64,000 bases of DNA from IMG/VR virus record IMGVR_UViG_3300011008_000003; one strand, 5' to 3'. Under the pieces are notes generated by a model. That model did no database searches. It saw nothing but the letters and a program-made list of their open reading frames with translations, and was not told where the DNA came from. Numbering within the stretch: position 1 is the stretch's first letter; the number at the start of each line of letters is the position of its first letter. Shown piece after piece: positions 1 to 64,000 of the stretch. The position numbers and the translations under genes are program-made. The stretch comes from a virus. Its lineage: Duplodnaviria > Heunggongvirae > Uroviricota > Caudoviricetes.

Positions 1-485
1 AGTGCCGTCATGGCGGCGCTGATATTTTCGAATTCTTTTCTGCTGGTACAGAGTTCTTCGATTGACGTGCCGGTTTCCTTGGACTGTTTTAGGAGTCTTT
101 TGAGCCGGAGTCTTTCGTTCTGGGGAACATGGATAAGGTCATCGTGGTTGAAGATATATGAGTTGATTGACTGTCGGATCCACCATACGGCATAGGAAAT
201 GAACTTGTTGCCTGTATCGGGCGAGAAGGAATCGATAGCCCTCATGAGGCCTGTGACTCCGATATTGATAAGTTCGCCCCTTGTGGAGTTATTGGCTGAG
301 TACTTGTTGGCGACCGATATGACGAATGGAATATGGTTGTCGGCTATCCTTTTCTTGGCTTCTTTCTTTATGGTCATTGAAATTTTCGGATTCTTGATGA
401 TTTTAAAGTATGCCAATTCGGTTTCTTCTGGCATACGTTTCCTATTGGCCAAGTCCGCCAAAAAGTTCTTATAGCTGCGCTCCAT
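1..485 (-). CDS. Phage-encoded sigma70-family RNA polymerase sigma factor (5' part; runs off window edge)
   Basis: Manual translation from ATG 485: MERSYKNFLADL...ADNHIPFVISVANKY...ELINIGVTGLMRAIDSFSPDTGNKFISYAVWWIRQSI = sigma70 region 2; AAGGA RBS; not in ORF track. Confidence 0.9.
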   Translation of the reverse strand, partial: MERSYKNFLADLANRKRMPEETELAYFKIIKNPKISMTIKKEAKKRIADNHIPFVISVANKYSANNSTRGELINIGVTGLMRAIDSFSPDTGNKFISYAVWWIRQSINSYIFNHDDLIHVPQNERLRLKRLLKQSKETGTSIEELCTSRKEFENISAAMTA

Positions 486-544
486 ATACAATTTCCTTAT
501 ATCATATGCCCGTGGATATATGTCGGGCTGTTCCTAATAGATCA

Positions 545-573
545 ATATAGCAATACCGACATGTTTTGTAAAC
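545..573 (-). promoter_or_regulatory. Promoter of sigma gene (TTTACA-N17-TATATT)
   Basis: Minus strand TTTACA aaacatgtcggtattgc TATATT, same consensus as the other cassette promoters. Confidence 0.75.
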
Positions 574-593
574 CCCGTATTGCCATGTAATAC

Positions 594-628
594 AAAAAAC
601 CCGCCGGATTCGAATCGGCGGGCCTTTT
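594..628 (-). terminator. Intrinsic terminator after thyA
   Basis: CCCGCCG/CGGCGGG hairpin with T-run on minus strand. Confidence 0.75.
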
Positions 629-645
629 GAAATATATTCGGTATG

Positions 646-1491
646 TTAGACTGCAACGGGCATCTTTATGGCCGGGTGGCACTTGTAATCGATTAATTCG
701 AAATCGGTATAATGCCAGTCTTCTATAGTCCAGCCAGGTTTTGTATTAAGGATTTTGACTGACGGGAGAGGATAAGGTTCCCTGGTCAGCTGTTCCTTTA
801 CGCCGTCGATCTGGTTGACATAGATGTGGGAATCGGCGAAGAATCCGATAAGCTTGCCCGGTTTCAACCCGGTTTCGGTACAGATCAGGGTCAGCAGCAT
901 GGCGTACGATGCTATGTCGTAAGGCACGCCGATAGGGAAATCGGAGCTTCTCTGGTTCCACAATAAATCTACGTATCCTTCATTTGACAGGAGCTGGAAG
1001 CAGTAATGGCACGGCGGGAGAGCCATTTCATTAAGCTGTTGCGGGTTCCAGGCAGACACGATCATGCGGCGATCCGTAGGATTCGTCTTCAACGTATTGA
1101 TGGCGTTCCTGAGCTGGTTGATGCCGGAATCGTTGAAATTGGTCCACTGATAGCCATAAATCTTGCCGAGATCGTCTTCTTCGGCCATCTTTTTCTGGGT
1201 TTCCGGGTCTGTAGAATAGGGAATCTTACTTGGATTACACCAGGAATCCCATATATGGCAGTTACGATCCTGGAGAAATTTCTTGGAATTCCCGCCGTGA
1301 ATAAACATTTCGAGTTCCGCGCAGATGTTCTTGAGGCCCATTTTCTTGGTAGTCATGAGCGGGAACTTGCCGGTTGACATGTCGAATTCCAGCATGGTAC
1401 CCGAAATCGATAAAGTATCTACGCCGGTACGGTTGTGTTTGGTCCTGCCTTCGTAGAGAATTCTCTTAAGTACGTCGATATACTGTTTCAT
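646..1491 (-). CDS. thyA: Thymidylate synthase family enzyme (Asp at the E. coli N177-equivalent position)
   Basis: RTGVDT, ELEMFI, MALPPCH catalytic Cys, QRSSD, DSHIY motifs. Confidence 0.93.
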   Translation of the reverse strand: MKQYIDVLKRILYEGRTKHNRTGVDTLSISGTMLEFDMSTGKFPLMTTKKMGLKNICAELEMFIHGGNSKKFLQDRNCHIWDSWCNPSKIPYSTDPETQKKMAEEDDLGKIYGYQWTNFNDSGINQLRNAINTLKTNPTDRRMIVSAWNPQQLNEMALPPCHYCFQLLSNEGYVDLLWNQRSSDFPIGVPYDIASYAMLLTLICTETGLKPGKLIGFFADSHIYVNQIDGVKEQLTREPYPLPSVKILNTKPGWTIEDWHYTDFELIDYKCHPAIKMPVAV

Positions 1492-2007
1492 TTATTTCTC
1501 CATTGCCTTGATTAGGCTATCAATAAACCTTTGTCTTACGATGTTCTGGCCGGCATAGTGGTTGCCTTCGTTGACCTGAATCATCATCTTGTTAAGTTTG
1601 GATTCCTCGAACTTCTTTATAAAGTCTTCCTGTTCTTCCTGTCTACGGCTGAAGTCATGAGACTTGCCGTCGTCCTGCATGATATTGAAATCCGTAGTAT
1701 AGAGAAGTATAAAGTATGTATTCTTTAAGTTATCCCTGTACTCGTCTTCCATAATCCTTACATAGTTCGGGCTGTAGTCCCTATATCTCGGGGCGTAGAC
1801 CAGTTCGTCCCAGTGGCCTCTGTTGAACACGACATGATCCTGGTACGCCAGTGTCATGAAGTAATCCAGGTACTGTGACTTGGACCAGGTTAACGGATCC
1901 GAATCCTTCGGCGGCTTGTCCAGGTGGATTTCCTTATAGCCTTTCAGAATCCGTCTAATAAAAGTATTCTTACCAATTCTATCTATTCCAGTAATCACGA
2001 AATTCAT
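1492..2007 (-). CDS. dNMP/thymidylate kinase-like P-loop protein
   Basis: GIDRIGKNT P-loop, FNRGHWDELVY motif; abuts thyA. Confidence 0.75.
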   Translation of the reverse strand: MNFVITGIDRIGKNTFIRRILKGYKEIHLDKPPKDSDPLTWSKSQYLDYFMTLAYQDHVVFNRGHWDELVYAPRYRDYSPNYVRIMEDEYRDNLKNTYFILLYTTDFNIMQDDGKSHDFSRRQEEQEDFIKKFEESKLNKMMIQVNEGNHYAGQNIVRQRFIDSLIKAMEK

Positions 2008-3038
2008 TAAGCTTGTTCCTTGTAAGTAGTGTATAAATCCATAAAGCCTTCGTATATCTTGGCCTTGTCTACCGTGGTATTGTACTGTTCTAGGTAGTTA
2101 TTGAACAATGTCACGATGTTAAGGTCACCGGTATCTATGTCGTCGTCTTCCGATTCGGCTGTCAGGTAGTTGATGTTTACCGGGTATGCGGGTTTCAACT
2201 TCTCGAGTTTCTGAACATAGAGTTCGACTTTCTTGGTCTGGTCGAAGTATTCAGGCGGAATGTCGAGGTCGACCACGTTATTGGCGATCATGTTCATGTC
2301 GGCATTCGGATAGGTATGCTTGGTGAACTTGATAGATACTCTGTTCTCTACGAATTCGATTTCGCCTGACCTTATGTCCAGAATATGATAGCCTCTTTGG
2401 CCGTCCCTGTCGATTCGGGTAAGCTGGTAAGGCGCGCCGAGATAAGAAATCGATTTACCCTGTTCATATTTCCTGGTTACCTTGGTATGGTAATGACCAG
2501 TATATACCGTATTGACATGATCCAGAACATACGCTGCGGTCAGGCCGACATCGCTTGGACGCCCGCCGCCGACATCGAAAGTCATAATATCGGCATGCAT
2601 GAAGGCGTAATCGTACTTGTTATTACCGAAAATATCAGAAGTATAGTCGGTAATCCACGGCTGGAAACGTATTGTTCTACCGTCGATATATTCTGTAACG
2701 GCATCTTCATATACTGTGACATTCGGCAAAAGGGAGAGAATCTTTAAAGAATTCACACCCAGGTCAGTGTTATAGAACATGTCGTGGTTGCCGACGATGA
2801 TACGGATATTGAAATCCTTTAAGACATTCTTGAAGAGATCGATGACTCGGTTGATTGTCGGTAAAGTTATCGCTTTTCTCTGGTCGAATACGTCTCCCAA
2901 AATCCAAATATCATTAATATTTCGTTTTTTTAAATCCACTACAAGTTGTTCAGTGAAAAACTTATACTGAGAATTAAAAAAAGTTTCATCATCGCGTTTT
3001 ATACCGATATGCAAATCAGCTAGCATTGCAATTTTCAT
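2007..3038 (-). CDS. Recombination endonuclease subunit, T4 gp47 / Mre11-SbcD-like
   Basis: DLHIG, GDVFD, GNHD, GHYH metallophosphoesterase motifs; linked to gp46. Confidence 0.93.
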   Translation of the reverse strand: MKIAMLADLHIGIKRDDETFFNSQYKFFTEQLVVDLKKRNINDIWILGDVFDQRKAITLPTINRVIDLFKNVLKDFNIRIIVGNHDMFYNTDLGVNSLKILSLLPNVTVYEDAVTEYIDGRTIRFQPWITDYTSDIFGNNKYDYAFMHADIMTFDVGGGRPSDVGLTAAYVLDHVNTVYTGHYHTKVTRKYEQGKSISYLGAPYQLTRIDRDGQRGYHILDIRSGEIEFVENRVSIKFTKHTYPNADMNMIANNVVDLDIPPEYFDQTKKVELYVQKLEKLKPAYPVNINYLTAESEDDDIDTGDLNIVTLFNNYLEQYNTTVDKAKIYEGFMDLYTTYKEQA

Positions 3039-3984
3039 AAATAATACCCAAAATATATTTTTTAACCTGTTCTTTAGTATTTAACCAATCATATTCTTTA
3101 ATATGTATTAATTTTACATTTAACTGTTGACATTTTTCATCTTTTTCTTTATCGCGTTTCCATATATCGGTTGCCAACAAATTACCTCTTATAATATCAT
3201 CTTCCTTATAAAATCTAGGGTCAGCATGCCAATATGTTCCGTCAAATTCAAATCCTAAGTTTAAATCTGGTAAATATATATCTATTTCTTTTCTTTTTAA
3301 AATTGATGTCGTATTTTCTAATATTATACCATGATAGTTTTCTTTAATAAAATTAAATAATTCTTTCTCCAAATAACTATAACCAGTATAATGCATATCT
3401 TTCATACATTTAGGGCAAAATACTTTATTATATCGTTTAATAATCCTATTAAATTGCGCAGTAGATATTTTGAAATTTGTATTGCATTCATTACAATATA
3501 AAAAATACCAATATTTTGTTTTACTTATACAAACAATATTATTTTGATTTAATATTGTATTATATTTTTTAATTGTATTATTTTTTCTAGTAGTAATATA
3601 TTTTTCTTGTATTATAGCAGATTGTGCAGAACTATCTGCATTATATCTTTTTCTAAATGTTTGTCGTGCCTTATCTTTTATTAATTTAGACTGCCTTGGA
3701 TTTTTAACTCCATATTTTTTAAAACATGTAGCTTCTGCTTCTTGTTTAAAACTTGGTGATAAAAATTTACATGTACCAGAACACCATTTTTTATATCCTT
3801 TTATAAGACTTACAAATTTTGTAGGCTTATCACAATATAAACATTTACCGTCCTTTTCATTTTTTAAATATAAATCATAATATTCTTTTATTGTTATATT
3901 TTTATGACATAAACGTATATGATTACTTAATGAACGTAAATTATTACATTCTTTATTACATATTTTACATATAATTTTATACAT
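3016..3984 (-). CDS. Putative free-standing homing endonuclease (Zn fingers + C-terminal Vsr/DUF559-like nuclease)
   Basis: CKIC..H..H, CLYC, CNEC/CPKC, KKYGVKNP, EIDIYLPDLNLGFEFDGTYWH; much more AT-rich than neighbours; overlaps gp47 start. Confidence 0.75.
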   Translation of the reverse strand: MYKIICKICNKECNNLRSLSNHIRLCHKNITIKEYYDLYLKNEKDGKCLYCDKPTKFVSLIKGYKKWCSGTCKFLSPSFKQEAEATCFKKYGVKNPRQSKLIKDKARQTFRKRYNADSSAQSAIIQEKYITTRKNNTIKKYNTILNQNNIVCISKTKYWYFLYCNECNTNFKISTAQFNRIIKRYNKVFCPKCMKDMHYTGYSYLEKELFNFIKENYHGIILENTTSILKRKEIDIYLPDLNLGFEFDGTYWHADPRFYKEDDIIRGNLLATDIWKRDKEKDEKCQQLNVKLIHIKEYDWLNTKEQVKKYILGIIYENCNAS

Positions 3985-3993
3985 AAAAATTTA

Positions 3994-4248
3994 TTAAGTG
4001 TTTTTAGCCTTGGCTACTGCGTCCTTGAATTCTTCGTAGACGACGATCTTGCCGTCTATCATAGGACAAATATAGAATTTTACCGGGTCGCCGTTGTGAA
4101 TTTTGTATTTAAACTGAATTTTCGTATTCGGCAGGTAGAATTCCTTAATCTCCGATTCGAAGAGATCGACTTCCTTGCACTTGAAGCCGGCGCGTTCGCA
4201 ATACAGGATTGCGTCATTGAATGTAATCTGAATCCATTTATTATCCAT
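3994..4248 (-). CDS. Hypothetical protein
   Basis: Coupled to gp46 stop, AAGGT RBS. Confidence 0.75.
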   Translation of the reverse strand: MDNKWIQITFNDAILYCERAGFKCKEVDLFESEIKEFYLPNTKIQFKYKIHNGDPVKFYICPMIDGKIVVYEEFKDAVAKAKNT

Positions 4249-6004
4249 AAATTACCTTTAAGTTACTGTATCCGTGTTCTTTCTTGATTTCTATCTTGGA
4301 CGCCACTTCTACGTTCATTTCATTAAGCTTATGCGAAATGATATAGAAACCCAATTTCTTTTTCTTGTTCTTGGCAATCATATTCTTTAAAGTAGAAATG
4401 AAGCCCGTGATACCGGCCGCGTCGATGTTCTGGTCGAGAAGCTCGTCGATCATGCACATGTTGCAAGACCAGTTACTGATGATTCGGCTGATGTCGAAGA
4501 AGCTGAGAAGGATAGCCATGTCGATTCTGGTACGCTCGCCTGCAGAGAAACCCTCGTATGATCTCGGCAGGAGTTCGACAGTAAAGGATTCTTCCATCTG
4601 TTCGTTGAACGTCAGTTCGGTATTCTTAAGCTCGAAATCCTTTAAGTATGCGTTGACAGTCTTATTAAGGATTCCGGTAAGCTTACGGAAGAAGTACGTC
4701 TTGATGCCGTCGTCACCGAGGATGTTTACCAGTTCGGTATCGACCTTGATTTCTTCTTCCAGGCCGTCAATGTCGTGCTTTAACGCATCCGAAGCTGCTT
4801 CGAGCTCGGTAATCCTGTTTTCAGCATCAGACGTGTCGGCTGGACAGGTCTTATTGTTTTCCGCGTCCAGATTATCAAGTTCCTTGTCGAGTTCCGACTG
4901 TGCAGAGTTCTTAGCAACTTCCTCGCCTCGTATCTTTGTCTTAATCGTCTGAATGAATTCCTGCGCTTTGCGGTATTCATCGATCGCAGCGCGGTACGTA
5001 TTGAACTTTTCCTGGAGAGCCGGGATAATCTTCTTTTCGTTTTCATCATATTCTTCCTTCATCTGGTCAAGATGCTTCTTTGCATGTCCTTCATCCAAAG
5101 GCGAGCCGCATACCGGACAGGTCGGCTTCTTCGAAAGCTTTTCCAGCGTACTCGAAATCCGTTCCATAGTGGAATAGGCCATACCGATTTGTCTGTCAAT
5201 ACTAGACACCTCGTTGGCATCAGGACACTCTGGAAGCTTTTCAGTCAGCTCGACGATCTTCTTGTTCGCCATCTCGATATTGCTGTCGGCCTTCTTGATT
5301 CTGTCTTGGCAAGCCTTGATAGAATTGTTAATACGCTGTAAGTTCGCCGTTTTTATCTCGTTGAAACTGTTAATATATTCATTAAGCTTTTTCACATGGG
5401 ACTGGTTGTCTACAATCTGTCTCGTGATTCCATTAAGCTCTGTGGTCTTCAACGCCTGTTCGGAAGCCTTTAACGATTTTCTCTTCTTGACATCCTTGCA
5501 CATAAGGCCGAGGACGTCGATATTAAAGATATTTTCGATTAAGGTTCTTTTCTCGCCGATAGACAGGCTGAGGAACGGCTTGTTGTTGGTAACGCCCATG
5601 GCGACGATATTCTTGAAGAGACGGAAGTTAATCCCGAGCAGCTTGTCGATTTCGTCCTGATTAAGCTTCTTGGAAGAAAGTAGATCCAGTTCCTGTCCGT
5701 TCTTGAGGAATTCGAACTTGGCCGGCTTTAATCCCCTGGTAATTGTATAAAGGTCTTTTCCGATTTTGAAGTCAACCGTGACCTCTAGTCCCTTCCCGTT
5801 CTGTACGTTGACGAGCTCGCCCATCTTGATGTCTCGGTACGGTTTGCCGAAGAGGGCGAATGTCAGAGCGTCCAGGATGGTAGACTTTCCGGCTCCGTTG
5901 ACGGCCATGATTGTATTAAATCCCGGTTGGAATTCAATCTCCGCGCCGGCAGCGCCATAGGACATGATATTAGAAAAACTAAGTTTCTTAAATTCTACAA
6001 ACAT
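4241..6004 (-). CDS. Recombination ATPase, T4 gp46 / Rad50-SbcC-like
   Basis: NGAGKS Walker A, coiled coil with CPVC zinc hook, FSAGE signature, IDE Walker B, IISH. Confidence 0.95.
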   Translation of the reverse strand: MFVEFKKLSFSNIMSYGAAGAEIEFQPGFNTIMAVNGAGKSTILDALTFALFGKPYRDIKMGELVNVQNGKGLEVTVDFKIGKDLYTITRGLKPAKFEFLKNGQELDLLSSKKLNQDEIDKLLGINFRLFKNIVAMGVTNNKPFLSLSIGEKRTLIENIFNIDVLGLMCKDVKKRKSLKASEQALKTTELNGITRQIVDNQSHVKKLNEYINSFNEIKTANLQRINNSIKACQDRIKKADSNIEMANKKIVELTEKLPECPDANEVSSIDRQIGMAYSTMERISSTLEKLSKKPTCPVCGSPLDEGHAKKHLDQMKEEYDENEKKIIPALQEKFNTYRAAIDEYRKAQEFIQTIKTKIRGEEVAKNSAQSELDKELDNLDAENNKTCPADTSDAENRITELEAASDALKHDIDGLEEEIKVDTELVNILGDDGIKTYFFRKLTGILNKTVNAYLKDFELKNTELTFNEQMEESFTVELLPRSYEGFSAGERTRIDMAILLSFFDISRIISNWSCNMCMIDELLDQNIDAAGITGFISTLKNMIAKNKKKKLGFYIISHKLNEMNVEVASKIEIKKEHGYSNLKVIYG

Positions 6005-6129
6005 ACTGGATTAAATATAGAAATATTAATTAAGTTTACGAATGTTTGCGTTTTTATCTGGAAATTAGAAAATATACAGAATATTTTTATTAAATGAAAT
6101 CGATTAAGAAAATTTTCTATATTCGAGAT

Positions 6130-6785
6130 GTAAAAAGATCTTAACGTAATAAGTTCGCAGCATGATGATCGTTATATATAATATAAATGGTCTGGAAACG
6201 AAAGGATATTACGTTAAGTTTAAGGTAGCATCGGCTACCTGAGTCCTGTTCGCAACCGAACGTTTTTTATTACATAGCCAACCAGGTTTTGACAACCACA
6301 GGCAAGAAATCCAGAATCCGAGCGGTCTTCCTAAAGTCCATGCAACATTGGGCGAGGCACCTAAAGAGTCTGGTCGGGTCGGCCCGAGTCAGCAAGCCGC
6401 ATTCGAAAACCCGAAGCCTGACATTGAAGTATTGCCTAGCGAACAATACATATAGCCGCCATTGGCGACATAGGATGTAGCCGGAGTACAGGATGACCAA
6501 CCCGTAAGCCTATGTGTAAGTCCCGAAGATCGACGACATACGGAATACTCAGTGAAGTATGAATCGGTCGTGAGTCTCAGAAGAGATTTTCAGATTCCTT
6601 CTAAGGCTCATGATCTCAGAGCAGCCGAGCCTCGTGAAGAAGTGAATCAAATTCGACTTTACAAAGTATAAAGATTACGGCACTCCAAGTCGATCAAAAT
6701 CTACTAAGTCGATCGAATCGATCAAAGAATAAAATTTATAATATTATTAATGGGAGGAGTCTGCTCCCAGAAACCATTAAGAAAA
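6130..6785 (+). ncRNA. Candidate large structured non-coding RNA (~650 nt)
   Basis: No credible ORF; TATATT box at ~6118; many stems (TTAACGTAAT/ATTACGTTAA, GGTAGC/GCTACC, GTATTG/CAATAC, ACATAGG/CCTATGT, TGAGTCTCAGAAG/CTTCTAAGGCTCA, TTAATGG/CCATTAA). Confidence 0.6.
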
Positions 6786-6839
6786 ATCCAGAAAAAATTC
6801 ATTAAATAAACCGTCCGCGCGGTTTTTTTCTATATTATA

Positions 6840-6928
6840 ACATGTGTTAAGGCTTCGTAATCCTTGGCATATTTCTCATAATAACCAATTAATACGGTCT
6901 CCTATATATCCGGGAGGCCGTATTTTTT
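6840..6928 (+). ncRNA. Candidate small RNA (hairpin + single-stranded linker + terminator)
   Basis: TATATT at ~6831; TGTGTTAAGG/CCTTGGCATA stem; terminator AATACGGTCTCC/GGAGGCCGTATT-T run; no ORF. Confidence 0.5.
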
Positions 6929-7015
6929 ATTAAGGATTTCCAAATAATTCCATTAAGGTTTACATTTTTATTAAAAATTGCTATATTTTAACCAGTCTTA
7001 TAAAAAGGATTAAAT

Positions 7016-8635
7016 ATGTCAAAAGAAATTTTGTTCGACGAAAATGCTCGTGTTAAGCTGATGGCCGGCGTAAATATCCTTGCCGATGCCGTATGTAGTA
7101 CTCTCGGTCCTTCTGGCCGTAATGTCATGTTGTCCAACGGTGTAGTCACCAAGGACGGCGTGTCGGTCGCCAAGGATATCAGTATGGAAGATCCGTTTGT
7201 TGATAAGGGTGTTCAGATGGCTGTAGCCGCCGCTTCCAAGACCAACGATGTCGCCGGTGACGGTACGACCTCCAGTGTCTGTCTCAGCCGCGCCATTGCC
7301 CGTGAAGGATTAAAGATTGTTGCAGCCGGCGCCAATCCGACTGAAGTAAAGGCCGGAATCGATAAAGCTGTTTCTGCTATCGTCGACCAGCTCGATAAGA
7401 ATTCCATTAAGGTAAACGACAAGAAGTCCATTGCACAGGTGGGTACTATCTCCGCTAACGGCGATACCGAAATCGGTAATATGATCGCCGATGCCATGGA
7501 CAAGGTTGGTCCGGACGGTGTTATCACTGTCGAGGAATCCAACACTGCAGAAACCGTTCTCGATGTCGTAGACGGTATGCAGTTCAATAACGGTTACCTC
7601 TCCCCGTATTTTGTAACTGACCAGGAAAAGATGGTTGCCGTTCTCGAAAACCCGGCCATCCTTATGTACGAACATAAGATTTCCAGTGTACAGGAATTGC
7701 TCCCGCATCTTGAATATATCGGCCAGTCCGGTAAGCCGTTGCTGATTATCGCAGAAGATGTTGACTCCGAAGCGCTCGCTATGTTGGTGTTGAATAAGCT
7801 CCGTGGCGCTCTAAAGGTCGTAGCTGTCAAGGCTCCTGGCTACGGCGAATCCAGGAAGAACAATCTCCGTGACATCGCGCTGCTTACCGGCGGCCACGTT
7901 GTTTCCGATGAAACAGGTGTTAAGCTTGCCGATGCAGTCACCCAGGAAATCCTTGGTTATGCCAAGACTGTTAAGGTTTCCCGTGACCATACCATTATTG
8001 TCGACGGTGCTGCTGAAAAGGAATCCGTAGACCAGCATGTCCAGACTCTTAAGGCTCAGCTCGCCTCTACCGAATCCGAATATGACAAGGCTAACCTTGC
8101 AGAACGTATTGCACGTCTGGCTGGCGGTGTCGCTGTCATTAAGGTCGGTGCAGCCACTGAAGTAGAAATGAAGGAAAAGAAAGACCGAGTGGACGATGCT
8201 CTCCATGCAACGAAGGCTGCTGTCGAAGAAGGTATTGTCGCAGGCGGCGGAACTGCCCTAATCCGTGCGGCATCCGCTGTCAAGGTCACTGGAGCTACAG
8301 CTGACGAAGAATCCGGTATTAAGATTATCATGAAGGCAGCCGAAGAACCGGCACGCCAGATTGTTAAGAATACCGGCAAGGAACCGTCCGTTGTGGTTAA
8401 CGAAATCATGAAGCGTTCCGGCAACGAAGGCTACAATGCCAAGACAGGTACGTTCGAAGACCTGGTTGAATCCGGTGTTATCGACCCGGTTAAGGTCACC
8501 AAGAACGCTCTTAAGAATGCCGCTTCTATCGCATCTATGATTCTGACGACTAACTGCGTTATCGTTGAGAAGAAGGAAGACAAGGAATGTTCTTGTCACC
8601 AGCCGCAGATGCCGATGATGCCCGGCATGATGTAA
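7016..8635 (+). CDS. groEL: Group I chaperonin GroEL (Cpn60)
   Basis: TLGP, TKDGVSVAK, GDGTT, GYLSPYF, GGVAVIKVGA, EEGIVAGGG; PMMPGMM tail; own TTTACA-N17-TATATT promoter. Confidence 0.97.
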   Translation: MSKEILFDENARVKLMAGVNILADAVCSTLGPSGRNVMLSNGVVTKDGVSVAKDISMEDPFVDKGVQMAVAAASKTNDVAGDGTTSSVCLSRAIAREGLKIVAAGANPTEVKAGIDKAVSAIVDQLDKNSIKVNDKKSIAQVGTISANGDTEIGNMIADAMDKVGPDGVITVEESNTAETVLDVVDGMQFNNGYLSPYFVTDQEKMVAVLENPAILMYEHKISSVQELLPHLEYIGQSGKPLLIIAEDVDSEALAMLVLNKLRGALKVVAVKAPGYGESRKNNLRDIALLTGGHVVSDETGVKLADAVTQEILGYAKTVKVSRDHTIIVDGAAEKESVDQHVQTLKAQLASTESEYDKANLAERIARLAGGVAVIKVGAATEVEMKEKKDRVDDALHATKAAVEEGIVAGGGTALIRAASAVKVTGATADEESGIKIIMKAAEEPARQIVKNTGKEPSVVVNEIMKRSGNEGYNAKTGTFEDLVESGVIDPVKVTKNALKNAASIASMILTTNCVIVEKKEDKECSCHQPQMPMMPGMM

Positions 8636-8658
8636 TAAGAATTCCGAGAGAGAGAACA

Positions 8659-8690
8659 GAAAGGAACACCGTTAATTCGGTGTTCCTTCA
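8659..8690. terminator. Terminator between convergent groEL and 8736 gene
   Basis: AAGGAACACCG/CGGTGTTCCTT inverted repeat. Confidence 0.75.
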
Positions 8691-8735
8691 TTGTTTATAA
8701 AGTGTTTATAATCTACTAACAATCTACTAACAATG

Positions 8736-9338
8736 TTAGCATTTTGTTAAGTCTACTTTCAGACAGTCTGCACGGTCCGGATTCTTTTCTTTCAGAATCT
8801 CTAAAGCTCGGTTAATATCGTCGAGAGAAATCAACCACTTATTAAGCATTCTGACTTTGAATACGGCTTTGGCCTGGCTCGCCCTGGAATAATACCGTTC
8901 TCCGATTTTGTTCGGAACCCAAGGCTGAAGCCTTATGGTATTCGACTTTTCGAGACAGACAGCCATGCCATACGGCATTAAGATACTGTGGACGCTGGAG
9001 TAAGGAATAGTCTGGACGTCCGACATATCTATTTCCTTCTCGAGTTTTTTCATCTGCATTCTCTTATAGTCTTTGGAGAACAGCACTCGCCAGATTTCAT
9101 TAAGTATGTCGGAATTTGGTTCCAGAACTTTTCCTTTAAGGTAATAGTTAAACAGGGATGCCAAATTCGGATGGTACGTAGCGACGTCATTCCCGCCAAC
9201 TGCATTAAGGTCTTCCTTCATACGGCTTCGGGAATGCTTCACTAGCATCGGCCAGTTTACCGAGAAGTTCTCAAAGAATATCATGTTGACGACTTCCTGA
9301 GTCTTCTTGGATAATGTACTAAGTTCTGGAATTGCCAT
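8736..9338 (-). CDS. Hypothetical protein
   Basis: 200 aa ORF, AAGGA RBS, coupled to upstream gene. Confidence 0.8.
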   Translation of the reverse strand: MAIPELSTLSKKTQEVVNMIFFENFSVNWPMLVKHSRSRMKEDLNAVGGNDVATYHPNLASLFNYYLKGKVLEPNSDILNEIWRVLFSKDYKRMQMKKLEKEIDMSDVQTIPYSSVHSILMPYGMAVCLEKSNTIRLQPWVPNKIGERYYSRASQAKAVFKVRMLNKWLISLDDINRALEILKEKNPDRADCLKVDLTKC

Positions 9339-9340
9339 AG

Positions 9341-9979
9341 TTATTTTCCTTCTTGCCAGCGTTCATTGATAGTCTGTAAAGCTTCATCGAGCAGTGCCGA
9401 AGTGAACGGCTTCTTGCGCATATCAGCGAACCAGATGCGGTTGGAAGTACGGTACTTACCCCAGTTATTCGGATCCCATGTAAAGATGGAGACCGAGGAA
9501 GAACCACAGTTTACACAGGCTCTGTTGTTGGAGAGTCTTATGATTTCCTTTCGGAACGACTGCGGGTTGGTAAAGTCCGCATCGAGATTGTTGATTGCCT
9601 TCACCAGTTCAGCATTGTGCTTACGGAGTTCCTTGTCGTATTTGGTTTGGTTAGACCATTCGGTAATCACAGCTTCCATATCCGGATATTCCACGATAAG
9701 CTGGGCGAACGCATAGACGAAATCTTCGCCTCTTTCGTACGGCCCAAGTTCTTGGAACTTCTGAAAGTAGAAGGTGTGCCACGGCATGATCAGATGCGCC
9801 TTGCGGAACTTGATGAAATCCATGTAACAGACTTTGTTGCGGGTCTGTTCGAATTTCTTAGCCCAGCTGATGACTCCGTTGTATTCATTGGAGTACGGGT
9901 CGAGAAGTCGGCATACCCTGTTATAGGCGTGCTGGACTTTCTCTTTGTATTCGGTTTCCTGCGGTGTTAATTCTGCCAT
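9341..9979 (-). CDS. Hypothetical protein (CxxC)
   Basis: 212 aa ORF, GAGGT RBS. Confidence 0.8.
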   Translation of the reverse strand: MAELTPQETEYKEKVQHAYNRVCRLLDPYSNEYNGVISWAKKFEQTRNKVCYMDFIKFRKAHLIMPWHTFYFQKFQELGPYERGEDFVYAFAQLIVEYPDMEAVITEWSNQTKYDKELRKHNAELVKAINNLDADFTNPQSFRKEIIRLSNNRACVNCGSSSVSIFTWDPNNWGKYRTSNRIWFADMRKKPFTSALLDEALQTINERWQEGK

Positions 9980-10186
9980 TTGTATACCTCGTTTGTTTTT
10001 ATAAAAGATAGCAATAATAGTCTTCGCCGTAAATAAGACTAAAGCGAGATTATTCCCTGGACTACCTCTTGTACGATGGTAATCCTCTCGGCCAGTTTGG
10101 TGAGCTGCGCCTTCTTTCTCGGAGACCTGGACGAAAGATATTCTTTTTCCACGTCGTCCATGAGGTTGAGAAGATCAGTCACCTTC

Positions 10187-10480
10187 TTATTTGCCAGTGT
10201 TGCCTTTGTCATTTAGAATATCCTCCACTGATGCCGCTTCCAATACAGAATGGAATGCTAAGACATCATCATTGGTTTCTATCTTGTATTGTTTTCCGTT
10301 TAGCGTCAACGGATTCATATGCGGATAAACCAGCACGATTTCCGTATTCTGCCGCTTGCTGAACAGGTCTTGATAGGTCGCCTTTATTTCGAATACTATA
10401 TTGCCTATATAGTTTGAATTCCGTATAGTATAGAGTTCAACTAAGGTATATTCACGGAAACTGTTTTTGAATTTAACCAT
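10187..10480 (-). CDS. Small protein, family A-like
   Basis: LTLNGKQYKI hairpin + C-terminal helix shared with 11.3-13.9 kb array. Confidence 0.7.
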   Translation of the reverse strand: MVKFKNSFREYTLVELYTIRNSNYIGNIVFEIKATYQDLFSKRQNTEIVLVYPHMNPLTLNGKQYKIETNDDVLAFHSVLEAASVEDILNDKGNTGK

Positions 10481-10787
10481 TAAGCGACTCCAGTACGTTT
10501 TCAGTTAAGCCGTTCTGGACGTCCTTGTAGAATTCATAAAGGACTTCATCAGATCGAATGTCGTAGTCCTTATTGCCGATACGCCAGATACCGTTAGTCT
10601 TATTGGTAAACCTGAATATAAAGGAAGTGGAACGGTCTCTCGTTTTTCTTTTCAGTTCTACCCCGATAGCATTATCCGGCAGTACCATGACGTCCAGAAC
10701 CTTATAGGTATAGTTAGGATCAGCATGCCAGCGATGATCATAACTGGAATAGTACAGTTGTTTAAGTATAAAGTCCTTACGTTTCAT
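10473..10787 (-). CDS. Small protein, family A-like, C-terminal tag
   Basis: WRIGNKDYDI...VLESLNG; GAGGT RBS. Confidence 0.75.
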   Translation of the reverse strand: MKRKDFILKQLYYSSYDHRWHADPNYTYKVLDVMVLPDNAIGVELKRKTRDRSTSFIFRFTNKTNGIWRIGNKDYDIRSDEVLYEFYKDVQNGLTENVLESLNG

Positions 10788-10790
10788 CGG

Positions 10791-11108
10791 TTACCTCGAT
10801 ACGTTATAACCCATTGCCGTCAGCTTTGCAATCATCTCCAGTGCATCATCAGAGTCATCGGAAATGAACCCTGCCTTTTCGAGATCCTCGTTGATGTCTT
10901 CCAGAGTCTTTATGGACAGAGCCAGAAGTTCATCGTAGTTACCGGACATCGCCAGCATTTGGTAGTTCTTCTTGTTGGCATCGGTGATCAACGCCGGTCG
11001 CTTGAACAGCTTGCCGCTTTCGTCGAACGCCCTGCAGACGTAACCCATGATGGAAAAGGCGTTTCCGTCACAGCCGACCAGAGTATATTTTTGAATTTTC
11101 TTAGCCAT
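10791..11108 (-). CDS. Conserved phage hypothetical protein (LVGxDGNAF motif)
   Basis: TLVGCDGNAFSIMG motif; promoter and GAGGT RBS. Confidence 0.8.
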   Translation of the reverse strand: MAKKIQKYTLVGCDGNAFSIMGYVCRAFDESGKLFKRPALITDANKKNYQMLAMSGNYDELLALSIKTLEDINEDLEKAGFISDDSDDALEMIAKLTAMGYNVSR

Positions 11109-11281
11109 ATTTATACCTCATAATATAATATAGAAAAACGTGCCGTTATTGTAAATGATTATAATATATCGAATCTCACCGGAACAACAGCATCGATAGG
11201 AACATGGTTCATGGCAGTACCGGTGATTATATGAATAAGGTTTATGTTTACTATATTATAATGTTTTACTATATTATAAGC

Positions 11282-11566
11282 ATGGAAGTTAAGATTAACA
11301 GGACAATTTACAAGACGGTGTATAATCCGATAAAGGTAAAACCGGACGGCAGTTTTACATTGCACGTTACCAAGTGGATAGAACGCCGTAAGGGAAATGG
11401 CTGGTCTGGTTATAGTAGATTTGCTGAATATGTAATTCCGCATCCGACAAGAATGACAATGGAATTCGACGGTAAAAAGTATAAGTGTAACGGTATGACT
11501 CCGGCAGAAGTCCTTGAACTGCGTAGTCACCTGGAAGCCTGTATAGCATTAGAGAACTTGAAATAA
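11282..11566 (+). CDS. Family A small protein (leaderless; start corrected from 11204)
   Basis: TATATT-N6-ATG; paralogue of 14822; ends IALENLK. Confidence 0.8.
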   Translation: MEVKINRTIYKTVYNPIKVKPDGSFTLHVTKWIERRKGNGWSGYSRFAEYVIPHPTRMTMEFDGKKYKCNGMTPAEVLELRSHLEACIALENLK

Positions 11567-11585
11567 TCATCGGTAAAGGTTAACT

Positions 11586-11849
11586 ATGAATGTAATTGGA
11601 TATAGATACCACGAAAACGACATGCATTATTTTATGCTGGATTTCCGCCGTGAATTTCAGGCGCGGGAATCTATGTTAAAAGTTCCGGTTATCAATAACG
11701 AGTATAAGAAGGAATATTTGTATCTTGAATCTGATACTTTTGATGTTGTCCTATATGATGGTCGTGAATATTGTTTGCTGAAACAAGAAGATTATGATGT
11801 TCTGAAAGAAATATTCTCTACACTTTTTGCGATAGAGAGTCTTAAATAA
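11586..11849 (+). CDS. Family A small protein
   Basis: LYDGREY...FAIESLK. Confidence 0.8.
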   Translation: MNVIGYRYHENDMHYFMLDFRREFQARESMLKVPVINNEYKKEYLYLESDTFDVVLYDGREYCLLKQEDYDVLKEIFSTLFAIESLK

Positions 11850-11864
11850 TTCTATATTAAGACT

Positions 11865-12131
11865 ATGTTGATAAGATGTCAAAAACATGGATTTATCCCG
11901 GTAATGTCTGATTTCGAAATTGATTTCGGCAGAAAACTTGGTGTGACTGAATCATTGATCGCTGTTCCAGTGATGCCTAATAAATTTAAGCTAAATCATT
12001 TGTTTCTGGTTCGTGGATTGTGTATTCCGGTAAGATTTGAAGGTAAAGATTTTAATCTCAATAATCCAGAACAGACAGGTATTCTGGAAGAAATGTTAAA
12101 GACAGTTTTTGCTATCGAAGACCTTAAATAA
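11865..12131 (+). CDS. Family A small protein (leaderless)
   Basis: 15-nt linker TTCTATATTAAGACT; RFEGKDF...FAIEDLK. Confidence 0.8.
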   Translation: MLIRCQKHGFIPVMSDFEIDFGRKLGVTESLIAVPVMPNKFKLNHLFLVRGLCIPVRFEGKDFNLNNPEQTGILEEMLKTVFAIEDLK

Positions 12132-12146
12132 TTCTATATTAAGTAT

Positions 12147-12455
12147 ATGAAAAAGTTTTTAATTGGTAAAGGTTATGACCGTTCGGCGTTGGTTTATGTC
12201 GAGGTAGATCTGTCGAGGAATACAGAGCTTACCGGTAACTTCATGATTCCGACAAAACAATCTATTCTCCGTGGCATCGGCAACGTTTATTATACGTCGC
12301 TGTCTCCCAACGATGAAGGCGGTGTAAGGCTGTACAGGTATGAAACTTATTATGTCAAGTGGAGAGGGAAGATATACCATGTGGACTCACCGGCGAAGTA
12401 TGATGTTCTGGTGAATATTATTAGCACAGATTTTGCCTTAGCCCAGCTCGAATAA
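12147..12455 (+). CDS. Family A small protein (leaderless)
   Basis: 15-nt linker; KWRGKIY...FALAQLE. Confidence 0.8.
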   Translation: MKKFLIGKGYDRSALVYVEVDLSRNTELTGNFMIPTKQSILRGIGNVYYTSLSPNDEGGVRLYRYETYYVKWRGKIYHVDSPAKYDVLVNIISTDFALAQLE

Positions 12456-12470
12456 TTCTATATTAAGAAT

Positions 12471-12743
12471 ATGAAACAGTTAATTATTATGTGGTCTAAC
12501 AACAGTGACAGGATGTCTGTGGAAAAGCTTGGTCCCTTGTGCATTTTTGCCGAAAGGAAGACTCCCTACTTTTATGTTAATGGCGAGCATTCATCGGTGA
12601 TCCGCATCTACCAAGGGGATTGTACCCGTACATACGAATTTGACGGCGTAGTCTATGATCCGATGTCCGCAGGCGATATTATGAATCTCTATTCGGCTTT
12701 GGAATTCTACCTTCTCGAAGTATCTCTTTGCGGGGTTCTATGA
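12471..12743 (+). CDS. Family A small protein (leaderless)
   Basis: 15-nt linker; EFDGVVY + helix. Confidence 0.8.
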   Translation: MKQLIIMWSNNSDRMSVEKLGPLCIFAERKTPYFYVNGEHSSVIRIYQGDCTRTYEFDGVVYDPMSAGDIMNLYSALEFYLLEVSLCGVL

Positions 12744-13009
12744 CTATAGAATTATCTTTTATGACTGGAATATTCGAGACCTATGAAATCTGTACTGGCG
12801 AACAGTACGGCAAGGTTGTCGATCATCTGGGTACCGATTGGTATATCTACGTTTATAACAGGCATCACATCCCTAATCTGGTTTGCCCTTGTACTGTTTT
12901 AAAATGTCGTTATCAAGGTGTAGAATTCGATACGCTGGGTAACAAAGACCAGCTGGCGATGCTGAAGAGAAAACTTGAAGAGGATTTCGCCATTGAACGA
13001 CTCGAATAA
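12740..13009 (+). CDS. Family A small protein (start corrected from 12728)
   Basis: ATGA overlap; close paralogue of 13025; ends DFAIERLE. Confidence 0.8.
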   Translation: MTIELSFMTGIFETYEICTGEQYGKVVDHLGTDWYIYVYNRHHIPNLVCPCTVLKCRYQGVEFDTLGNKDQLAMLKRKLEEDFAIERLE

Positions 13010-13024
13010 TTCTATATTAAGCAT

Positions 13025-13288
13025 ATGCAGATAGAACTTTCGTACCTACCGGGGAGATTCGACCGGTTTGATATTTGTCTGGATCTCGGTATCGAGGCAC
13101 GAAGCAAACGGCCTGAACGCTGGAGTCTTTTTATAAAGAACAACGAAGACATGATTATTAGGGTCTCTCCGATAAGCACGCTGTGTGTCAGGTATGAAGG
13201 GCATGTATATGATTCAGAGGACGACGATCAACTGGCGATTCTGAAACATAAACTTGAGACAGATTTTGCTATTGAACGACTCGAATAA
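13025..13288 (+). CDS. Family A small protein (leaderless)
   Basis: 15-nt linker; ends DFAIERLE. Confidence 0.8.
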   Translation: MQIELSYLPGRFDRFDICLDLGIEARSKRPERWSLFIKNNEDMIIRVSPISTLCVRYEGHVYDSEDDDQLAILKHKLETDFAIERLE

Positions 13289-13303
13289 TTCTATATTATA
13301 AGC

Positions 13304-13603
13304 ATGTGGCTTAAGATTGACAACGACAAGTATTGGGTTAAGGGCGTTACCAAAGAACGCGGAACCTATACTAATGAACTGATTGCCTGGGTACGGTGTA
13401 CTACAGGCCCTTGTTGTACTGTTCCGTTTAACATATATTTGCATATCGGAATTCAGGTTGCCTTTATCGATGAGGAAAACGATATGTGGGGTTGCGGAAT
13501 GTTCTACGGAGATCCCATTCATATACGTGACGAGATAACCTTGTTAAAAATTATAGATCGCATCGACAACGAAACTGCCCTTGAAAAGCTGGAGGCCTTA
13601 TGA
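13304..13603 (+). CDS. Family A-like small protein (leaderless)
   Basis: 15-nt linker; ends ALEKLEAL. Confidence 0.78.
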   Translation: MWLKIDNDKYWVKGVTKERGTYTNELIAWVRCTTGPCCTVPFNIYLHIGIQVAFIDEENDMWGCGMFYGDPIHIRDEITLLKIIDRIDNETALEKLEAL

Positions 13604-13881
13604 AAGTAATTCGTGGAATCGGAAAGAACCGATGTGTACGGACGATAGATTTTTCTCGCCCGCTTAAATACTATGATAATCCGGCCATATCTTGCGGTAA
13701 AGGTTTAGGCATTCCAGTAATAGAAAATCTTGATACTCCCAGCGAAGTTTATTTCTGGGACCATGAAACTATAAGGGCAACCGTCGGCAAGGACAGATAC
13801 GAATTGGTCGAGGATAATCCGTATGTCTATGAGCAGCTGAAGAATAATGTCGAGTTATTATTCGCCTTACATGGGCTTTAA
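13600..13881 (+). CDS. Family A small protein
   Basis: ATGA overlap, GGAGG RBS; ends FALHGL. Confidence 0.78.
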   Translation: MKVIRGIGKNRCVRTIDFSRPLKYYDNPAISCGKGLGIPVIENLDTPSEVYFWDHETIRATVGKDRYELVEDNPYVYEQLKNNVELLFALHGL

Positions 13882-13899
13882 TAATTCTATATTATAGTC

Positions 13900-14349
13900 A
13901 TGGATATTAAAGACGTTTACAAACAACTTCAAAATCATTTTGAGCAGATTAAGTTAAAATACGGCTATCTGCAGAACGATAACGGTTTTAATTTTAGAGG
14001 CGGTGTCTTTTCCGGTAGTATTGCCGGTGGTACCGTTGAAGATGAAGAACCGGATGAAAAGTCTACCGTATTCGAATCCTTCGTTATCAACAAAACCCAT
14101 CGTAAGACACATGATGTTATTTTTTATGTGCAAGCCAAGATTTTATATTACGGCGCCAATTGCGGTATCTTTTCCAATAAGTACATGTATTCCCTTACTA
14201 CTTATCGGAAAGACCGCAAGATTGACCATTTCTATACACAAGAAAAATTATTAAACGAGTTCGACCGAATCTTTAAAGCTGAATACAAACGTGCTGTGCG
14301 GATGAACCAGCAAAAACTCGTTAAACAAATCAACTCCCTCCCTGGTTAA
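13900..14349 (+). CDS. Family B protein (leaderless)
   Basis: TATATT-N6-ATG; ends QINSLPG. Confidence 0.8.
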   Translation: MDIKDVYKQLQNHFEQIKLKYGYLQNDNGFNFRGGVFSGSIAGGTVEDEEPDEKSTVFESFVINKTHRKTHDVIFYVQAKILYYGANCGIFSNKYMYSLTTYRKDRKIDHFYTQEKLLNEFDRIFKAEYKRAVRMNQQKLVKQINSLPG

Positions 14350-14377
14350 ACATTTCTATATTATAGTCGAGGTTATT

Positions 14378-14785
14378 ATGTTCTATGAAAAGAAAATACA
14401 TGAACTGGAATTGATGGCGGGAGCTTACAGGTATTTGGAAGAGCTGGGAAAGAAGTATACTGCGAAATATAAAAGCTTCGATACCTACAGGTTTACCGTT
14501 GACCCCTGTGCTTACAATATATCCATTCCCGAGTTAGACATTACATTTACCCGGTGCGAAGATATAACTATGGTTTTCCGATTAAAGTGTATTATTAAAT
14601 ATACGGAAAATAAATTCCATTATGAAATATGCCATTTCAATCATAAGGAAGACAGTGATTTTAACTGCAAGAATGAAGATGATATGATAGAGCAGTTTGA
14701 AAAGCTTCTTAAAGCAGACTGTAAGTATGTCATGCAGCAAGTCCAGAAAAAAACTTTTAAGGCAATTAACTCTCTTGCGGGTTAA
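14378..14785 (+). CDS. Family B protein
   Basis: -10 box + GAGGT RBS; ends AINSLAG. Confidence 0.8.
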   Translation: MFYEKKIHELELMAGAYRYLEELGKKYTAKYKSFDTYRFTVDPCAYNISIPELDITFTRCEDITMVFRLKCIIKYTENKFHYEICHFNHKEDSDFNCKNEDDMIEQFEKLLKADCKYVMQQVQKKTFKAINSLAG

Positions 14786-14821
14786 AAAATTCTATATTGT
14801 AATTAAACAAGAGAGGATATT

Positions 14822-15127
14822 ATGCCGTATTTCAAAATCAATGCTGACAAAGAAGCATATAAGCTTTCCACTATTGAAAAGCGAGGAGACCAATATTTAA
14901 TCCATGCGACACGCTGGGAACAGCATTGGAGAAATAACTATTTCGGACTTGGCCGTAAGGTTCTGAGAGGTCGTGATGAGCATTACAATTTTTATGTTCC
15001 GTCTCCGAAAAAGAAGCTGGACATCCATGTCGACAATGAAACTTATGTCTGTAAGAAAGCCGACAAGATGACTGTGGAACGTCTGGTAAATCATCTTAAA
15101 ACTTTAACAGATTTAGAAGTTCTATAA
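14822..15127 (+). CDS. Family A small protein
   Basis: Paralogue of 11282 (LIHATRW vs TLHVTKW); ends DLEVL. Confidence 0.8.
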   Translation: MPYFKINADKEAYKLSTIEKRGDQYLIHATRWEQHWRNNYFGLGRKVLRGRDEHYNFYVPSPKKKLDIHVDNETYVCKKADKMTVERLVNHLKTLTDLEVL

Positions 15128-15158
15128 TTGCTATATTGTATATAGCAACGAGGTTATT

Positions 15159-15965
15159 ATGCAATGGTTAAAATGGAGAAACGGTAAAAGTAATCTGGGA
15201 TTTCCGAACCTGTCATTATTTCTTAAGTACGGCAATGACTTGCTGGAAAGGATAAGCAATACAGGAAGTAAGACGGCATTCCAGTTCAGTACGTTTGAAT
15301 TCGAAAGCTCGACGAAATACGAAGAGCTGCGGGTAAAATACAATTTCAATTACGAGGGTGACGAATTCGTATATCTTACAGCCAGATTGTCCTATCTCAA
15401 AAAACAACGGGAACTTACATTAACCATTGTCCCCGATCTGATTTCACGAGATGCCGATAAGTATGTCGGAGAGTATTCTGAAATATGGCATCATGATATG
15501 TTCGGTACGTTTTTCCGTGGAATTACGGACATTCTCGACGAACAGCTGGAAAAGTATCGAACAAAGTTCATGGATTACCTTACACAGCTTAAGAACTTGG
15601 ACACCGAGTTTATTATCGATTCCACAGAGTATATAGCTAAGCTGACCGATAAATATCCTGGTTTAAAAATTACAACAGAAAAGGAAAACGGCGGTATCGG
15701 ATATATAGTATCTGTAGCAACTAAGGAAGACGACGGAGCTTATGTGGAATTCAGCACGTCTCCGTTTAGGATTGAAGACTACGGTGGCTTCTTTCAAGAT
15801 TTCATCCAGCATGCTTGTCTTGACTTCGACGGTTTCGTTGGGTCTACTAAGGACTTCTATGATGCGGTAGAAACGTTAGTTGATGGTGCGCTCGAATATA
15901 AGAAGGTGTTAGATTCTACCTACGCGAAGTACACCAAGATCGTGCAGTCAAGAGACGACGACTAA
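15159..15965 (+). CDS. Hypothetical protein
   Basis: -10 box + GAGGT RBS, 268 aa. Confidence 0.85.
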   Translation: MQWLKWRNGKSNLGFPNLSLFLKYGNDLLERISNTGSKTAFQFSTFEFESSTKYEELRVKYNFNYEGDEFVYLTARLSYLKKQRELTLTIVPDLISRDADKYVGEYSEIWHHDMFGTFFRGITDILDEQLEKYRTKFMDYLTQLKNLDTEFIIDSTEYIAKLTDKYPGLKITTEKENGGIGYIVSVATKEDDGAYVEFSTSPFRIEDYGGFFQDFIQHACLDFDGFVGSTKDFYDAVETLVDGALEYKKVLDSTYAKYTKIVQSRDDD

Positions 15966-16050
15966 GCAATTCCGGTAATAATCCTCAAAGACTATTCATT
16001 TACGAATAGTCTTCTTTTTTCTATATTAAAAGTATAAACAAGAGGTACTT

Positions 16051-17031
16051 ATGGCATGTATTACGATTACTAATCAGTTTGACCCGTCGCTTCAGATGCG
16101 GATTGACGATAAAAAGGAATTCGATCTCGGTTCTACGGCAGACTTCACCGACAATAAGATGCTCCCCGTTATCAAGAAGACGATCGCCGATATGGTGCCG
16201 GAAGCACAGTTAAGAGTATCGACTAACTATGAAGCTTGGACGCGGTTTTTCTGTTATACCATGGAATTCAAGGTATTCTATAAAGGTGTCAACGACAACG
16301 AGGATGGCTTTAAGATTAAGGTGGAATTCACTAAGGGTCAGAACTGCGACAAGTACAAGATTGGGTTCGAAGTACCAGTTGTAAACCGTGGTTGGAGAGA
16401 TGCTCTGCTTCCGAACAAGGCTAAGGCATACCGTACTAAGGCTAACTATGCCTCGAGCTCTGATCAGCGTCTGATGTTCTATGATCCGTCTGAGGAAACT
16501 ATTAAGGGATTCCTCAATGCGATGATTACCCCGAACCGCCGCAAGGCTCTCCAGGAATTCATCAAAACTGCCAAAAAAGATGCGATGGAGAGTGCCAACA
16601 CAAAGAACCTGTTGGATATTGAGACCATGGACGTCATTCCGGAACTTGAAACAATCTGCCGTAAGTATTCCATGGGTAAACCGGACATCGTGGAGGAAGC
16701 CTATTGCCGTAAGGTAGTCTTTATTAGCGGCGAATACGGTACCAAGTTCTATCTGAACCTGTTCAAGGAATACATGGCGTTTGATATGACAAAGGGCGCT
16801 GAGTATGTATGCAACAAGTTCGATACCAACTTTATCAGGTTGCTGAAAGGCTTCTTTGCAAATTCCAATTTCGACATTGCCACTCATATCCCGTACGACA
16901 AGAAAGAACAGGTATTCGATATATTAACGCGTATCGGGAATATCTACCAGAAGACCCTTTTCCTTGTGAACTACGAAGCCTGGTATAACGTCGATCCGAT
17001 GTGGAAGCGTAATCCGAAAAACGAGGAGTAA
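16051..17031 (+). CDS. Hypothetical protein
   Basis: Promoter + AAGAGGT RBS, 326 aa. Confidence 0.85.
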   Translation: MACITITNQFDPSLQMRIDDKKEFDLGSTADFTDNKMLPVIKKTIADMVPEAQLRVSTNYEAWTRFFCYTMEFKVFYKGVNDNEDGFKIKVEFTKGQNCDKYKIGFEVPVVNRGWRDALLPNKAKAYRTKANYASSSDQRLMFYDPSEETIKGFLNAMITPNRRKALQEFIKTAKKDAMESANTKNLLDIETMDVIPELETICRKYSMGKPDIVEEAYCRKVVFISGEYGTKFYLNLFKEYMAFDMTKGAEYVCNKFDTNFIRLLKGFFANSNFDIATHIPYDKKEQVFDILTRIGNIYQKTLFLVNYEAWYNVDPMWKRNPKNEE

Positions 17032-17112
17032 TTCCGATAGAAATCTAATTAAGCGACTTGTTGACAAGACAAGTCGTTTTTTCTATATTAAGAGTATAAA
17101 AGAGAGGCTATT

Positions 17113-18069
17113 ATGCGAAAGATAAAAATTGCTGGTGTTCTGTCGGAAGTCAACGACTACAGTCCGTTTGTTCAGAGCATTCTGAGAATTAAAATTGACG
17201 AAATGGTGGATTACCTTAAGGGACGGTATGGCTCGCTTTATTATGTGAGAACCAACAGTTCTGTCGGTAAGGATTCTCTGTCGTTCAGCATCCGTAAAGA
17301 TCTTAACGACGTATTCGGGTTGAACTATCACAAGCCGGATATTGCACATGACTGCCAGCATCATTTTACGATGTGGACTGAATTCGAATTCGGTAAAGGT
17401 AAAAAGCACGAGGGAAAGAACACCTTTGAATTGCATACCGATGTCAGCGTACCGAGACCGCCTGAGAGATATGCCATTGAAAAGAATCCGTATTATGTGC
17501 TGTACCCGAAAGTCGGTGAAGGTTGTATTGTAAAATTCACTCAAGGGTTTTCCACAGATGAATTCATTGCCGATCCGATTAAGTTCGCCAAGCAGATTGA
17601 ATCGGCGATCGACACGACCATTCAGAGAACCAAGGATGCATGGGTAGAACTGCACGACGAACAGACCAGCCGAGACATCGACCTTATGGAAGTGCCCGAC
17701 AGCATTAAGTCTGCATTCGAAAACCATGGTGTTCCGGTAAAGTGCGAATTCAACAATACACTTACGAATACGATGATCGAAGTGACGACTGAATATAATC
17801 CGGAGCATGTCGGATATATGGAACTCCATTATATGCCGGATAAGGGTGAATGGGAATTCGATACAGTTCGCGGCGAATTTGAATTCATCGGCCACATGTT
17901 TGATTTGACCAACAGCAAATACGACAGGCGAAAGAAGGCTATCAGGAACGAGAAGTTCGGCGAACTGATGGGGTTTATCGCTGACCAATATCTTGCACAG
18001 CTGAAGATCAAGCTTGACTTCGAGGCGAAACTTAATGACTTTATGGATTGCTGGACAAAAGATGATTAA
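17113..18069 (+). CDS. Hypothetical protein
   Basis: TTGACA-N17-TATATT + GAGG RBS, 318 aa. Confidence 0.85.
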   Translation: MRKIKIAGVLSEVNDYSPFVQSILRIKIDEMVDYLKGRYGSLYYVRTNSSVGKDSLSFSIRKDLNDVFGLNYHKPDIAHDCQHHFTMWTEFEFGKGKKHEGKNTFELHTDVSVPRPPERYAIEKNPYYVLYPKVGEGCIVKFTQGFSTDEFIADPIKFAKQIESAIDTTIQRTKDAWVELHDEQTSRDIDLMEVPDSIKSAFENHGVPVKCEFNNTLTNTMIEVTTEYNPEHVGYMELHYMPDKGEWEFDTVRGEFEFIGHMFDLTNSKYDRRKKAIRNEKFGELMGFIADQYLAQLKIKLDFEAKLNDFMDCWTKDD

Positions 18070-18132
18070 GATTTTTGTTTAGTAGAATTATTAAAAATTC
18101 TATATTAAATAAAAACAAACGAGGTATTAAAT

Positions 18133-19002
18133 ATGGCTTGGAAAGAAATCTATTCGGAAAAAGGCAATTATATTGCGAAAGTTCCGTCGAACTCGATTTA
18201 CTACAGTAATCCTGACTTGCTGAGATCGATGTACAATGAATGCCGAAACGAACAACAGGAAAACGGGCTGATGTTCGGTAACGGGTACTTGAGCTATAAA
18301 AATACTGGTTCCCATGAAACGTTGGAAATCTGTCTATACCTGATAGAAAAAGTTTTTCCGTCGTATAACAGTTCTCGGTGTACCCTTCACTTCGACTACA
18401 ACAAGAATACGAAGATGTTTGATTACTATCTGGTTCCCAGTATGAGTTGTGAGGCGATGACGAACTATGTCTTGGAACATATTAAGTTCAATAAGGACAA
18501 CGTACAACACGTTTACGCTTCTGAAATCATGGATAATCCGTGGAATTACATTAAGAAACTCCTTTTTGAAGTTCAGCAAGTCTCGTATGATTACATAAAG
18601 ATTTACAAAAACAATACGCTGGAATTCGAAATTGAATATGTGGAAGACCTTGAAAATGTTAAGGAACTGGCGACCAGTCTCGGGTATACGTTCTACCTCG
18701 GTGATCACGATACCTGTGGAAAAGAGATCGCCATTTTGGACGATAAGAGTCTGAACGGATATGATAATAAAATCGAATTCGTAAGTTCTCCGTGTGGATT
18801 AGAGAGGACTGGGGGCGATTTTGAGTACGTCGCCAGTATCATGGGGTATAAAGTCGATTACGGAGATCATAGGCTTAAGTTTAAGTCTCCGAAGGACATG
18901 TTTAGTTTCATTAAGGATATGTTAATCCAGTATCACGAAGTGAAAACCAAACTGTTAAGTGTCCGACCTCAGTTTGAGGAGCACTTTTTACCCAAAGTTT
19001 AA
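18133..19002 (+). CDS. Hypothetical protein
   Basis: -10 box + GAGGT RBS, 289 aa; terminator at ~19024-19057. Confidence 0.85.
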   Translation: MAWKEIYSEKGNYIAKVPSNSIYYSNPDLLRSMYNECRNEQQENGLMFGNGYLSYKNTGSHETLEICLYLIEKVFPSYNSSRCTLHFDYNKNTKMFDYYLVPSMSCEAMTNYVLEHIKFNKDNVQHVYASEIMDNPWNYIKKLLFEVQQVSYDYIKIYKNNTLEFEIEYVEDLENVKELATSLGYTFYLGDHDTCGKEIAILDDKSLNGYDNKIEFVSSPCGLERTGGDFEYVASIMGYKVDYGDHRLKFKSPKDMFSFIKDMLIQYHEVKTKLLSVRPQFEEHFLPKV

Positions 19003-19107
19003 GATACCATAATACCTCGAAGTAGACGGTTTGGCTTAGGCCATTCCGTCTTTTTTGTTTTAAACGTTTTTATTTACAAAACATTTGGAATTTTCTATAT
19101 TAAGAAT

Positions 19108-19446
19108 ATGAACAGATACTTACCTATTAAGATTGATACTTGCAGCCATGAGTATATGATAGACCTGTGCGGCAATACCTGGACAGACAGCGGATTGCCT
19201 GTAAGTAATATAACCAAATGGAAACTGAATGACAAACCGGTAGTGTTTCGCCTGCATATCTGCGAGTTAATGAAAGCCGGCGACAAAGATATTCGGATTT
19301 TATCGGAATATGCCTTCTGCACAGGTAAGAAGGTTACTGTAGACTTTATGGGTAAAACGTATCATCCGGGTGACAGTGACTTTGAACTGATAAAGCTGCA
19401 TGATGCATTAGAAACCGAAATTGCCCTGGCAAGACTGGAGTTATAA
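19108..19446 (+). CDS. Family A small protein (leaderless)
   Basis: TTTACA-N17-TATATT-N6-ATG; DFMGKTY...IALARLEL. Confidence 0.8.
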   Translation: MNRYLPIKIDTCSHEYMIDLCGNTWTDSGLPVSNITKWKLNDKPVVFRLHICELMKAGDKDIRILSEYAFCTGKKVTVDFMGKTYHPGDSDFELIKLHDALETEIALARLEL

Positions 19447-19724
19447 TGACAATATCAACGAAAAGCGGCATCTTTGGCGACTGGTATGACTATGAAGTAA
19501 TACTGCCGTCCAACTTTATTATCTTTAAAGACCATTTTGGTTATGAGGGATTCAATATTGCGGTGAAAGCCGATGACGGATATAACTATGCGTTACGTAT
19601 CATCCAGGCAAATCTGATGCAGGTAAAATATAAAGACCAAACTTATGACATGAGGAAACCGAAAGAATATATGACGCTGAAGAGCATCCTTGAAGCCGAT
19701 ATTGTCCTGGCAAGTCTGGACTAA
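19446..19724 (+). CDS. Family A small protein
   Basis: TAATG coupling; KYKDQTY...IVLASLD. Confidence 0.8.
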   Translation: MTISTKSGIFGDWYDYEVILPSNFIIFKDHFGYEGFNIAVKADDGYNYALRIIQANLMQVKYKDQTYDMRKPKEYMTLKSILEADIVLASLD

Positions 19725-19787
19725 AATCAAAATCAAAATTGATTTAAATTAAATTCGGTTTTTTCTATATTTGAGTTAGAGGTAATT

Positions 19788-20444
19788 ATGACTAAGATTA
19801 GACCATGTGACAAACTGACAATCACCGACATCCAGACTTCCATTAAGCAGAAGGCCGTTGCGTTCGATGCGCTTGCCGAGCTTATTAAGACTTTCCCGGC
19901 TCAAGATATGCTGACATGCAAGTTGTCACATATGGACGATCCGACAAAGGAACTTATGGCGAACTGCAAGTACCGCATTCCGTTCCATATGAGGGAATCC
20001 CAGTTTATGGAAAGCAAGGGACTCGGCATGGGTTACAGGTTACTCGACACCATTCCGGCTGCAATTGACCCGGAAAGCCACTATACCATTAACATTGAGA
20101 TCGTCTGTAAGAAAGCTGGCGGTTATTCCGTTAAGTTAAAGAATGTCTGCGACTATATCTATTCGCGAATCCGTCGTAAAGAAGGCAATACTGAATTTAA
20201 GAATTATCTTAATACGGCAACCTATGAACAGGTTGGACAGGATTCTGTTTCCGCCATTATCCACCGTGAAATAAAGGGCTGTGCCAGAAAGGCATCGGCT
20301 GTCAAGCATGCGACGAGGAACGTCGAATGGCTCAGGGCTGGTCTGGCTGAACTGATTCCTGCAATGTTGGAAGACAGTCTGTATAAGACCGAACAGGCCA
20401 TGTACAATATGTCGACCGATAAGGTCTTGGGTGTTCTGAAATAA
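19788..20444 (+). CDS. Hypothetical protein, paralogue of 20513
   Basis: YRIPFHMRESQF vs YCLPFNLNDTRF; ends VLGVLK. Confidence 0.85.
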   Translation: MTKIRPCDKLTITDIQTSIKQKAVAFDALAELIKTFPAQDMLTCKLSHMDDPTKELMANCKYRIPFHMRESQFMESKGLGMGYRLLDTIPAAIDPESHYTINIEIVCKKAGGYSVKLKNVCDYIYSRIRRKEGNTEFKNYLNTATYEQVGQDSVSAIIHREIKGCARKASAVKHATRNVEWLRAGLAELIPAMLEDSLYKTEQAMYNMSTDKVLGVLK

Positions 20445-20512
20445 AAATTAAGAATAAATCGGGCTTATATTAAGCCCGGTTTTTCTATATTGTATTAAAA
20501 CAAGAGGATATT

Positions 20513-21142
20513 ATGATAAATTCAAGTTTAACGCTCGATGAAGCATTCCGAATTCACAAGAAACAGCTGGATCACCTTGATGCGGCTCTGGCAAAGATTA
20601 AGGAATTTCCGTTAAGCCAGTATCTGCACGTAGGTTTCGACTCAGGGCTCGCCAAGGCCACCACGTTCGTCTATAACCTTGAATACTGTTTGCCGTTCAA
20701 TTTGAACGATACCAGATTCTACGGTTATTCGAAGGATTCCAAGGTCAACATCGACGTGCCGACGAGTTGGGTTAAGGATCACCTGTTCTGCAAGCATCCG
20801 GTGATAACGATGGCATTTAAGCTCACATACCGTTCCGATAAGGATCAGTGGAGCATTAAGTGTTCGCACGTCTATGCGACGACAACCTGCAAAGACAAAT
20901 ATAACGACTATTCCGTTGCCGTTAATCATGAATATTCGACGGTCGCTGAAGCAAACCGAGTGATTGGCTGGGGTGGCGACGCGAGAAATAAGAGTGCTGT
21001 GAACAGGAAATCCGACGATGTGGGTTTTTATATTAAGCTGTTCCAGATGCTGCTGCCGTTCCTGATGAATGACAATCTTATGGGTGTACGAAGCATTCTG
21101 TCCGACGCAGCGAACACCAAAGCATTAAATTCATTAAGGTAA
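20513..21142 (+). CDS. Hypothetical protein, paralogue of 19788
   Basis: Promoter + RBS; ends ALNSLR. Confidence 0.85.
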   Translation: MINSSLTLDEAFRIHKKQLDHLDAALAKIKEFPLSQYLHVGFDSGLAKATTFVYNLEYCLPFNLNDTRFYGYSKDSKVNIDVPTSWVKDHLFCKHPVITMAFKLTYRSDKDQWSIKCSHVYATTTCKDKYNDYSVAVNHEYSTVAEANRVIGWGGDARNKSAVNRKSDDVGFYIKLFQMLLPFLMNDNLMGVRSILSDAANTKALNSLR

Positions 21143-21193
21143 TAGTTTACAAGTCAAAACCGATTTTCTATATTTAAGCCAGAGGTATTTAAT

Positions 21194-21604
21194 ATGCAAA
21201 TGAAGCGACTGAAAGAATTGCACGCCGATTACCGCGGCGAGGAATGGATAGAGAACAGCATTACCGAAGAGTATAACGATGCTCTGATGTGCGTGGCGAC
21301 CGAAAAGACGGTCAATGAAGTCATGGACATTATGGAAACCCTTATCGAATTCAATAACGGGGAACGTCCGGACGAGGAAGACGACTGGATCGTGTACGAT
21401 CCGGAAAAGTTCAATAAGGTAATCAAAGACGCGAACGCTGTAGTCTTTGCTAAGAGAGATAAGGCGACCATGGAGATTCTGGACGTGCTCGAGGGTGATC
21501 CCGAGGAACCGACGGAAGAGGAAAAGGAACTGGCCGCCTTGGACGTCCTCGACGGTATTGACTCGCCGTTCTACGATCCTAATGCAAAGGACGACGATAA
21601 TTAA
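21194..21604 (+). CDS. Acidic hypothetical protein
   Basis: Promoter + AGAGGT RBS. Confidence 0.8.
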   Translation: MQMKRLKELHADYRGEEWIENSITEEYNDALMCVATEKTVNEVMDIMETLIEFNNGERPDEEDDWIVYDPEKFNKVIKDANAVVFAKRDKATMEILDVLEGDPEEPTEEEKELAALDVLDGIDSPFYDPNAKDDDN

Positions 21605-21717
21605 ATATGGCTGTTCCGATGAAAATTTGATTATGAATACTATTTACAATTCAATATCGATTTTCTATATTTAGAGCATAAACAAAACCAATCAACTTTT
21701 TCAAAGAGGTAATTCCT

Positions 21718-22728
21718 ATGGCAAACCAAATGTTCACTCCGATGTCTGATAACGAAGCAGACGCCTTCCTCGACGATCTCTTCGGCACGTCCGAAGCCGT
21801 CGAAACCGAAACCGCACCGGTTGATACCGCTGCAGAACCGACCGTTGAACCGGTTGCTGAAATGCCGACCGAAGCGGAAGCTAAGGCAACCGACGTCGAA
21901 CTTGAAGTGGTCGACGAACTTCCGGAAGTCACTAAGTCTGTGGTTGCCGGCACTCGCCACCTCAGCAAGCCGCGTGTGGTCGTCAACAAGTTCAACGGTA
22001 TTGACGGTCTGAGCGCCGCCGAGAGTAACGAATTCAACTCGTGGCTCGCCGCTCACGGTCTGTGCAAGACCATCGGTGCTTTCGCATCCACTAAGCGTAT
22101 GCGAATCTACCGTAACCTGGGTACCAAGAACGGTAAGCAGCTCCATTCTCGTGACTGCATCTACGTCGTGTCTTCGGACGACTGGCGTAAGAACAAGGAA
22201 GCCGTTTATCGTACCATCCTCCGCCTCTCCAAGAAGCAGATGGATGCGGAAATGGTTGTTAAGGTCGCCGAATACCGTCAGAAGATGAACCAAATCGAGG
22301 AAGATTTGCTTCTCCAGCACGACATCGTGATGAACTGGTACAACGGCAAGTCCGCAACCTTCAAGAAGATCCAGCACAAGATCATGGCACCCGATGTGCT
22401 CGCCATGCTTGACGAAGCTGTCAAGCATAACGACAAGTATAACGTTCAGGATATGTACCTGCAGCGTTTCCGCATGGGTGCCCAGATTGAAGAGCTCGGT
22501 ATCGCCCCTGAGTACGACTGGCGTAACTTCGACGTCATCGTTAAGGGTGGCAAGGTTGTCTGTGCTTACAGTTACCGCGACATGGTTCCGCTGTACTCCG
22601 AAACCTTTAAGACTGGTTTCTTCAACAAGTTCGGTTACAACACCGAAATCGTGGACTCCGAAACCATCGAGAAGGTCAAGGCCATGGGTGCCAAGTACAC
22701 CTGTGCCGAAGCCGAAAAGAAGGCTTAG
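21718..22728 (+). CDS. Hypothetical protein with acidic low-complexity N-terminus
   Basis: 336 aa, strongly biased codon usage, promoter, RBS, terminator. Confidence 0.88.
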   Translation: MANQMFTPMSDNEADAFLDDLFGTSEAVETETAPVDTAAEPTVEPVAEMPTEAEAKATDVELEVVDELPEVTKSVVAGTRHLSKPRVVVNKFNGIDGLSAAESNEFNSWLAAHGLCKTIGAFASTKRMRIYRNLGTKNGKQLHSRDCIYVVSSDDWRKNKEAVYRTILRLSKKQMDAEMVVKVAEYRQKMNQIEEDLLLQHDIVMNWYNGKSATFKKIQHKIMAPDVLAMLDEAVKHNDKYNVQDMYLQRFRMGAQIEELGIAPEYDWRNFDVIVKGGKVVCAYSYRDMVPLYSETFKTGFFNKFGYNTEIVDSETIEKVKAMGAKYTCAEAEKKA

Positions 22729-22877
22729 TCCGATTCGTTCAACGGGAGTCCGGCTTCGGCCGGGCTTTTCCGTTATTTTTTTCTCTATTGTTTTTATTTA
22801 CGTTTTAGCTCAGATTTTCTATATTTTAATTGAGCATGGTGCTCATTAAATAAAAGTTCAAACAAGAGGCAATTCCA

Positions 22878-24248
22878 ATGATTACATACAATCTGTCCAC
22901 CGAAGAGAAATTCGAAAAGATGCAGCAACAAATGTATCTGATTTACCCCTCGCTCGGTTCGTTCTACAACATGTGCAACAAGCGTGCACTTCCGAAAGAA
23001 TCTAAGGTGACGCTCCGACTCAACGTCTGCGAAGGTTCCGCTCCGATCATTGAGTATACCGAAGACTTCATGAAGACTCTGAGCGTCGAAACCTTTACGA
23101 TTCTGATGAGCATCGAGCTCTTCCGTTTGCTCTTGCATCATCCGACGACTCGTATGCAGATTAGCCGTTCCCTCACGGTTCAGGCTTCCAACTTCATCTG
23201 CAGTGACTCCAAAATTCGTAACTTCATCATGCCGGCACACCTTAAGGATGCTTTCCCGGACATCGCTGAAATTCAGGCTATGGAGCCCAGCTTCAACGTC
23301 AATGACGACCTTTATCTTGAAAAAGTCTACCGAATTCTTGAAAAGAATTCCCAAGACCAGAATCAGAATGGCCAGGGTCAAGGTCAAGGACAAGGCCAAG
23401 GTCAAAGCCAGGGTAACGGAGACGGTGACGGTGACGGCCAAGGTCAAGGTCAGAATGACCCGAACGGTGACAACCAAGATCAGGATGGTGACGGCGATGG
23501 TGACGGCAAGTCCGACGAACAGAAGGAAAACGACAGCCTCAAGCGTCACTTCTCTAGCCAGCAGTCTGAAAAGAACTCTGAAGGCTGGGGTGAAAACGAA
23601 CTGGTTGACGCTCAGGTTTCTGGCGAAGTCAACAAGCGTCAGTTGTCTGATTGGTCCGACGTCGGTAACGGCATGACCAAGATGATCCTGAAGGCCAACG
23701 AACTTCAGTTTGACCCCTGGTCCGTCATTAAGCGTTTCGCAACTTCCGTGTTCTCCGACTTCATCTCGTTCACTCGCATGCGTCCTAACCGCCGTCTTCC
23801 GGATTGGACTGGTGTTCTTCCGGGTAAGCGTCATGCCATGAAGGCTAAGGTACTCTTTGCGATTGACTGCAGTGGTTCCATGGCTGAGAGCGAAATCGAA
23901 CGAGCCTGCGGAGTCGTCAACTCGGCCCTCAAGCATGCTGAAACGTGGTATTGCTTCTGGGACTGCAAGTGTTCTGACTTCACTCAGAAGCGTTCCAAGA
24001 CTTCGGACTTCGACGGTCTCGGTGGTGGCGGCACCAACCCTGACTGCGTAATCAAGAAGCTCGAGGAATCCAAGGAACACTTCGACGGCCTCGTGTTCAT
24101 CACGGACTGCTACTTCGACTGGCAGCAGCCGAAAGGAAAGCACAAGATTTTCATCCTGCACACCAAGGATGCGGGTGATCCTCCGGCTTGGTGCAAGTGG
24201 CATCTGGGCATGGATGACATCGAAAAGATTCAGAAGTCTCGCTCTTAA
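22878..24248 (+). CDS. VWA-domain protein with N-terminal metallopeptidase-like domain (DUF2201-type), MoxR partner
   Basis: RPNRR, MIDAS DCSGS, GGGT, FITD; GQ/GD-repeat linker. Confidence 0.88.
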   Translation: MITYNLSTEEKFEKMQQQMYLIYPSLGSFYNMCNKRALPKESKVTLRLNVCEGSAPIIEYTEDFMKTLSVETFTILMSIELFRLLLHHPTTRMQISRSLTVQASNFICSDSKIRNFIMPAHLKDAFPDIAEIQAMEPSFNVNDDLYLEKVYRILEKNSQDQNQNGQGQGQGQGQGQSQGNGDGDGDGQGQGQNDPNGDNQDQDGDGDGDGKSDEQKENDSLKRHFSSQQSEKNSEGWGENELVDAQVSGEVNKRQLSDWSDVGNGMTKMILKANELQFDPWSVIKRFATSVFSDFISFTRMRPNRRLPDWTGVLPGKRHAMKAKVLFAIDCSGSMAESEIERACGVVNSALKHAETWYCFWDCKCSDFTQKRSKTSDFDGLGGGGTNPDCVIKKLEESKEHFDGLVFITDCYFDWQQPKGKHKIFILHTKDAGDPPAWCKWHLGMDDIEKIQKSRS

Positions 24249-24371
24249 GCGATGGCTTCCGGGCCTTTGCCTCATGAACAAAGGGTGGCCGATTAAGTTC
24301 GGCTGCCCTTCTTTAATTTTTTGACTATTAAACTTATTTACAAAGATTTTCAGATTTACTATATTAAGGAT

Positions 24372-24707
24372 ATGCTTAAAGAAAAACGTTATAAAATCGA
24401 AATTGACACAGCATCTCCGGCCGTGAGCGTGCTGAAAGACGTCCCGTATCACAGGCTGTGGGAATTCCTGCGGGCGCACCCAGAGTACAAGAAGTACGCG
24501 GATGTTAACTGCAGCCGTCCGATCTATGTGTACAAGAAGTGCAAAGTCGGAACAACAGCATTGTGGAAACTCGTAGATGCACTGACATATTCGATGAGCG
24601 GTTGCCCGACTAACATCCGCCGCGATGCCAAAGACCTTAAGCGTAATTACGGTGTCAACATAGCCACCGACATGTACAAGTATCTGAGCCTGGAAGTTCT
24701 GAAGTAA
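24372..24707 (+). CDS. Hypothetical protein (leaderless; start corrected from 24321)
   Basis: TTTACA-N17-TATATT-N6-ATG; ends SLEVLK. Confidence 0.78.
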   Translation: MLKEKRYKIEIDTASPAVSVLKDVPYHRLWEFLRAHPEYKKYADVNCSRPIYVYKKCKVGTTALWKLVDALTYSMSGCPTNIRRDAKDLKRNYGVNIATDMYKYLSLEVLK

Positions 24708-24939
24708 ACGTTTAATAAAATTTAATTGACAACATTTAAAAATTTTTCTATCTTATAAGGCATGTTGAATATGGAATATATGAAAATTGACTTTTTTGCG
24801 AGCGATTCCAACAAGCCGAGCGCTTCCGACGAAAATCACTCAAAGATAATTGTTTACAAGTCAATTCGAAATTTCTATATTTAACCACGTAGCAAGTCGC
24901 TACATCGTTCAACAACTCAGAAAACCTAAGAGGTATCTA

Positions 24940-26094
24940 ATGAATATCAAGCAGCTCACCAACGCAATCAAGTTCATCCCCGCCCGCAAGTCCATCATGC
25001 TCAAGGGCACCCACGGTATCGGCAAGACCGAATGGGTCACTCAGCTCGCCAAGGACCTCGGCCTCAAGCTCGTCATCTGGCACGCCAGCCATGCCGCCGA
25101 CGCCGGCGACATCACAGGTCTTCCTTTCAAGGTCACGGAAACTGACACCGAAACTGGTGAAACCCGCGAAGTGACCAAGTTCGCCAAGCCGCAGTGGATG
25201 ATCCAGAACAAGCCGGTTCTCCTCTTGCTCGACGAAATCAACCGTGGCCTCAGCATTGCATTGAATGCAATCATGCAGCTCACCAACAACGGAACGTACG
25301 ACGACATTACCCTTCCTGAGGGTAGCCGAATCTTCGCCTGTATCAACCCGGAAGAGGACGGCAAGTACGACGTCGGTACGATGGACGCCGCACAGCTCGA
25401 CCGCTTCGCCATCTACGAATTCAAGCCGACCGTCGAGGAATGGGTCGACTGGGCAATCAAGGCTGGTCTGGATTCTCGTGTTGTCCAGTACATCAACACG
25501 CACCACACCATGTTGGACCCGTACTCCAACAACGAACTTGTGAAGTCCGTTCAGGGTAAGGATTGCGGTGTTCTTCCGTCTCGCCGTGCTTGGGAATGCG
25601 TTTCCAAGACCATTCAGAACGGCGACAAGGAACGTGCCTGGGAAGGTCAGGAAGGTATCAACCTGCTCACCGAAATCATGAACGGTATTGTCGGTACCGG
25701 TGCAACTCTGGACTTCATCGCTTACTTCAAGTCCGCTGGTAACAGCCTCAACCCGAAGACTCTGATGGAACTCCCGGAAATCACCGACAAGGAACGCAAG
25801 GCAATCGCAAAGCTCTGCAAGACCGACTTCCCGAACGCTACCAAGCTCGTGGGTGGCTGTGTCCTCTTCCTCAAGGAACACAACGACGAACTTGCGACTT
25901 CCGTCGGTGCTCAGTGGTCCCACAACTTCTACGACATTCTGGCGGCTATGACCAAGGACGCCCAGATTGCCTCCGTGAAGGACTGTGTGATTGGGGCTGT
26001 CAAGGCTCACGAACCGTGGGCTCTGAACCTCAGCAAGCACGAACATCGCTTGAAGGAACTCTACAAGGCCGCTCTGGTTGTCCGCGACCTTTAA
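24940..26094 (+). CDS. MoxR-like AAA+ ATPase (start corrected from 24850)
   Basis: GTHGIGKT, LLLLDEINR, ACINP, AQLDRF, PSRRAW; AAGAGGT RBS. Confidence 0.9.
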   Translation: MNIKQLTNAIKFIPARKSIMLKGTHGIGKTEWVTQLAKDLGLKLVIWHASHAADAGDITGLPFKVTETDTETGETREVTKFAKPQWMIQNKPVLLLLDEINRGLSIALNAIMQLTNNGTYDDITLPEGSRIFACINPEEDGKYDVGTMDAAQLDRFAIYEFKPTVEEWVDWAIKAGLDSRVVQYINTHHTMLDPYSNNELVKSVQGKDCGVLPSRRAWECVSKTIQNGDKERAWEGQEGINLLTEIMNGIVGTGATLDFIAYFKSAGNSLNPKTLMELPEITDKERKAIAKLCKTDFPNATKLVGGCVLFLKEHNDELATSVGAQWSHNFYDILAAMTKDAQIASVKDCVIGAVKAHEPWALNLSKHEHRLKELYKAALVVRDL

Positions 26095-26224
26095 TGGAAA
26101 CTGGCCTCCGGGCCGTTGTTGAACGAAGAGGCGGGTATCCTTTCGGATGCCCGTCTTTTCGTTATTTATACACCGCTCCTATCCGGTACGCCGCAATAGA
26201 AACTCGTTCATATTTAAGGGAGTC

Positions 26225-26310
26225 TGCGCTAAATTGATTATAAGAGCTTATTTTTTAAGGCCTATAATTAGTACTAAAAATAAAATTAAAGTCCATATAA
26301 TTAAAATATG
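26225..26310 (-). repeat. Dispersed AT-rich intergenic repeat, inverted copy
   Basis: Reverse complement aligns by eye with the 53480-53580 copy. Confidence 0.5.
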
Positions 26311-26453
26311 TGCGATTAAATTAGTGTTTATTGTATTATATAATAGTTGATTTAAATAGACCCCTAAGCACTTCCGACGAAATTTTTTATAATGTTTTTG
26401 TTGACAGTATTATATAATTTTTCTATATTTTAGGAAAATCTAAGAGGTATAAA

Positions 26454-27167
26454 ATGAGTGTAGTAATTTCCAGTGGTTTCCAAGACATCAAGCTCGCCGA
26501 TGACTCTCAGTGGTCTGTCGGTCGTAAGCGGTTCTTTGAAGACATTATGACCGAACTCCAGCGGGCGGACGAGGAATGGTGCGCAAGTCTGGTTATCGGA
26601 CGTAAGTTGGACAAAGCCGCGGCTTACTTCACCGCAGCTGACTGTCTGATTACGATTGTGATGCCGGAAGGAACCGCAACTTACGACGAGAACACCAAGG
26701 AAATCAGGTTCGCCGATGAAGACAAGTGGGTCTGTTTCGTCCACGAGGCAAGCCACTTTATGCACATGGTGGTTGACGGCGGTAAGTTCATCAGTCCGAG
26801 CTTCGAGCATCTGGAACCGATGGTACATGCGGCGTTCGACGGACACCGTAGGTCCAACACCAAGTATCTGGAATTCGAAGCAGGCTATCGCAGTCTGTAT
26901 TACAACGAGATTTACGAAATGGGTCCTAAGGAACTCTATTTCGAAAGGAATCTGAAAAATATGATGAACTACGTCAGGGTCGAAGGACTCGAGGGGTTTG
27001 TCAAGGCTCTCCAGGCTTGCAAGTCGGAAGACGAAGCCAAGGCTGTAATCGAAAACCGTAAGGAAGACTTCGAAAAGGCCCGCCAGCAGATCCAAAAGTG
27101 GTCGGACCTCGACAAGTTCACAATCACGGTTCCTGACAGCACCGTGGCTGCTCCGGCTGAAAACTAA
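26454..27167 (+). CDS. Putative zinc metallopeptidase (HExxH)
   Basis: FVHEASHFMH plus downstream EFEA motif. Confidence 0.7.
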   Translation: MSVVISSGFQDIKLADDSQWSVGRKRFFEDIMTELQRADEEWCASLVIGRKLDKAAAYFTAADCLITIVMPEGTATYDENTKEIRFADEDKWVCFVHEASHFMHMVVDGGKFISPSFEHLEPMVHAAFDGHRRSNTKYLEFEAGYRSLYYNEIYEMGPKELYFERNLKNMMNYVRVEGLEGFVKALQACKSEDEAKAVIENRKEDFEKARQQIQKWSDLDKFTITVPDSTVAAPAEN

Positions 27168-27229
27168 ATTAAAAATCGACTTACAAGATAAGTCGGTTTT
27201 TCTATATTTAGTAAAAACAAGAGGATATT

Positions 27230-27952
27230 ATGAAGTATTATTTGAACAAGGAAACCGTTCCGTGGCGCACCATCATCAATGAACATCGCCGTTGGTATCA
27301 GTGGTATAACAGCCACACAATTCGCTGCGACATCAAGGGAATGGAAAACCTTTGGTTTAAGGATAACTCTCAGGGCGACTGGGGCGTAGAAATCCAAGAA
27401 CAGTGCAATATGGCATGGCTGCAGGGTAACCATACGGCATACTTCACTAAGCATCAGGCTGTGCTGAACCTCAAGCATGTTCCGAAGGCTATCAAGGAAG
27501 CGGATTACAAGGACTTCTATGACTGGATGTCTGCTGTCTGGAAACATATCTCGGCTGCCCGTGCTAAGGCAAAATTCAAGGCGAATGCGAAAGAATCCAA
27601 CCGTAAAACCGAACAGGCCTTGGAATTCATGAACTTCAAGGACGAAATGGAACCGATGGCGAAGAGGCTGGGATTCGAACCGACCTCGAACGTTCCGGAA
27701 AGTTGTAAGAAGATCAAGCTGGCAAACGGCAAGGTTGGACTGTTCACCTGGAATGACGTCTGGGCACAGCATCCTGATAAGGGCTGGAGAAAGGATTCCG
27801 TTCAGTTCAAAAAGAAGAGACTGAAGGTGACGGCTGACATCCAGCGTTCGGGTAACAAGCTTACCATTCAGGGTATTCCGTCGGAAAGAATGCGTGACGC
27901 TCTGTTGGTGGTCTGTAAGTTACTAGAACGTGACGGCAACACCGGCAAATAA
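27230..27952 (+). CDS. Hypothetical protein
   Basis: Promoter + AAGAGG RBS, 240 aa. Confidence 0.85.
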   Translation: MKYYLNKETVPWRTIINEHRRWYQWYNSHTIRCDIKGMENLWFKDNSQGDWGVEIQEQCNMAWLQGNHTAYFTKHQAVLNLKHVPKAIKEADYKDFYDWMSAVWKHISAARAKAKFKANAKESNRKTEQALEFMNFKDEMEPMAKRLGFEPTSNVPESCKKIKLANGKVGLFTWNDVWAQHPDKGWRKDSVQFKKKRLKVTADIQRSGNKLTIQGIPSERMRDALLVVCKLLERDGNTGK

Positions 27953-28028
27953 TCTTTAGACGTTTTGCTTTACAAAGTCTATTGAAATTCCTAAATTTAA
28001 ATCAAACAACAACGAAAAGGAACCCAAA

Positions 28029-28088
28029 ATGAAAGAAATAGAGCTCGCCAAACGTATTCAGAAAATCCTCGAAGACCTTTGGTGCTAA
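28029..28088 (+). CDS. 19-aa micro-ORF MKEIELAKRIQKILEDLWC
   Basis: Own promoter and AAAGGA RBS. Confidence 0.5.
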   Translation: MKEIELAKRIQKILEDLWC

Positions 28089-28169
28089 TCCGACGATAAA
28101 TCGACTAAGAAAAAAGTTGACAAAATCTTCAGATTATTCTATATTTAAATCAAACAATGGAGGCTATAA

Positions 28170-28562
28170 ATGAAAGAATCTGATATGGAAATCGTTAAGA
28201 ACATGACGGACGCCAAGCTCATCGTCGCAATCCGTGATGCTGTTCCGGACGCCAAGGACACGATGCGTGCCCAGGACATCTGTAACAAGAAGCGTTACGC
28301 CGAAGACCGTTCGATGCTTGCCAACAAGCAGTTGAAGGCGATTACCGACACTTCGAAGTTCTACCGTCGAGCCAAGGCGTTTCTGTTAAAGGAAATCGAC
28401 ATCAAGCTCAACGACACCATCTTCTACAAGTGCAATACCATCAACGCAAAGAACTTCATCAGTTCAATGAAGCAGATGGTCAAAGCCAACCGTGAAACCA
28501 TGGAGGCTCTGGACGCGTTGAATTGCCGCGTTCAGAGGTCAAAGAATACGGTAGCAATATGA
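28170..28562 (+). CDS. Hypothetical protein
   Basis: TTGACA promoter, GGAGG RBS. Confidence 0.82.
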   Translation: MKESDMEIVKNMTDAKLIVAIRDAVPDAKDTMRAQDICNKKRYAEDRSMLANKQLKAITDTSKFYRRAKAFLLKEIDIKLNDTIFYKCNTINAKNFISSMKQMVKANRETMEALDALNCRVQRSKNTVAI

Positions 28563-28897
28563 AAAGCAAAGAGTACAAGGCAAAACGGAAAGAAGTCGCG
28601 GACTTGCTCGAGACCTTCGGTCACGAGTATACCCACGACGAATTCCAGCGAATAGTATATAAGCTGACCGGTGCTCTTGTAGTCGCAGACAAGCCGAACA
28701 ATAAAATTCGAATACACAAGACCTTCCGCATGGTCGAATGCGCTCCGAAAGAACGTAACGGGAACTGGTGGGGTCTTAACGGGACATACATCAAACCCCC
28801 GAAGGCCACCATCAACTCTCGCTGTCACTACAACTGGGCATTGGTAAAACGTGTTTTAAAATCTATTTCATCTTTAAAGGAGAACCAACAGCTATGA
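28559..28897 (+). CDS. Hypothetical basic protein (start corrected from 28523)
   Basis: ATGA overlap with upstream gene. Confidence 0.75.
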   Translation: MKSKEYKAKRKEVADLLETFGHEYTHDEFQRIVYKLTGALVVADKPNNKIRIHKTFRMVECAPKERNGNWWGLNGTYIKPPKATINSRCHYNWALVKRVLKSISSLKENQQL

Positions 28898-29028
28898 ACA
28901 AGAAGGACCGTGAGGAATACGAACGGCAGCTTGACATCGTAGAGAAACGAATCATTGCTGGCAAGCAGAGATTCGGCGATCCGGGCCTACGTAAGTATTA
29001 TCTGAACAAGCTCAGGGAAGCCAAGTAA
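28894..29028 (+). CDS. 44-aa hypothetical protein
   Basis: ATGA overlap, AAGGAG RBS; not in ORF track. Confidence 0.7.
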   Translation: MNKKDREEYERQLDIVEKRIIAGKQRFGDPGLRKYYLNKLREAK

Positions 29029-29117
29029 AAAACACTTAAAAGATTTTATTTACGAGGCTTTTGAAATTTTCTATATTTAAATCAAACGGTTAAACAATTA
29101 ACAACAAGAGGTAAAAA

Positions 29118-29306
29118 ATGAAGGTTTCCGTTCTCACCCGCACTGAAGAATCCGGTCGTCGTATCATCCACGGCATCTACGTGGACGACGAAAAGGGCAC
29201 GTCCGTCGAAAAGGCCCGCAAGGCCAAGGCAGATATGCTCAAGTTCTACCACGCTCCGAGTCGTCTCTGCATGGACACCGAAATCGACACGAGGGAGGCA
29301 GAATAA
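29118..29306 (+). CDS. Hypothetical protein
   Basis: Promoter + AAGAGGT RBS. Confidence 0.78.
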   Translation: MKVSVLTRTEESGRRIIHGIYVDDEKGTSVEKARKAKADMLKFYHAPSRLCMDTEIDTREAE

Positions 29307-29641
29307 TGGCTACCAAGAAAACAGCTAAGCCGGTTGAAAAGCCGGCTGGCACTTACCTCGTAGTCGTGGCTGAATACGACGAATGCGGTTCTGACGGACT
29401 CGCAATCGACAATGCTCTAGGATTCGACACGCCGGAAGACGCAGCGAAGTTCATCGCGGAAGATTTCAATGACACGATCAGCAGCATGGTCGAAAGCGGA
29501 GACATCGACGAAGACAAGATGCTCGACGAAGCCAGAGTTCTCACGAAGATTAAGAAGTTGGGTGTCGAAGAGAACGCGGAATGGGACACGCCTGTAGAAA
29601 CTCTGACACAGGTCAAGTGGAAAGTCTTCCGTAAGGGCTAA
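29306..29641 (+). CDS. Hypothetical protein
   Basis: GGAGG RBS, TAATG coupling. Confidence 0.8.
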   Translation: MATKKTAKPVEKPAGTYLVVVAEYDECGSDGLAIDNALGFDTPEDAAKFIAEDFNDTISSMVESGDIDEDKMLDEARVLTKIKKLGVEENAEWDTPVETLTQVKWKVFRKG

Positions 29642-29747
29642 ACCGTCGAAAAACTTCTAAAATATAACGTTTACGACTTGAGTATAAATTACTATATTTA
29701 AGTCGTTAACGAAACAAACAAACCATCATCAAAAAGGAAAAACCAAT

Positions 29748-30029
29748 ATGAAGTCCAATCTCTCCAATGTCAAGTCTGAAACCAAGCGCGGCCGTCTGAA
29801 GCAGGGTTCCCTCGAATACGTGCTCAAGCACGCTGTCCAGCCGAACCGCGACCGTAAGCTTCTCCAGCCGAACTGTGCTGAACGTGCACTGATGGCTGGT
29901 CACGGTGTCGACGGCTACAAGGCAATCTGGTATCGCAAGGGCGACGGAAAGAAGTTCGGCTGCAAGACCGATCAGTATTTCCACCAGACTTGCCAGAAGC
30001 TCGGGTATACCGTTATTCAAATTCAGTAG
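29748..30029 (+). CDS. Hypothetical basic protein
   Basis: Promoter + AAGGA RBS. Confidence 0.8.
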   Translation: MKSNLSNVKSETKRGRLKQGSLEYVLKHAVQPNRDRKLLQPNCAERALMAGHGVDGYKAIWYRKGDGKKFGCKTDQYFHQTCQKLGYTVIQIQ

Positions 30030-30090
30030 TCTTTTTCTCCTGATGGGTGGTGGAACGTTCCCTAGTAGGACTTCCGAACGGGAACAGCAC

Positions 30091-30174
30091 GGCCTTGTGG
30101 CGGAATAGGTAGACGCTGCAGACTTAAAATCTGTTGGGAGATTTCCCGTGTCGGTTCGAGTCCGACCTTGGTCA
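30091..30174 (+). tRNA. tRNA-Leu(TAA)
   Basis: GTGGCGGAATAGGTAGACGC D-arm, GCAGA-CTTAAAA-TCTGT anticodon arm, long variable arm, GGTTCGAGTCC; two U-U mismatches in acceptor stem; no CCA. Confidence 0.88.
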
Positions 30175-30294
30175 TTTCTGTATTAGCCTCCTTCTTTGGG
30201 TTGAAGGGAACCGGTGGATCCGTAAGGGTCTGCCGGTTTTTTATTCTTAATTATTTTTATTTACAAGATATTCAGAATTTACTATATTATAGTC

Positions 30295-30597
30295 ATGATG
30301 GAAATGAATAAGAAAATAAAAATTGTCTACAAGGATAGCTTGTCTGGTGAAACCAACGAACGCGAGATAAAGCTCCGGAACATCCTGGACCTTATGAAAC
30401 ATACGGGATTCAGTGAACTATACTTCTGGAACAATTATGTTGGCAGACTGGCCAAGATAATGATCTTCGATGATAAACTGGTTAAATGGTTTGACAAGGA
30501 AGGTGTTGAACATACCGACTACGAGAAGCTGGTAGATACGTTGTCGGTTTACGCCGAACAGACGAAACTAAAAGATGCCCTGGCAAGTCTGAATTAA
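30295..30597 (+). CDS. Hypothetical protein (leaderless), C-terminal tag
   Basis: TATATT-N6-ATG; ends ALASLN. Confidence 0.8.
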   Translation: MMEMNKKIKIVYKDSLSGETNEREIKLRNILDLMKHTGFSELYFWNNYVGRLAKIMIFDDKLVKWFDKEGVEHTDYEKLVDTLSVYAEQTKLKDALASLN

Positions 30598-30667
30598 AAC
30601 TCAATTAGATTTTGATTTACAAGACTTTTAGAATTTTCTATATTATAGTCATGCAAGAGAGGTTAAA

Positions 30668-30994
30668 ATGGTAATTCACGGTACTAATAGTGATGACATG
30701 CCGATACTGTTCGATACGACGAAGATCGATGCAACATACTGTTGCCAGAATGATCATGGTTTATGGAAAGTTGTGTTGACCCTTAGTAACGGTCTGGAAT
30801 TCTGGTTGCCGCGATATAACACTATCAAAATCAACGGCGTCAACATTATGCATGAGGGCGATATGGCTAAGTGTAAGAAGATGGCTGAGATTATCAATAC
30901 CATTATCGAACTCGAACGTCAGGACCCTCCGGTAGATATGGACAAGTTCTCGAAACTCGGTAAGGACGAGCCGAAGAGAAAAAAGTCAAAATAA
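30668..30994 (+). CDS. Family A-like small protein
   Basis: Promoter + RBS; IKINGVNI + helix. Confidence 0.78.
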   Translation: MVIHGTNSDDMPILFDTTKIDATYCCQNDHGLWKVVLTLSNGLEFWLPRYNTIKINGVNIMHEGDMAKCKKMAEIINTIIELERQDPPVDMDKFSKLGKDEPKRKKSK

Positions 30995-31050
30995 ATCGTT
31001 TACAACATTTGAATATTTTTCTATATTTAAATCAAACAAAAGAGGTTAAT

Positions 31051-31335
31051 ATGTATCTTACTCGTTCCAAGAATCCCCGCAAGTTCGTCAAGCTCTCCGA
31101 AAAGGAATACTTGGCTGAATGTCAAAAGTCTGTCCGTCCGTCCCCGGATATTCACGTCGACTTGTTCGTGAACGCCAAAGACGAAATCCGTCTGGTGATT
31201 ACGTCGATGAATCCGGAACGTCGCTACACGACCGATGAAGTTCTCCCGGTAACCTGGTATCGCGAAGAGCTCGCCGGCAAGAAGGATCGCATCCGTCACG
31301 CCGTGGCTCACTTCAAGAACCATATCAGGTTCTAG
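31051..31335 (+). CDS. Hypothetical protein (start corrected)
   Basis: AAGAGGTTAAT-ATG. Confidence 0.8.
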   Translation: MYLTRSKNPRKFVKLSEKEYLAECQKSVRPSPDIHVDLFVNAKDEIRLVITSMNPERRYTTDEVLPVTWYREELAGKKDRIRHAVAHFKNHIRF

Positions 31336-31338
31336 TCT

Positions 31339-31659
31339 ATGGCTGGTTATCCGATGAGTAACATTACCATGAAGATGGATGAGATTAACAAACATCTTTA
31401 TGATACTTGTTACATGATGGATGCTGTCTGGAGCGACTTCTATGGGATAAATCACAACAAGAATGGAAAGGTTCATATCAGGTTACTGACTGGGCCTGCA
31501 CCCGGATGGTTCGATGCTGTCACGTGGACAATAGACATCGACGACATCACCGCAGGGAGACTCGACCTGAAACTGCAGGAAATAGTCAAATTCGGCGATA
31601 ACTGGAAACAGCGTCTGATAGGACTCGACACGGAATATGCGATAGAAAACTTGCAATAA
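31339..31659 (+). CDS. Hypothetical protein, C-terminal tag
   Basis: Ends YAIENLQ. Confidence 0.75.
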   Translation: MAGYPMSNITMKMDEINKHLYDTCYMMDAVWSDFYGINHNKNGKVHIRLLTGPAPGWFDAVTWTIDIDDITAGRLDLKLQEIVKFGDNWKQRLIGLDTEYAIENLQ

Positions 31660-31706
31660 AAACTCCACCCAGGGGTTGACAAGAGCGAAATAAAATGGTA
31701 TATTAT

Positions 31707-31842
31707 TGAGGTAGCGCATGCCATAGCGCTTTCCTCAGGGGCGACCTTGTTTGGCCGCGAGTTGCCATTTTTATCGCGGAGTTTGTTGGTCGTCCCAGCC
31801 ATGACAGGGTTTTTCGTTGTTATTACCTGTCATGGCTTTTTT
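31707..31842 (+). ncRNA. Candidate three-hairpin small RNA
   Basis: TTGACA-N17-TATATT promoter; stems AGCGC/GCGCT, GGGGCGACC/GGTCGTCCC with CCGCGA/TCGCGG, terminator GCCATGACAGG/CCTGTCATGGC-T6; no ORF. Confidence 0.7.
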
Positions 31843-31859
31843 GTTTTATTATATCGTAT

Positions 31860-31960
31860 TTGATTTATACGGCTTTAAAATATAATAGGCCTATAGATTA
31901 TACTCTTTTTTAAAACAAGTCTTTAAAACACGTTTACCACAGACCGCCTCGGTCAAAAAA
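31860..31960 (+). repeat. Dispersed AT-rich intergenic repeat
   Basis: AGTCTTTAAAACACGTTTACC shared with 53480 copy. Confidence 0.65.
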
Positions 31961-32027
31961 TAGTCAAAAATAATAGTTTACAACCTTGTCGAATTTTTCT
32001 ATATTATCAGATGTAAGAGAGGTAATT

Positions 32028-32237
32028 ATGAACGTAATTGTCGAAATCGAAAGCGCACATGCGGAAGAAATCGCCCGACGGTTCAACCAGTGCGAACCTG
32101 AAGGCAAGAAGAACTGGATTCTCAAGAACAAGGGCATCCTTGTCGGGAAGCAGGTATATATCCAGTTGCTCAGTTCGGTTGTTTGTTTGATTTTGAGAAC
32201 AGACGAAAACGCCGTAATCCGTATCGTGAAGCAGTAA
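32028..32237 (+). CDS. Hypothetical protein (start corrected)
   Basis: Promoter + GAGGT RBS. Confidence 0.75.
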   Translation: MNVIVEIESAHAEEIARRFNQCEPEGKKNWILKNKGILVGKQVYIQLLSSVVCLILRTDENAVIRIVKQ

Positions 32238-32339
32238 TCCGCAACAAAAAAATTACAAAATTCTATATTTACAAAGAGGTTCAAATTACTATATTTGAAA
32301 ATACGAAAATAAACAGAACAAATCACAAGGAGATACACC

Positions 32340-32870
32340 ATGGCAATTTCAGCCGAAGATACAATCAAGGGCATCATCGCAGAAGCGAAGAAGGGCAACG
32401 TGACGGACCATCAGTCTGACGGCACTCTCGAATCCTGGAAGATTCCCTTCAGTGGAAGCACCTACCGCGTCGTCGTGACGGACAAGAAGGCGAAGACCGG
32501 GAAGGCGTTCAACAAGAACGATTTGCTCGTCGTGGGCGAAGACGGCAGCGAAAAGGTCGTGAACCTGGGCGAATGGAAGAAGAAGCTCTTCTACACGCTC
32601 GTCTATGCACTTCGCAAGGGAAAGGTCTTTCACAAGATTGACCAGGACCCGGCCAAGGTGAAGGCCATCAAGGCCGATATGGTCGCGAACCCGGGAAACT
32701 ACGTGAAGGGCGAAGACGAAATCACCGGTACCTTTAACGGCACGAGCATCAAGGTGACTCGCACGAAGAAGGCCTACAAGTCGGGCAAGACCCTCTGCCG
32801 CATCACGTTGGCAGAAAGTGGCGTCGTGACTTTGAAGGGTTCTCAGCTCCAGCCGTTGTTCAAGGCTTAA
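32340..32870 (+). CDS. Hypothetical basic protein
   Basis: Promoter + AAGGAG RBS. Confidence 0.85.
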   Translation: MAISAEDTIKGIIAEAKKGNVTDHQSDGTLESWKIPFSGSTYRVVVTDKKAKTGKAFNKNDLLVVGEDGSEKVVNLGEWKKKLFYTLVYALRKGKVFHKIDQDPAKVKAIKADMVANPGNYVKGEDEITGTFNGTSIKVTRTKKAYKSGKTLCRITLAESGVVTLKGSQLQPLFKA

Positions 32871-32950
32871 CCGGCGAAAATGAAACAAGATTATTCGTTT
32901 ACGCCTTGTCCATAGTTTTCTATATTTCAATATGTAAATAAGAGGTTATT

Positions 32951-33112
32951 ATGGACAAGGCTAAAGAAACGAAAAGGATGCGTGATGAAAGGATCAAAGA
33001 ATCCGAAAACGGACGAAAGCTCCGCGAACGAAAAATCCGTGACCGAACAAAGTACACCCGAAAAGGGCGGACACGTCCTGACGATAACGAAGAGAGATAC
33101 GTACAGCGGTAA
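32951..33112 (+). CDS. 53-aa very basic peptide, ArfA-reminiscent
   Basis: AGAGGTTATT-ATG; RKLRERKIRDRTKYTRKGR; not in ORF track. Confidence 0.65.
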   Translation: MDKAKETKRMRDERIKESENGRKLRERKIRDRTKYTRKGRTRPDDNEERYVQR

Positions 33113-33347
33113 CACCAGCTTCAGTGTCAACCTTTATATCCAGGATGTGGAACAGGTCGAACCGTACGAATGGGACCATACCCAGCTCGTCGTGCACTAC
33201 AGATCCATCGGCGGCGTATTCGGCGAAATCCGTATTACGGACGAAGACGATTACAAGGTCGACGGCAGGACCGCAACGTATGAAATCGCTCAACTGTTCC
33301 TCGAGAACCGTTTGACCGAAGTTCAAATCGATGCGCTTCCGGGATAA
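32982..33347 (+). CDS. Family A-like protein, true start uncertain (probably near 33078)
   Basis: YKVDGRTA...QIDALPG; 5' part overlaps the 32951 ORF. Confidence 0.6.
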   Translation: MMKGSKNPKTDESSANEKSVTEQSTPEKGGHVLTITKRDTYSGNTSFSVNLYIQDVEQVEPYEWDHTQLVVHYRSIGGVFGEIRITDEDDYKVDGRTATYEIAQLFLENRLTEVQIDALPG

Positions 33348-33428
33348 AACAAAAAATTATTCGTGCTTACGAACTACGGAAAATTTCCTATATTATAAGC
33401 ATGAAACAACAACTCAGAGGATTAACCA

Positions 33429-33944
33429 ATGTCTCAAGAAAAGAAAGTCAAAGAATACAAGTACCTTAAGGCTCTTCCCCTCACCGAAGGCCAGCAAAGG
33501 GTAATCATCGCGAAGTCGAACAAGCTCCGTAAGCTCCGCAAGAAGGTGCATCTTGAAAAGAAGGCTGCACAGATCGTATGGGACAATATCTGCGACCACG
33601 GCAGCATCAGCCTTACGAACATCGAAGCCGTCAAGGACCTGCTCGACAATTACAAGCAGTCTCTTGAAATCCTTCAGGAATTGAAGGCAGAAATCTACTC
33701 CATCCGCAACGAAATCAAGCAAATCGTCGTGGAAGCGAAGAAGAATGCACCGGCGAAGGCACCTGAACCCGAACCGGCCAAGGAAGCACCTGCACCTCAG
33801 CCGAAGCAGGAACAGAAGATGGTGAAGTTCATTTTCACTGTGCCGGAAGCAATTTCCCTGCAGACGCATCTCGATACGTTCCTCAAGAACCGACCGAATG
33901 CGACAAAGGTCACGCTTGAACTGGCCGTTGACCACATGCACTAG
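33429..33944 (+). CDS. Hypothetical protein with Pro/Ala linker
   Basis: Promoter, AGAGG RBS, terminator. Confidence 0.82.
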   Translation: MSQEKKVKEYKYLKALPLTEGQQRVIIAKSNKLRKLRKKVHLEKKAAQIVWDNICDHGSISLTNIEAVKDLLDNYKQSLEILQELKAEIYSIRNEIKQIVVEAKKNAPAKAPEPEPAKEAPAPQPKQEQKMVKFIFTVPEAISLQTHLDTFLKNRPNATKVTLELAVDHMH

Positions 33945-34061
33945 AATTTAACCTCTAGTTGTAGGCGGGCGATCCTTCGGGGTCGTCCGTTCTTTTTTAT
34001 TCTAAATTTGGTATTTACAAAATTCCCAGAATATTCTATCTTTATATCAAGAGGTTAAAAC

Positions 34062-34448
34062 ATGATTAGAGAAGACATTGATATTGAAAATATCGCGAAT
34101 ACCCTGGGATTACCGTTCTACGAGGACAAGGACTGGAAATGTATCGTAATCGGGGAAGCCGACTGGGATAACACCGGGAACGATATGGAATTGGTCCTGA
34201 AATACCGTCACGGACCGTACAACAACGAATGGAAACGTACAGGGATTACTGAAGACGAACTCTTTGTTATGATTAAACAGACCGTTGCTGGAGCGTTGTC
34301 CTTGTCAGGTATTATGACCAACGAAAAGGCTTTCACCTTCATCGTGGGACTGTTGCTTGTCAAGAAAGATATTAAGGCATGGCGGGCCAACTACATGGCT
34401 GCGGAATACAACCGTGAACTTGAAAAGACCCTGGCAGCTCTGAAATAA
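34062..34448 (+). CDS. Hypothetical protein, C-terminal tag
   Basis: Promoter + RBS; ends TLAALK. Confidence 0.8.
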   Translation: MIREDIDIENIANTLGLPFYEDKDWKCIVIGEADWDNTGNDMELVLKYRHGPYNNEWKRTGITEDELFVMIKQTVAGALSLSGIMTNEKAFTFIVGLLLVKKDIKAWRANYMAAEYNRELEKTLAALK

Positions 34449-34516
34449 AATCTTAAATAGGTTTTATTTACAACATTTGAATATTTTTCTATATTTAAAT
34501 CAAACAAGAGGTTAAT

Positions 34517-34615
34517 ATGAAAGTAGAACAATTTGCCACCGTTATCCCGCTTCTTCCGTTCGACACTCATCACATTAAACTGGCGAAATACTGTTGTGCG
34601 ACGCTAGGCCGATAA
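34517..34615 (+). CDS. 32-aa micro-ORF
   Basis: Full promoter + CAAGAGGTTAAT-ATG. Confidence 0.55.
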   Translation: MKVEQFATVIPLLPFDTHHIKLAKYCCATLGR

Positions 34616-34689
34616 AAAACTCAATAAGGTTTTTGTTTATAACATTTGAATATTTTTCTATATTTAGAATACAAACAGGAGACAATAAA

Positions 34690-34845
34690 ATGGTATACGT
34701 GAAGTTCAAGTATCGTGACGAATACAGCAATGGCAAGTGGAACGAACAGGAATGTCATGTGCGTTCGGTGGCCGAATGCATCAAAATCTACGGCCTCGAC
34801 CAGTGCGAACATCAAATCCTCGAAGTGAAGGGTACTGAAGAATAA
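34690..34845 (+). CDS. Small hypothetical protein (start corrected)
   Basis: Promoter + AGGAG RBS. Confidence 0.75.
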   Translation: MVYVKFKYRDEYSNGKWNEQECHVRSVAECIKIYGLDQCEHQILEVKGTEE

Positions 34846-34900
34846 ACACAAAAACAAAAGGGTTTACACAATGAAGAAGTAATTCTATATTTGAAACAAC

Positions 34901-34974
34901 GGACAGGTAGCTCAATAGGTTAGAGCAGCGGACTCATAACCCGCCGGTTCTCGGTTCAAGTCCGAGCCTGTCCA
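34901..34974 (+). tRNA. tRNA with CAT anticodon (non-initiator; probably Ile2, possibly elongator Met)
   Basis: GGACAGG/CCTGTCC acceptor, TAGCTCAATAGGTTAGAGC, CT-CAT-AA loop, GGTTCAAGTCC; G1-C72 paired; own promoter. Confidence 0.9.
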
Positions 34975-35084
34975 TTTCATGCATCAAGTATGTCCTCGGG
35001 TAATTCCGAGGATTTTTCTTTTATGAGAAATATTTACAACATTTGAATATTTTTCTATATTATAATCATCAACGAGAGATTAAA

Positions 35085-35267
35085 ATGGAATTTACGAAAG
35101 ACGAATTGAAGTTGCTTGAAATCTATCTTTTAAGTGAACTGGACACGCAAAGATATGAACCTGACGGCATTGATGAAGAGCTCGAGAAACTTTATTACAA
35201 AGTAAAGGCACAAACAAATCTTGAATTTGAAGTTCACTCCATTATGGAGCATCTAAAAACCATTTAA
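35085..35267 (+). CDS. Small hypothetical protein (start corrected)
   Basis: Promoter, weak RBS. Confidence 0.7.
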   Translation: MEFTKDELKLLEIYLLSELDTQRYEPDGIDEELEKLYYKVKAQTNLEFEVHSIMEHLKTI

Positions 35268-35371
35268 GATGTTAAAGGAAGCGAGAGCCTCCGAGGATTT
35301 TTATTTAACGAGAAGTATTTACAACATTCGATTATTTTTCTATATTTAGAATATAATGGAGGTTTTACTCA

Positions 35372-35803
35372 ATGAGTAAACGACACAATTTACCGGAATT
35401 ATTACCAGAAATTTGTGACATTCCGGCCGATGTTGAAGACATGTTCAAGGAATCGTTTCCAGACGCGGTGATTACTCGAACGGACATGACTAATGACGGT
35501 GTAAAGTATGGTGAAACGGTTGTTGTTACTATCCAGCCGAATTTCCTGGAATACGCCTACAATGTATATGACCATCCAGATGGCACCAAGTCTATCTACA
35601 GCGTGGAAATGAAACATTATCGACAGGAAGATGAAGATCCGTCTTTATACCCTGTGTATATTGAAAGAAGTTTCACCCATATGGTCGACTTTCAAGAAAG
35701 CTTTAAAGTTGCAATGAAGATGCTTGAACTTCAACGATATTTGTCTCTAAGAGAATGGTATAACATTCGTTGGGGCAAGCCGTTAAATACGCCACTTCCA
35801 TAA
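35372..35803 (+). CDS. Hypothetical protein
   Basis: Promoter + GGAGG RBS. Confidence 0.8.
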   Translation: MSKRHNLPELLPEICDIPADVEDMFKESFPDAVITRTDMTNDGVKYGETVVVTIQPNFLEYAYNVYDHPDGTKSIYSVEMKHYRQEDEDPSLYPVYIERSFTHMVDFQESFKVAMKMLELQRYLSLREWYNIRWGKPLNTPLP

Positions 35804-35879
35804 TAGAAAAATTACATCTAATTCTATTTACAAAAAGATTGGATTTTTCTATATTTAGAGTACAAACAAGAGGTAATAA

Positions 35880-36890
35880 ATGAGCGAAAATAAAGCAGAA
35901 ACCGTAATCAAGAATCTTCCGAACATCAAGAATGCAAAGAAATACTGGCCAAAGGAACTTAAACAGGCGATTTACGATACAGTCGTCGACATCGAGAAGG
36001 ATAAAGATGGACGCACGGTATATGTCGCGTCTGAAGACGCAGCCAAACACATAAGTGAAAATTTTATCGGGTACGGTCGTGATGGTGGCGTATCTACTGT
36101 AATGAAAACATCGATAACCGCCGATAATCACCCGTGGACTTGTGTTGACCATTTCGGCCCGAAAGGTAAACATCAATTCAATCTCTTTGACAATTCTTAC
36201 GTACTTAGTGCACGTCATAACGATGCAATGAAAACGGGAGTTATCGCCAAATACGACCAAGAGCCGGCTTTTGAAATATCGAATACCGTTGGTGACGATT
36301 CGGCGAACACTGCACCGGAAATTAAAGTACGCGACATCAAGGGACGACTTATCCTCAGTCAGAATAAAAAGGGCGACTATACGACCTACACGTATTTGCA
36401 GGACACATGCGCCGTGACGGATTATGCAAACACTGAGGTTAATGTCAGACTTTGCAAGGACAATAAAAAGGTTCAAATCTACGATATGGTTCAGACCGCT
36501 GTCCATTACGAATATAAGGAACATGACAATCGTTATTGTAACGACATCGTGCCGAAATATGCATGTGAAACGGAAAACGGGGTTCTTGTCAAGGAATATT
36601 TCTTTGAAATGGATTCAATCGGCTCGTTTGTGCATGTCATTGACTACAAGAACAACGAAGAATACTGGCGTGAACGAAACCTGACGCAAAAATATCCCGA
36701 ACAGGGAAATGCTCATCCGTCTAACTTCTTTACCATGGGTGGGTTGAAATTCAACAACAAGGACGAATACGAAGCCTACAGAAACAATAAAGTCGACGAA
36801 ATGAAGGCGGAGGAAAAGGCACGAGAAATGATGAAGAGCCATCCCATGAAAATGTGCGGTCCTATGATGTGCGGCCCTTGGTTCGGTTAA
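35880..36890 (+). CDS. Hypothetical protein
   Basis: 336 aa, promoter + RBS. Confidence 0.85.
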   Translation: MSENKAETVIKNLPNIKNAKKYWPKELKQAIYDTVVDIEKDKDGRTVYVASEDAAKHISENFIGYGRDGGVSTVMKTSITADNHPWTCVDHFGPKGKHQFNLFDNSYVLSARHNDAMKTGVIAKYDQEPAFEISNTVGDDSANTAPEIKVRDIKGRLILSQNKKGDYTTYTYLQDTCAVTDYANTEVNVRLCKDNKKVQIYDMVQTAVHYEYKEHDNRYCNDIVPKYACETENGVLVKEYFFEMDSIGSFVHVIDYKNNEEYWRERNLTQKYPEQGNAHPSNFFTMGGLKFNNKDEYEAYRNNKVDEMKAEEKAREMMKSHPMKMCGPMMCGPWFG

Positions 36891-36977
36891 GATTCACCGA
36901 TAAAAAAGATTAAAGACTAGAAGTTTACAACTTCTGGTCTTTTTTCTATATTTAGAATATAAACAAGAGGTTATAAA

Positions 36978-37340
36978 ATGGCTGAAAGAAAAATTTTCCT
37001 TTCCGACAAACAGTTGAAAATCACCAACATGGACAAGTTCTATGAATACGGCCAGGAAGTCGTCCTGAAGCGTAAGGAATTCTACGACAAGACGAACAAA
37101 ATTAAAAGTACGGTCATTCTCGAAGACATCTGTAAAGGCAATCTGTACCATGCCCGCTGGATCGATAGCAAGGACATTGGTTACGGGTACGAGGTGCTTA
37201 CTTCCGGATATATCGTCTCGTATGTAATCGAGGACGAGAAGAATGAAACGATGACCGAAAAGATTGAATACTTCGACGAGAGCCAGCAGTTCCTGGCGTT
37301 CGACCTCGTAATCAAAATTTGCCAGATGCTTTCGGCATAA
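36978..37340 (+). CDS. Hypothetical protein
   Basis: Promoter + RBS. Confidence 0.8.
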   Translation: MAERKIFLSDKQLKITNMDKFYEYGQEVVLKRKEFYDKTNKIKSTVILEDICKGNLYHARWIDSKDIGYGYEVLTSGYIVSYVIEDEKNETMTEKIEYFDESQQFLAFDLVIKICQMLSA

Positions 37341-37429
37341 GGTGAATCCGGTAGAAATATTCGATATGTTTTAATTACAAGATATATCGAATTTTCTATA
37401 TTTTGAATATCAACAAGAGGTAATAAAAA

Positions 37430-38176
37430 ATGATTAACGAAGAAACTATCACTCTGGTCAACGAACAGTATAACGACGCCCTCCGCATGACGAAGGAAAT
37501 GAACCACGTCTGTAAAAGTGCCGACAATGCGATGTGCACAATGAACACTCTTCGCCGCGAATTCGAAGAAGCCCGAGACATCATTAAGGAACTTGCTCTG
37601 AAACGTGCGAAGAACAACCTGAAACTCGCCGAAATGAAGACTCTTCTCGCGAAGTTCCTTGAAGGCTCGGTAGAAGACCGCATCCATGCCCTTGCCGAAG
37701 AATACAATTCGACTTCCGGCCCGAAGTATTCGCTTCTGCATGCGTCGACCTATGTGGACATTGAAAATGAACTGGCTGCGATTAAGAAAGAAATCGACAA
37801 GTACGAAACAGCCGTGAACAATAAAGCAATGCTCATTGGGGGTTGTCACTTCGCAATCAGGGACTTGTACGTAAAGTTCCAAAACGCTCTCGTCGAAGCA
37901 AAACAGCAGAAAGAAGCTGTGGCGAAGAAACAGGCCGAAGCCAAGCCTAAGACCATTACAATCATGGTCGACACCAGCTGGCCGTTGAGTCCTCGTGAAA
38001 TTCAACATGCAATCGACGTTCTCAAGGCGTTTAAGCCCGAAGGTGAAGACGGACTCGGCTTGAAGTCTGCAGCTGAAGCACTTGAATCGTTCAAGAAGAG
38101 TGTCGAAAACCGCATCGAAAAACATACTAAAGTAGTGCAGGACGGTTTGTACTTCAAGTTGAGCGAAGCCGAATAA
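37430..38176 (+). CDS. Coiled-coil hypothetical protein
   Basis: Promoter + RBS; heptad-rich. Confidence 0.83.
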   Translation: MINEETITLVNEQYNDALRMTKEMNHVCKSADNAMCTMNTLRREFEEARDIIKELALKRAKNNLKLAEMKTLLAKFLEGSVEDRIHALAEEYNSTSGPKYSLLHASTYVDIENELAAIKKEIDKYETAVNNKAMLIGGCHFAIRDLYVKFQNALVEAKQQKEAVAKKQAEAKPKTITIMVDTSWPLSPREIQHAIDVLKAFKPEGEDGLGLKSAAEALESFKKSVENRIEKHTKVVQDGLYFKLSEAE

Positions 38177-38247
38177 AAACTTCTAAAACTTCTCACTTAC
38201 GATATAGATTTAAATTTCTATATTGTAAGTATAAATGAGAGGTTAAT

Positions 38248-38616
38248 ATGATTGAACAACATCACCCAGCAGATCTTGACTACTCCAACATCGATAACAT
38301 CAAGGCACAACAGTTTTTTACGGCGGTACGTGCATTCTGCCCTGGCTGTGACTTTATCCCCCAATACGCGGTTGTAGGTATTGACAAGCACAAGGTAAGC
38401 GGGTATCTCGCGGTTCATAACCCGCATAACGTAATGGACTTTGGCTTTAGCGATTCGCTGATGGTAGAATACAACAAAGTCTATGAACATGAATGGTATA
38501 ATATCTACGGAGGTTTGGTAGACGGAAAATGGCATCGGGCTACAAAGGTTGACACTCTTGACGAATTGAATAAATTCCTGAAAAGAGTTAGCGTAAGTCC
38601 GAAGAAAATGTTCTAA
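38248..38616 (+). CDS. Hypothetical protein
   Basis: Promoter + RBS. Confidence 0.8.
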   Translation: MIEQHHPADLDYSNIDNIKAQQFFTAVRAFCPGCDFIPQYAVVGIDKHKVSGYLAVHNPHNVMDFGFSDSLMVEYNKVYEHEWYNIYGGLVDGKWHRATKVDTLDELNKFLKRVSVSPKKMF

Positions 38617-38683
38617 AACAATTCACTTACAAAACAAGAAAAATCTTCTATATTTTAATCAAACAATCAACAAGAGGTAAAAC

Positions 38684-39037
38684 ATGAAACTCATTCTCGG
38701 AATCATCATCGCAATCATTCTCGCTGTCGGCGGTTACACTGTCTATCGCGGACTCACGGGAGACAACGACAACGCACAGAAAATCGCTGACAAGACGAGC
38801 GAACTCGTTACGTCTGTCGCGGACACGTTCTCTGACGGAGCCAAGGATATGGCAAAGGACGTAAAGGAAAAGGCATCGGAAGCTGCGGACTCAGTATTGT
38901 CTTCAGCTGACAGGGCAATCGATTCCGCCAAGTCTTCTGTCAAGTCCCGTATCGGTGACGTAAGGGAAGCGAACGCGAAGAAATTTGCCGAAGTCAAGAA
39001 GTCAGTCAGTGACAAAGTTGACTCGATAAAGAAGTGA
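38684..39037 (+). CDS. Membrane-anchored helical protein
   Basis: N-terminal TM LILGIIIAIILAVGGY then A/K/D/S-rich helix. Confidence 0.8.
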   Translation: MKLILGIIIAIILAVGGYTVYRGLTGDNDNAQKIADKTSELVTSVADTFSDGAKDMAKDVKEKASEAADSVLSSADRAIDSAKSSVKSRIGDVREANAKKFAEVKKSVSDKVDSIKK

Positions 39038-39146
39038 CGATGAATGGACGCACGGACAGTGCAGGAAAGACGAGAGTAAAATCTCGTCTTTTTCTATTTA
39101 CATAACTTCTGGATTTTTCTATATTTAATAAAAACAAGAGGTTAAC

Positions 39147-39551
39147 ATGGGAAAATTCGTTCTTAAGGTTTATCGTGTATGGTATGACTGGTGGACAAAG
39201 GAATATAAAAAGCCAGACCTTGACTTTGCATGGCCGATTGTCGACAGCATCAAGCTCGAGAACGTAGACTTCAATGACAGTTTTCATTTGAAATTCATAA
39301 TGGACGACTGGGGTGATAAGGAAAAATACCTGGGCTTTCCTAACCACATGCCCTGTGAAAACACGGGTATATATGACGGCGCAAACTGCAAACAGGTTAT
39401 TTCTTTTCATGACGAAAGGAATAAGGTCTTGACCCAGTTAGTAATCGACGAACGCCCGGGAAAGGAAAAACTCATTGAAGAAGTCAGGCCCTGGATAGAG
39501 CTCTATCTTGCTCATTACAAGAAGATTGCATGCCTGGCAGATCTGGCGTAA
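39147..39551 (+). CDS. Hypothetical protein, C-terminal tag
   Basis: Ends CLADLA. Confidence 0.8.
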   Translation: MGKFVLKVYRVWYDWWTKEYKKPDLDFAWPIVDSIKLENVDFNDSFHLKFIMDDWGDKEKYLGFPNHMPCENTGIYDGANCKQVISFHDERNKVLTQLVIDERPGKEKLIEEVRPWIELYLAHYKKIACLADLA

Positions 39552-39621
39552 AAATCTCAATTGTATCTATTTACAAGAAAGTTAGAATTTTCTATATTTA
39601 GAATATACAAGAGAGGTTAAT

Positions 39622-39939
39622 ATGACATTCGAACTCGTTCTCCAGAACTATCTCAAAGACGCTTACCGTTTCTCTAAAATTCGTAAAGACCGTAACTCTA
39701 CCTTGGGTGAAGTTACCGAACTCTATGACCGACTCTGTTGCAACTGGGCCAAGGTCATTCCCGATGCATGCCTCAACAAGATGCTCGACGAAAAGGGTGT
39801 TGGTTTTGAAATGAACGCAATCAATACTGTCGGTATCGAACAGGCCGGCGGTGGGATGATCGAAGTCGCAGTCGATGGCTTGGTCAAACTTGCCGAGACT
39901 TCGAAGAGCGAAAAGGAATTTTACCAGGTGTTCATGTAA
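39622..39939 (+). CDS. Hypothetical protein
   Basis: Promoter + RBS. Confidence 0.8.
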   Translation: MTFELVLQNYLKDAYRFSKIRKDRNSTLGEVTELYDRLCCNWAKVIPDACLNKMLDEKGVGFEMNAINTVGIEQAGGGMIEVAVDGLVKLAETSKSEKEFYQVFM

Positions 39940-40018
39940 CTCCGAGAATAAAATTTATTTTGTTCTTGTTTACGAAAAGTTCAGAATTTTCTATCTTTAG
40001 AATACAAGAGAGGTTAAT

Positions 40019-40297
40019 ATGAAAGTCAGCATCAACACCATCGAACACGATATTGTCAAGGTTCATCCGCTCCGTATGAACTCCAAGGGCGATACAGTCT
40101 TTAACGTCACCTATAAGAACAAGTATAACGGAAGAGAATTTCGTATGCAGGTCAACGAAGGTGATTCGGTTAAGATCATCGGCGAAGACATGCCTTGGTG
40201 GTTGCGTTCGAAGGATGAAGTAGAAAAGGTTCATGAACTCATGCAGGAAAAACTCCTCGGTCCTGAATACGTAAAGCTCAGGGATGGACTGAAATAA
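40019..40297 (+). CDS. Hypothetical protein
   Basis: Promoter + RBS. Confidence 0.8.
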   Translation: MKVSINTIEHDIVKVHPLRMNSKGDTVFNVTYKNKYNGREFRMQVNEGDSVKIIGEDMPWWLRSKDEVEKVHELMQEKLLGPEYVKLRDGLK

Positions 40298-40365
40298 AAT
40301 TCATTTCGATTTGACTTTACGAAAAGTTCAGAATTTTCTATATTATAATCAAACAAGAGGTTATT

Positions 40366-40695
40366 ATGCACGTAATTTATTCTGACAGCAAAGACAATCG
40401 CAACGTGGCTCGCCTTAAGGGCATTGACTGGGTGGACGGCGAAGCCTATCTTCATCTCTCTTCAGGAACGACTCTTGTTCTCGGGGAAAAGACCGGCGAA
40501 TTCAATCTTAAGACTGTGAGCGGACATCGCCGTATCATTACGCTCGAATTCAAAAACACCGACGTGAACGGGGATTTGATCCTGTCTGGTTCGAACCCGC
40601 AGTACGTAGACCTTCACTCGACTGAAATGAACTTTCGCCGAATGTACGACGTTATCGAGCTCTACTATACGGAGGAACTGACAGAAACGAATTAA
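40366..40695 (+). CDS. Hypothetical protein
   Basis: Promoter + RBS. Confidence 0.8.
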   Translation: MHVIYSDSKDNRNVARLKGIDWVDGEAYLHLSSGTTLVLGEKTGEFNLKTVSGHRRIITLEFKNTDVNGDLILSGSNPQYVDLHSTEMNFRRMYDVIELYYTEELTETN

Positions 40696-40739
40696 AAATA
40701 CTTGCTTACAAAACTCCCGGAATTAACTATCTTTATAAC

Positions 40740-41072
40740 ATGAGTGTTTTACGAGTATTTTTTGAACCTGACCCGAACCTTCCGGACGATATTCTGTTCG
40801 AAGTGAAATACATGTACGTTGACCGTTCTGACCCCAGTCGAGTCATGCTCAAGTCTGCATGGGCGGGTCTAACCGATAGTTCTAACCTGAACATGAAGGG
40901 GGTCAATGCGATTCGTTACGGTTTCGCGAAGACTAAAGACGAAGCCTATGCAGAAAAGTTCTACATCGAAAAGGAATTGAAAACAGACGAAGACTTTGCT
41001 GAGTTCTACCGTACCTATGAATACGAACGTCACAACGACGAAGTTGAACGAACCCTGAAGACACTGGATTAA
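40740..41072 (+). CDS. Hypothetical protein (leaderless), C-terminal tag
   Basis: TATCTT-N6-ATG; ends TLKTLD. Confidence 0.78.
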   Translation: MSVLRVFFEPDPNLPDDILFEVKYMYVDRSDPSRVMLKSAWAGLTDSSNLNMKGVNAIRYGFAKTKDEAYAEKFYIEKELKTDEDFAEFYRTYEYERHNDEVERTLKTLD

Positions 41073-41143
41073 AAATTTTAAATTGATTTCATTTACGTTT
41101 GGTTCTTAAATTTCTATATTTAAATCAAACAAAAGAGGTTAAT

Positions 41144-41587
41144 ATGAAAAAAGTCTATCGCATCGCAAGCCTTTCCACTGACGTCCACGAAGACGATTAC
41201 AAAGAAGGTGAACTCGAATTCGTCAACAGCTGGACCGGACCTGACGTCTTGCATGCGGCTATGTATCGCGAATTCGAATCTATCGACACCATCCTCAAGT
41301 TGCTCAACGACAAGTACCTCTACATCTGGAAGGATGCAGACAATATCAAGAACTGGGCTATCTTCGAAGACCCAGACTTGAAGGACGAAATTCGTTTCGA
41401 CTGTGACACGATGGTTGATGTAGATAACAACGTCGCTGACGAATCAGACCTTGAAGCATGGAAGAACGGCAGGAAGAAACTGTTCAACGCCCATTCCGTT
41501 CTCTACGTGAAGTGCGAATACATCGAATACGCGTCCAACAACGAACTTACGGAAGAGGCTAAGAAGCTAGGTCTCGAAATGATATAA
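41144..41587 (+). CDS. Acidic hypothetical protein (start corrected)
   Basis: AAGAGGTTAAT-ATG. Confidence 0.8.
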   Translation: MKKVYRIASLSTDVHEDDYKEGELEFVNSWTGPDVLHAAMYREFESIDTILKLLNDKYLYIWKDADNIKNWAIFEDPDLKDEIRFDCDTMVDVDNNVADESDLEAWKNGRKKLFNAHSVLYVKCEYIEYASNNELTEEAKKLGLEMI

Positions 41588-41594
41588 ATACTTT

Positions 41595-41795
41595 ATGGAA
41601 ATGGAGCCGGAAGAATTCAAGGACTTTATGGCCGCACAGACCGAGGCCATCGAGATCGCCAAGTGGTTGCTTGGCGAAAAGCTCGGTCGTGATCCTGGTC
41701 CTGAATTCGTTCTAAAGTGGATAAAAGAAAACGCTGAAGAGTTTCGAAAGAACTGGCCCATTTACTATAAGGAATGGAAAGAACGACACAAGTAA
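41595..41795 (+). CDS. Small hypothetical protein behind late-type promoter
   Basis: TATAAATA-N4-ATG; KWLLGEKLGRDPG. Confidence 0.78.
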   Translation: MEMEPEEFKDFMAAQTEAIEIAKWLLGEKLGRDPGPEFVLKWIKENAEEFRKNWPIYYKEWKERHK

Positions 41796-41922
41796 CGGGT
41801 TTGACCTCTTGGGGGAAAGCTGGGAATAAATTCCTGGCTTTTTCTCTTTACAAAACTTTTGAATATTTCTATATTTACTATGTAATCGATAATAACGTCG
41901 ATTATTTAAAAAGAGGTTATCC

Positions 41923-42159
41923 ATGAAAGTTTTCGTTCTCGCTCACATCAACTCTTACGACGACGGAATTCCGTGCTACGGCAGAATCAATCTGTTCACT
42001 GATCGACAGAAGGCGATTGACTGGCTGATGAAGGAATACGGCGACGAATATACCAGCCTCGATGATCTTCTCGTCACTGACGAAGACATTAACAATGCTG
42101 AAAACAACTGTACTTCCGGTCCGTACGGCTGGCAACTCTGGGAAGACGAAATCATGTAA
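41923..42159 (+). CDS. Hypothetical protein
   Basis: Promoter + RBS. Confidence 0.78.
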   Translation: MKVFVLAHINSYDDGIPCYGRINLFTDRQKAIDWLMKEYGDEYTSLDDLLVTDEDINNAENNCTSGPYGWQLWEDEIM

Positions 42160-42261
42160 GTCTTGAACAGTATCGGGATAGACCGGGAATAAAATCTCGG
42201 TCTTTTTTCTTTACAAAACATTTGATTATTTCTATATTTGAAATATACAAGAGAGGTTAAT

Positions 42262-42651
42262 ATGTTTCTTCAAATGAATCGCGAAACATTGTTTATCACG
42301 GTCAAGGCTTTCTTCCCCAGTGCAGAAATTCAACGAGACGCAATGGGCGAGGGTGGACACATCTGGCTCAGAAACAACCGTTCGATTGCATTCGACGAAA
42401 TGGAAAACGGACTTTGCGACCTTCGTGTTTGCCTTTGGGAACAGGATGCAAGAGACATCTATAAGCATAAGAACCTGGTCGCGACTCAAGACTTTTTCAA
42501 GGAAGAGGAACTCATTGGCTGGCTCGCGATGAAACAACGTCAGTGGAAACAATGGCACGGACGCGACTGGGACATTCTCTCGGCGAAAATCGAAAAGGGT
42601 GAAATCACCGCAGACACTATCCTTCACGAACTGGAAAAAGGAGCTAACTAA
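42262..42651 (+). CDS. Hypothetical protein (start corrected)
   Basis: Promoter + RBS. Confidence 0.78.
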   Translation: MFLQMNRETLFITVKAFFPSAEIQRDAMGEGGHIWLRNNRSIAFDEMENGLCDLRVCLWEQDARDIYKHKNLVATQDFFKEEELIGWLAMKQRQWKQWHGRDWDILSAKIEKGEITADTILHELEKGAN

Positions 42652-42869
42652 TGGATTTGAGAACGATGCGTGAATATGTCGAATCCCATCCTGAAACGAA
42701 GTCTAACTGGCCTACGTACGAAGAGGTGAAGAAGTCTTCGAAGATTCGCCACAGGATTATATTCAAACTGTTCAAGGGCCATGTAAAGAACTGCAAGGGC
42801 TACAAGGACAGTGGAGACATCGTGGGCTTGCCTACGTTTTTGCGAAACAATAAACACATAGGAGGTTAG
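42651..42869 (+). CDS. Hypothetical basic protein
   Basis: AAGGAG RBS, TAATG coupling. Confidence 0.75.
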   Translation: MDLRTMREYVESHPETKSNWPTYEEVKKSSKIRHRIIFKLFKGHVKNCKGYKDSGDIVGLPTFLRNNKHIGG

Positions 42870-42870
42870 A

Positions 42871-42936
42871 ATGTTCGCTTTGATTCCCGTGATTTCATTC
42901 CTTACATGCGTTGCGGCTTCGATTGTGTCGCAGTAA
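42871..42936 (+). CDS. 21-aa hydrophobic micro-peptide
   Basis: GGAGGT RBS; MFALIPVISFLTCVAASIVSQ. Confidence 0.5.
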   Translation: MFALIPVISFLTCVAASIVSQ

Positions 42937-43017
42937 CACCGAGGAAAAAACTTCAAAAACAATCGTTTACAAACCTTTCGAAAATTCCTATATTATGGAT
43001 ATAATCAAGAGGTTAAT

Positions 43018-43629
43018 ATGATAAAGTACGAAACTCGAATCGGCCCGTCGCTTCTCATTGCATTCGCCCTTGTGCTCATATTCGGGGCACACCTGGCTTT
43101 CGCAGAGAAGGTGGATCGTCACTGGGAGGCTGCTCCTTACGTAGACTTTACGGGTACGGTCCACGGCGGATTCGGGAAACATTACGACGGGCTCTCGGCT
43201 GGGATGGGTGTTGGGGCCGAAGCCTTGCTCGTAATGTCAGACCGTTTCGCAGTCGGTGCAAATGCGAAGACTGTCGCGGTCTATGATGTCTATACCACGT
43301 TCGATAACGAAACAATCGTTGACGAATACGGGGTATGGTTCGCCTCGCTGGGACCTATCGTCTACATCGGCGATATGTTCTACGTGACGGCGATGATTCA
43401 ATACAACCTCGACGTGTTCTATGAAAATACCTACAGGCACGAGGGAACGAATGACGAGGACATTGACAAACTCGATTATTCGATAGACGATATTGATTGG
43501 TGGTTCGAAACCGGATTCAGGGTTGATTACCATGCATCGATTTACCTGGCTGCGAATACCCACCTAATCGAGACAGCAGTGAATAATGCACGATACCACC
43601 TATATTGCGGATTAAAATTCTTTTTCTAA
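43018..43629 (+). CDS. Putative outer-membrane beta-barrel protein
   Basis: Signal peptide ending AFA, alternating amphipathic strands, C-terminal LYCGLKFFF. Confidence 0.7.
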   Translation: MIKYETRIGPSLLIAFALVLIFGAHLAFAEKVDRHWEAAPYVDFTGTVHGGFGKHYDGLSAGMGVGAEALLVMSDRFAVGANAKTVAVYDVYTTFDNETIVDEYGVWFASLGPIVYIGDMFYVTAMIQYNLDVFYENTYRHEGTNDEDIDKLDYSIDDIDWWFETGFRVDYHASIYLAANTHLIETAVNNARYHLYCGLKFFF

Positions 43630-43724
43630 AACGACTTTGACCTCTAAGAACGACTCGCGGACCGGACCTCCTGCGGGTCGTTTCTTTATATTATATCCAC
43701 ATGTTTTATACTATTCCATTCGTC

Positions 43725-43830
43725 CATAATTGAGTTGTGGTCTTGTTTTTATATTAAAGAGTATAGTTAATAGTCTTTTTAAAATAAGTCTTTAAAATGA
43801 GTTTTGCACGGCATGCATCGGTCAAAAAAT
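43725..43830 (+). repeat. Dispersed AT-rich intergenic repeat
   Basis: TGAGTTGTGG...TAGTCTTTTTAAAATAAGTCTTTAAAA. Confidence 0.65.
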
Positions 43831-43899
43831 ATTCAAATGTTTTTATTTACAAGAAGTTCAAATGTTTCTATATTTAGAACATAAACAAGAGGTTAACAA

Positions 43900-44052
43900 A
43901 TGTCTGACTTAGAACGACATATCAAAGAAAATTGGTCGCAAATGAGTCCTAGCGAAAGAATGTTCGCCATGATGGATTTAAGTGAAGAAAACGGTGTTAA
44001 ACCGATTACTATTGATGAATGGAAAGAATGGATGATACAACCAAAGGGTTAA
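43900..44052 (+). CDS. 50-aa hypothetical protein
   Basis: Promoter + CAAGAGGTT RBS; not in ORF track. Confidence 0.7.
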   Translation: MSDLERHIKENWSQMSPSERMFAMMDLSEENGVKPITIDEWKEWMIQPKG

Positions 44053-44054
44053 CA

Positions 44055-44351
44055 ATGTCTCAACGTAATTGCTTTATTGACTGGCCGACGATTCAACGAA
44101 ATAACAAGGAAGCGCTGGAAAAAATCCGTCCGTATGTCGGCGATAAATTGATTGAGAAGTTCAAGGAGATTCTGCCTGAACCGTCTGACTTCGATGTACT
44201 CGAACCGTGCGAAGACGATACAGCACAGTACCAGAAGACGAACTTCATTCCTCCGACATGGGCAAGTGAGATGAACAAGGACAAACCTGTCATGATTCTT
44301 ATGGACGAATATAGAATCGAAAACGGGAAGGAGTGGCATAACGGGAAGTAG
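44055..44351 (+). CDS. Hypothetical protein (start corrected)
   Basis: AAGGG RBS after upstream stop. Confidence 0.7.
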   Translation: MSQRNCFIDWPTIQRNNKEALEKIRPYVGDKLIEKFKEILPEPSDFDVLEPCEDDTAQYQKTNFIPPTWASEMNKDKPVMILMDEYRIENGKEWHNGK

Positions 44352-44435
44352 CAGTTCCAACGAAAAAATTTAAATAGATTTAGTTTACAAGATTCTCGGA
44401 TTTTTCTATATTTAATTCAAACAACGGAGGTTTAA

Positions 44436-45059
44436 ATGATTGCATCTGAACTGACTAATCCGAGCATCGTCAAAGTATCTAAGTCTGACGCAAATTACTT
44501 CTGGTACGGAAAGGAAAAGTTCCAGTTCACTGGTAGGTTTTCTACTAACGATGCCGAAATACGACACATCGAATCGGGAGTTGAATCCTATATCCTGCGT
44601 GAGTCTGCTGTCTACAAAGAAATTAGTACTCAATGGGAAACAATCGGTGCAGAAAAGTCTGCAAAGTCCAGGGCGAAGCGTGAAGCAAAGAAAAAGATGC
44701 TTCTCGAACTCGCGAAAGATTCTAACATGACTGCAATCGAATGGAGGATTAAGCTTCTCAAGGAACATAGCCTGCTCCTCACCTCGAGACCGTACGGACA
44801 CGATTACGAAGTCTACAAGTGCAATGTCAAGTGGAACGATTCGTTCCTGGTCACTTTGTCGACAGGCAAGCAGAACCTCGATGTAAAGAGGATTAAGAAG
44901 TTTTGCGACTCGAAGAAGATTACTAACGCCGACCCGTATCACAGATTCAACGATATAACCATTAAGGAGGTACTGGACAAGGTTATTCGAATTCAAAGAA
45001 AGGAAATGGACCAGAGAGAGAACGAAACCATTAAGGCTATCGAGTCTCTCGCGGGATAA
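44436..45059 (+). CDS. Hypothetical protein, C-terminal tag
   Basis: Ends AIESLAG. Confidence 0.83.
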   Translation: MIASELTNPSIVKVSKSDANYFWYGKEKFQFTGRFSTNDAEIRHIESGVESYILRESAVYKEISTQWETIGAEKSAKSRAKREAKKKMLLELAKDSNMTAIEWRIKLLKEHSLLLTSRPYGHDYEVYKCNVKWNDSFLVTLSTGKQNLDVKRIKKFCDSKKITNADPYHRFNDITIKEVLDKVIRIQRKEMDQRENETIKAIESLAG

Positions 45060-45136
45060 TCCGTTAAGATTTATTAAATCGATTTAGTTGACAAAAAGTT
45101 CAGAATTTTCTATCTTATAATCAACAAGAGGTTACG

Positions 45137-45412
45137 ATGAAGAATTTCGAAATCAAAAACAATCTGATTTACTTCGCGGACAGCATCCCTCGTGAAGCTG
45201 TCGATTATATCCTGAACCGATTCGACAACTATTACGATGCCAACGGCCTGGTCGATGTCTGGGTTAGAACAACTAATCGTATTATCGATATTGTCTGGAA
45301 CCGGTCTGAGAAACAACCGACGCTGGAAGAAATCGTGAAACAGTTCGAAACCTGGTACGAAATCTGGAAAGGTGGTGTTCAACGTGCAATCGAGGCAGCA
45401 AATGAATCGTAA
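45137..45412 (+). CDS. Hypothetical protein
   Basis: TTGACA promoter + RBS. Confidence 0.78.
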   Translation: MKNFEIKNNLIYFADSIPREAVDYILNRFDNYYDANGLVDVWVRTTNRIIDIVWNRSEKQPTLEEIVKQFETWYEIWKGGVQRAIEAANES

Positions 45413-45542
45413 GTTCAAAGTCTACAAGAAAGAAAACGGAAAGGCGAATCCTGTACTTGAAACAGTCGATTACGAAGAAGCATGCAGAAAGGAGAAGGAA
45501 TTAAAGGATAAAGGGTTCGAATCATTCGTCTGGCAAGTCTGA
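45402..45542 (+). CDS. 46-aa hypothetical protein
   Basis: GAGG RBS, overlaps upstream stop. Confidence 0.65.
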   Translation: MNRKFKVYKKENGKANPVLETVDYEEACRKEKELKDKGFESFVWQV

Positions 45543-45644
45543 TGAAAAATAATCAAATGTTTTAGTTTACAAGTCTATTGGATTTTTCTATATTTTAATC
45601 GTTCGCTAGAACATTTAGTTTAACTTAAACCGAAGAGGTCCAAT

Positions 45645-45971
45645 ATGAAGCTTGTCAAGATTTACCACCAGAACTTCCACGACATGGATCAATGGTATAA
45701 TTACCAGTTGCTCACCGACGAACAGGCCGAACATTACCGTGGCACTCTGCTTACATACCCGAGCGACCTGAAGATCACTTACTATGACGACGACAACCAG
45801 CCGACCGATGAAGTCACTGTGACCGATTGCGTCAACATGCTCGAGAATGCTCGAGAAGTAACCGAAGAAGAAGCAGCGACACTAGAAAAACTCGTGCCCG
45901 AAGTAATCAAGAAGGTTAATCCGGATAACGACATCGCCTGTTACATTGAACAATTCAATGATATGGTTTAA
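45645..45971 (+). CDS. Hypothetical protein
   Basis: Promoter + AAGAGGTCC RBS. Confidence 0.8.
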   Translation: MKLVKIYHQNFHDMDQWYNYQLLTDEQAEHYRGTLLTYPSDLKITYYDDDNQPTDEVTVTDCVNMLENAREVTEEEAATLEKLVPEVIKKVNPDNDIACYIEQFNDMV

Positions 45972-46114
45972 CTGTTAACCTCCGGCGGCGGATCTGTCCG
46001 CTTAGGCTCTTCCGCCGCTTTTTCTTTTAAGTTTGTTGTTTACGATTTAATTTGAATTTTCTATATTTGATAAAGCTCGAATGTCTCGAGTATAAATCAA
46101 TAAAGAGGTCTGAT

Positions 46115-46630
46115 ATGGCTAACACTTCCGGAATCAACGAAACTATCAACTGTCCGAACGGCTTTTACTTCGGCGATCCTTGCTACGCCCTCAAGGAAGA
46201 CTTGTATCAGGAATGGATTAACTGGGGTGACGAACGAGAAAAGAAGGAAGGTCGTTGGTGTAACGACGGCAAGTTTGTCCACGACGGGAAAGAAATTATG
46301 TTGGTTGATTCGACTGCATACGGTGACGGTTGTTATGGTGGCAATCATGCTTCGTATGGTGTCGATGCGGGCTGTCTCGCTGTGATTCCTCTCGAATTCT
46401 GCGACGAATCGAAAAACTTCCGTGACGATATGGGATGGGTCTGTGAAGAACCTCATGAAGTCAAGCTCGTAACGGACGATACGGGTACGTTTAGGGTTTA
46501 CGTCGACGACGATAACATCATGGTTGGTGAGGAAATCGTCGAGACGGGTGACGAAGGAGAGGAAGAAGAGGAAGACAATTCCTGTTGGGATGATTCCTTG
46601 GATGATACTCCTGAATTCGAAGAAGAATAA
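46115..46630 (+). CDS. Conserved hypothetical protein (GDPCY / YGDGxY / VDAG motifs, DUF4241-like), acidic tail
   Basis: Motifs visible; start corrected. Confidence 0.75.
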   Translation: MANTSGINETINCPNGFYFGDPCYALKEDLYQEWINWGDEREKKEGRWCNDGKFVHDGKEIMLVDSTAYGDGCYGGNHASYGVDAGCLAVIPLEFCDESKNFRDDMGWVCEEPHEVKLVTDDTGTFRVYVDDDNIMVGEEIVETGDEGEEEEEDNSCWDDSLDDTPEFEEE

Positions 46631-46757
46631 AGTTTGACCTCTAAAGAGCGGGTCGTCCTAAGGCGAGGGCGATTCCGCTGCTTTTTTCTTAATTGTTTTT
46701 ATTTACATAAATATTGGATTTTTCTATATTTAGGTTAGAAACAATAAGAGGTAAAAC

Positions 46758-47114
46758 ATGGAAAATTACAAGTTCACCAAAGCAACTCTGAAGCTCACCA
46801 ACGGCAAAACCATTCATCTCGATGTCGAGTTTGAAGACGATGACGATTTTGACGAACGTGTCCGTAACATCTGTCTGAGCTCTGATTTCTGCATGGATGC
46901 CAAAGTCGTCGATCAGATTATCGAGCACATGAGATGCACCGTCAACAGTACGGACTCCTGGGAACAGTGGCCTGAGCCGTCTGAACCTGACTATACTGAC
47001 ATCTACTGGGCTTTCGACAAATCATGTGACGAAACCATGATGAACGAAACTCTCTGGGATTTCATTCAGATGCTGCATGTCTTTTTTGAAGGCAAACTCG
47101 AAATTGACATGTAA
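46758..47114 (+). CDS. Acidic hypothetical protein
   Basis: Promoter + RBS. Confidence 0.8.
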   Translation: MENYKFTKATLKLTNGKTIHLDVEFEDDDDFDERVRNICLSSDFCMDAKVVDQIIEHMRCTVNSTDSWEQWPEPSEPDYTDIYWAFDKSCDETMMNETLWDFIQMLHVFFEGKLEIDM

Positions 47115-47297
47115 CTGAACAGCCTGAAGCCTGCCTGACGAACCCGGGCAGTCCGAAGGCGGCCATTTCCCAAAATTCGCGAACATGTTGAGCAATTCTG
47201 ACGATTTTTCTCTTATTGTTTCTACTTACAAGAACTTCAGAATTTACTATATTTGAATCGAACAGTTCGTTCATTAACATTCATCAGAGAGGTCCAA

Positions 47298-47558
47298 ATG
47301 GCTAACTACACTTATAACTACACCGGTTACATGTCTTTCAAGGCAGATCCGAACAAGCAGACATGGGAATTGATTGACAAAGCGCTCGACGAAGCGAAGA
47401 TCAGTCATACGAGAGCGTTTTGCAACGGCAATCTCGAGATTTGCTGTGATCAACGTTACGAAGTCGATAAGCTGTTGCGACACATCGAAATCACTCTCCA
47501 GAAGAACTATAACGGCTATGTTCTCGATACTACTATCCTGAGAACACGAAAGCTGTAG
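47298..47558 (+). CDS. Hypothetical protein (start corrected)
   Basis: GAGAGGTCCAA-ATG. Confidence 0.78.
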   Translation: MANYTYNYTGYMSFKADPNKQTWELIDKALDEAKISHTRAFCNGNLEICCDQRYEVDKLLRHIEITLQKNYNGYVLDTTILRTRKL

Positions 47559-47670
47559 TTCTTCCGTTAGAAAAATTCGAATTATACTTGTTTACAAGTT
47601 CTTTCGAATTTTCTATATTTAAATCGTTCGGTACGAACATTCAGTTTAACTTAATTCAAAGAGGTCCAAA

Positions 47671-48000
47671 ATGGCACATTCCGATATCGCAAACACCAGC
47701 CTTCCGGTTCATGACGCAAAGACCGGTACTGCCGGTTTCGTTAACAACAAAGACTTTGCTCTCGTTCTGCAGGGCTTTTTCACGCCGAAAGACGACAAGA
47801 TTCTTGAAGAAAAGGGTTTTGCCGAACCGAGCATCAAGGAACAGGCTCTGTGGTCTGCTTACGGTCTGTTTAACGAACTCGATGTTCTCGTCAGCGGGGA
47901 CAAGTCGAACGAAATGACCGTGAAGTTCGTTAAACTTCTCGACCGCTTCATCAGCGAGAACGGCGGTTGGGAATATTTCGACAAAGACGAAAACAAGTAG
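47671..48000 (+). CDS. Hypothetical protein
   Basis: Promoter + RBS. Confidence 0.8.
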   Translation: MAHSDIANTSLPVHDAKTGTAGFVNNKDFALVLQGFFTPKDDKILEEKGFAEPSIKEQALWSAYGLFNELDVLVSGDKSNEMTVKFVKLLDRFISENGGWEYFDKDENK

Positions 48001-48086
48001 CTCTTCCGTTGAAAAAACTCGATTTGAACTAGTTTACAAGACTAGTTCATTTTTCTATATTTTTGTCAAACAAACAAGAGGTTAAT

Positions 48087-48551
48087 ATGAACAATTCCGA
48101 AATTCTTTCTCTTCTCCGCAGCAAAACCGTTCTTTTCGTCAAGCTCCAGTCCAGCTATGACTCAAGCAAGCTTATTTATCCGATTCAGGTGTTCGACGAT
48201 CTTGAATCTTGCGAAAAGTTTATCAACCGAAAAACGACTGGTGGCAAACTCGTCGAAGACTTCACTGTCGATATTCCGTACTACTTGACCGAAGAGAATA
48301 TCGAAACGAAATACGGCAAGGACGATCACTACATCAGTGGCGAATTTGTTGTTCTGCATAACGGTGAATACATGGATATTCGTCAAAGCTGGGATTCGGA
48401 TAAGCATCCTACCGCAATCCAGCAGTTCCATGCCGCCCATCCGGATTACGCGAAGGCCGATGTCAAATTCCGTGAACTCCGCCGTTTCGTGAAGGACGGG
48501 GTAAGGACCGGCGACTGGTTCGATACGACTGAAGACAAACGTCTCAAGTAA
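48087..48551 (+). CDS. Hypothetical protein (start corrected)
   Basis: Promoter + RBS. Confidence 0.8.
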   Translation: MNNSEILSLLRSKTVLFVKLQSSYDSSKLIYPIQVFDDLESCEKFINRKTTGGKLVEDFTVDIPYYLTEENIETKYGKDDHYISGEFVVLHNGEYMDIRQSWDSDKHPTAIQQFHAAHPDYAKADVKFRELRRFVKDGVRTGDWFDTTEDKRLK

Positions 48552-48653
48552 GCGAAACATCGTCGGGAGCAATCCCGGCGAAAAAATCTTCAATTTTTAT
48601 GTTTACGATTCATATTGATTTTTCTATATTTTAGTCAAACAAAAGAGGTTAAT

Positions 48654-48863
48654 ATGAATTACAGACAGCTCGCCGCAAGCATGATGAACCAGCTCGCCCT
48701 TCACCCGGAACTCGGGGACATGAAAGTAAACATCTGCGTCGGGAAAGACGATTATCGCGACATCTCGAAGCTCGAAACTATCTACAAGTTCGGTATCGAG
48801 AACGGACAAGCGAAAATGACTGGCGTAGAGCTTGCATTCTATCCGGAGGGTGTATGCGGGTAG
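48654..48863 (+). CDS. Hypothetical protein (start corrected)
   Basis: Promoter + RBS. Confidence 0.75.
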   Translation: MNYRQLAASMMNQLALHPELGDMKVNICVGKDDYRDISKLETIYKFGIENGQAKMTGVELAFYPEGVCG

Positions 48864-49129
48864 TTCTTCTACTTCTGTTCTGTTCGGTCGTTTCGTTCGC
48901 GGGAACGTTTCAGTTCAAGAACGACACGATACCGAACAAGCGTTATTACATCGACAAAGAGGATTCGATCCGGGCGAATTCTTACAAACCCGAAAAAGAA
49001 GCACGAGACCAGCTCAATAATACGTGCGCCTGGACAGTGAAATGTCGCTCGGCTCGAGCATACGAGAAAACAGAGCCGAAACATGTTCACAGGACTGGAC
49101 CCAGGTGGTTGAAACCTAAAGAGGAATAA
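48854..49129 (+). CDS. Secreted small protein
   Basis: GGAGG RBS; signal peptide ending SFA. Confidence 0.72.
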   Translation: MRVVLLLLFCSVVSFAGTFQFKNDTIPNKRYYIDKEDSIRANSYKPEKEARDQLNNTCAWTVKCRSARAYEKTEPKHVHRTGPRWLKPKEE

Positions 49130-49258
49130 ATGTCTAATACCGACAAGAAAGAAAAGAAAAACGAACCTGAACTTTTCAGTGGCAAAAATCTCACGTGGGA
49201 CGAATTGAAGGATATGTGGGCGAAGGCTCAAAGGGGAATGACCGATAACAAATCTTAG
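49130..49258 (+). CDS. 42-aa hypothetical protein
   Basis: AGAGG RBS, directly after upstream stop. Confidence 0.6.
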   Translation: MSNTDKKEKKNEPELFSGKNLTWDELKDMWAKAQRGMTDNKS

Positions 49259-49320
49259 TTGTTTTTTGTTGACAAATCTTTTGAATTTTTCTATATTTGA
49301 AATATACAAGAGAGGTTAAT

Positions 49321-49659
49321 ATGAAACACGAAGTCATCGCATACCAACTCATCCGCGTCGAATCTGGTGATTGCTGTACTAGCGCAACAACCGATTTAAT
49401 CGCAGTAAAACAAGATCCTCAAGACCTTGCCGAAATCCTCCGTCAGGATTATAACAGTACGTTGGTCGGCGATCATCAGGAACCGAACATTAGAAAGGGA
49501 AAGAAAATCGAAATCAAAGACGGAAATCTTTGGACAAGAACTTCTGAATCAGGAGATTTGGTCTATACTTGGCAGGTAATGAGACTTAAACTGAACATCG
49601 AAGTGACATTCCCGTTACATCACCGACACGAAGACGGTGTTGAACTCGAATTGAAGTAA
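49321..49659 (+). CDS. Hypothetical protein (start corrected)
   Basis: TTGACA promoter + RBS. Confidence 0.78.
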   Translation: MKHEVIAYQLIRVESGDCCTSATTDLIAVKQDPQDLAEILRQDYNSTLVGDHQEPNIRKGKKIEIKDGNLWTRTSESGDLVYTWQVMRLKLNIEVTFPLHHRHEDGVELELK

Positions 49660-49747
49660 ATCCGTTGAAAAAACTCGAATTGAACTAGTTTAAAAGACTA
49701 GTTCATTTTTCTATATTATAATCAAACAAAACAACAAGAGGTTAATA

Positions 49748-50110
49748 ATGAAGAAAATCATCGCTGCAATCCTTCTCGTCGCTCTTACCGTGTTCGCCCA
49801 GCAGGCAGAAAACGGGATTGTGAACGTGACAAAGAACAAGTACGGAACGGAAATGACGTTCTACCCGAACACGAGCATCGAAGCCGGTCATGTCTATTCC
49901 GTGGTCATGAACGATTGTGACGGATTCAAGTCCATCGAAATCAAGTTCATGGACGGAACAATTCAATACTATTCATTCGACGAAGAGAAGATGCCGTCCG
50001 TAACGACGAAACATGAAGACAGGGTGTTGTCCTGGGAATCGCTCACGAAGCCGAAGTTCATGAAGGCATGGAACGAATACTTCAAATACTTCAAGGATTA
50101 TATCGGGTAA
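49748..50110 (+). CDS. Secreted/periplasmic protein
   Basis: MKKIIAAILLVALTVFA signal peptide. Confidence 0.8.
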   Translation: MKKIIAAILLVALTVFAQQAENGIVNVTKNKYGTEMTFYPNTSIEAGHVYSVVMNDCDGFKSIEIKFMDGTIQYYSFDEEKMPSVTTKHEDRVLSWESLTKPKFMKAWNEYFKYFKDYIG

Positions 50111-50186
50111 TACCGGTCAAAAATTCAAACACGAACTAGTTTAAAAGACTAGTTCTTTTTTCTATATTTTAATTAGAGGTTAGAAT

Positions 50187-50342
50187 ATGAAAAAACTCAT
50201 CAAGAACATCATCGTTTCCGTCATGGTCAAGGACATCAAGTTTCTCATGAGCATTCGCCACGAGACAATGAAAGGAAGCGTATCACGGGCAATCAAGCTT
50301 GACATCTGGTTCACGAGGATGGTTCAGCGAGTGCTTTCATAA
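50187..50342 (+). CDS. 51-aa hypothetical protein
   Basis: Promoter + AGAGGT RBS. Confidence 0.65.
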   Translation: MKKLIKNIIVSVMVKDIKFLMSIRHETMKGSVSRAIKLDIWFTRMVQRVLS

Positions 50343-50349
50343 ATAATGT

Positions 50350-50928
50350 ATGGAACTCGCGCAGAAGATAATCGATTACTTTGGTGACGACCTCTACACG
50401 GAACTGGACGTGAACGAGGTCGATTATGAAACTTTGCCTGCTTACGAATTTTACGAGAAGGTGGTAAAATCGTGCGAGGAGCTACATCCCGAAGTGGTCG
50501 ATTCGTTACGCGAACAGGACCAGCCCGTGCCCGAGCCGTGGAAGGTTTTCGAAAACGCGAACGATGCGCAAGCTTTCCTTTCCCAATACGCGAAGAGTCA
50601 TTTCTACCTTTGCGTTGATATACTGGAAGACATATTCTATCATGATCATGACTACAGGATTTTCCCGACTCAATCATTTCGTGACATGCGTGAGATATGG
50701 CTGAATCGCGCGAAGGAGGAAGGGAGGGAATCATTCCTCGAACGAGTGAAGAGAGGGAAAGATACGAAGAAATGGGGAGCGTACTCGTTGAATTCATTTC
50801 GTGCGCTGGCAAGGAGGATTACGCCCCCTAAATGCGCCCGTTACTGCTGGCTCCATAAGATAATGACTCATGAAGGGGATTCGTACGTCATATGGGATGA
50901 ATCATTATTGAATACGAAACGTTCCTAA
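50350..50928 (+). CDS. Hypothetical protein behind late-type promoter
   Basis: CATAAATA-N4-ATG. Confidence 0.78.
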   Translation: MELAQKIIDYFGDDLYTELDVNEVDYETLPAYEFYEKVVKSCEELHPEVVDSLREQDQPVPEPWKVFENANDAQAFLSQYAKSHFYLCVDILEDIFYHDHDYRIFPTQSFRDMREIWLNRAKEEGRESFLERVKRGKDTKKWGAYSLNSFRALARRITPPKCARYCWLHKIMTHEGDSYVIWDESLLNTKRS

Positions 50929-50954
50929 CCTTTCATTTCATTCTATTACCAATC

Positions 50955-51050
50955 GTTCATAAATGAGTTATGAACGAGTTTTTTATTTCATGAGTATAAA
51001 CACTAGTCTTTAAAAATCATGACTTTAAATGAGATTTATCACAGTCTGCT
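50955..51050 (+). repeat. Dispersed AT-rich intergenic repeat
   Basis: ATAAATGAGTT...ACTAGTCTTTAAAAA. Confidence 0.65.
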
Positions 51051-51086
51051 ATTTACAAATCTGCAGGTTTTTGCTATATTCACCTC

Positions 51087-51278
51087 ATGAGATATAAGAT
51101 TTACGCTAATTTCGAAGGACAGGAACTCATTTTCAAACGTTACGGTGAGAATGAAGAGCAGGTGAAAAACGAATTTGATACGTTCGTGAAAGAAAAAATG
51201 ACAGGGTGGAATCCTGTCATCGAGAAAATCGAGGTGGATAAGACTAAATCAGTTACTGTGCCCGAGAAGATTGTGTAG
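51087..51278 (+). CDS. Small hypothetical protein (leaderless)
   Basis: TTTACA-N17-TATATT-N6-ATG. Confidence 0.75.
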   Translation: MRYKIYANFEGQELIFKRYGENEEQVKNEFDTFVKEKMTGWNPVIEKIEVDKTKSVTVPEKIV

Positions 51279-51695
51279 CTTGTTCTTTATCGCTTCAAGC
51301 TTCTGCTTTAATGCGCCTTTAATATCAGACGGAACTTTCTGGTTCTTTTCACGAGCTGTATTCACGTCAGGATTTTCTTGGTCGTAATCGAGCCCGATCT
51401 GGTCACGTTTCTTGAAGGATTTTAACCTTTTCTTCTGGTAGAGAGGGTTTTTGCGTTTGTTCTTAGCTTTTTGCTGGGCGAGCTTACGATTCTTTTCTTC
51501 TGTGGCGGATATTTTAACTTCGCGAGGGATATGGTTCTTGTCGAATTCTACTCGCCAACCGACCTTAGTCGAAATCCACTTCTTTACACGTTGCTTGTCG
51601 CGAACGATTACTTTCTGCACGAGCTTTTCATCGAGGGGAAGGTGTTCGTCCTCGATGATTTCGTTCGCATTTTCAAGATATTCTGCCCAGTTCAT
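51249..51695 (-). CDS. Basic late protein, possible virion/internal protein
   Basis: TATAAATA-N4-ATG; acidic N-terminus ending LDE then K/R-rich body. Confidence 0.7.
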   Translation of the reverse strand: MNWAEYLENANEIIEDEHLPLDEKLVQKVIVRDKQRVKKWISTKVGWRVEFDKNHIPREVKISATEEKNRKLAQQKAKNKRKNPLYQKKRLKSFKKRDQIGLDYDQENPDVNTAREKNQKVPSDIKGALKQKLEAIKNKLHNLLGHSN

Positions 51696-51702
51696 GCATT
51701 AT

Positions 51703-51873
51703 TTATAACATTTCCACTACTCCATCCACGTAAGGCGTGTAAAGATACAAGCCCATGAAAATGGCGAGGAACATGCAGGCGAAGCCCGTGCCGGGTCCAT
51801 AGCCGGACATCGCCTTCATGAGTCCACAAAGGAAAAGGATAATGGCAACGACTGTGCAGATAATGACCATCAT
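51703..51873 (-). CDS. 56-aa two-TM membrane protein
   Basis: MMVIICTVVAIILFLCGL...FACMFLAIFMGLYLY; ATGA coupling. Confidence 0.65.
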   Translation of the reverse strand: MMVIICTVVAIILFLCGLMKAMSGYGPGTGFACMFLAIFMGLYLYTPYVDGVVEML

Positions 51874-52028
51874 GCAATTCTCTCGAGAAGTACGACATCA
51901 TCCATCATAACGTCGAGTTCATGCAATTTGTAAACCAGATCCGCAAACCAATTGTCCTTGTTCGCGAGTTCCAGGGTAATGTCTGACGTGCAAAGTCCGT
52001 TTTTCGCGACGATATGGTATTTTCTCAT
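51870..52028 (-). CDS. 52-aa hypothetical protein
   Basis: Minus-strand TATATT box + AAGAGGTT RBS. Confidence 0.68.
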   Translation of the reverse strand: MRKYHIVAKNGLCTSDITLELANKDNWFADLVYKLHELDVMMDDVVLLERIA

Positions 52029-52120
52029 GTCTAACCTCTTTTACGTCTGATAATATAGAAAATTGTAATTACGATACCAAGTAAAATCAATCGAAAAAAT
52101 GTATCGGACATGTTTCCTCC

Positions 52121-52525
52121 TTATGCGCTCTTCCTCCATTCTTCACAGTAGATTTTGTAATCTTCTTCCTGTTCCTCTTCGGTCAAGAGACGTTCGTAGA
52201 GCGTATGACCGAACGCAACGACATGACACATGTCTTCGTACCACTGGAGTTCTTCCGGTTTGACAAATTCGTTACAGTCGAAATCGAGGAACTTGTCGTA
52301 CGGACGGTCATTGTGTTTTTCCTTCCACCACGACATGTTCTCGTCGAAGTGCGGATTGAGAATATATCCCTTCGCTTCCATCTCACGACGATAGTTAAAA
52401 GTTTCGAGATAGTATTCGTCTCTCGCCAGGTCGTTCTGATTGCCCCACATCGTGAAATCTTCATCAATCATGTTCATGATGTCAAGTTCTTCGGAAATGC
52501 TGGTAGTCTTGAAATTAGTAATCAT
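52121..52525 (-). CDS. Acidic hypothetical protein
   Basis: Promoter + AAGAGGTC RBS. Confidence 0.8.
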   Translation of the reverse strand: MITNFKTTSISEELDIMNMIDEDFTMWGNQNDLARDEYYLETFNYRREMEAKGYILNPHFDENMSWWKEKHNDRPYDKFLDFDCNEFVKPEELQWYEDMCHVVAFGHTLYERLLTEEEQEEDYKIYCEEWRKSA

Positions 52526-52705
52526 AATGACCTCTTCTATTTGACTTAAATATAGAAAATTCCAACTCTTTAGTAAATAAATATATTTGAATATTTTCTA
52601 TCGGAACTACATTGTTTGAGGCATGTCCGATGAAAAATCTCATTTGATAATTGTTTACAATCGTTCGTGATTTTTCTATATTTTGAACATCAACAAGAGG
52701 TTAAT

Positions 52706-53017
52706 ATGAATCGCCATCAGATGTTTAACCCGGCCAACTACCAAGCCGATCCGACCAAGAACATGTGGTTGCTTTCCACGAGGAACGAAGTTCTTGACTA
52801 TTATGAAGCGGAAATGATCAAGCCCAAATACTTGCCTGGTGACGACAATACCATGCTTACGATGCTTGGGAAACATATCAAGGAGTTAAAGAAGAATCAG
52901 GCCAAGATGCCATGGGAGGCTCTCGTTCGTGAAGTCGCAGAAGGACTACTCGAAATCGATGAATGGAGTACGGACCATTATGACATCGAGGAAATTCTGA
53001 TGGAAAAATCAAAATAA
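52706..53017 (+). CDS. Hypothetical protein (start corrected)
   Basis: Promoter + RBS. Confidence 0.78.
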   Translation: MNRHQMFNPANYQADPTKNMWLLSTRNEVLDYYEAEMIKPKYLPGDDNTMLTMLGKHIKELKKNQAKMPWEALVREVAEGLLEIDEWSTDHYDIEEILMEKSK

Positions 53018-53077
53018 TTCTTGTTTACAAGTCTTTATGATTTTTCTATATTTTGAATATCAACAAGAGGTTTTAAT

Positions 53078-53383
53078 ATGTCTCGTTCTTACAAGAAGAA
53101 TTACAAGTCGCCTGTCTGCTGCACCGGTCGTAACGGTATCAAGAAGTGGAAGCATGATACGAAGCAACAGCGCAGGGCTCGCGAACATGCCCAGTTGTTC
53201 AAGATTTACGAAGATGAAGAAGGTTTTGACGAAGAATCCTGTACGCCCATCAAGTACCAGAAGCAGAAGGACATGACCGACTGGTCCGGTCCTCATGACG
53301 GATGGAACCGTATGAGCGTTCGTGCCGCGGAAGAGATGTGGGACGAAATCGACGGCAAGTCGTACAAGGGACATCGCAAGTAG
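53078..53383 (+). CDS. Hypothetical protein with basic MSRSYKK N-terminus
   Basis: Promoter + RBS + terminator. Confidence 0.8.
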   Translation: MSRSYKKNYKSPVCCTGRNGIKKWKHDTKQQRRAREHAQLFKIYEDEEGFDEESCTPIKYQKQKDMTDWSGPHDGWNRMSVRAAEEMWDEIDGKSYKGHRK

Positions 53384-53479
53384 AGTTTGACCTCTAAACG
53401 ACAAGGGCTTGCGGCAACTGGACCTCGCCGTGGGCCCTTTTTTATATCCAAACCCAATTCAAAATCCAACTTTTTTGAC

Positions 53480-53580
53480 TTATAAATGAGTTGTGGACTT
53501 GAATTTTATAATATGAATATAAATACTAGTCTTTAAAAACGAGTCTTTAAAACACGTTTACCGCGGATTGCCTCGTTCAA
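53480..53580 (+). repeat. Dispersed AT-rich intergenic repeat
   Basis: ATAAATGAGTTGTGGACTTG...CTAGTCTTTAAAAACGAGTCTTTAAAACACGTTTACC. Confidence 0.68.
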
Positions 53581-53650
53581 TAAACTTTAGAATTTATTTG
53601 TTTACAAATCTCTATGGTTTTTCTATATTTGAAACAAACAAGAGGTTAAT

Positions 53651-53788
53651 ATGAACGAAACTTACAGACCACATGAAATCAGACATTACCACGCACAGAT
53701 CGAACCGGTACAGAAGAAGAAGTTTTCTACTCCGATGCTCGTGGTGAAGAACAACGAACTCGTCGTTGACCAGGCTGTCCGACAGTAA
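53651..53788 (+). CDS. 45-aa hypothetical protein
   Basis: Promoter + CAAGAGGTTAAT-ATG. Confidence 0.7.
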   Translation: MNETYRPHEIRHYHAQIEPVQKKKFSTPMLVVKNNELVVDQAVRQ

Positions 53789-53857
53789 AAAACTTAACTT
53801 TTACTATTTACAAACCTTTACAGTTTTACTATATTGTAGACAACAAAAGAGGAATGA

Positions 53858-54127
53858 ATGAATTACGATAAGAAACAATATATGGCGAAGGCTGTCGTTT
53901 ACGTACGTGACGTAATCAACGGGATTGTTTCGCCTGTTGTCGTCACTGTGAAGGGTAATTTCAAGAACGATACCATCGCGAAGGTTCGACTGACCTGGCG
54001 TTATCAGGACAAGTTGAAGAAGGATTACAAGAAGACAGTCGTAGAAGAAAAGCCTTTGAAGTTCTACTACACATCGAATCCGCTTGGTTTCATGATTGAC
54101 GACAAACTCGATCAGATGGAAATCTGA
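53858..54127 (+). CDS. Hypothetical protein
   Basis: Promoter + AGAGG RBS. Confidence 0.78.
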   Translation: MNYDKKQYMAKAVVYVRDVINGIVSPVVVTVKGNFKNDTIAKVRLTWRYQDKLKKDYKKTVVEEKPLKFYYTSNPLGFMIDDKLDQMEI

Positions 54128-54185
54128 CGAAAAAATTCAAAATCTTCTTGCTTACGATACTTGAATATTTTTCTATATTATAAGC

Positions 54186-54305
54186 ATGAAGATGATGATT
54201 CTAGGAATTTTATCGGTCGTGGCGGTGATTACTGCCGCGATAGTCTCCACCCTCCCGACCGTGCTGATTTTCAGTGCGTGTTTCTTCGGGGTGAGAGGCG
54301 CATAA
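54186..54305 (+). CDS. 39-aa hydrophobic peptide (leaderless)
   Basis: TATATT-N6-ATG; MKMMILGILSVVAVITAAIVSTLPTVLIFSACFFGVRGA. Confidence 0.62.
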   Translation: MKMMILGILSVVAVITAAIVSTLPTVLIFSACFFGVRGA

Positions 54306-54461
54306 GGGTTTTGCGCACGGGATTAAACATTAACACCAATGCACCCCTTACACCTCCCGATGCGCAAGAAATTTGACCTCTACCGACCCAATTCGCTCAT
54401 TACTGGACCTCTTGACCGGGTTGGGTCGGTTCTTTGGATTTTTAACCAAAAGGAAAGAAAC

Positions 54462-54755
54462 ATGAAGAAAATCCTATTTGTCCTTATCGCGTTTGCTACG
54501 TTGTTTGCCTTTACCGGCTGTAACTCGTGCACGCAAACCTTCAAAAACCTCGAATCCGATTTCTCGGAACTTGACCGTAACATCACGGTCATAAACGCGA
54601 TTCGAGGAGACACGCTCTTCACGTATTCCGGGCCGTGTTACATCAGTGACGGAGCGAATCCCGGGGACGTGACTCTCATCTACAAGGTGGGAAAGAAATC
54701 GAAGAAAGCAGACTTTCTCGGCGAACACGTCATATTCATCGCGACAGAAAAGTAA
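54462..54755 (+). CDS. Lipoprotein (start corrected)
   Basis: MKKILFVLIAFATLFAFTG-C lipobox. Confidence 0.8.
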   Translation: MKKILFVLIAFATLFAFTGCNSCTQTFKNLESDFSELDRNITVINAIRGDTLFTYSGPCYISDGANPGDVTLIYKVGKKSKKADFLGEHVIFIATEK

Positions 54756-54854
54756 CTGGTCTGATTCTGTGAAATCAACTGGCGGGATTACGAAAATCCC
54801 GTCTTTTTTATTTTCTTGTTTACGAACTTACGAAAGTTTGTTATATTTTACTGC

Positions 54855-56189
54855 ATGAATGACGACTTAATTTCTATTGACGAAGGGATGGAAGACTGGT
54901 CTATGCTCCAGTCCCGTAACATTATCGGTTCTAAATCGTTTGAAGAGAAAAAGACAGAACGCTTTTACCGGTTCGATTCGGACCTGACAGACGAAGATTT
55001 TCTTTCCAAGTATTACGAGTACAGACAGGACAGGAATCATTTCAAGATTGATTTTAAACCTGATGACGAGACCAGAGCAGGTAGAATCATGGAGGAATTG
55101 ATAGAGGAAAAGGCGAAGAGGTTAGGAATCGACCTGGAAATAGCCAAGTCAGTCGTGGCTACAGCTATCGTGAAGAAACAGAATGAACTGTCTGGTAAAT
55201 TCGCCCGTTCGATTCATATCGATCAGGTCGAGAATGAACTGTTCGAAAAGCTCGGTTCGTTAACGCTGGTAGAACTTGACAGTATCATCTATAACGTTCT
55301 TTACGGTTGTTACCTGTCGAATAGGACGAAACATGAAATCCTGTTCGAATTTTACGAACTGAATTCTACCACCTGTTACATCCTGTCAAAAAACGGTCTT
55401 AGACTCATGAATATAACTATGACCTGTAGTCCTGAACCATCGAAACGGTCAGGAACAATTACCTGTACAATCGGACCAGGAGCGACTCGTGAGCTGGCAT
55501 TTAATCCTGCTACGGAAGATATTGACAGTAAGATAGAAGGTTTCGACCTCGAATCGATATTTGAACTGAGCGAGAACTGTATGGACCTGTCTGGCAAGCA
55601 GATACAGGATATATTCGTTTCTCACCTGTCCAGTGTAAAATATACCTGTCACGATATATTTGACATTGAATCGTTCCTGACCAGTGAAGGAATAAACCTG
55701 GACGATTTCATAGTTCGACCCGTAAGCGAGGACCAGACTAATATGGAACAGAGCAAGGAAACGCTCTGTCTGGTTGCTGCCGAATCTTACATCCGTAACA
55801 AATGGTTCAGTAATAAATCGGGCTATGGAGTAGGCTGTGACCTCTCTACCTGTTACGATACAGGTGAAAACTCGTTCAATTACAGTGAATGGGGAAAACC
55901 TGACGGCGTGATTCGATTCGGCAAGGCGATTAAAATAGCTCCTTACAGACGTAAACATTATGCTGACCTCACCTATCCTGACATCGAATTTAACTTCGCG
56001 ATAGTTGGGACTGTGTTCGAACTGTACGTTTCAGGTCTGACTATGAGAACTAACCCGACACAGGGACTGGAAGCGATTCTCAAAATCGATTACGATAAAT
56101 TAGTCGACGAGGTTAGTGACGTATTGGGAAAGGTCTCGATGGACAGGAAAAACCTCGATAACCTGTTCGACCTCGAACTGTCCCTATAA
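54855..56189 (+). CDS. Hypothetical protein (leaderless; start corrected)
   Basis: TTTACG-N17-TATATT-N7-ATG, ~444 aa. Confidence 0.83.
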   Translation: MNDDLISIDEGMEDWSMLQSRNIIGSKSFEEKKTERFYRFDSDLTDEDFLSKYYEYRQDRNHFKIDFKPDDETRAGRIMEELIEEKAKRLGIDLEIAKSVVATAIVKKQNELSGKFARSIHIDQVENELFEKLGSLTLVELDSIIYNVLYGCYLSNRTKHEILFEFYELNSTTCYILSKNGLRLMNITMTCSPEPSKRSGTITCTIGPGATRELAFNPATEDIDSKIEGFDLESIFELSENCMDLSGKQIQDIFVSHLSSVKYTCHDIFDIESFLTSEGINLDDFIVRPVSEDQTNMEQSKETLCLVAAESYIRNKWFSNKSGYGVGCDLSTCYDTGENSFNYSEWGKPDGVIRFGKAIKIAPYRRKHYADLTYPDIEFNFAIVGTVFELYVSGLTMRTNPTQGLEAILKIDYDKLVDEVSDVLGKVSMDRKNLDNLFDLELSL

Positions 56190-56196
56190 ATAGTAC

Positions 56197-56652
56197 ATGA
56201 ACAAGATAATAGTCAATCCCGAATCTAACCCCGAACTGGCAAAATACCTGGACGGGGTTTTGTCTGATTTCGAATCAAGTTACGACTGTACACGTGATAA
56301 CTGTGGTCGAATCAATCGTGAACTTCGTACCTTACTCGTACAGGAAGGTGAAATACCTGAACAGGTTCAAGGACTGTATAAGGTCGATACCTGGAGGGGT
56401 TGGTTGGACGAAGGGGATTTTACAGACGAGGAACTTGACCTGATTACGAAACGGTACGGAGGAAACAACCGTTACAGTCTCGAGGAATATGTCGAGTCGT
56501 TACCGGAACGTGAACAGGAAAAATACCTGTATATTCCTCACGTGTTTTTAATCCTCGACGATTTAATCCTCGATGCTGCGTCTGATATGTTCGACTGTAA
56601 GAACTCGCCCGATCGATACTACGACTGGGACGAGAACCCAATCATAGACTAA
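56197..56652 (+). CDS. Putative Cys-His-Asp (papain/transglutaminase-like) enzyme behind late-type promoter
   Basis: DNCG...PHVFLILDDLILDA; TATAAATA-N4-ATG. Confidence 0.6.
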   Translation: MNKIIVNPESNPELAKYLDGVLSDFESSYDCTRDNCGRINRELRTLLVQEGEIPEQVQGLYKVDTWRGWLDEGDFTDEELDLITKRYGGNNRYSLEEYVESLPEREQEKYLYIPHVFLILDDLILDAASDMFDCKNSPDRYYDWDENPIID

Positions 56653-57003
56653 CTATTTCAGGAAGTCGGCATGCTTCTTGAATTCTTCAACAAGCTGTTC
56701 GTCACTATAGTACGGAACAAGTTCTTCTTTACGCCCGCCCAAGTAGTAATCGTCGTAGTGTACGAACAGGATTCGGCAGTTGTCGACGATTCGTGCATAG
56801 CACTTATCAAACTGTAACGTTACAGACCAGTGTCTACCCCACTTCTCGATGTCAGCCATGTCCAGGAATACGAGCGGTTTCATCTCGTTGATTTCAGGAA
56901 TGGCGATGACAACTTCGCCCTTGTGTTTCAAACGATCCATCTCTGCCTGAAGTGAAAGAATCGTGTTTTCCATGGAATGACAGTCAAGTTTAATTTCGTT
57001 CAT
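56653..57003 (-). CDS. Hypothetical protein
   Basis: Promoter + CAAGAGGTTATT-ATG. Confidence 0.8.
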   Translation of the reverse strand: MNEIKLDCHSMENTILSLQAEMDRLKHKGEVVIAIPEINEMKPLVFLDMADIEKWGRHWSVTLQFDKCYARIVDNCRILFVHYDDYYLGGRKEELVPYYSDEQLVEEFKKHADFLK

Positions 57004-57066
57004 AATAACCTCTTGATTAAAATATAGAAATTTCCAAGAGATTTGTAAATACGAAAGTTTTAGAAT

Positions 57067-57303
57067 TTATTTTTGGTAAGACTCGTACTTCTCGATGTTC
57101 TTGCACGATTTTTCGAACAGTTGAATATCCTTCATGTCATATCTTGCAACGACATCGAGTCTGTCCGCAAGGCGTTGAATCTTACGTCTCGGGTATTTCT
57201 CTTCGAACATCTCGTTGTAGTTACGAATATATCTCTTACGGAGCTTACGGTATACGATCGTGCCCGTGATGCTCAATACAATCCAAGCGATAATCCATCC
57301 CAT
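57067..57303 (-). CDS. Small membrane-anchored protein
   Basis: N-terminal TM. Confidence 0.72.
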   Translation of the reverse strand: MGWIIAWIVLSITGTIVYRKLRKRYIRNYNEMFEEKYPRRKIQRLADRLDVVARYDMKDIQLFEKSCKNIEKYESYQK

Positions 57304-57306
57304 GGC

Positions 57307-57501
57307 CTACCCCACGAGATTGCCGATAGAACCGACAATCCACGTCGCACCGTGAGCGATGTTAGATACGATTCCCGTTGCCAGAGCCACGATAGAATTG
57401 ACCGAACCACAGAAGGAATTGGTCACGTGACTGTTTGTCGTAAATGCGCCGATAAGGAACAGCACCAGGACGACGATGAGGATTACTTTGAATTTTGTCA
57501 T
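57307..57501 (-). CDS. Small membrane protein
   Basis: Promoter + GGAGG RBS; hydrophobic. Confidence 0.72.
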   Translation of the reverse strand: MTKFKVILIVVLVLFLIGAFTTNSHVTNSFCGSVNSIVALATGIVSNIAHGATWIVGSIGNLVG

Positions 57502-57602
57502 ATCTGACCTCCGTTGTTTAATTTAAATATAGAAAATTCTGAAGAATTCGTAATTTAAACAATTAAAAGAAAATGGTTGGAGGTCTTGCGACCCCCGGAT
57601 CA

Positions 57603-57866
57603 TCACTTGTAGATTTCAACGGTTTTACGGTCGATGATCGTGTCCGTTCCCAAACCTTCGACAATGAACCGTTGTTCGATTTGTTCGATGATGTCCTCGG
57701 CGTGTTCTTTCGTATCGGTTTCGATAACGATTACATTTCCGAGTTTCGGTCGTTTGACCGTTTCGTACGGACACATTTGACTGAGGACGTAATCCACCAA
57801 ATTGTTCATTTGGGAGTTTCTACGGATGTCGTAGTCGATGGAAACCAGTGCGAGAAATTTTTTCAT
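57603..57866 (-). CDS. Hypothetical protein (start corrected)
   Basis: Promoter + AAGAGGTC RBS. Confidence 0.75.
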   Translation of the reverse strand: MKKFLALVSIDYDIRRNSQMNNLVDYVLSQMCPYETVKRPKLGNVIVIETDTKEHAEDIIEQIEQRFIVEGLGTDTIIDRKTVEIYK

Positions 57867-57939
57867 TTTAGACCTCTTTTGTTTATTATAATATAGAAAA
57901 TTCCAAAGAATTTGTAAATAAGGAAAAATCCAGTTTTTA

Positions 57940-58092
57940 TTACTGGATTCCCGTGATTTTGATGAATTTGATTTGTTTACGAGCACACGGAACGCAGAGA
58001 ATCAAGTTGGCGAACAGCCAAACCCTGGAGTTGTTGTATTTGATGGTGTTGGTCTTGCACTGCGGGCAACGGTAAGCCTTAGAGATTTTCAT
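57940..58092 (-). CDS. 50-aa zinc-ribbon protein (CPQC...CVPC)
   Basis: Promoter + AAGGA RBS; not in ORF track. Confidence 0.62.
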   Translation of the reverse strand: MKISKAYRCPQCKTNTIKYNNSRVWLFANLILCVPCARKQIKFIKITGIQ

Positions 58093-58230
58093 TCGGATTT
58101 CCTTAGTTAAATTAAACGACGATTAAGTTCGATTTAAATATAGAAAATTCTGAATATTTTGTAAAGACTATTAAATATAAAAAAATAACCGGAAGTCTTT
58201 CAACTCCCGGTTTTCATTAAGTAATAAGAA

Positions 58231-58710
58231 TTAACACCACGGAGATTCGAACTTGGTGTTGTTGTTGATGTTCTTGAAGATACCCTCACGGAACTTGAAA
58301 CAGTGGTCGAAGTATTCGTCCGGGAACATTCCGGAAGGCCAGTTAGTCGGATCTTCGTCGTGATACGGTTCGTCTTCCAAAGTGATTACGTTGACAATCT
58401 CGTTGACAACCTGGAATACGTCGGTGGTCGTGTAGTCAACCTGGTCCCAAGTCGTAGTTTCACCGTCGTCGGTCTGTTCACTGTGTCTCTTGATGGAGTA
58501 TTCGTATTTCTTCTTGGAATCGTCGATACCGATTTCGAGATAACCCTCGGGACAGGACGGTTCGTCCTGACAATAAGTATGGACGATGATTTTCTTACTG
58601 TCGACCTTGACATCGACCGACGGGAATCCCCTGGCGATGAAGACGAGATTACCGAAGTCGTTGTTGATACGACCGATGATGTCAAAGACGTTGATGGTGT
58701 TCTTTTTCAT
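58231..58710 (-). CDS. Hypothetical protein (start corrected)
   Basis: AGAGGTCCAAAT-ATG. Confidence 0.8.
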   Translation of the reverse strand: MKKNTINVFDIIGRINNDFGNLVFIARGFPSVDVKVDSKKIIVHTYCQDEPSCPEGYLEIGIDDSKKKYEYSIKRHSEQTDDGETTTWDQVDYTTTDVFQVVNEIVNVITLEDEPYHDEDPTNWPSGMFPDEYFDHCFKFREGIFKNINNNTKFESPWC

Positions 58711-58968
58711 ATTTGGACCTCTATTAAGAAAGATTTCGGAAATCATTAAGTTATAAAGTTTAAATAACTCTGATTTCTATTTAAATATAGAAAATTCTGA
58801 TAATTTAGTAAACCATTATATTATATAATTATTTGTCGGAGTATCTATCATATCGGAATTGCCGCTTGCGCTAGTACATGGTGCTGGTATTCCGATGAAA
58901 AAATATCAAATGTTTTAGTTTACAACTGCTTCGGTTTTTTCTATATTTAAGTCAACAAGAGGTCTGAT

Positions 58969-59325
58969 ATGAATAAAATTTACTGGAACACTGACACGGA
59001 CGTGCTCGTAGACATCAACAACGTAATCGACAAGAGCAAGATTCCGGACAATTGCGACATTTATCTTAACTTCGGGATTACAGTTGTCGACTGTTGCAAA
59101 TCTCATAGCGTGATTCCAGATTTGATTGACGTGGAAGATACGGAAATAATCAAATGTCTGTACAAGAGAGACGAAGAGGCTGAAGAATATAACGGCGAAG
59201 TCAATATGTCTTCGATTGTCATCGACATGAACGGTAACGAGATTCATAAGGATGTTCAGGCTGTAATGTACGCCGCGACGGCTACGGGAAGAATGTTAAG
59301 CAAGATGAATTCCGAAGAAAAATAA
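58969..59325 (+). CDS. Hypothetical protein
   Basis: Promoter + RBS. Confidence 0.8.
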   Translation: MNKIYWNTDTDVLVDINNVIDKSKIPDNCDIYLNFGITVVDCCKSHSVIPDLIDVEDTEIIKCLYKRDEEAEEYNGEVNMSSIVIDMNGNEIHKDVQAVMYAATATGRMLSKMNSEEK

Positions 59326-59436
59326 TCAAATATTTTAGTTTACAACTTTGTCTAGATTTTCTATATTTTAATCGTTGCAAGTCATAATCGAATGATTAAC
59401 GACTGCAGCGAATCCGATAACAACAAGAGGTCCAAA

Positions 59437-59754
59437 ATGAAAATGACGAACGAAGAACTTCAGAACTACGCAAACCAGATTGAAGAAGCCGGTTTGAAGC
59501 GCGATACCAATCCGGACGTGGCCGGCCTGCATCATTACGTAGTCCAGACGACTTACAAGAAAGCCGACGAAGACGCCGTTCTTGACGGCATGCCGGAAGC
59601 ATTCGAGGCTTGCTTCGATAACGAAAACGGCACGACCGGCGAATGCGAAGACGTCAGCATGTTCTACCTGGAAGACTGTTCGGTCACGGACGCAGCGACT
59701 ATCGTCAGCTGGCTCAAGGCCAACAAGAACTGGAAAACGTACATTGCTGACTAA
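59437..59754 (+). CDS. Hypothetical protein (start corrected)
   Basis: Promoter, leader hairpin, AAGAGGTCC RBS. Confidence 0.8.
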   Translation: MKMTNEELQNYANQIEEAGLKRDTNPDVAGLHHYVVQTTYKKADEDAVLDGMPEAFEACFDNENGTTGECEDVSMFYLEDCSVTDAATIVSWLKANKNWKTYIAD

Positions 59755-59918
59755 TCCAAGTTGAAGAAATCCGGAATGTCGTGAGATATACCGATGATTT
59801 TTTTAATAATGTTTTAGTTTACAACTTAATTAGAATTTTCTATATTTAAATCGTTGCAAGTTATAATTGAATGATTATTCAACTTGCTGCAATTCCAAAC
59901 TAAACCAAAGAGGTCCAA

Positions 59919-60200
59919 ATGATCAAGAGCTTTACCTACACGAACATGAAATCCGAAACTTCCACCAGAATCGTCAACATCGTGCACGAATCCGAAAGCA
60001 TGATTCAGGGTTTCGATTACAAGTACCTGAACTCTGATGAACAAGCGCTGGTCAACGGTGTCTACGGGAACGACCACAAGCCCACGCCGTTTCCGACCGT
60101 CCGTGTGAAGATGACTGACGAAGACTACAAGCAGCTCGGAATCAGCAAGGAACTGTTCAAGAAGGCATTCCGTACCTTCAAGAAGTCTTCCATGAAGTAA
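59919..60200 (+). CDS. Hypothetical protein
   Basis: Promoter, leader hairpin, RBS. Confidence 0.8.
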   Translation: MIKSFTYTNMKSETSTRIVNIVHESESMIQGFDYKYLNSDEQALVNGVYGNDHKPTPFPTVRVKMTDEDYKQLGISKELFKKAFRTFKKSSMK

Positions 60201-60467
60201 GGGACTTCTGTCCTACCTGCGGGGTTCGGTGACCTTCGGGAGATCCGAATCTTTCAGTCGGGCCAATCTGGGTTGCAGGCCAGTCCGACGACAGTCCCAA
60301 GACGGACCGGGAGTACCCTAGGGGAAACCGGTTCTTTATTGCTTTTCCGATAGATTTTTTTATAATGTTTATATTTACGACTTTGATTAGATTTTCTATA
60401 TTTTAGTTGTGCGAGTGATAATTGATTGATTAGTCACTCGCGGAAATTCCAAATCAAAGAGGTCCAA

Positions 60468-60815
60468 ATGGTTACTTTCAAGTCTATCAACGAAATCCAG
60501 TCTGCAATTCGTGCCAAGATCACGAGCAATTCCGAAGCAGCTATCAAGGCGATGATGAAAATCTACGCGAACCAGACGGAAGATGAACAGGATGCCGAAG
60601 CCACAAGGCACCGTAACAATGTCGGTTTCAACGGCACGGACGCCGAAATTCTGAGCAGCTTCTCGAAGCAGTACCAGAAGCGTGGCTTCCTGAGCCCGAA
60701 GCAGAACGCCATCCTGATGAAGAAAATCGGGAAGTATGCAGGTCAGCTGACCAAGCAGGCGATCGCCAACAAGATGTACGTGAAGACCGGCGACGTCTGG
60801 ATCGTCAACAAATAG
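60468..60815 (+). CDS. Conserved phage hypothetical protein (QTxDEQ...NxVGF...D...LSxKQ...KYxxQL)
   Basis: Motif; promoter, leader hairpin, RBS; start corrected. Confidence 0.82.
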   Translation: MVTFKSINEIQSAIRAKITSNSEAAIKAMMKIYANQTEDEQDAEATRHRNNVGFNGTDAEILSSFSKQYQKRGFLSPKQNAILMKKIGKYAGQLTKQAIANKMYVKTGDVWIVNK

Positions 60816-60985
60816 GTTTCTGGACCTCCTGCGGGTCGCTCCGGTATCGGGGCGATTCCGCTTATTTTTTTATATTTTATCTTGTTTACAAGTTTATTAT
60901 AATTTTTTATATTTTAATTGAACAAGTGATAATTAAATAATTATTTACTTGCTGAAACTCCAAACAAAATCAAAGAGGTCCAATT

Positions 60986-61363
60986 ATGATGAAAGCCAAC
61001 AAGATTGAAGACATCCGCCGCATCTACACCAAGTACGAAGGCGTTCCGTGCAAGATCGAAGCAGACCGTACGAAGCAGGTCGTTTCTGTCGAATACAACT
61101 GGACTGGCGACGATAATGCTCGCCGTTGCTTCGTCGCCTACGCTTGTGTGAATGGTGATCCAGATCGTTTCTGCATGTCTGAATACGCGAATTCCGACCA
61201 CGATGAAAACTGGAACTGCGATGTAACCGTTAGCTTCTACGGGAATCTGAACAACGACCAGGAGATTCTGGATTTGGTCGAAAGCTTGCTGATGAACTTC
61301 TTCAAGGCTGAACGAGCAATGAAGGTCTTCAGTAAGCTTGAGAAAGCTGGACTCGTCAAGTAG
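60986..61363 (+). CDS. Hypothetical protein
   Basis: Promoter, leader hairpin, RBS. Confidence 0.8.
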   Translation: MMKANKIEDIRRIYTKYEGVPCKIEADRTKQVVSVEYNWTGDDNARRCFVAYACVNGDPDRFCMSEYANSDHDENWNCDVTVSFYGNLNNDQEILDLVESLLMNFFKAERAMKVFSKLEKAGLVK

Positions 61364-61369
61364 TTCCGA

Positions 61370-61870
61370 CATACCAGCTGACAGTCCGTTTGACACGTCA
61401 GATGTCAGATAGGCTGTCAGTTTGCTGCGTTTTATGACGGCTTTTACGACGTTATTTGGGCATAACGTCAGCTTTCGCGACGTGCCAAATGACGCCCCGG
61501 TAGGCCTATTTTAGGCTGGTATGCCGACGCCCCAGTGCGTGAAAAAACGGGCAGGCGGGCTCCAAAAAAATGTGCTAAGGCGAGCCTATAGGGTTAACCC
61601 CCCGGCCCGGGGGCCCAGGTCTCCTATGGGCGGGCTTTTTGCGTGCGTGTCTTTCTCTTAAAAAAAATTTTTTCCGGGAAATTTTTTCTGGGCTATCTAC
61701 TGGCGGGCAGATATGGCGGGCGGCAATCGGGACATATATCGGGACACAATGTCTTGATTATTATATAGTTTTTTCGTATCGAGACATTTCTACCCCCGCC
61801 CGGGCTTATTTTTGAAAAAGGCTCATTTTGAAAAATTTTTTATAGAAAAATTTTAATCCTATATATGAAA
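61370..61870. other. Non-coding, repeat- and palindrome-rich segment near the transcription-direction switch (candidate origin/terminus/packaging region)
   Basis: GACG and GCGGGC repeats, CCCCCCGGCCCGGGGG, A8/T6 tracts, no ORF. Confidence 0.45.
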
Positions 61871-61902
61871 ACGGGCTTACGTTCCTTTCTTATTTTACTA
61901 TA

Positions 61903-62217
61903 TTGCGAAATAAGATAAGTAGAGAAGAGTTAGATAGCTTACAGCAGTATCTGAAACATAATGCCGTGGCTGATTTATACAGTTCGGACTGGTATTCAAT
62001 AAATGGCTTGGAAATAAGTATCGACCTTGATTGCGTATATGTATACCTGATGCGTGACAAATGGCTGATAGCGTGTACCAAGGCCGGGTGTGGTCTGAGC
62101 AGTGATAACCCGCATAAGGTTATTGTACTTGATTTCGACAGATTGATGCGGTTAATCGACGGCGGCGAGATGGCTTATAATAATATGGAGACCGAGTGGA
62201 TCCTGAATGAGCTGTGA
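61903..62217 (+). CDS. Hypothetical protein, C-terminal tag; start uncertain
   Basis: Promoter upstream; ends WILNEL. Confidence 0.6.
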   Translation: MRNKISREELDSLQQYLKHNAVADLYSSDWYSINGLEISIDLDCVYVYLMRDKWLIACTKAGCGLSSDNPHKVIVLDFDRLMRLIDGGEMAYNNMETEWILNEL

Positions 62218-62218
62218 T

Positions 62219-62692
62219 TTACGGCAATTCATCTATGTATTCTTCTATCATACGGTTTTCCATAGCCAGTTTTTCTTTTAATATATCCCTGTATGTATCG
62301 GAAGACAAGAAGTTCTTTCTGAGTTCGTTCATGAATATTACGAGTTTTTCCGGGTTATCGTTCGGGTGTTTGAGGCGTAATACGGAGAGCGGAATGCCGT
62401 CGGACGGCTGGGAAGTATTATTTACATAGATTTTTATCAGGTATATGGTATCGTTTTTACGTAATAACGACTGTCCTTTTACCATGAAGCATAGGATTTT
62501 GCTGTTTAGCGGGCTGACGACGCCGAGGCACGCTATGAGGCATTCACCGTCTACTGGGGATATGCGGGAGCTGTACTGGTGGAAATTGTCGCCTATACTG
62601 TTTCCGAATATTTTAACGGCCTGGTTGTCCGCCAGGTCCAGTTCGTGTTTATATTTTTCCTGTTTCAGCTTATATTTCTTTTCGTAGTTCAT
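62219..62692 (-). CDS. Family B protein
   Basis: Similar to 62689; ends YIDELP. Confidence 0.8.
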   Translation of the reverse strand: MNYEKKYKLKQEKYKHELDLADNQAVKIFGNSIGDNFHQYSSRISPVDGECLIACLGVVSPLNSKILCFMVKGQSLLRKNDTIYLIKIYVNNTSQPSDGIPLSVLRLKHPNDNPEKLVIFMNELRKNFLSSDTYRDILKEKLAMENRMIEEYIDELP

Positions 62693-63198
62693 GGCAGGGA
62701 ATCCAGGAGTTTCTTGGTCTTGTAGTTCTGTCTCTGCAGTATTTTCTTTTTCAGCTTTACGAACCCGGTATTCATGTATTCACTTCTGTATTTTTCCATT
62801 TTATTCAGGAGTTCCGTTACGGAACCTGCCTGGTCTATATACTGGTAATCCGGATCGTAGCCGACGGAAGAGCAGAGGCCGTTCGAGCCGATCGGGCCGT
62901 ATGTCATGTGCGGGTGTTCTTTCTGAGGATCCCTGATTCTGTAGATTCTGTTTGTTGTATATTCTTCCAGCAGGATTTCGCCTATGACACGCCAGCACAG
63001 ATTGGCTGGTTTAGTCGGGTGGGCTATGCCAAGCGATATTTCTATGCCTTTTTCTTTATTTGACGAGACATAGGATGAGAATATATGGAAATCGTCATGG
63101 AATTTGTCTCCATACAGTTTATGCGCAATATGTTCGGCTACGGCGAGGTCGGGCATCAGTTCTTTAACTTTTTTGGTATATTCCAGGTATTTACTCAT
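62689..63198 (-). CDS. Family B protein
   Basis: ATGA coupling; ends LLDSLP. Confidence 0.82.
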   Translation of the reverse strand: MSKYLEYTKKVKELMPDLAVAEHIAHKLYGDKFHDDFHIFSSYVSSNKEKGIEISLGIAHPTKPANLCWRVIGEILLEEYTTNRIYRIRDPQKEHPHMTYGPIGSNGLCSSVGYDPDYQYIDQAGSVTELLNKMEKYRSEYMNTGFVKLKKKILQRQNYKTKKLLDSLP

Positions 63199-63482
63199 TC
63201 TAGGATCTCCAGTGCGGTCTTGGTGAGTTCATTGTTCAGTTCCAGCATGAATTTATGTTCGTTTTTCTTTATTTCCTCGTAGTTGTATTGTTTTTCGCCG
63301 AGCTGGATATAGCAATACCTGCGTGTCGCACTCTGGTCGAACCAGATAACGTCTTTTTTGCTGCCGTCGAACCAGAACTCAATCCTATATTTCAGTACAT
63401 CAAATACGGTAACTCTACTGAATAATATGTCGGTAATATTCCTGTAGGTTGTGCCGTAGAGGTTGTCATATATGATAATCAT
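63195..63482 (-). CDS. Family A small protein
   Basis: IQLGEKQYNY...ALEILE. Confidence 0.8.
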   Translation of the reverse strand: MIIIYDNLYGTTYRNITDILFSRVTVFDVLKYRIEFWFDGSKKDVIWFDQSATRRYCYIQLGEKQYNYEEIKKNEHKFMLELNNELTKTALEILE

Positions 63483-63866
63483 TATAGAACCTCCAGAATT
63501 TCTTTGAGTTCCTGTTTCTTGGCTTTCTTGAACTGGCGTCTTACGAATTCTTGTCTTTTTTCTTCCATTTTATCAAGGAGCTTGTCTACCGTAGAGAAAT
63601 ATACGGGTTTTCTATTAAGACAGGTTTTCGATAGGGTCTTGTCGAATACGATTAACATTTCATGTGGTTCTTTATCTCCGTCGTAGAAAGTCAGGCGTGC
63701 TTCCCAAAGGACATTGTACATTTTATCGTACCCATGCGGTCGAGTGGTCATAATTGGACCAGTGTTCAAGTGTAAAAGTATAGTCGTCGAACTCGCACCA
63801 ACGGGAACACTTCTCCAGTCGTGCTTTCATTTTCTTGTTGACTGCTGCGTAATTGTTATTGTTCAT
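63482..63866 (-). pseudogene. Family B gene apparently split by a 1-nt frameshift (63866-63723 and 63721-63482)
   Basis: Two coupled ORFs whose summed length approaches the family size; ends ILEVL. Confidence 0.45.
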
Positions 63867-64000
63867 GGTAGGGAATCGATAATCTGTTCTATTGCGGTAT
63901 TACAAAGCTTTAAATAGTCACCTTTGATAAATTCAAGGCGGTATTCTTCCATTTTGCGCATCATGCCGGCCAATGTCTGAGCACATGGGTAATATTCTTC
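63863..64000 (-). CDS. Family B protein, 3' part (runs off window edge)
   Basis: MMRKMEEYRLEFIKG...IIDSLP. Confidence 0.78.
   Translation of the reverse strand, partial: EEYYPCAQTLAGMMRKMEEYRLEFIKGDYLKLCNTAIEQIIDSLP

Follow-up and report, generated by a model that had tools for sequence, protein, structure and literature searches.

Upstream of the -35 hexamer, bacterial promoters can carry an UP element, the site of the alpha-CTD of RNA polymerase, which extends from -59 to -38, and class I activator sites lie further out, the CRP site being centred at -61.5 and Fis site I of rrnB P1 at -71. In T4-type phages, promoter cassettes with early stem-loops (PeSLs) have been described from RB49/phi1, T4/PST and KVP40/nt-1; recombination between cassettes was shown there, and binding of a protein to the conserved G/C stem was proposed (PMC2839356, PMC4122927). 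Early promoters of T4 have UP-like upstream regions favoured by the Alt-modified polymerase and are used immediately by the host polymerase, and a review mentions "additional regions of consensus" in them beyond the sigma-70 elements (PMC2988021).

The window analysed here, a stretch of 64,000 nucleotides, comes from an uncultured giant rumen phage that is related to T4 and carries gp46/gp47-like genes at 2007-6004, with gp46 sharing about 30% identity with T4-type phages. In this phage and in its relatives, roughly three quarters of the early promoters contain the sequence G-N5-C(C/T)G approximately 61 bases before the inferred start.

Results

Promoters were picked by their hexamers only (at least 5/6 match of the -35 to TTKACA, a 17-bp spacer and TATAWT), with the box ignored, which gave 62 plus-strand promoters, 58 of them within 17034-60890. 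Transcription start positions were inferred from the -35 and -10 hexamers alone. Offsets are counted from the -35 start, and subtraction of 35 converts them into promoter numbering.

Of the 62 promoters, 44 have the triplet CYG at a distance of exactly 27 nt upstream of the -35 start, four at 28 nt and one at 26 nt, which bears out and strengthens the initial annotation, which had counted more than 30 boxes at 27 nt and a few at +/-1 and whose 11 listed pairs of box and -35 coordinates all proved exact. At the remaining offsets from -60 to -5, it occurs in 0-7 promoters each. Since CYG has a per-position frequency of 0.030, about 1.9 of the 62 would be expected at -27 by chance (binomial P 8e-53). 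The cassettes of the early array are paralogues that may recombine with one another, and their copies do not count as wholly independent. Within 17034-60890 the triplet is found at 27 nt in 41/58 promoters (32 CCG and 9 CTG). One of the 44 boxes, at 62621, lies inside a minus-strand operon and is probably due to chance.

Alignment on the -35 of promoters chosen without regard to the box bore out the positional enrichment that had been predicted, with a CYG peak at -27 and nearly no information in the flanks. G-33, C-27, Y-26 and G-25 carry 0.6-1.2 bits each, while about 0 bits were obtained at -31..-29, at -23 and anywhere beyond -37. The G at -33 is conserved equally to CYG (50/65 promoters, P 2e-20), and as it occurs six bases upstream of the triplet in 42 of 43 real boxes, the whole unit reads G-N5-CYG and occupies about -68 and -62..-60 in promoter numbering. 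A bias was also seen for C at -32, for T at -28 and for A at -24 and -11/-10. The box directly abuts a tract of A or T at -21..-17 that resembles an UP element. Downstream of this tract, the cassette continues with the -35 gTTTACa, a 17-bp spacer ending in TTTTC, the -10 TATATT, a leader, AAGAGGT and ATG. The box-to--35 spacing is nearly invariant, whereas the box lies at varying distances from the upstream stop, and the ATG at varying distances from the -10. Four minus-strand promoters also have the box, in unchanged orientation relative to their own -35. The cassettes are listed below with strand, CYG position and -35 start.

11214..60913 (+), array of one-gene early promoter cassettes; layout with G(-33) N5 CYG(-27..-25) upstream of the core
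11214..11275 (+), G 11214, CCG 11220, -35 11247 (TTTACT); mixed tract
15966..16027 (+), CCG 15972, -35 15999; terminator hairpin wrapping -35
17028..17089 (+), CCG 17034, -35 17061; hairpin round -35, stop codon 2 nt before box
19040..19101 (+), CCG 19046, -35 19073; T-run type, CCG in terminator 3' arm
19710..19771 (+), CTG 19716, -35 19743; in-frame Leu, ...VLASLD*
21610..21671 (+), CCG 21616, -35 21643; A-run, intergenic
22764..22825 (+), CCG 22770, -35 22797; T-run terminator type
24820..24881 (+), CCG 24826, -35 24853; A-run, intergenic
26368..26429 (+), CCG 26374, -35 26401 (TTGACA); T-run without hairpin
27147..27208 (+), CCG 27153, -35 27180; in-frame Pro codon, hairpin round -35
28084..28145 (+), CCG 28090, -35 28117 (TTGACA)
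29637..29698 (+), CCG 29643, -35 29670
30227..30288 (+), CCG 30233, -35 30260; T-run terminator downstream of tRNA-Leu
30583..30644 (+), CTG 30589, -35 30616; in-frame Leu, ...ALASLN*
32865..32926 (+), CCG 32871, -35 32898
33333..33394 (+), CCG 33339, weaker -35 CTTACG 33366
34434..34495 (+), CTG 34440, -35 34467; in-frame Leu, ...TLAALK*
34603..34664 (+), CCG 34609, -35 34636
35000..35061 (+), CCG 35006, -35 35033; T-run terminator CCTCGG..CCGAGG
35285..35346 (+), CCG 35291, -35 35318; T-run
36891..36952 (+), CCG 36897, -35 36924; hairpin round -35
38593..38654 (+), CCG 38599, -35 38626
39537..39598 (+), CTG 39543, -35 39570; in-frame Leu, ...CLADLA*
40283..40344 (+), CTG 40289, -35 40316; in-frame Leu, ...LRDGLK*
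41814..41875 (+), CTG 41820, -35 41847; box opens 5' arm of hairpin between box and -35
42177..42238 (+), CCG 42183, -35 42210; box opens 5' arm of hairpin between box and -35
42933..42994 (+), CCG 42939, -35 42966
45533..45594 (+), CTG 45539, -35 45566; CTGGCAAGTCTGA as at 30580, other frame, stop TGA
46006..46067 (+), CCG 46012, -35 46039; T-run terminator
46669..46730 (+), CCG 46675, -35 46702; T-run terminator
47192..47253 (+), CTG 47198, -35 47225; T-run without hairpin
47558..47619 (+), CCG 47564, -35 47591
48000..48061 (+), CCG 48006, -35 48033; hairpin round -35
48569..48630 (+), CCG 48575, -35 48602
49236..49297 (+), CCG 49242, -35 49269 (TTGACA)
49656..49717 (+), CCG 49662, -35 49689; hairpin round -35
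50107..50168 (+), CCG 50113, -35 50140; hairpin round -35
52621..52682 (+), CCG 52627, -35 52654
52991..53052 (+), CTG 52997, -35 53024; in-frame Leu codon
58886..58947 (+), CCG 58892, -35 58919
59306..59367 (+), CCG 59312, -35 59339; sole real box without G at -33
59785..59846 (+), CCG 59791, -35 59818; T-run
60341..60402 (+), CCG 60347, -35 60374; T-run
60852..60913 (+), CCG 60858, -35 60885; T-run terminator
58784..58845 (-), CCG 58839-58837, -35 58812
58137..58198 (-), CCG 58192-58190, -35 58165; T-run
52549..52610 (-), CCG 52604-52602, -35 52577
11127..11188 (-), CCG 11182-11180, -35 11155; divergent from the 11247 promoter
30971..31027 (+), off-by-one variant, CCG 28 nt before -35 at 30999
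34835/34863, 41064/41092, 53779/53807 (box/-35), other off-by-one variants, 28 nt
37348/37374 (box/-35), off-by-one variant, 26 nt

A matrix built from the element gave 55 matches, 40 of them at called promoters, about 9 at weaker promoters and about 6 left against 6.4 expected, so that the scan detected no free-standing copies beyond the shuffle expectation. The promoter at 33366, below our -35 cut-off, was picked up through this matrix. From the information content by position given above, the box is a position-specific element and not a duplicated block. As for TCCGAYGAAAA, given earlier as the best copy, every full copy does lie at a promoter, but a full match exists only four times.

The box is kept in intergenic DNA, in terminator stems and in the last codons of genes alike, as had been noted from the sequence. 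Upstream ORFs of 40 aa or more were present at 58 promoters; the box falls outside the ORF at 36 of them and inside at 22, where all three frames are represented, and it usually lies no more than about 10 nt from the upstream stop codon. In 6 of 11 in-frame positions it reads CTG (Leu), closing tails such as LASLN or LAALK, and in the shared C-terminal tails a GCA (Ala) codon supplies G-33/C-32. It is conceivable that the box is only a remnant of the codons of such tails (..L-A-x-L-x-stop), or that it hitch-hikes in recently copied cassettes. However, outside genes CCG, which would encode Pro, is found 26 times versus 2 for CTG, boxes occur in the other two frames as well, nothing is conserved upstream of -37 in the pooled set, and neighbouring positions are near saturation in orthologous and paralogous cassettes. 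Origin as a coding by-product is largely refuted by these ORF, frame and codon counts, and the whole explanation is very improbable. The use of CTG where the box overlaps an upstream codon and of CCG outside genes indicates instead that coding and box constraints are both satisfied.

Thirteen of the 62 promoters adjoin a T-run terminator, with the box as the 3' base of the terminator stem and the T-run following. Placement of terminators varies: they lie upstream (box in the 3' arm), between the box and the -35 (box in the 5' arm) or round the -35, and under all three placements the box stays at -27. Genuine terminators and the proximity of upstream stop codons would be in accordance with a role of the box in the upstream message, at whose 3' end it could be the base of a terminator, a site of processing or an element for stability. 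On the other hand, the 36 A-run cassettes fold at background level (-6.4 vs -5.8 kcal/mol) and yet keep the element (CYG 25/36, G-33 29/36), neither covariation nor an Rfam family match was found for the box region, and an RNA signal would not need a fixed distance to the next -35, all of which makes action at the RNA level improbable. A hairpin as the nature of the box was likewise rejected, since no hairpin in fixed register was detected at the box in three genomes and the A-run cassettes are not structured beyond background.

Relatives of this phage from the rumen, with genomes of 411-416 kb, share the box at -27 or -28 depending on the lineage, and further IMG/VR contigs of the one or the other kind have it too. 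In relative G001, C-27 is present in 50/80 and G-33 in 59/80 promoters, while G003 has CTGA at -28 in 66-69/100 and G-33 in 69/100. The form of the box depends on the lineage: the present phage has CCG and its closest relative CYG, both at -27, and a more distant relative has CTGA at -28. Lineages differ by 1 bp in the spacing of G to CYG, an unusual feature in a two-part protein site.

In the near-complete relative G004 (CheckV 98%), the box occurs at 36/76 early-array promoters versus 1/110 others (Fisher P 5e-16), although these others have the same hexamers; in this genome it marks the early-array promoter class only. Such a distribution argues against a general requirement of the host RNA polymerase and in favour of a reader specific to the class. 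Across 25 pairs of orthologous promoters, identity is 25-45% at unconstrained positions, 72% at G-33, 60% at C-27 and 60-96% in the A tract. Constraint on the box is weaker than on the hexamers, and some orthologous promoters have lost it or have it displaced by 1 bp, so its role would be modulatory at best.

Discussion

A selected, position-locked third element of early promoters at about -61, as put forward in the initial annotation, is supported by its information content, the fixed spacing, the lack of a promoter-free excess and the conservation in relatives.

In regard to its function, a fixed box at early promoters suggests that it is read by a protein specific to the promoter class. As the likeliest reading, with a probability of roughly 0.4, we tentatively propose that a single promoter class, the immediate-early one-gene cassettes, has a composite upstream element with the box as its distal part, and that the box acts on DNA and is read by a protein. 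While the position, specificity, class restriction and conservation of the box are observed, we infer the DNA-level action, the protein reader and the contact with alpha-CTD. From its 5' end, the cassette would comprise a G near -68 and the C(C/T)G triplet at -62..-60, then an UP-like run of A5 or T5 at -56..-52 with TT behind it, an A at -46/-45 and DNA rich in T, ahead of the -35 gTTTACa, a 17-bp spacer and the -10 TATATT. A sequence-specific protein on G-N5-CYG, at about -69 to -60, would then sit beside alpha-CTD, itself placed on the adjacent A/T tract, in the geometry of a class I activator site. This protein could boost the recruitment of host sigma-70 RNA polymerase to early promoters right after infection or, alternatively, serve as a handle for the later shut-off of the early promoter class. 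The reader, which may be packed in the virion or made very early, is probably specified by the phage, given the lineage-specific forms of the box and the same-hexamer promoters outside the early array that do not have it, although a host factor, or a promoter feature general to the host, could also account for the box.

It could also be that the box extends the UP element structurally, with no dedicated protein involved, in such a way that a G/C step against the A/T tract fixes the curvature or the upstream limit of alpha-CTD and the polymerase docks in register. The box does abut a tract that comes close to the UP consensus, with A5 and TT at -56..-50, an A at -46/-45 and T-rich DNA as far as -37, A-runs are replaceable by T-runs at the same place, and -61 is one helical turn upstream of the alpha-CTD position -51/-52, according to established knowledge of UP elements (PMC2988021 for T4). 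Nevertheless, this would leave unexplained the near-obligate pairing of a single G-33 with CYG-27 and the tolerance of only C or T at -26. Promoters with the same core elsewhere in the genome do without the box, and early promoters of T4, scanned by the identical procedure, showed no such G/C positions, with no column above 0.25 bits from -50 to -6 relative to the -35 start (27 sites, some of them chance ones). We therefore regard a structural extension as unlikely.

Somewhat less likely still is a recombination or boundary signal, in which the box would be the upstream edge of a mobile PeSL-like cassette, kept by exchange at that point, perhaps with a DNA-binding protein. The array resembles the PeSL-rich hyperplastic regions of T4-type phages (PMC2839356, PMC4122927), conservation breaks off immediately before the box, and many early proteins have a common C-terminal tail whose last codons coincide with the box. 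Moreover, the same DNA, CTGGCAAGTCTGA, closes two genes (near 30580 and 45533) in different frames. Yet recombination would be a weak, second-order force, unlikely to hold four isolated positions at 75-80% amid randomised neighbours, and accuracy of 1 bp relative to the -35 would not be required.

The ThyA homolog encoded at 646-1491 on the minus strand has Asp where thymidylate synthases have Asn177, as in T4 dCMP hydroxymethylase. That the C-containing box might sense modified cytosine made by this variant is a speculation with the dCMP-type Asp as its only support.

Comparison with known systems places the box beside several described elements. Compared by eye, G-N5-CYG does not appear to fit the CRP, Fis, IHF, LexA and sigma-54 patterns. 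Like class I activator and Fis sites, the box lies just upstream of the alpha-CTD/UP site, in DNA that is not specifically read by the polymerase, but unlike them it is asymmetric. The A5/T5 tract, the TT and the proximal A run after the box, with T-runs able to replace A-runs, are similar to the UP consensus, whereas the box consists of G/C and falls beyond the -59 limit of the UP element, on its upstream side. Early promoters of T4 share with this array the -35 gTTTAC with a G directly before it and the A/T-rich upstream region; in contrast to them, TGn is absent here, the spacer ends in TTTTC, and an Alt-type ADP-ribosyltransferase (PF03496) was absent in the two relatives searched. As with PeSL cassettes, small genes form a long array in which every gene has a strong early promoter of sigma-70 type to itself, the cassette contains the stop codon of the upstream gene, an A/T-rich stretch precedes the -35, and stem-loop terminators vary in place (upstream of or round the -35) and are followed by Shine-Dalgarno and ATG; the -35 TTTACW is shared with T4/PST. 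However, the conserved G/C of PeSLs is that of the stems themselves and a G/C box in fixed position has not been described for them, while most cassettes here have no stem-loop at the box, which is fixed wherever the terminator falls. The promoter cassette matches the known T4-type PeSL cassette, from which the fixed G-N5-CYG box sets it apart.

The phage and its early promoter array

The window is a portion of an uncultured giant phage related to T4, in which the following genes were recognised:

646-1491, minus strand, thymidylate synthase (ThyA) homolog
2007-3038, minus strand, Mre11/gp47-like phosphoesterase
4241-6004, minus strand, Rad50/gp46-like ATPase
7016-8635, GroEL

Two tRNAs are also encoded. 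The gp46 of the window is only about 30% identical to that of T4-type phages in GenBank, and megablast and blastn searches of the window among the INPHARED phages detected no nucleotide relative. Relatives present in IMG/VR are genomes of 411-416 kb, including G004, with an estimated CheckV completeness of 98%, and G003, which carries terminal repeats. In a search of the window with Rfam 15, the only matches at gathering score were the two tRNAs and cow-rumen-2, and none was located at the promoter cassettes. The full-length cow-rumen-2 match (6423-6528, plus strand; 111 bits against a gathering score of 66) lies between the gp46-like gene and GroEL, which puts this Rfam orphan motif of unknown function inside a giant T4-related phage. 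The match also suggests a rumen origin.

Between about 11 and 61 kb, almost all small genes have a cassette of their own ahead of them, composed in 5′ to 3′ direction of gTTTACa, a 17-bp spacer with a TTTTC end, TATATT, a short leader, AAGAGGT and ATG. Promoters were selected on the two hexamers alone, and both they and their start sites are predictions from these hexamers. With spacers of 16-18 bp allowed, 65 candidates were obtained on the plus strand and 12 on the minus strand. Nearly all promoters have a 17-bp spacer, and across the 62 plus-strand promoters with exactly this length TTTACA-N17-TATATT is near-invariant over the 64 kb. A different arrangement is present in an array of small paralogous genes at 11852-13893, where AATAATTCTATATTAAG is found 3-5 nt ahead of each ATG, with no upstream -35 hexamer. 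The CTATATT in this array may be a different, perhaps late-type, promoter by itself, or a piece of a coupled junction.

A G/C box at a fixed distance from the -35 hexamer

When the 65 plus-strand candidates were aligned on the start of the -35 hexamer (position 0), the upstream profile was flat outside a few biased positions. These are G at -33 (50/65), C at -32 (31/65), T at -28 (37/65), C at -27 (52/65), C or T at -26 (40 and 12 of 65, respectively), G at -25 (49/65) and A at -24, followed by a tract at -21 to -17 holding A in 39-48 of the 65 promoters and T in almost all others; A is prominent at -11/-10 as well. The initial annotation had described a C(C/T)G (CYG) triplet 27 nt upstream of the -35 hexamer, and all 11 of its coordinate pairs proved exact. 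The alignment agrees with that spacing, as CYG begins at -27 in 44 of 62 promoters, at -28 in four and at -26 in one, while no other offset exceeds 7 of the 62. With a CYG frequency of 0.030 per position, 1.9 occurrences would be expected at -27 (binomial P = 8e-53, a value to be read with the cassettes being paralogous and so not independent samples).

Since G at -33 accompanies 42 of 43 real boxes, the unit is best written as G-N5-CYG. In promoter numbering, G is placed at -68, CYG at -62 to -60, the A/T tract at -56 to -52 and A at -46/-45, with T-rich sequence up to -37. On the minus strand, four good promoters bear the box in unchanged orientation relative to the promoter. A 22-column matrix of the element gave 55 plus-strand matches of at least 10 bits, 40 of them at called promoters and about 9 at weaker promoter variants; the roughly 6 left over do not exceed the 6.4 found in shuffles, and a free-standing motif was thus rejected.

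Relation of the box to coding sequence and shared protein tails

The initial annotation also held that the triplet is kept whether it falls into intergenic DNA, a terminator stem or the last codons of the upstream gene. This was borne out: of 58 promoters preceded by an ORF of 40 aa or longer, 36 have the box position outside this ORF and 22 inside it, in all three frames, and in 13 cassettes it belongs to a terminator. The in-frame box codon is mostly CTG, the last Leu of a C-terminal tail common to many early proteins (e.g., ..LASLN*, ..LAALK*, ..LADLA*), so that the box could be considered a by-product of tail codons, or of copying. Such an origin is extremely improbable; its coding version was rejected because the box is mostly outside ORFs and otherwise occurs in all three frames. 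The triplet outside ORFs is CCG in 26 cases and CTG in two. Furthermore, DNA identical to CTGGCAAGTCTGA also terminates one gene in a different frame (45539), which argues that the sequence is held at the DNA level and that coding uses the tolerated T variant.

In this regard, CTGGCA(A/G)NTCTG terminates several unrelated genes (19706-19724, 30579-30597, 34430-34448, 39533-39551 and 45529-45547). Four times it encodes the L-A-x-L of the shared tail; the copy at 45529 is read in another frame and stops at the TGA that the box contains. The tail's final codons and the upstream cassette edge are one and the same DNA, and exchange of cassettes might therefore spread the tail. Such a position at the edge would also suit a boundary or recombination signal of a mobile cassette, in agreement with the suggestion that conserved G/C parts of the promoter early stem-loops (PeSLs) of T4-type phages might bind a recombination helper (PMC2839356). 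We regard this origin as unlikely.

Relation of the box to hairpins and terminators

The box could alternatively act at the RNA level, and 13 cassettes with a T-run adjoining it do form real terminators ending at the box (-14.3 kcal/mol; their 3′ arm contains CCG). Just these 13 of the 62 have a G+C-rich hairpin at the box with a U-run directly after it. Another 36 cassettes, whose tract at the same place is an A-run, fold at -6.4 kcal/mol, compared to -5.8 for random 42-mers, and are background-like upstream of the -35 hexamer, yet still keep CYG in 25 and G at -33 in 29 of the 36. In the window and in two relatives, G001 and G003, column pairs up to 30 nt apart and nested series at four registers exhibited no pairing above column expectation, the sole signal being co-occurrence of G at -33 with C at -27/-26. 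A hairpin was rejected on account of these pair tests in three genomes and the background-level folding of the A-run cassettes, and an RNA-level signal in general seems distinctly unlikely.

Terminators are placed in three ways. Some lie upstream and have the box at their 3′ base; a few (e.g., 41820 and 42183) lie between it and the -35 hexamer, where the box is the 5′ base; and about nine are hairpins wrapped round the -35 hexamer, their U-run being the TTTT that precedes the -10 hexamer. As the box remains at -27 with all three placements, the terminators are built around the box, and the box is independent of the terminator. Hairpins of the third type are located at:

15983-16027
17045-17089
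27164-27208
36908-36952
48017-48061
49673-49717
50124-50168

There, the hexamer of the next gene's promoter is in or beside the loop and the U-run is the TTTT ahead of CTATATT, so one 40-bp stretch serves both terminator and promoter.

The box in related phages and promoter classes

The box is present in related genomes in lineage-specific forms. In 60 kb of G001, a relative with 73% amino-acid identity in a vWA-like gene, 80 promoters have G at -34 (47) and -33 (59), C at -27 (50), Y at -26 (55) and G at -25 (50), and the tract consists of A at -20 to -17, then TT. In G003, whose gp46 is 59% identical to that of the window, the 100 early-region promoters hold G at -33 (69) and CTGA at -28 to -25 (66-69 each), thus with the triplet one base farther from the -35 hexamer and the G unchanged. 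CTGA as a stop codon was rejected, since TGA ends only 7 of 47 upstream ORFs. Accordingly, the box reads TCCGA at -28 to -24 in the window, CYGAAA at -27 in G001 and G004, and ATCTGA, with C at -28, in G003, the further relative G002 and several other contigs, while the position of G at -33 is constant across all of these genomes. Additional IMG/VR contigs, the window's own contig not among them, likewise presented the two box types, at -27 or -28, in a pattern scan.

Among 25 orthologous promoter pairs of the window and G001, matched by gene order, identity is 72% at G-33, 60% at C-27, 56% at G-25, 60-96% in the A tract and 72-100% in the hexamers, compared to 25-45% at unconstrained positions. 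The box is thus retained, though under looser constraint than the core, with occasional losses or one-base shifts.

In G004, promoters with identical hexamers occur all round the genome, and CYG at -27 is found in 36 of 76 within the early array (340-402 kb) and in 1 of 110 elsewhere (Fisher P = 5e-16). Consequently, the box is unnecessary for core promoter recognition and labels one class, which enables annotation of early-array promoters among same-hexamer promoters elsewhere in these genomes. The second, box-free class, with about 110 copies outside the early array, has the form aaaa-GGG-TTGACAAA...TTTT-CTATATT; frequently a hairpin encloses the -35 hexamer, with GGG..CCC pairing across it. 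In the window, 572 (minus strand) is perhaps a promoter of this class.

Possible reader of the box

The reading that we favour, tentatively and with a probability of roughly 40%, is that a specific protein reads the box at the DNA level, beside an alpha-CTD on the adjoining UP-like tract. Such a reading is based on spacing locked to the base relative to the -35 hexamer, fixed orientation and the UP-like tract immediately downstream, as well as on independence from transcript structure and reading frame, restriction to one class and lineage-specific form. The protein on the box would stand next to the alpha-CTD bound to the tract, in a class I-type position as proposed in the initial annotation. 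Because early promoters must fire on entry, it would come from the host, be carried in the virion or be among the very early products; a role in switching the class off is equally possible. With more than 40 copies per genome, fixed, class-specific and variable in form between lineages, the box matches what a site with its own dedicated reader protein would be expected to look like, and represents a concrete sequence usable as bait.

It could also be speculated that a protein supplied by the phage, virion-packed or the first to be made, lands on the box and recognises there a 5-substituted pyrimidine at -61, although we find this version very unlikely. The ThyA homolog is accepted by the thymidylate synthase equivalog TIGR03284 (267 bits) but has VPYDIASY where solved synthases have VPFNIASY; its Asp, in place of E. 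coli Asn177, aligns with the Asp of T4 dCMP hydroxymethylase. A change from Asn to Asp at this position of thymidylate synthase moves specificity toward dCMP. Together, these make cytosine modification plausible: judged by its sequence, the homolog may be a dCMP methylase or hydroxymethylase, and the phage DNA may contain modified cytosine. If the enzyme makes 5-methyl- or 5-hydroxymethyl-dCMP, both C and T at Y-26, the single position where variation is tolerated, would bear a carbon-5 group in phage DNA. A reader of this kind could distinguish the early promoters of the phage from the DNA of the host, and activate the whole early class together or, later, silence it.

Comparison with known promoter systems

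UP elements are A/T-rich, extend from -40 to -60 and resemble AAAWWTWTTTT..AAA. The tract beside the box is of this kind, with A or T at -56 to -52 in 60-62 of 65 promoters, T-rich sequence next and A at -46/-45, while the box proper, with its G/C positions at -62 to -60 and -68, is not. We consider it rather unlikely that the box is no more than a structural extension of the UP element; if it were, promoter recognition would still reach farther upstream than is known so far. Class I activators occupy sites centred near -61.5 or at least one turn farther upstream and contact the alpha-CTD, and the predicted box position would fit such a site. To our knowledge, and as compared by eye, the box fits none of the consensus sequences of sigma-54, CRP, Fis, IHF and LexA.

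T4-type phages take over the host RNA polymerase through very strong early promoters, which in T4 have GTTTAC at -35, a TGn extended -10, TATAAT, and stretches rich in A around -42 and -52. Of these features, gTTTACa and A/T tracts occur in the window; TGn does not (the spacers end in TTTTC), and the -10 hexamer is TATATT. T4 scanned by the same procedure presented no G/C box, and no Alt-type ADP-ribosyltransferase (PF03496) was found in the two relatives searched. In T4, the role of extra conserved early-promoter positions, the preference of Alt among promoters and the mechanism of early transcription shut-off are still unclear (PMC2988021).

The cassette as a whole matches the PeSLs of T4-type phages, with gp46- and gp47-like genes and an array of strong sigma-70-like early promoters before small genes. 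PeSLs are described as combining a strong early promoter, preceded by A/T-rich sequence, with the stop codon of the upstream gene, SD and ATG; their stem-loops take several alternative positions, they are concentrated in variable regions, and they mediate exchange of genes, with indels flanked by cassettes and mini-circles (PMC2839356, PMC4122927). In the window, a terminator ends at the box in 13 of 62 cassettes, a hairpin encloses the -35 hexamer in about nine and a few have one between the box and -35; the 36 A-run cassettes resemble background. The PeSL description contains no fixed G/C box at -61, and searches of the literature found no description of the element. The fixed box at -61 thus appears new, within a cassette already known from T4-type PeSLs: a sharply defined, non-A/T, class-specific element, fixed beyond the UP element and clade-wide in uncultured 400-kb rumen phages.

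Follow-up and report, generated by a model that had tools for sequence, protein, structure and literature searches.

Here we describe a motif complementary to the phage ribosome binding site (RBS) that recurs between the stop codons and the intrinsic terminators of early genes in a giant uncultured T4-like rumen phage, within a stretch of 64,000 nt that we call the window. Judging from complementarity and modelled folding, we are inclined, if only somewhat, to regard this motif as a cis-acting anti-RBS element that operates at the RNA level to close completed mRNAs and that is embedded in cassettes resembling the promoter-early stem-loop (PeSL) modules of T4-type phages. Because the motif mirrors an RBS of its own transcript, a completed mRNA would probably fold back and close off the site where its translation begins. 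Control of this kind is known for single genes, whereas here the putative control is repeated at about one third of the early-gene terminators.

Position of the motif in early transcripts

The preliminary description had placed the motif at about 12 positions, and all 12 coordinates carry the sequence given there on the plus strand. Eleven of the 12 motifs fall in 3'UTRs of plus-strand genes, the exception being 54373, where the gene model is ambiguous and the nearest genes are leaderless or have a weak Shine-Dalgarno (SD) sequence. The primary copy sits 1-7 nt past the stop codon and 2-10 nt ahead of the intrinsic terminator, in 3'UTRs of 40-65 nt, and a second copy occurs within a terminator loop of 10-13 nt at 43664, 53420 and 54404. 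The 9-mer TTGACCTCT has exactly five plus-strand copies (41801, 43637, 46634, 53387 and 54373), and its sole minus-strand match falls within a coding region. These consensus sites, all on the plus strand, are found after gene 41595-41795 (motif 41800-41809, terminator 41811-41838), after gene 43018-43629 (motif 43636-43645, followed by a hairpin at 43646-43686 with a second core copy, 43665-43670, in its 10-nt loop), after gene 46115-46630 (motif 46633-46642, terminator 46643-46684), after gene 53078-53383 (motif 53386-53395, terminator 53403-53439 with a second copy, 53421-53426, in its 11-nt loop) and at 54372-54381, upstream of terminator 54382-54430 (second copy 54404-54412). A plus-strand variant with A (33947-33956) follows gene 33429-33944 and precedes terminator 33964-33991. 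Three further sites came to light beyond the original list, at 24267-24273, at 30184-30191 and, weakly, near 15983. A search of Rfam 15 returned no family above gathering score for the motif element, the only matches being cow-rumen-2 and two tRNAs.

The proximity to terminators emphasized in the preliminary description has a clear statistical counterpart. In the first 40 nt past plus-strand stop codons the sense sequence ACCTC occurs 8 times against 1.2 in shuffles (approximately 6-fold; P = 0.0002), and an annotation-free scan detected CCTC in the stop-to-hairpin spacer of 9 of 27 3'UTR terminators against 1.45 expected (P < 0.0005), with no enrichment of GAGG in the same spacers. The enrichment was seen again in eight related loci, and the first 50 kb of T4, examined for such elements, yielded none. 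The observation that the motifs first checked do not precede a minus-strand start can be extended to all sites, none of which is followed by a plausible one. The single long minus-strand open reading frame (33951) shadows a plus-strand gene of strong coding character.

Coding sequences avoid the same core. Compared with synonymous shuffles, CCTC is the fourth most depleted of the 256 4-mers in the phage coding sequences (z = -5.3) and CCTCC ranks eighth of 1024, while GAGG is not depleted in this comparison. Pairing with the RBS accounts for the depletion of CCTC, so that no protein is needed to explain it, which weighs against a protein-binding site as considered below.

Complementarity to ribosome binding sites of the same transcription unit

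The RBS consensus within the window is AAGAGGT(T/C)AA. That the motif is its reverse complement, as had been noted from the start, is borne out, and the complementarity does not stop at the 16S-like core but takes in a further 4 nt of the phage-specific RBS flank. In the relatives L002 and L005 the base 3' of GAGGT is mostly C, so that there the motif is the exact complement of the RBS.

The most informative sites are those departing from the consensus, all on the plus strand. The variant at 19010-19019, in the 3'UTR of gene 18133-19002 and followed by terminator 19024-19056, is a 10-nt perfect complement of the RBS of that very gene (18120-18129), which is its unique best match among 72 RBSs. 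At 24267-24273, in the 3'UTR of gene 22878-24248, G replaces A before CCTC, and the motif complements the rare GAGGC-type RBS of the same gene (core 22866-22872) as a unique 7-nt best match. The 8-mer at 30184-30191, between a tRNA-Leu and terminator 30205-30242, perfectly complements the unique RBS (28159-28166) of gene 28170-28562, a gene of that transcription unit with the strongest consensus promoter in front of it. The variant at 45973-45982, after gene 45645-45971, is a 10-nt perfect complement of the RBS (43889-43898) of gene 43900-44052, the first gene of its unit, being the unique best of 72 and first in duplex energy. The motif at 60821-60828, after gene 60468-60815 and before terminator 60831-60861, is an 8-nt perfect complement of the RBS of that gene (60459-60466). 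The unique best perfect match among the 72 RBSs thus falls in the own unit for terminators 19024, 24281, 30205 and 45984, and for terminator 60831 it is tied among 7 RBSs, that of its own gene being one. The own-RBS matches proposed previously for 19010 and 60821 are therefore exact.

Ranking the RBSs by duplex energy favoured those of the own unit, the units being drawn up from promoter and terminator predictions (permutation P = 0.0002 across all 13 terminators whose spacer contains CCTC; P = 0.0016 with the previously listed sites only; P = 0.98 in a negative control made up of terminators lacking CCTC). The motif is constant at the five consensus sites irrespective of the RBS flank of the last gene, whose RBS takes ordinary ranks (46, 28 and 47 of 89). 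A gene-by-gene match to the RBS of the last gene fails at the consensus sites. Judged by complementarity, motifs are better assigned to the transcription unit, in many cases to its first gene, than to the last gene; for 41800-41809 the best partner within the unit is the first gene, 39147. The own-unit test gave no significance (P = 0.42) in the relatives L001, L002 and L005, whose motifs nearly all follow the consensus, and the significance in the window therefore rests on about five variant sites. By this comparison of sequences, complementarity is specific to the SD region of the own transcript, and it is the five variant sites that drive this specificity.

Predicted folding of completed transcripts

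Whole-transcript folds by partition function (388-1491 nt), which leave out ribosomes and folding kinetics and take predicted transcript ends, paired the motif with the SD of its own gene at P ≥ 0.89 in 6 of 8 cases. The pairing probability is 1.0 for the 19010 motif in a 947-nt transcript, 0.99 for 24267, 1.0 for 43636 (SD at 43009-43013), 0.99 for 46633 (46105-46109), 0.89 for 53386 (53067-53071) and 0.99 for 60821. The loop copies have no predicted pairing in cis in these folds (P = 0), and their loops have unpaired probabilities of 0.79 in the 43646-43686 terminator and 0.97 in that at 53403-53439. In folds of terminated 3' fragments the motif is single-stranded.

Of the fold-back reading advanced in the preliminary description, the structural half, namely pairing of the 3' element with the RBS once the transcript is complete, is thus supported by complementarity, modelled folds, conservation and the avoidance in coding sequence. 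The functional half is a matter of analogy: translation shut-off and pulse expression may follow, as icaR, hok and the Bacillus subtilis anti-SD reporters would suggest.

Proposed mechanism and comparison with known systems

We propose that in an early mRNA the motif would be the final single-stranded segment to be made, between stop codon and terminator hairpin, and that on completion it would pair over 7-10 nt with the SD region of a gene on its own transcript, often the 5'-most or sole gene, closing the mRNA as a 5'-3' panhandle. Duplex and ribosomes would compete for the RBS; ribosomes would load during transcription, and the finished mRNA would be less translated and decay faster. As the motif starts 1-7 nt past the stop codon, a ribosome that terminates there would occlude it and briefly reopen the RBS. 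If this is true, expression of each cassette would track promoter activity closely and end fast.

The nearest known case is icaR of Staphylococcus aureus, in which an anti-SD motif in the 3'UTR pairs with that mRNA's 5'UTR, blocking the initiation complex and yielding a substrate for RNase III (PMC3868564). The phage element likewise is an anti-SD motif complementary to the SD region of its own transcript, located between stop codon and intrinsic terminator at predicted transcript ends, the icaR motif being pyrimidine-rich. However, the icaR case concerns one gene, which has a long 3'UTR and a measured effect, whereas the phage element, known from sequence, abuts stop codon and terminator in its short 3'UTRs and recurs at about one third of the early-region terminators with a shared consensus and some loop copies. 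In B. subtilis, anti-RBS 8-mers inserted hundreds of nucleotides downstream, a 3'UTR position among the sites used, base-pair with the RBS in vivo, where they accelerate decay and block translation (Gill et al. 2025 preprint, PMC12697547). Anti-SD-like sequences are depleted in native coding regions there as in the phage, but those 8-mers are synthetic insertions and the natural pattern is avoidance, whereas the phage positively keeps the sequence at a set 3' position (PMC12697547).

Fold-back inhibition in type I toxin mRNAs of the hok type (Thisted et al. 1995, as related in PMC3868564) offers a weaker parallel. As far as that account goes, hok pairs with an upstream activator element whereas the phage motif pairs with the SD itself. 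Moreover, most of the phage gene products, at 66-456 amino acids (one has 39), are no small membrane toxins; the phage sites show no sign of an antisense RNA or of 3' processing; and no consensus minus-strand promoter was found there among the top-scoring matches of the promoter scan. An interaction between the 5' and 3' ends can also stabilise a message, as in hbs mRNA (PMC5737220).

Alternative explanations

The motif might instead insulate against read-through, acting only on transcripts that pass the terminator and masking the RBS of the next gene, which would then be translated solely from its own promoter. The principle is that of T4 e, soc, 49 and I-TevI, for which McPheeters in 1986, Macdonald in 1984, Barth in 1988 and Gott in 1988 are said to have described RBS occlusion on long transcripts: an upstream complementary segment reportedly masks the RBS, and transcripts from a proximal promoter, which are without that segment, are translated. 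In T4, however, the masking arm lies near the RBS and the proximal promoter is late, whereas in the phage the better-supported partner is the upstream RBS of the own unit. For 7 of 9 sites, folds from stop codon to next start do predict a duplex of motif and downstream SD (P ≥ 0.9) that encloses terminator and promoter. At 33947, where the own RBS fits poorly, the downstream RBS (34050-34059) is a perfect 10-nt complement, the motif being invariant across L132-L137 and the downstream complement conserved as well; at 60821 the downstream and own RBSs fit equally well. Yet 3 of 11 motif terminators (19024, 24281 and 30205) precede leaderless genes with no SD, and these are the ones whose variant motif fits an upstream RBS. 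Downstream RBSs rank no better than chance (Fisher P = 0.18), many terminators without the motif precede SD-led genes, and since the terminators are strong, read-through transcripts should be a minority. We give insulation a small chance.

A similarly small chance may be granted to action in trans, in which stable 3' fragments made of seed and terminator would titrate consensus early RBSs and bring about a global shut-off, as an RNA counterpart of T4 RegA and RegB. The architecture is that of 3'UTR-derived small RNAs, with an accessible, conserved, single-stranded seed adjoining the terminator; the second copy is displayed in unusually large loops of 10-13 nt; and the invariant consensus motif fits most early RBSs, its G pairing with U or C at the variable RBS position. 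But trans action has no need of variant motifs fitted to their own unit, neither a processing site nor an internal promoter was identified from which such fragments could arise, and the flanks of the loop copies show no conservation outside GACCTC.

A broader scheme, which we hold to be rather improbable, would combine phage-wide closed loops gated by translation with such release in trans. Stop and start codons would lie at one end of the SD:anti-SD helix, which every terminating ribosome would open, leaving the RBS free for the following round of initiation, and an mRNA no longer translated would snap shut permanently; double-motif terminators would additionally free loop-displayed anti-RBS RNAs that stop early translation in trans. 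If true, closed loops and loop RNAs would form an RNA-only substitute for early shut-off of the RegA/RegB type.

The preliminary description had offered a protein-binding antitermination or stability site as its alternative. On such a reading, a phage or host RNA-binding protein would recognise the motif once or twice per terminator and thereby modulate termination, 3' processing or stability. Consensus sites of diverged relatives keep the 9-mer without any change, the paired copies before the stem and in the loop would suit a dimer, and the 3'UTRs of 18133 and 33429 are as a whole more conserved than the proteins. The reading sits badly with the variant sites, since these have just CCTC in common with the consensus and yet are conserved and fit an RBS of their own unit; moreover, the extension of the motif mirrors the RBS flank and no candidate protein was identified. 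We regard such a site as quite improbable.

Cassette organization and conservation in related phages

Returning to the cis anti-RBS element, its surroundings are those of PeSL cassettes (PMC2839356, PMC4122927): a stem-loop is followed by a sigma70-like early promoter and then by an SD with its start codon, and the whole recurs between small genes in a plastic region. The phage promoter TTTAC[A/G]-N17-TATATT is near the TTTACW-N17-TAYWAT of T4, and relatives may, as in PeSL-bearing phages, differ by cassette indels. The published account of PeSLs, which were read as recombination and regulatory modules rather than as devices for 5'-3' pairing, mentions no anti-RBS upstream of the stem-loop (PMC2839356, PMC4122927). 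Retention of the motif as a functionless by-product of cassettes homogenised by recombination is very improbable indeed: although promoter-RBS modules are repeated at least 20 times, several terminators have common sequence, intergenic regions are conserved above genes, and L001 is without the 46115-46630 cassette, with its junction between motif and terminator, the motif accompanies unrelated hairpins and stays fixed while adjacent stems vary, homogenisation would not yield unit-specific variants complementing an RBS 0.4-2 kb upstream, and the published PeSL description has no such element (PMC4122927).

Related rumen-phage contigs retain the 9-mer TTTGACCTC and the loop copy GACCTC while the terminator stems differ; in the 43646-43686 stem, pairing is kept by two compensatory pairs and both motifs are invariant (5 orthologues). 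The 19010 motif persists in orthologues down to 46% protein identity, and the matched pairs of 19010 and 24267 are kept down to 46-57%, the 24267 motif being present in L006 and L009. The 30184-30191 motif is conserved in L133-L136. In L001 the relation between the 45973-type motif and the RBS of gene 43900 is shared, the 54372 motif and a 53403-type terminator with its loop copy are retained, and at the missing cassette the 45973-type motif is joined to a 46643-type terminator, the one clear case of this kind. L005 has an additional small gene ahead of the 43636 motif.

An anti-RBS element between stop codons and terminators

The window belongs to a very large, uncultured phage and encodes a GroEL, a Rad50-like ATPase and two tRNAs. 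The codon-usage gene model placed small genes in a near-continuous array on the plus strand (~11.2-51.3 kb), with more plus-strand blocks up to 62 kb. Nearly every gene has a promoter of its own, TTTAC[A/G]-N17-TATATT; in most genes the ATG is preceded, at a distance of 5-6 nt, by a highly uniform ribosome binding site (RBS), AAGAGGT(T/C)AA, and the remaining genes are leaderless, with the ATG ~6 nt past the -10 box (roughly a dozen genes show such a leaderless start behind TATATT). An intrinsic terminator follows some genes only. The arrangement matches the succession of stem-loop, early promoter, Shine-Dalgarno (SD) sequence and start codon that defines the PeSL architecture of T4-type phages (PMC4122927).

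The motif with core ACCTC or CCTC that lies between stop codon and terminator hairpin proved genuine, an anti-RBS element that is conserved and specific in both strand and position. The preliminary description had listed 12 sites, and the sequence stated for each was present at all 12; additional sites were identified at 24267-24273 and 30184-30191, together with a weak one near 15983. Exactly five plus-strand copies of the 9-mer occur in the window (41801, 43637, 46634, 53387 and 54373), starting 1-7 nt past the stop codon and ending 2-10 nt 5' of a GC-rich hairpin with a U-tract, and three 3'UTRs hold the core once more, within a terminator loop of 10-13 nt. Enrichment at 3' ends was confirmed, as the 40 nt that follow plus-strand stops contain sense ACCTC 8 times, compared to 1.2 in shuffles (p = 0.0002). 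The annotation-free scan placed CCTC between stop and hairpin in 9 of 27 3'UTR terminators (1.45 expected) and showed no enrichment of GAGG in the spacers of these 27. On the minus strand of the window CCTC was present in one of eight terminators, which is not significant. The claim that the motif is not a minus-strand RBS was upheld at every site, the complement being followed by no usable start codon or ORF with the sole exception of a shadow ORF at 33951, and the minus-strand reading was hence ruled out. We also rejected the idea that a unit carries as many motif copies as SD-led genes, which by eye fits three double sites and fails at 33947, 41800 and 45973.

Predicted pairing of the motif with an RBS of its own transcription unit

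The motif proved to be, as proposed, the complement of the phage RBS, and the match extends past the stretch expected to be recognised by 16S rRNA. Its T-rich 5' extension mirrors the A-rich flank 3' of GAGGT, and the G preceding ACCTC can pair with U or C, the single variable RBS position; in two related metagenome loci, L002 and L005, this position is mostly C and the consensus motif is therefore an exact complement.

Each terminator spacer was searched against all 72 plus-strand SD-type RBSs. Four terminators showed a unique best perfect match inside their own unit, as delimited by predicted promoters and terminators: the one at 19024 with gene 18133 (10 nt), that at 24281 with gene 22878 (7 nt), that at 30205 with gene 28170 (8 nt), and that at 45984 with gene 43900, the first in the unit and 2 kb upstream (10 nt). 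For the terminator at 60831 the best match, of 8 nt, was tied among seven RBSs, the gene's own included. Units were permuted as blocks of consecutive genes, with duplex energy used to rank the best RBS within each unit; this yielded p = 0.0002 for all 13 terminators whose spacer contains CCTC, p = 0.0016 for the sites of the preliminary description only, and p = 0.98 for the negative control, formed by terminators without CCTC. The same test was not significant (p = 0.42) in the relatives L001, L002 and L005, which carry almost only consensus motifs. That non-consensus motifs fit the non-consensus RBSs of their own transcription unit is the decisive evidence.

A narrower claim, that the motif folds back on the RBS of the gene just ended, stood in part: the match to the last gene's own RBS was found at 19010, 24267 and 60821 and moderately at 46633 and 43636, whereas elsewhere it was not, the ranks being ordinary, and fine tuning to the last gene's RBS is absent at the five consensus sites. 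At 33947 the motif fits the downstream RBS better than that of its own gene, and at 54372 the adjoining genes are leaderless or have weak SDs. When eight predicted complete transcripts (388-1491 nt) were folded with a partition function, six paired the motif with the gene's own SD (P of at least 0.89); cis pairing was not predicted for the loop copies. Judging from complementarity and predicted folds, once an early mRNA is complete, the anti-RBS element most likely closes it onto an RBS that the transcript itself carries.

We rank below this cis model the possibility that the motif masks the SD of the next gene on transcripts passing the terminator. Folds of such read-through transcripts pair the motif with the next gene's SD at seven of nine sites, but the downstream RBS was not matched specifically (p = 0.18), and three motif terminators precede leaderless genes. 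The 3' fragments with two motifs may, in addition, play a role in trans.

Two sites present further structure. At 54339-54470 the terminator holding both copies (54382-54430) precedes the likely start at 54462, yet sits within a longer open frame (54339-54755), and might be an attenuator. The variant motif at 24267 lies, by eye, in the loop of a small hairpin (window 24262-24310) whose 3' arm shares sequence with the terminator's 5' arm, which makes alternative structures possible.

Conservation of the element in related phages

Relatives were found through homologues of genes 43018-43629, 18133-19002 and 33429-33944 in rumen and gut metagenome contigs (46-98% protein identity). At 19010 the variant motif shows almost no change down to 46% protein identity, and the same is true of its partner RBS and of the hairpin; the motif-RBS pairs at 24267 and 33947 are also preserved. 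The motif appears matched to the RBS of its own transcript, and it is conserved across related rumen phages. A sequence-specific protein site, to which the motif could otherwise be attributed, fits the variant sites poorly.

At the 43636 site the 9-mer and the loop core are invariant in five orthologues, and pairing in the terminator stem is preserved, by changes on one side and by two compensatory pairs. Hitch-hiking of the motif in recombining cassettes does not explain such a fixed motif beside drifting stems, nor does it explain the unit-specific complementarity. Enrichment of CCTC 5' of terminators was seen again in eight related loci, which are orthologous and thus not independent replicates. 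Other candidate readings were discarded: a lambda nut-like boxA plus boxB (by eye, boxA resemblance at 7 of 10 positions, not kept at variant sites), a -35 or MotA-like box (by eye, no -10 element at the correct distance), a three-frame stop module (by eye, trailing TAA not conserved in relatives), and loop copies as complements of the GAGGTCCA RBS class (flanks not conserved in orthologues).

Two relatives differ in gene content around the element. In L001 (5780-5860, compared to window 45973-46690) the entire 46115-46630 cassette is absent and a 45973-type motif is fused to a 46643-type terminator, which places the indel junction between motif and hairpin, as expected for excision of a PeSL-type cassette. 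In L005 (10623-10830) an extra 54-codon gene follows the orthologue of 43018-43629 and precedes the motif with its terminator, indicating that the motif is tied to the end of the transcription unit and not to one gene.

The protein scan of IMG/VR found no relatives, the two-copy motif pattern gave at least 119 matches there, all by chance and without terminator or promoter context, and no Rfam family covers the motif sites. The same terminator scan of the first 50 kb of T4 gave six 3'UTR terminators, and CCTC was absent from all six spacers. Bacteroides phage SJC03, whose GroEL is the closest (55% identity), has no Shine-Dalgarno sequences before its genes and no motif copy in 21.7 kb (145151-166827), and is therefore unsuitable as a model for the motif. 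Because the window's phage uses strong SDs and SJC03 none, the host of the former is probably not a member of the Bacteroidota despite the GroEL affinity.

Avoidance of the motif in genes and relation to known systems

Compared to synonymous-codon shuffles, only three of the 256 4-mers are more depleted in coding sequence than CCTC (z = -5.3), CCTCC ranks 8 of 1024 among depleted 5-mers, and GAGG shows no depletion. Being depleted within genes and enriched at 3' ends, CCTC is avoided inside by the phage and concentrated about five-fold at one 3' place. The depletion may be taken as an independent sign that RBS pairing matters in this phage. GGAG is also strongly depleted (z = -5.2) and is avoided by the uniform RBS AAGAGGT too, a pattern that would be expected if a GGAG-specific RegB-like endoribonuclease acts during infection. 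Of all 4-mers GATC is the most depleted (z = -8.3), suggesting that restriction or Dam sites are avoided.

A handful of single bacterial genes are known in which the 3' end of the mRNA pairs with the 5' end. Closest in mechanism are icaR (PMC3868564), the fold-back inhibition of hok as cited in that paper, and synthetic distal anti-SD elements (PMC12697547). The latter preprint (Gill et al. 2025) reported the same kind of avoidance for bacteria and argued that anti-SD-like sequences are generally counter-selected as they silence mRNAs from afar; its experiments tied the avoidance to long-range RBS pairing, faster decay and lower translation, one 3'UTR position included (PMC12697547). Here an anti-SD-like sequence is deliberately retained, at a fixed place at the ends of many early transcripts. 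The motif does not belong to the hok family: most of its genes have ordinary sizes, and there is no evident antisense partner. Closest in architecture are PeSL cassettes, whose published definition does not include an anti-RBS element. A limited literature search found no description of anti-RBS motifs before phage terminators, an absence that is not proof. What is new is the modular use of anti-RBS control, the kind of control itself being already known. Working as proposed, the element would be a compact, portable module of ~10 nt between stop codon and terminator that would link protein output to ongoing transcription, and would bear on early-gene timing in large phages without dedicated proteins, on expression control carried by PeSL-type cassettes themselves and on design rules for synthetic terminators.

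Other features of the early region

Another class of terminators has a hairpin loop that contains the -35 hexamer of the promoter that follows (15988-16013, 17051-17079, 27171-27201, 36912-36942, 48025-48049, 49681-49705 and 50133-50155). None of these seven has the consensus anti-RBS motif, and that at 15988 has just the weak variant ATCCTC near 15983. A T4-late-type TATAAATA box lies 3-4 nt 5' of the ATG at 41595, 50350, 51695 (minus strand) and 56197, in genes embedded in the early region. Finally, a conserved intergenic element of ~100-150 nt occurs 3' of the double-motif terminators and in two other places (window 43726-43874, 53482-53629, 50959-51016 and 31907-32005). Two tandem boxes of the form AGTCTTTAAAA are present, some copies have a TATAAATA-like box as well, and L001, L002 and L005 preserve the start of the element. 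It could be a promoter module, middle or late, or a region bound by a regulator.

Follow-up and report, generated by a model that had tools for sequence, protein, structure and literature searches.

A Predicted, Species-Restricted Small RNA Gene with Loops Complementary to Start Codons in a Jumbo Phage That Probably Infects Fibrobacter

What is encoded in the short stretch of a rumen jumbo phage genome that separates a 106-codon gene ending at position 31659 from a 69-codon gene beginning at 32028? The original prediction had placed here an independently transcribed RNA of three hairpins (31676-31842) that exposes the motif UGCCAU in two loops and might seed on the start codons of Met-Ala mRNAs. 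Taking transcription signals, fold and conservation together, we conclude that positions 31711-31843 are a real, uncatalogued and species-restricted phage gene for a predicted small RNA. The 64,000-nucleotide stretch of DNA that was analyzed, hereafter the window, is part of a phage of ~425 kb; contigs that share its genes reach lengths of 424-428 kb and were recovered from samples of rumen and gut. Its gene content includes SbcCD-like genes, a thymidylate synthase-like gene, GroEL, tRNA-Leu, tRNA-Met and the cow-rumen-2 RNA.

The host of this phage is probably Fibrobacter, a main cellulose degrader of the rumen. When the phage GroEL was used as a query, the top match among genomes was a Fibrobacteraceae MAG, and in a phylogenetic tree the phage GroELs are sister to the Fibrobacter GroEL with a support of 100/99, on a long phage branch. 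A phage AAA ATPase gene, moreover, matches Fibrobacteraceae DNA at 73-79%. A shallow look for a CRISPR spacer linking phage and host found none. Hfq (PF17209) was missing from all four Fibrobacter genomes searched, as was CsrA (PF02599; control searches were positive). One contig of a Fibrobacteraceae MAG (L381, G016 contig 114) bears a promoter and leader of the phage's type and is possibly phage DNA that was binned with the host.

The candidate gene has signals of its own. The near-consensus promoter that had been proposed is indeed there: a sigma-70-type element on the plus strand (31676-31704; -35 box 31676-31681, extended -10 31696-31704) with the form TTGACA-17-TATATT, an 11/12 match and an extended -10 TG, one of a class with 63 phage promoters in the window. 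This phage and its relative G001 have many leaderless mRNAs, with the ATG 6-7 nt after TATATT and no Shine-Dalgarno; in the window, genes of this type lie at 11865-13900, 19108, 24372, 30295 and 51087. By the same start rule the 5' end of the RNA should lie at ~31711, and the predicted transcript (31711-31843, plus strand; start rule, fold z and conservation) is ~133 nt long; the RNA unit that had been proposed is thus present, and 31676-31710, formerly counted within it, is promoter. A 6-bp hairpin recognized from sequence and fold (31661-31677, plus strand) follows the stop of the upstream gene and overlaps the -35 box; its stem is kept despite strain changes and, since it has no U run on the plus strand, upstream transcripts may read into the RNA. 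At the other end stands an intrinsic terminator (31797-31847, plus strand) whose 12-bp stem closes a 17-nt loop and is followed by a U run; the terminator scanner missed it because of the length of that loop. The sense strand contains no frame beyond ATG-CCA-TAG, and to this extent the unit lacks an open reading frame as had been stated; the minus strand holds a frame of 109 codons that has neither a promoter nor a coding signal. A unit with its own promoter and terminator and without a coding frame is what one looks for in an antisense small RNA with loop seeds. Behind the terminator, an AT-rich stretch (31848-31960) is partly matched by contigs from elsewhere, which suggests a repeated element in the phage or its relatives.

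The three hairpins and strong terminator of the original prediction were recovered in a fold of -66.3 kcal/mol (z = -5.87) that none of 200 shuffles equaled in stability. Hairpin 1 (31713-31730, plus strand) has a 5-bp stem and carries UGCCAU (seed 1, anti-AUGGCA) in a loop that proved to be 8 nt long (31718-31725) rather than as first delimited. It is followed by the invariant linker UUUCCUCA (31730-31737, plus strand), which is complementary to AGGA/GAGG Shine-Dalgarno sequences; in ensemble folds from six start sites this linker is unpaired in an RNA that begins at 31711, and pairs with 31707-31711 in a longer or read-through RNA. Hairpin 2 (31738-31796, plus strand) consists of a 9-bp stem, an 8x8 U/G-rich internal loop, a 6-bp stem and a 13-nt apical loop (31761-31773), seed 2, the complement of which is UAAAA-AUG-GCA-AC. 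In the ensemble the two apical loops stay open, the seeds having an unpaired probability of ~0.9. The repetition of the motif was confirmed: TGCCAT occurs at 31719 and 31763, each time within a loop, and a third GCCAT is buried in the terminator stem. When pairs of random phage segments of these lengths (8 and 13 nt) were compared, a common hexamer turned up in 0.74% of trials, and among 129 intergenic hairpin loops of the phage and one relative TGCCAT was found in two, namely loops 1 and 2. No known family, those of C4, CsrB, RNAIII, tRNA and 6S included, was matched by the covariance models of Rfam 15 at gathering score (best E = 8.4), and ARAGORN found no tRNA at the locus.

Judged from 12 strain loci of this phage species, the RNA is under constraint. 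None of the 89 columns of hairpins 1 and 2 is variable, as against 18 of 133 in the next intergenic stretch (p = 7e-5), and the loop conservation that the original prediction had made a test of its reading is seen for both loops among these strains. Flanking genes diverge by 4-19% per strain, and by more in the two loci with a divergent upstream gene; the promoter region has one variable column in 32. The changes seen in the RNA are an insertion between hairpins, one base of the terminator loop, a shortened U run and a compensatory replacement of A-U by U-A in the terminator stem (31806/31828, strain locus L141). As the nearby intergenic promoter-leader stretch at 32238-32339 is almost as conserved as hairpins 1 and 2 (p = 0.12), this conservation shows that there is a function but not which one. 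The early genes at 16051-17031, 31339-31659 and 32028-32237 differ greatly from strain to strain (75-92% protein identity, with numerous variants), in contrast to the near-fixed intergenic DNA, a combination that may reflect diversifying selection.

As far as our searches reach, the RNA occurs in this phage species only. Blastn found no homologue among GenBank phages, and blastn together with a covariance model found none in the related jumbo phages G001 and G154-G158 or in 151 Fibrobacteraceae genomes. Exact and gapped patterns were run against IMG/VR and JGI contigs, and among the matches listed all were unrelated on inspection. Three kinds of sister phage (~40-85% protein identity) gave no match to the RNA, and it was not found downstream of distant homologues of the upstream gene. 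Since it is absent from the sister phages, in two of which (L569, L650) the matching slot is present without it, the RNA was gained recently or by this species alone, and lies in an early block that varies. A further difference in gene order was seen at the tRNA-Leu gene, which in the sister phage G154 is immediately followed by an HNH-like gene (L650 16613-17095) that is absent there in the window phage.

Evidence of expression is weak and consists of contigs only. Those of two RNA libraries from two studies (X15, X16) cover the RNA and stop at the terminator, at positions 31797 and 31808, where a DNA run continues past it; another RNA run (X17) does not cover the RNA. The X15 and X16 contigs also cover bases upstream of the next promoter, DNA that is expected to be silent, so that DNA carry-over or read-through is possible.

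With which mRNAs could such loops pair? The start regions of 1279 genes, called by ourselves in 2.0 Mb (52%) of one complete F. succinogenes genome of 3,843,004 bp, were screened for complementarity. Loop 2 forms at least 10 contiguous pairs with eight of them, in all eight cases over the start codon, where shuffled loops lead one to expect 0.5 genes (p = 0.0025) and random phage 13-mers 0.28 (p = 0.003); for at least 11 pairs the corresponding values are p = 0.0001 and p = 0.0016. Loop 1 is weaker against host starts (p 0.003-0.13). These statistics are post hoc, the loop having been chosen for its anti-start look, and any A-rich anti-AUG loop scores well; since, in addition, three other loops of the 129 score about as high, the tests show that loop 2 is anti-start-like and do not single out a named target.

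The eight partners comprise groEL, htpG, glutamate dehydrogenase (gdh) and five others, with names partly read from N-terminal sequences. With opening costs included, the three strongest partners of loop 2, at ~-12.5 kcal/mol, are one gene without a name followed by groEL and htpG; these two rank 2-3 at -12.3 kcal/mol, and no phage start in the window does better than -8.6. At least 10 pairs are kept in 74 of 98 Fibrobacteraceae groEL starts, serA presents the full loop-2 complement in 14 Fibrobacteraceae genomes, and rpsP, htpG and rsfS offer 12 pairs in several. Several host genes thus fit loop 2 about equally, and the pairing is a modest one of 10-13 A/U-rich bases. Such starts are not evenly spread over the host's genes: ATGGCA is the commonest start in the top decile of codon bias (19/127 vs 41/1152, p = 1.5e-6), and its share is 21% in the top 5%, 15% in the top 10% and 3.6% in the remaining genes. 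Exact 16-nt matches in Fibrobacter were pursued at two loci and set aside, neither being a gene start, and pairing with host rRNA (6-9 nt at most; 16S without a recovered 3' end) is at chance level. The anti-start-codon design of the loops is non-random, the target being a prediction. The proposed action on Met-Ala starts thus receives partial, statistical support, from a loop 2 that matches Fibrobacter starts well above controls and from an AUG-GCA signature that is typical of strongly expressed host genes.

The GroEL starts themselves differ between phage and host. The phage GroELs of this group (window 7016-8635; L570-L575) all begin Met-Ser, and nearly all those of Fibrobacter begin Met-Ala-Lys. 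That the RNA might silence the host groEL while the phage supplies its Met-Ser version is an attractive idea, but co-occurrence lends it no support, as sister phages have the Met-Ser start, yet lack the RNA.

The reading that we prefer, with a probability of roughly one half, is that of an Hfq-independent, loop-seeded, trans-acting antisense RNA that would cover start codons, those of the host first. To go by the signals in the sequence, host sigma-70 polymerase would transcribe it early from its own promoter and stop at its own terminator. Two stable hairpins, as predicted, would then present open loops complementary to the start and second codons of Met-Ala mRNAs. By computed pairing, the 13-nt loop 2 would engage 10-13 nt of A-rich AAAA-AUG-GCA-A(C) starts and loop 1 would serve as a second seed, aided by the anti-Shine-Dalgarno linker; pairing across the AUG would presumably block 30S initiation without any need for Hfq. 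Phage Met-Ala genes may be hit too, more weakly. We rank a damping of host translation first because the pool of best matches is one of highly expressed Fibrobacter housekeeping mRNAs (groEL, htpG, gdh, serA, rpsP). The more sweeping proposition, that the RNA is a general brake on host translation which reads the A-rich leader and AUG-GCA of abundant housekeeping mRNAs, is a good deal more tentative and we would bet against it. If true, such a brake would free ribosomes for phage mRNAs, the starts of which mostly lack that signature, and would amount to host shut-off by a start-codon-seeded RNA without a protein chaperone.

The same antisense mechanism might instead act on a single phage mRNA or a handful of them, such as those of late Met-Ala genes, and so time their expression; we hold this to be unlikely, if the best placed of the alternatives. 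It draws on the window genes with an ATGGCA start, all six of which are present as originally listed (9338(-), 9979(-), 16051, 21718, 32340 and 47671) among 94 phage genes, and on many large, probably late, genes of G001 that begin in the same way, one with an 11-nt match. The six window genes, however, offer the loops only 6-9 contiguous pairs, no window start reaches at least 10 pairs with loop 2, and the four A's that should precede the ATG are rare in the phage (2/94). The best phage candidate, gene 16051, can form a 20-bp duplex with hairpin 1 in this strain, but its codon 3 varies (Cys in ~10 of 56 homologues), as codon 2 sometimes does, and the RNA is invariant; we discarded it as a specific target since the extended pairing is lost in most strains while the RNA is fixed. 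The screen of phage starts covered 64 of 425 kb, and the ~85% of the phage genome outside it leaves room for a phage target.

Slightly less probable again is that the RNA is a decoy or sponge, its repeated UGCCAU loops being read by a host defence protein, a nuclease or a small RNA. Sponges typically show one motif repeated in separate loops, which this RNA resembles; its invariance extends over stems, loops and internal loop, and it lies in a variable early block and is missing from sister phages. We know of no binder of UGCCAU, however, and the host lacks both CsrA and Hfq; the bases by which loop 2 extends the motif, moreover, are exactly those that match an A-rich leader and a codon 3, and the RNA is neither tRNA-like nor a member of an Rfam family. 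The particular sponge that had been suggested, a CsrB-like one, is contradicted by loops without GGA as well as by the lack of CsrA in all four Fibrobacter genomes. Nor is the RNA presumably an ANTAR-type dual hairpin, whose loop pattern, judged by eye, it does not match.

We give little credence to the idea that the unit is the structured 3' end of an upstream two-gene transcript, or a ribosome-trapping minigene composed of GAGG and ATG-CCA-TAG. Between the upstream gene and the RNA there is no terminator with a U tail, RNA-library contigs continue from that gene into the element, and the spacing of GAGG to ATG is that of a normal phage ribosome-binding site; against this, the RNA has its own 11/12 promoter, and the GAGG follows the -10 box by 3 nt (at least 7 nt in all other promoters counted), so that it lies upstream of the start site, and it is paired in a read-through RNA. 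A type I antitoxin to a toxin encoded by the minus-strand frame (31473-31802) is most improbable: that frame has a good ribosome-binding site before its ATG at 31724 (GAGGA-N7-ATGGCA) and stays open for 109 codons in seven of nine strain loci and for 118 in one more, but it has no minus-strand promoter of the phage's class, no called gene on any strain contig and no preference of strain changes for its third codon positions, it is broken in L141, and it runs across the promoter and the upstream gene. Mimicry of an initiator tRNA or anticodon was rejected outright, the loop size and context being unfit and a T arm absent.

Other RNA elements were encountered in these genomes. A candidate RNA at 6840-6928 of the window has the order hairpin-linker-terminator, with a linker complementary to GGTTATTATG starts and at most 11 pairs to a few host starts as well. 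Within ~1 kb of gene-free DNA ahead of the phage groEL (window 6200-6640), positions 6423-6528 match cow-rumen-2 of Rfam at 111 bits, and a similar element occurs in G001 (L421, near 13050); cow-rumen-2 thus has members in jumbo phages of Fibrobacter, where it may be one section of a bigger RNA. G001 also has a terminated, gene-free unit of three hairpins (L010 4785-4910), the first loop of which is anti-Shine-Dalgarno; it is a possible analogue of the 31711 RNA, although the sequences are unrelated. A wider RNA-based layer of translation control in the phage, to which the original prediction extended, is not established.

We found no literature on this phage or RNA. For few small RNAs of lytic phages has a target or mechanism been established, and none of those that we found comes from a Fibrobacter phage. 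Were many highly expressed host mRNAs damped through a shared start signature, the phage would take over its host by a new route, and antisense design without a chaperone would have a natural model; were there a single target, it would be one more phage antisense RNA. In either case, the RNA offers a sharp and cheap test case, since both seeds are invariant, the candidate host mRNAs can be named and the host lacks Hfq.

The RNA belongs to none of the families of RNAIII, PreS, CsrB or C4, and with each it has something in common. Like CsrB/RsmZ, it repeats a short motif across hairpin loops, but the motif is not GGA, has two copies instead of many, stands in apical loops that are UGCCAU or U-rich, and occurs with a host that lacks CsrA. 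The C4 antisense RNA of P1/P7 is processed from the operon that it controls and pairs through its seeds near the ribosome-binding site; it too is a phage RNA with two single-stranded seeds, but its targets are adjacent and fully complementary, whereas here a neighbouring target is lacking and Rfam gives no match. Pairing of a phage small RNA with host mRNAs is exemplified by PreS (LPR1) of lambda and VpdS of VP882 (10.1101/2024.10.31.621285). Like PreS, the RNA proposed here would be a phage-encoded, trans-acting regulator of essential host mRNAs during the lytic cycle; PreS, however, is Hfq-dependent and comes from a temperate phage, whereas this RNA belongs to a T4-like jumbo phage of a host without Hfq and shows a generic start seed twice. 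RNAIII of S. aureus, 514 nt long and chromosomal, has C-rich anti-Shine-Dalgarno loops and proven targets, and differs in this from a phage-borne RNA of ~133 nt with anti-AUG-GCA loops and an unrelated sequence. The repeated-motif loops of RNAIII pair with many mRNA initiation regions and block ribosomes independently of Hfq (PMC2837412), and it is in this same manner, with repeated loop motifs directed at initiation regions and without Hfq, that the phage RNA is proposed to act.
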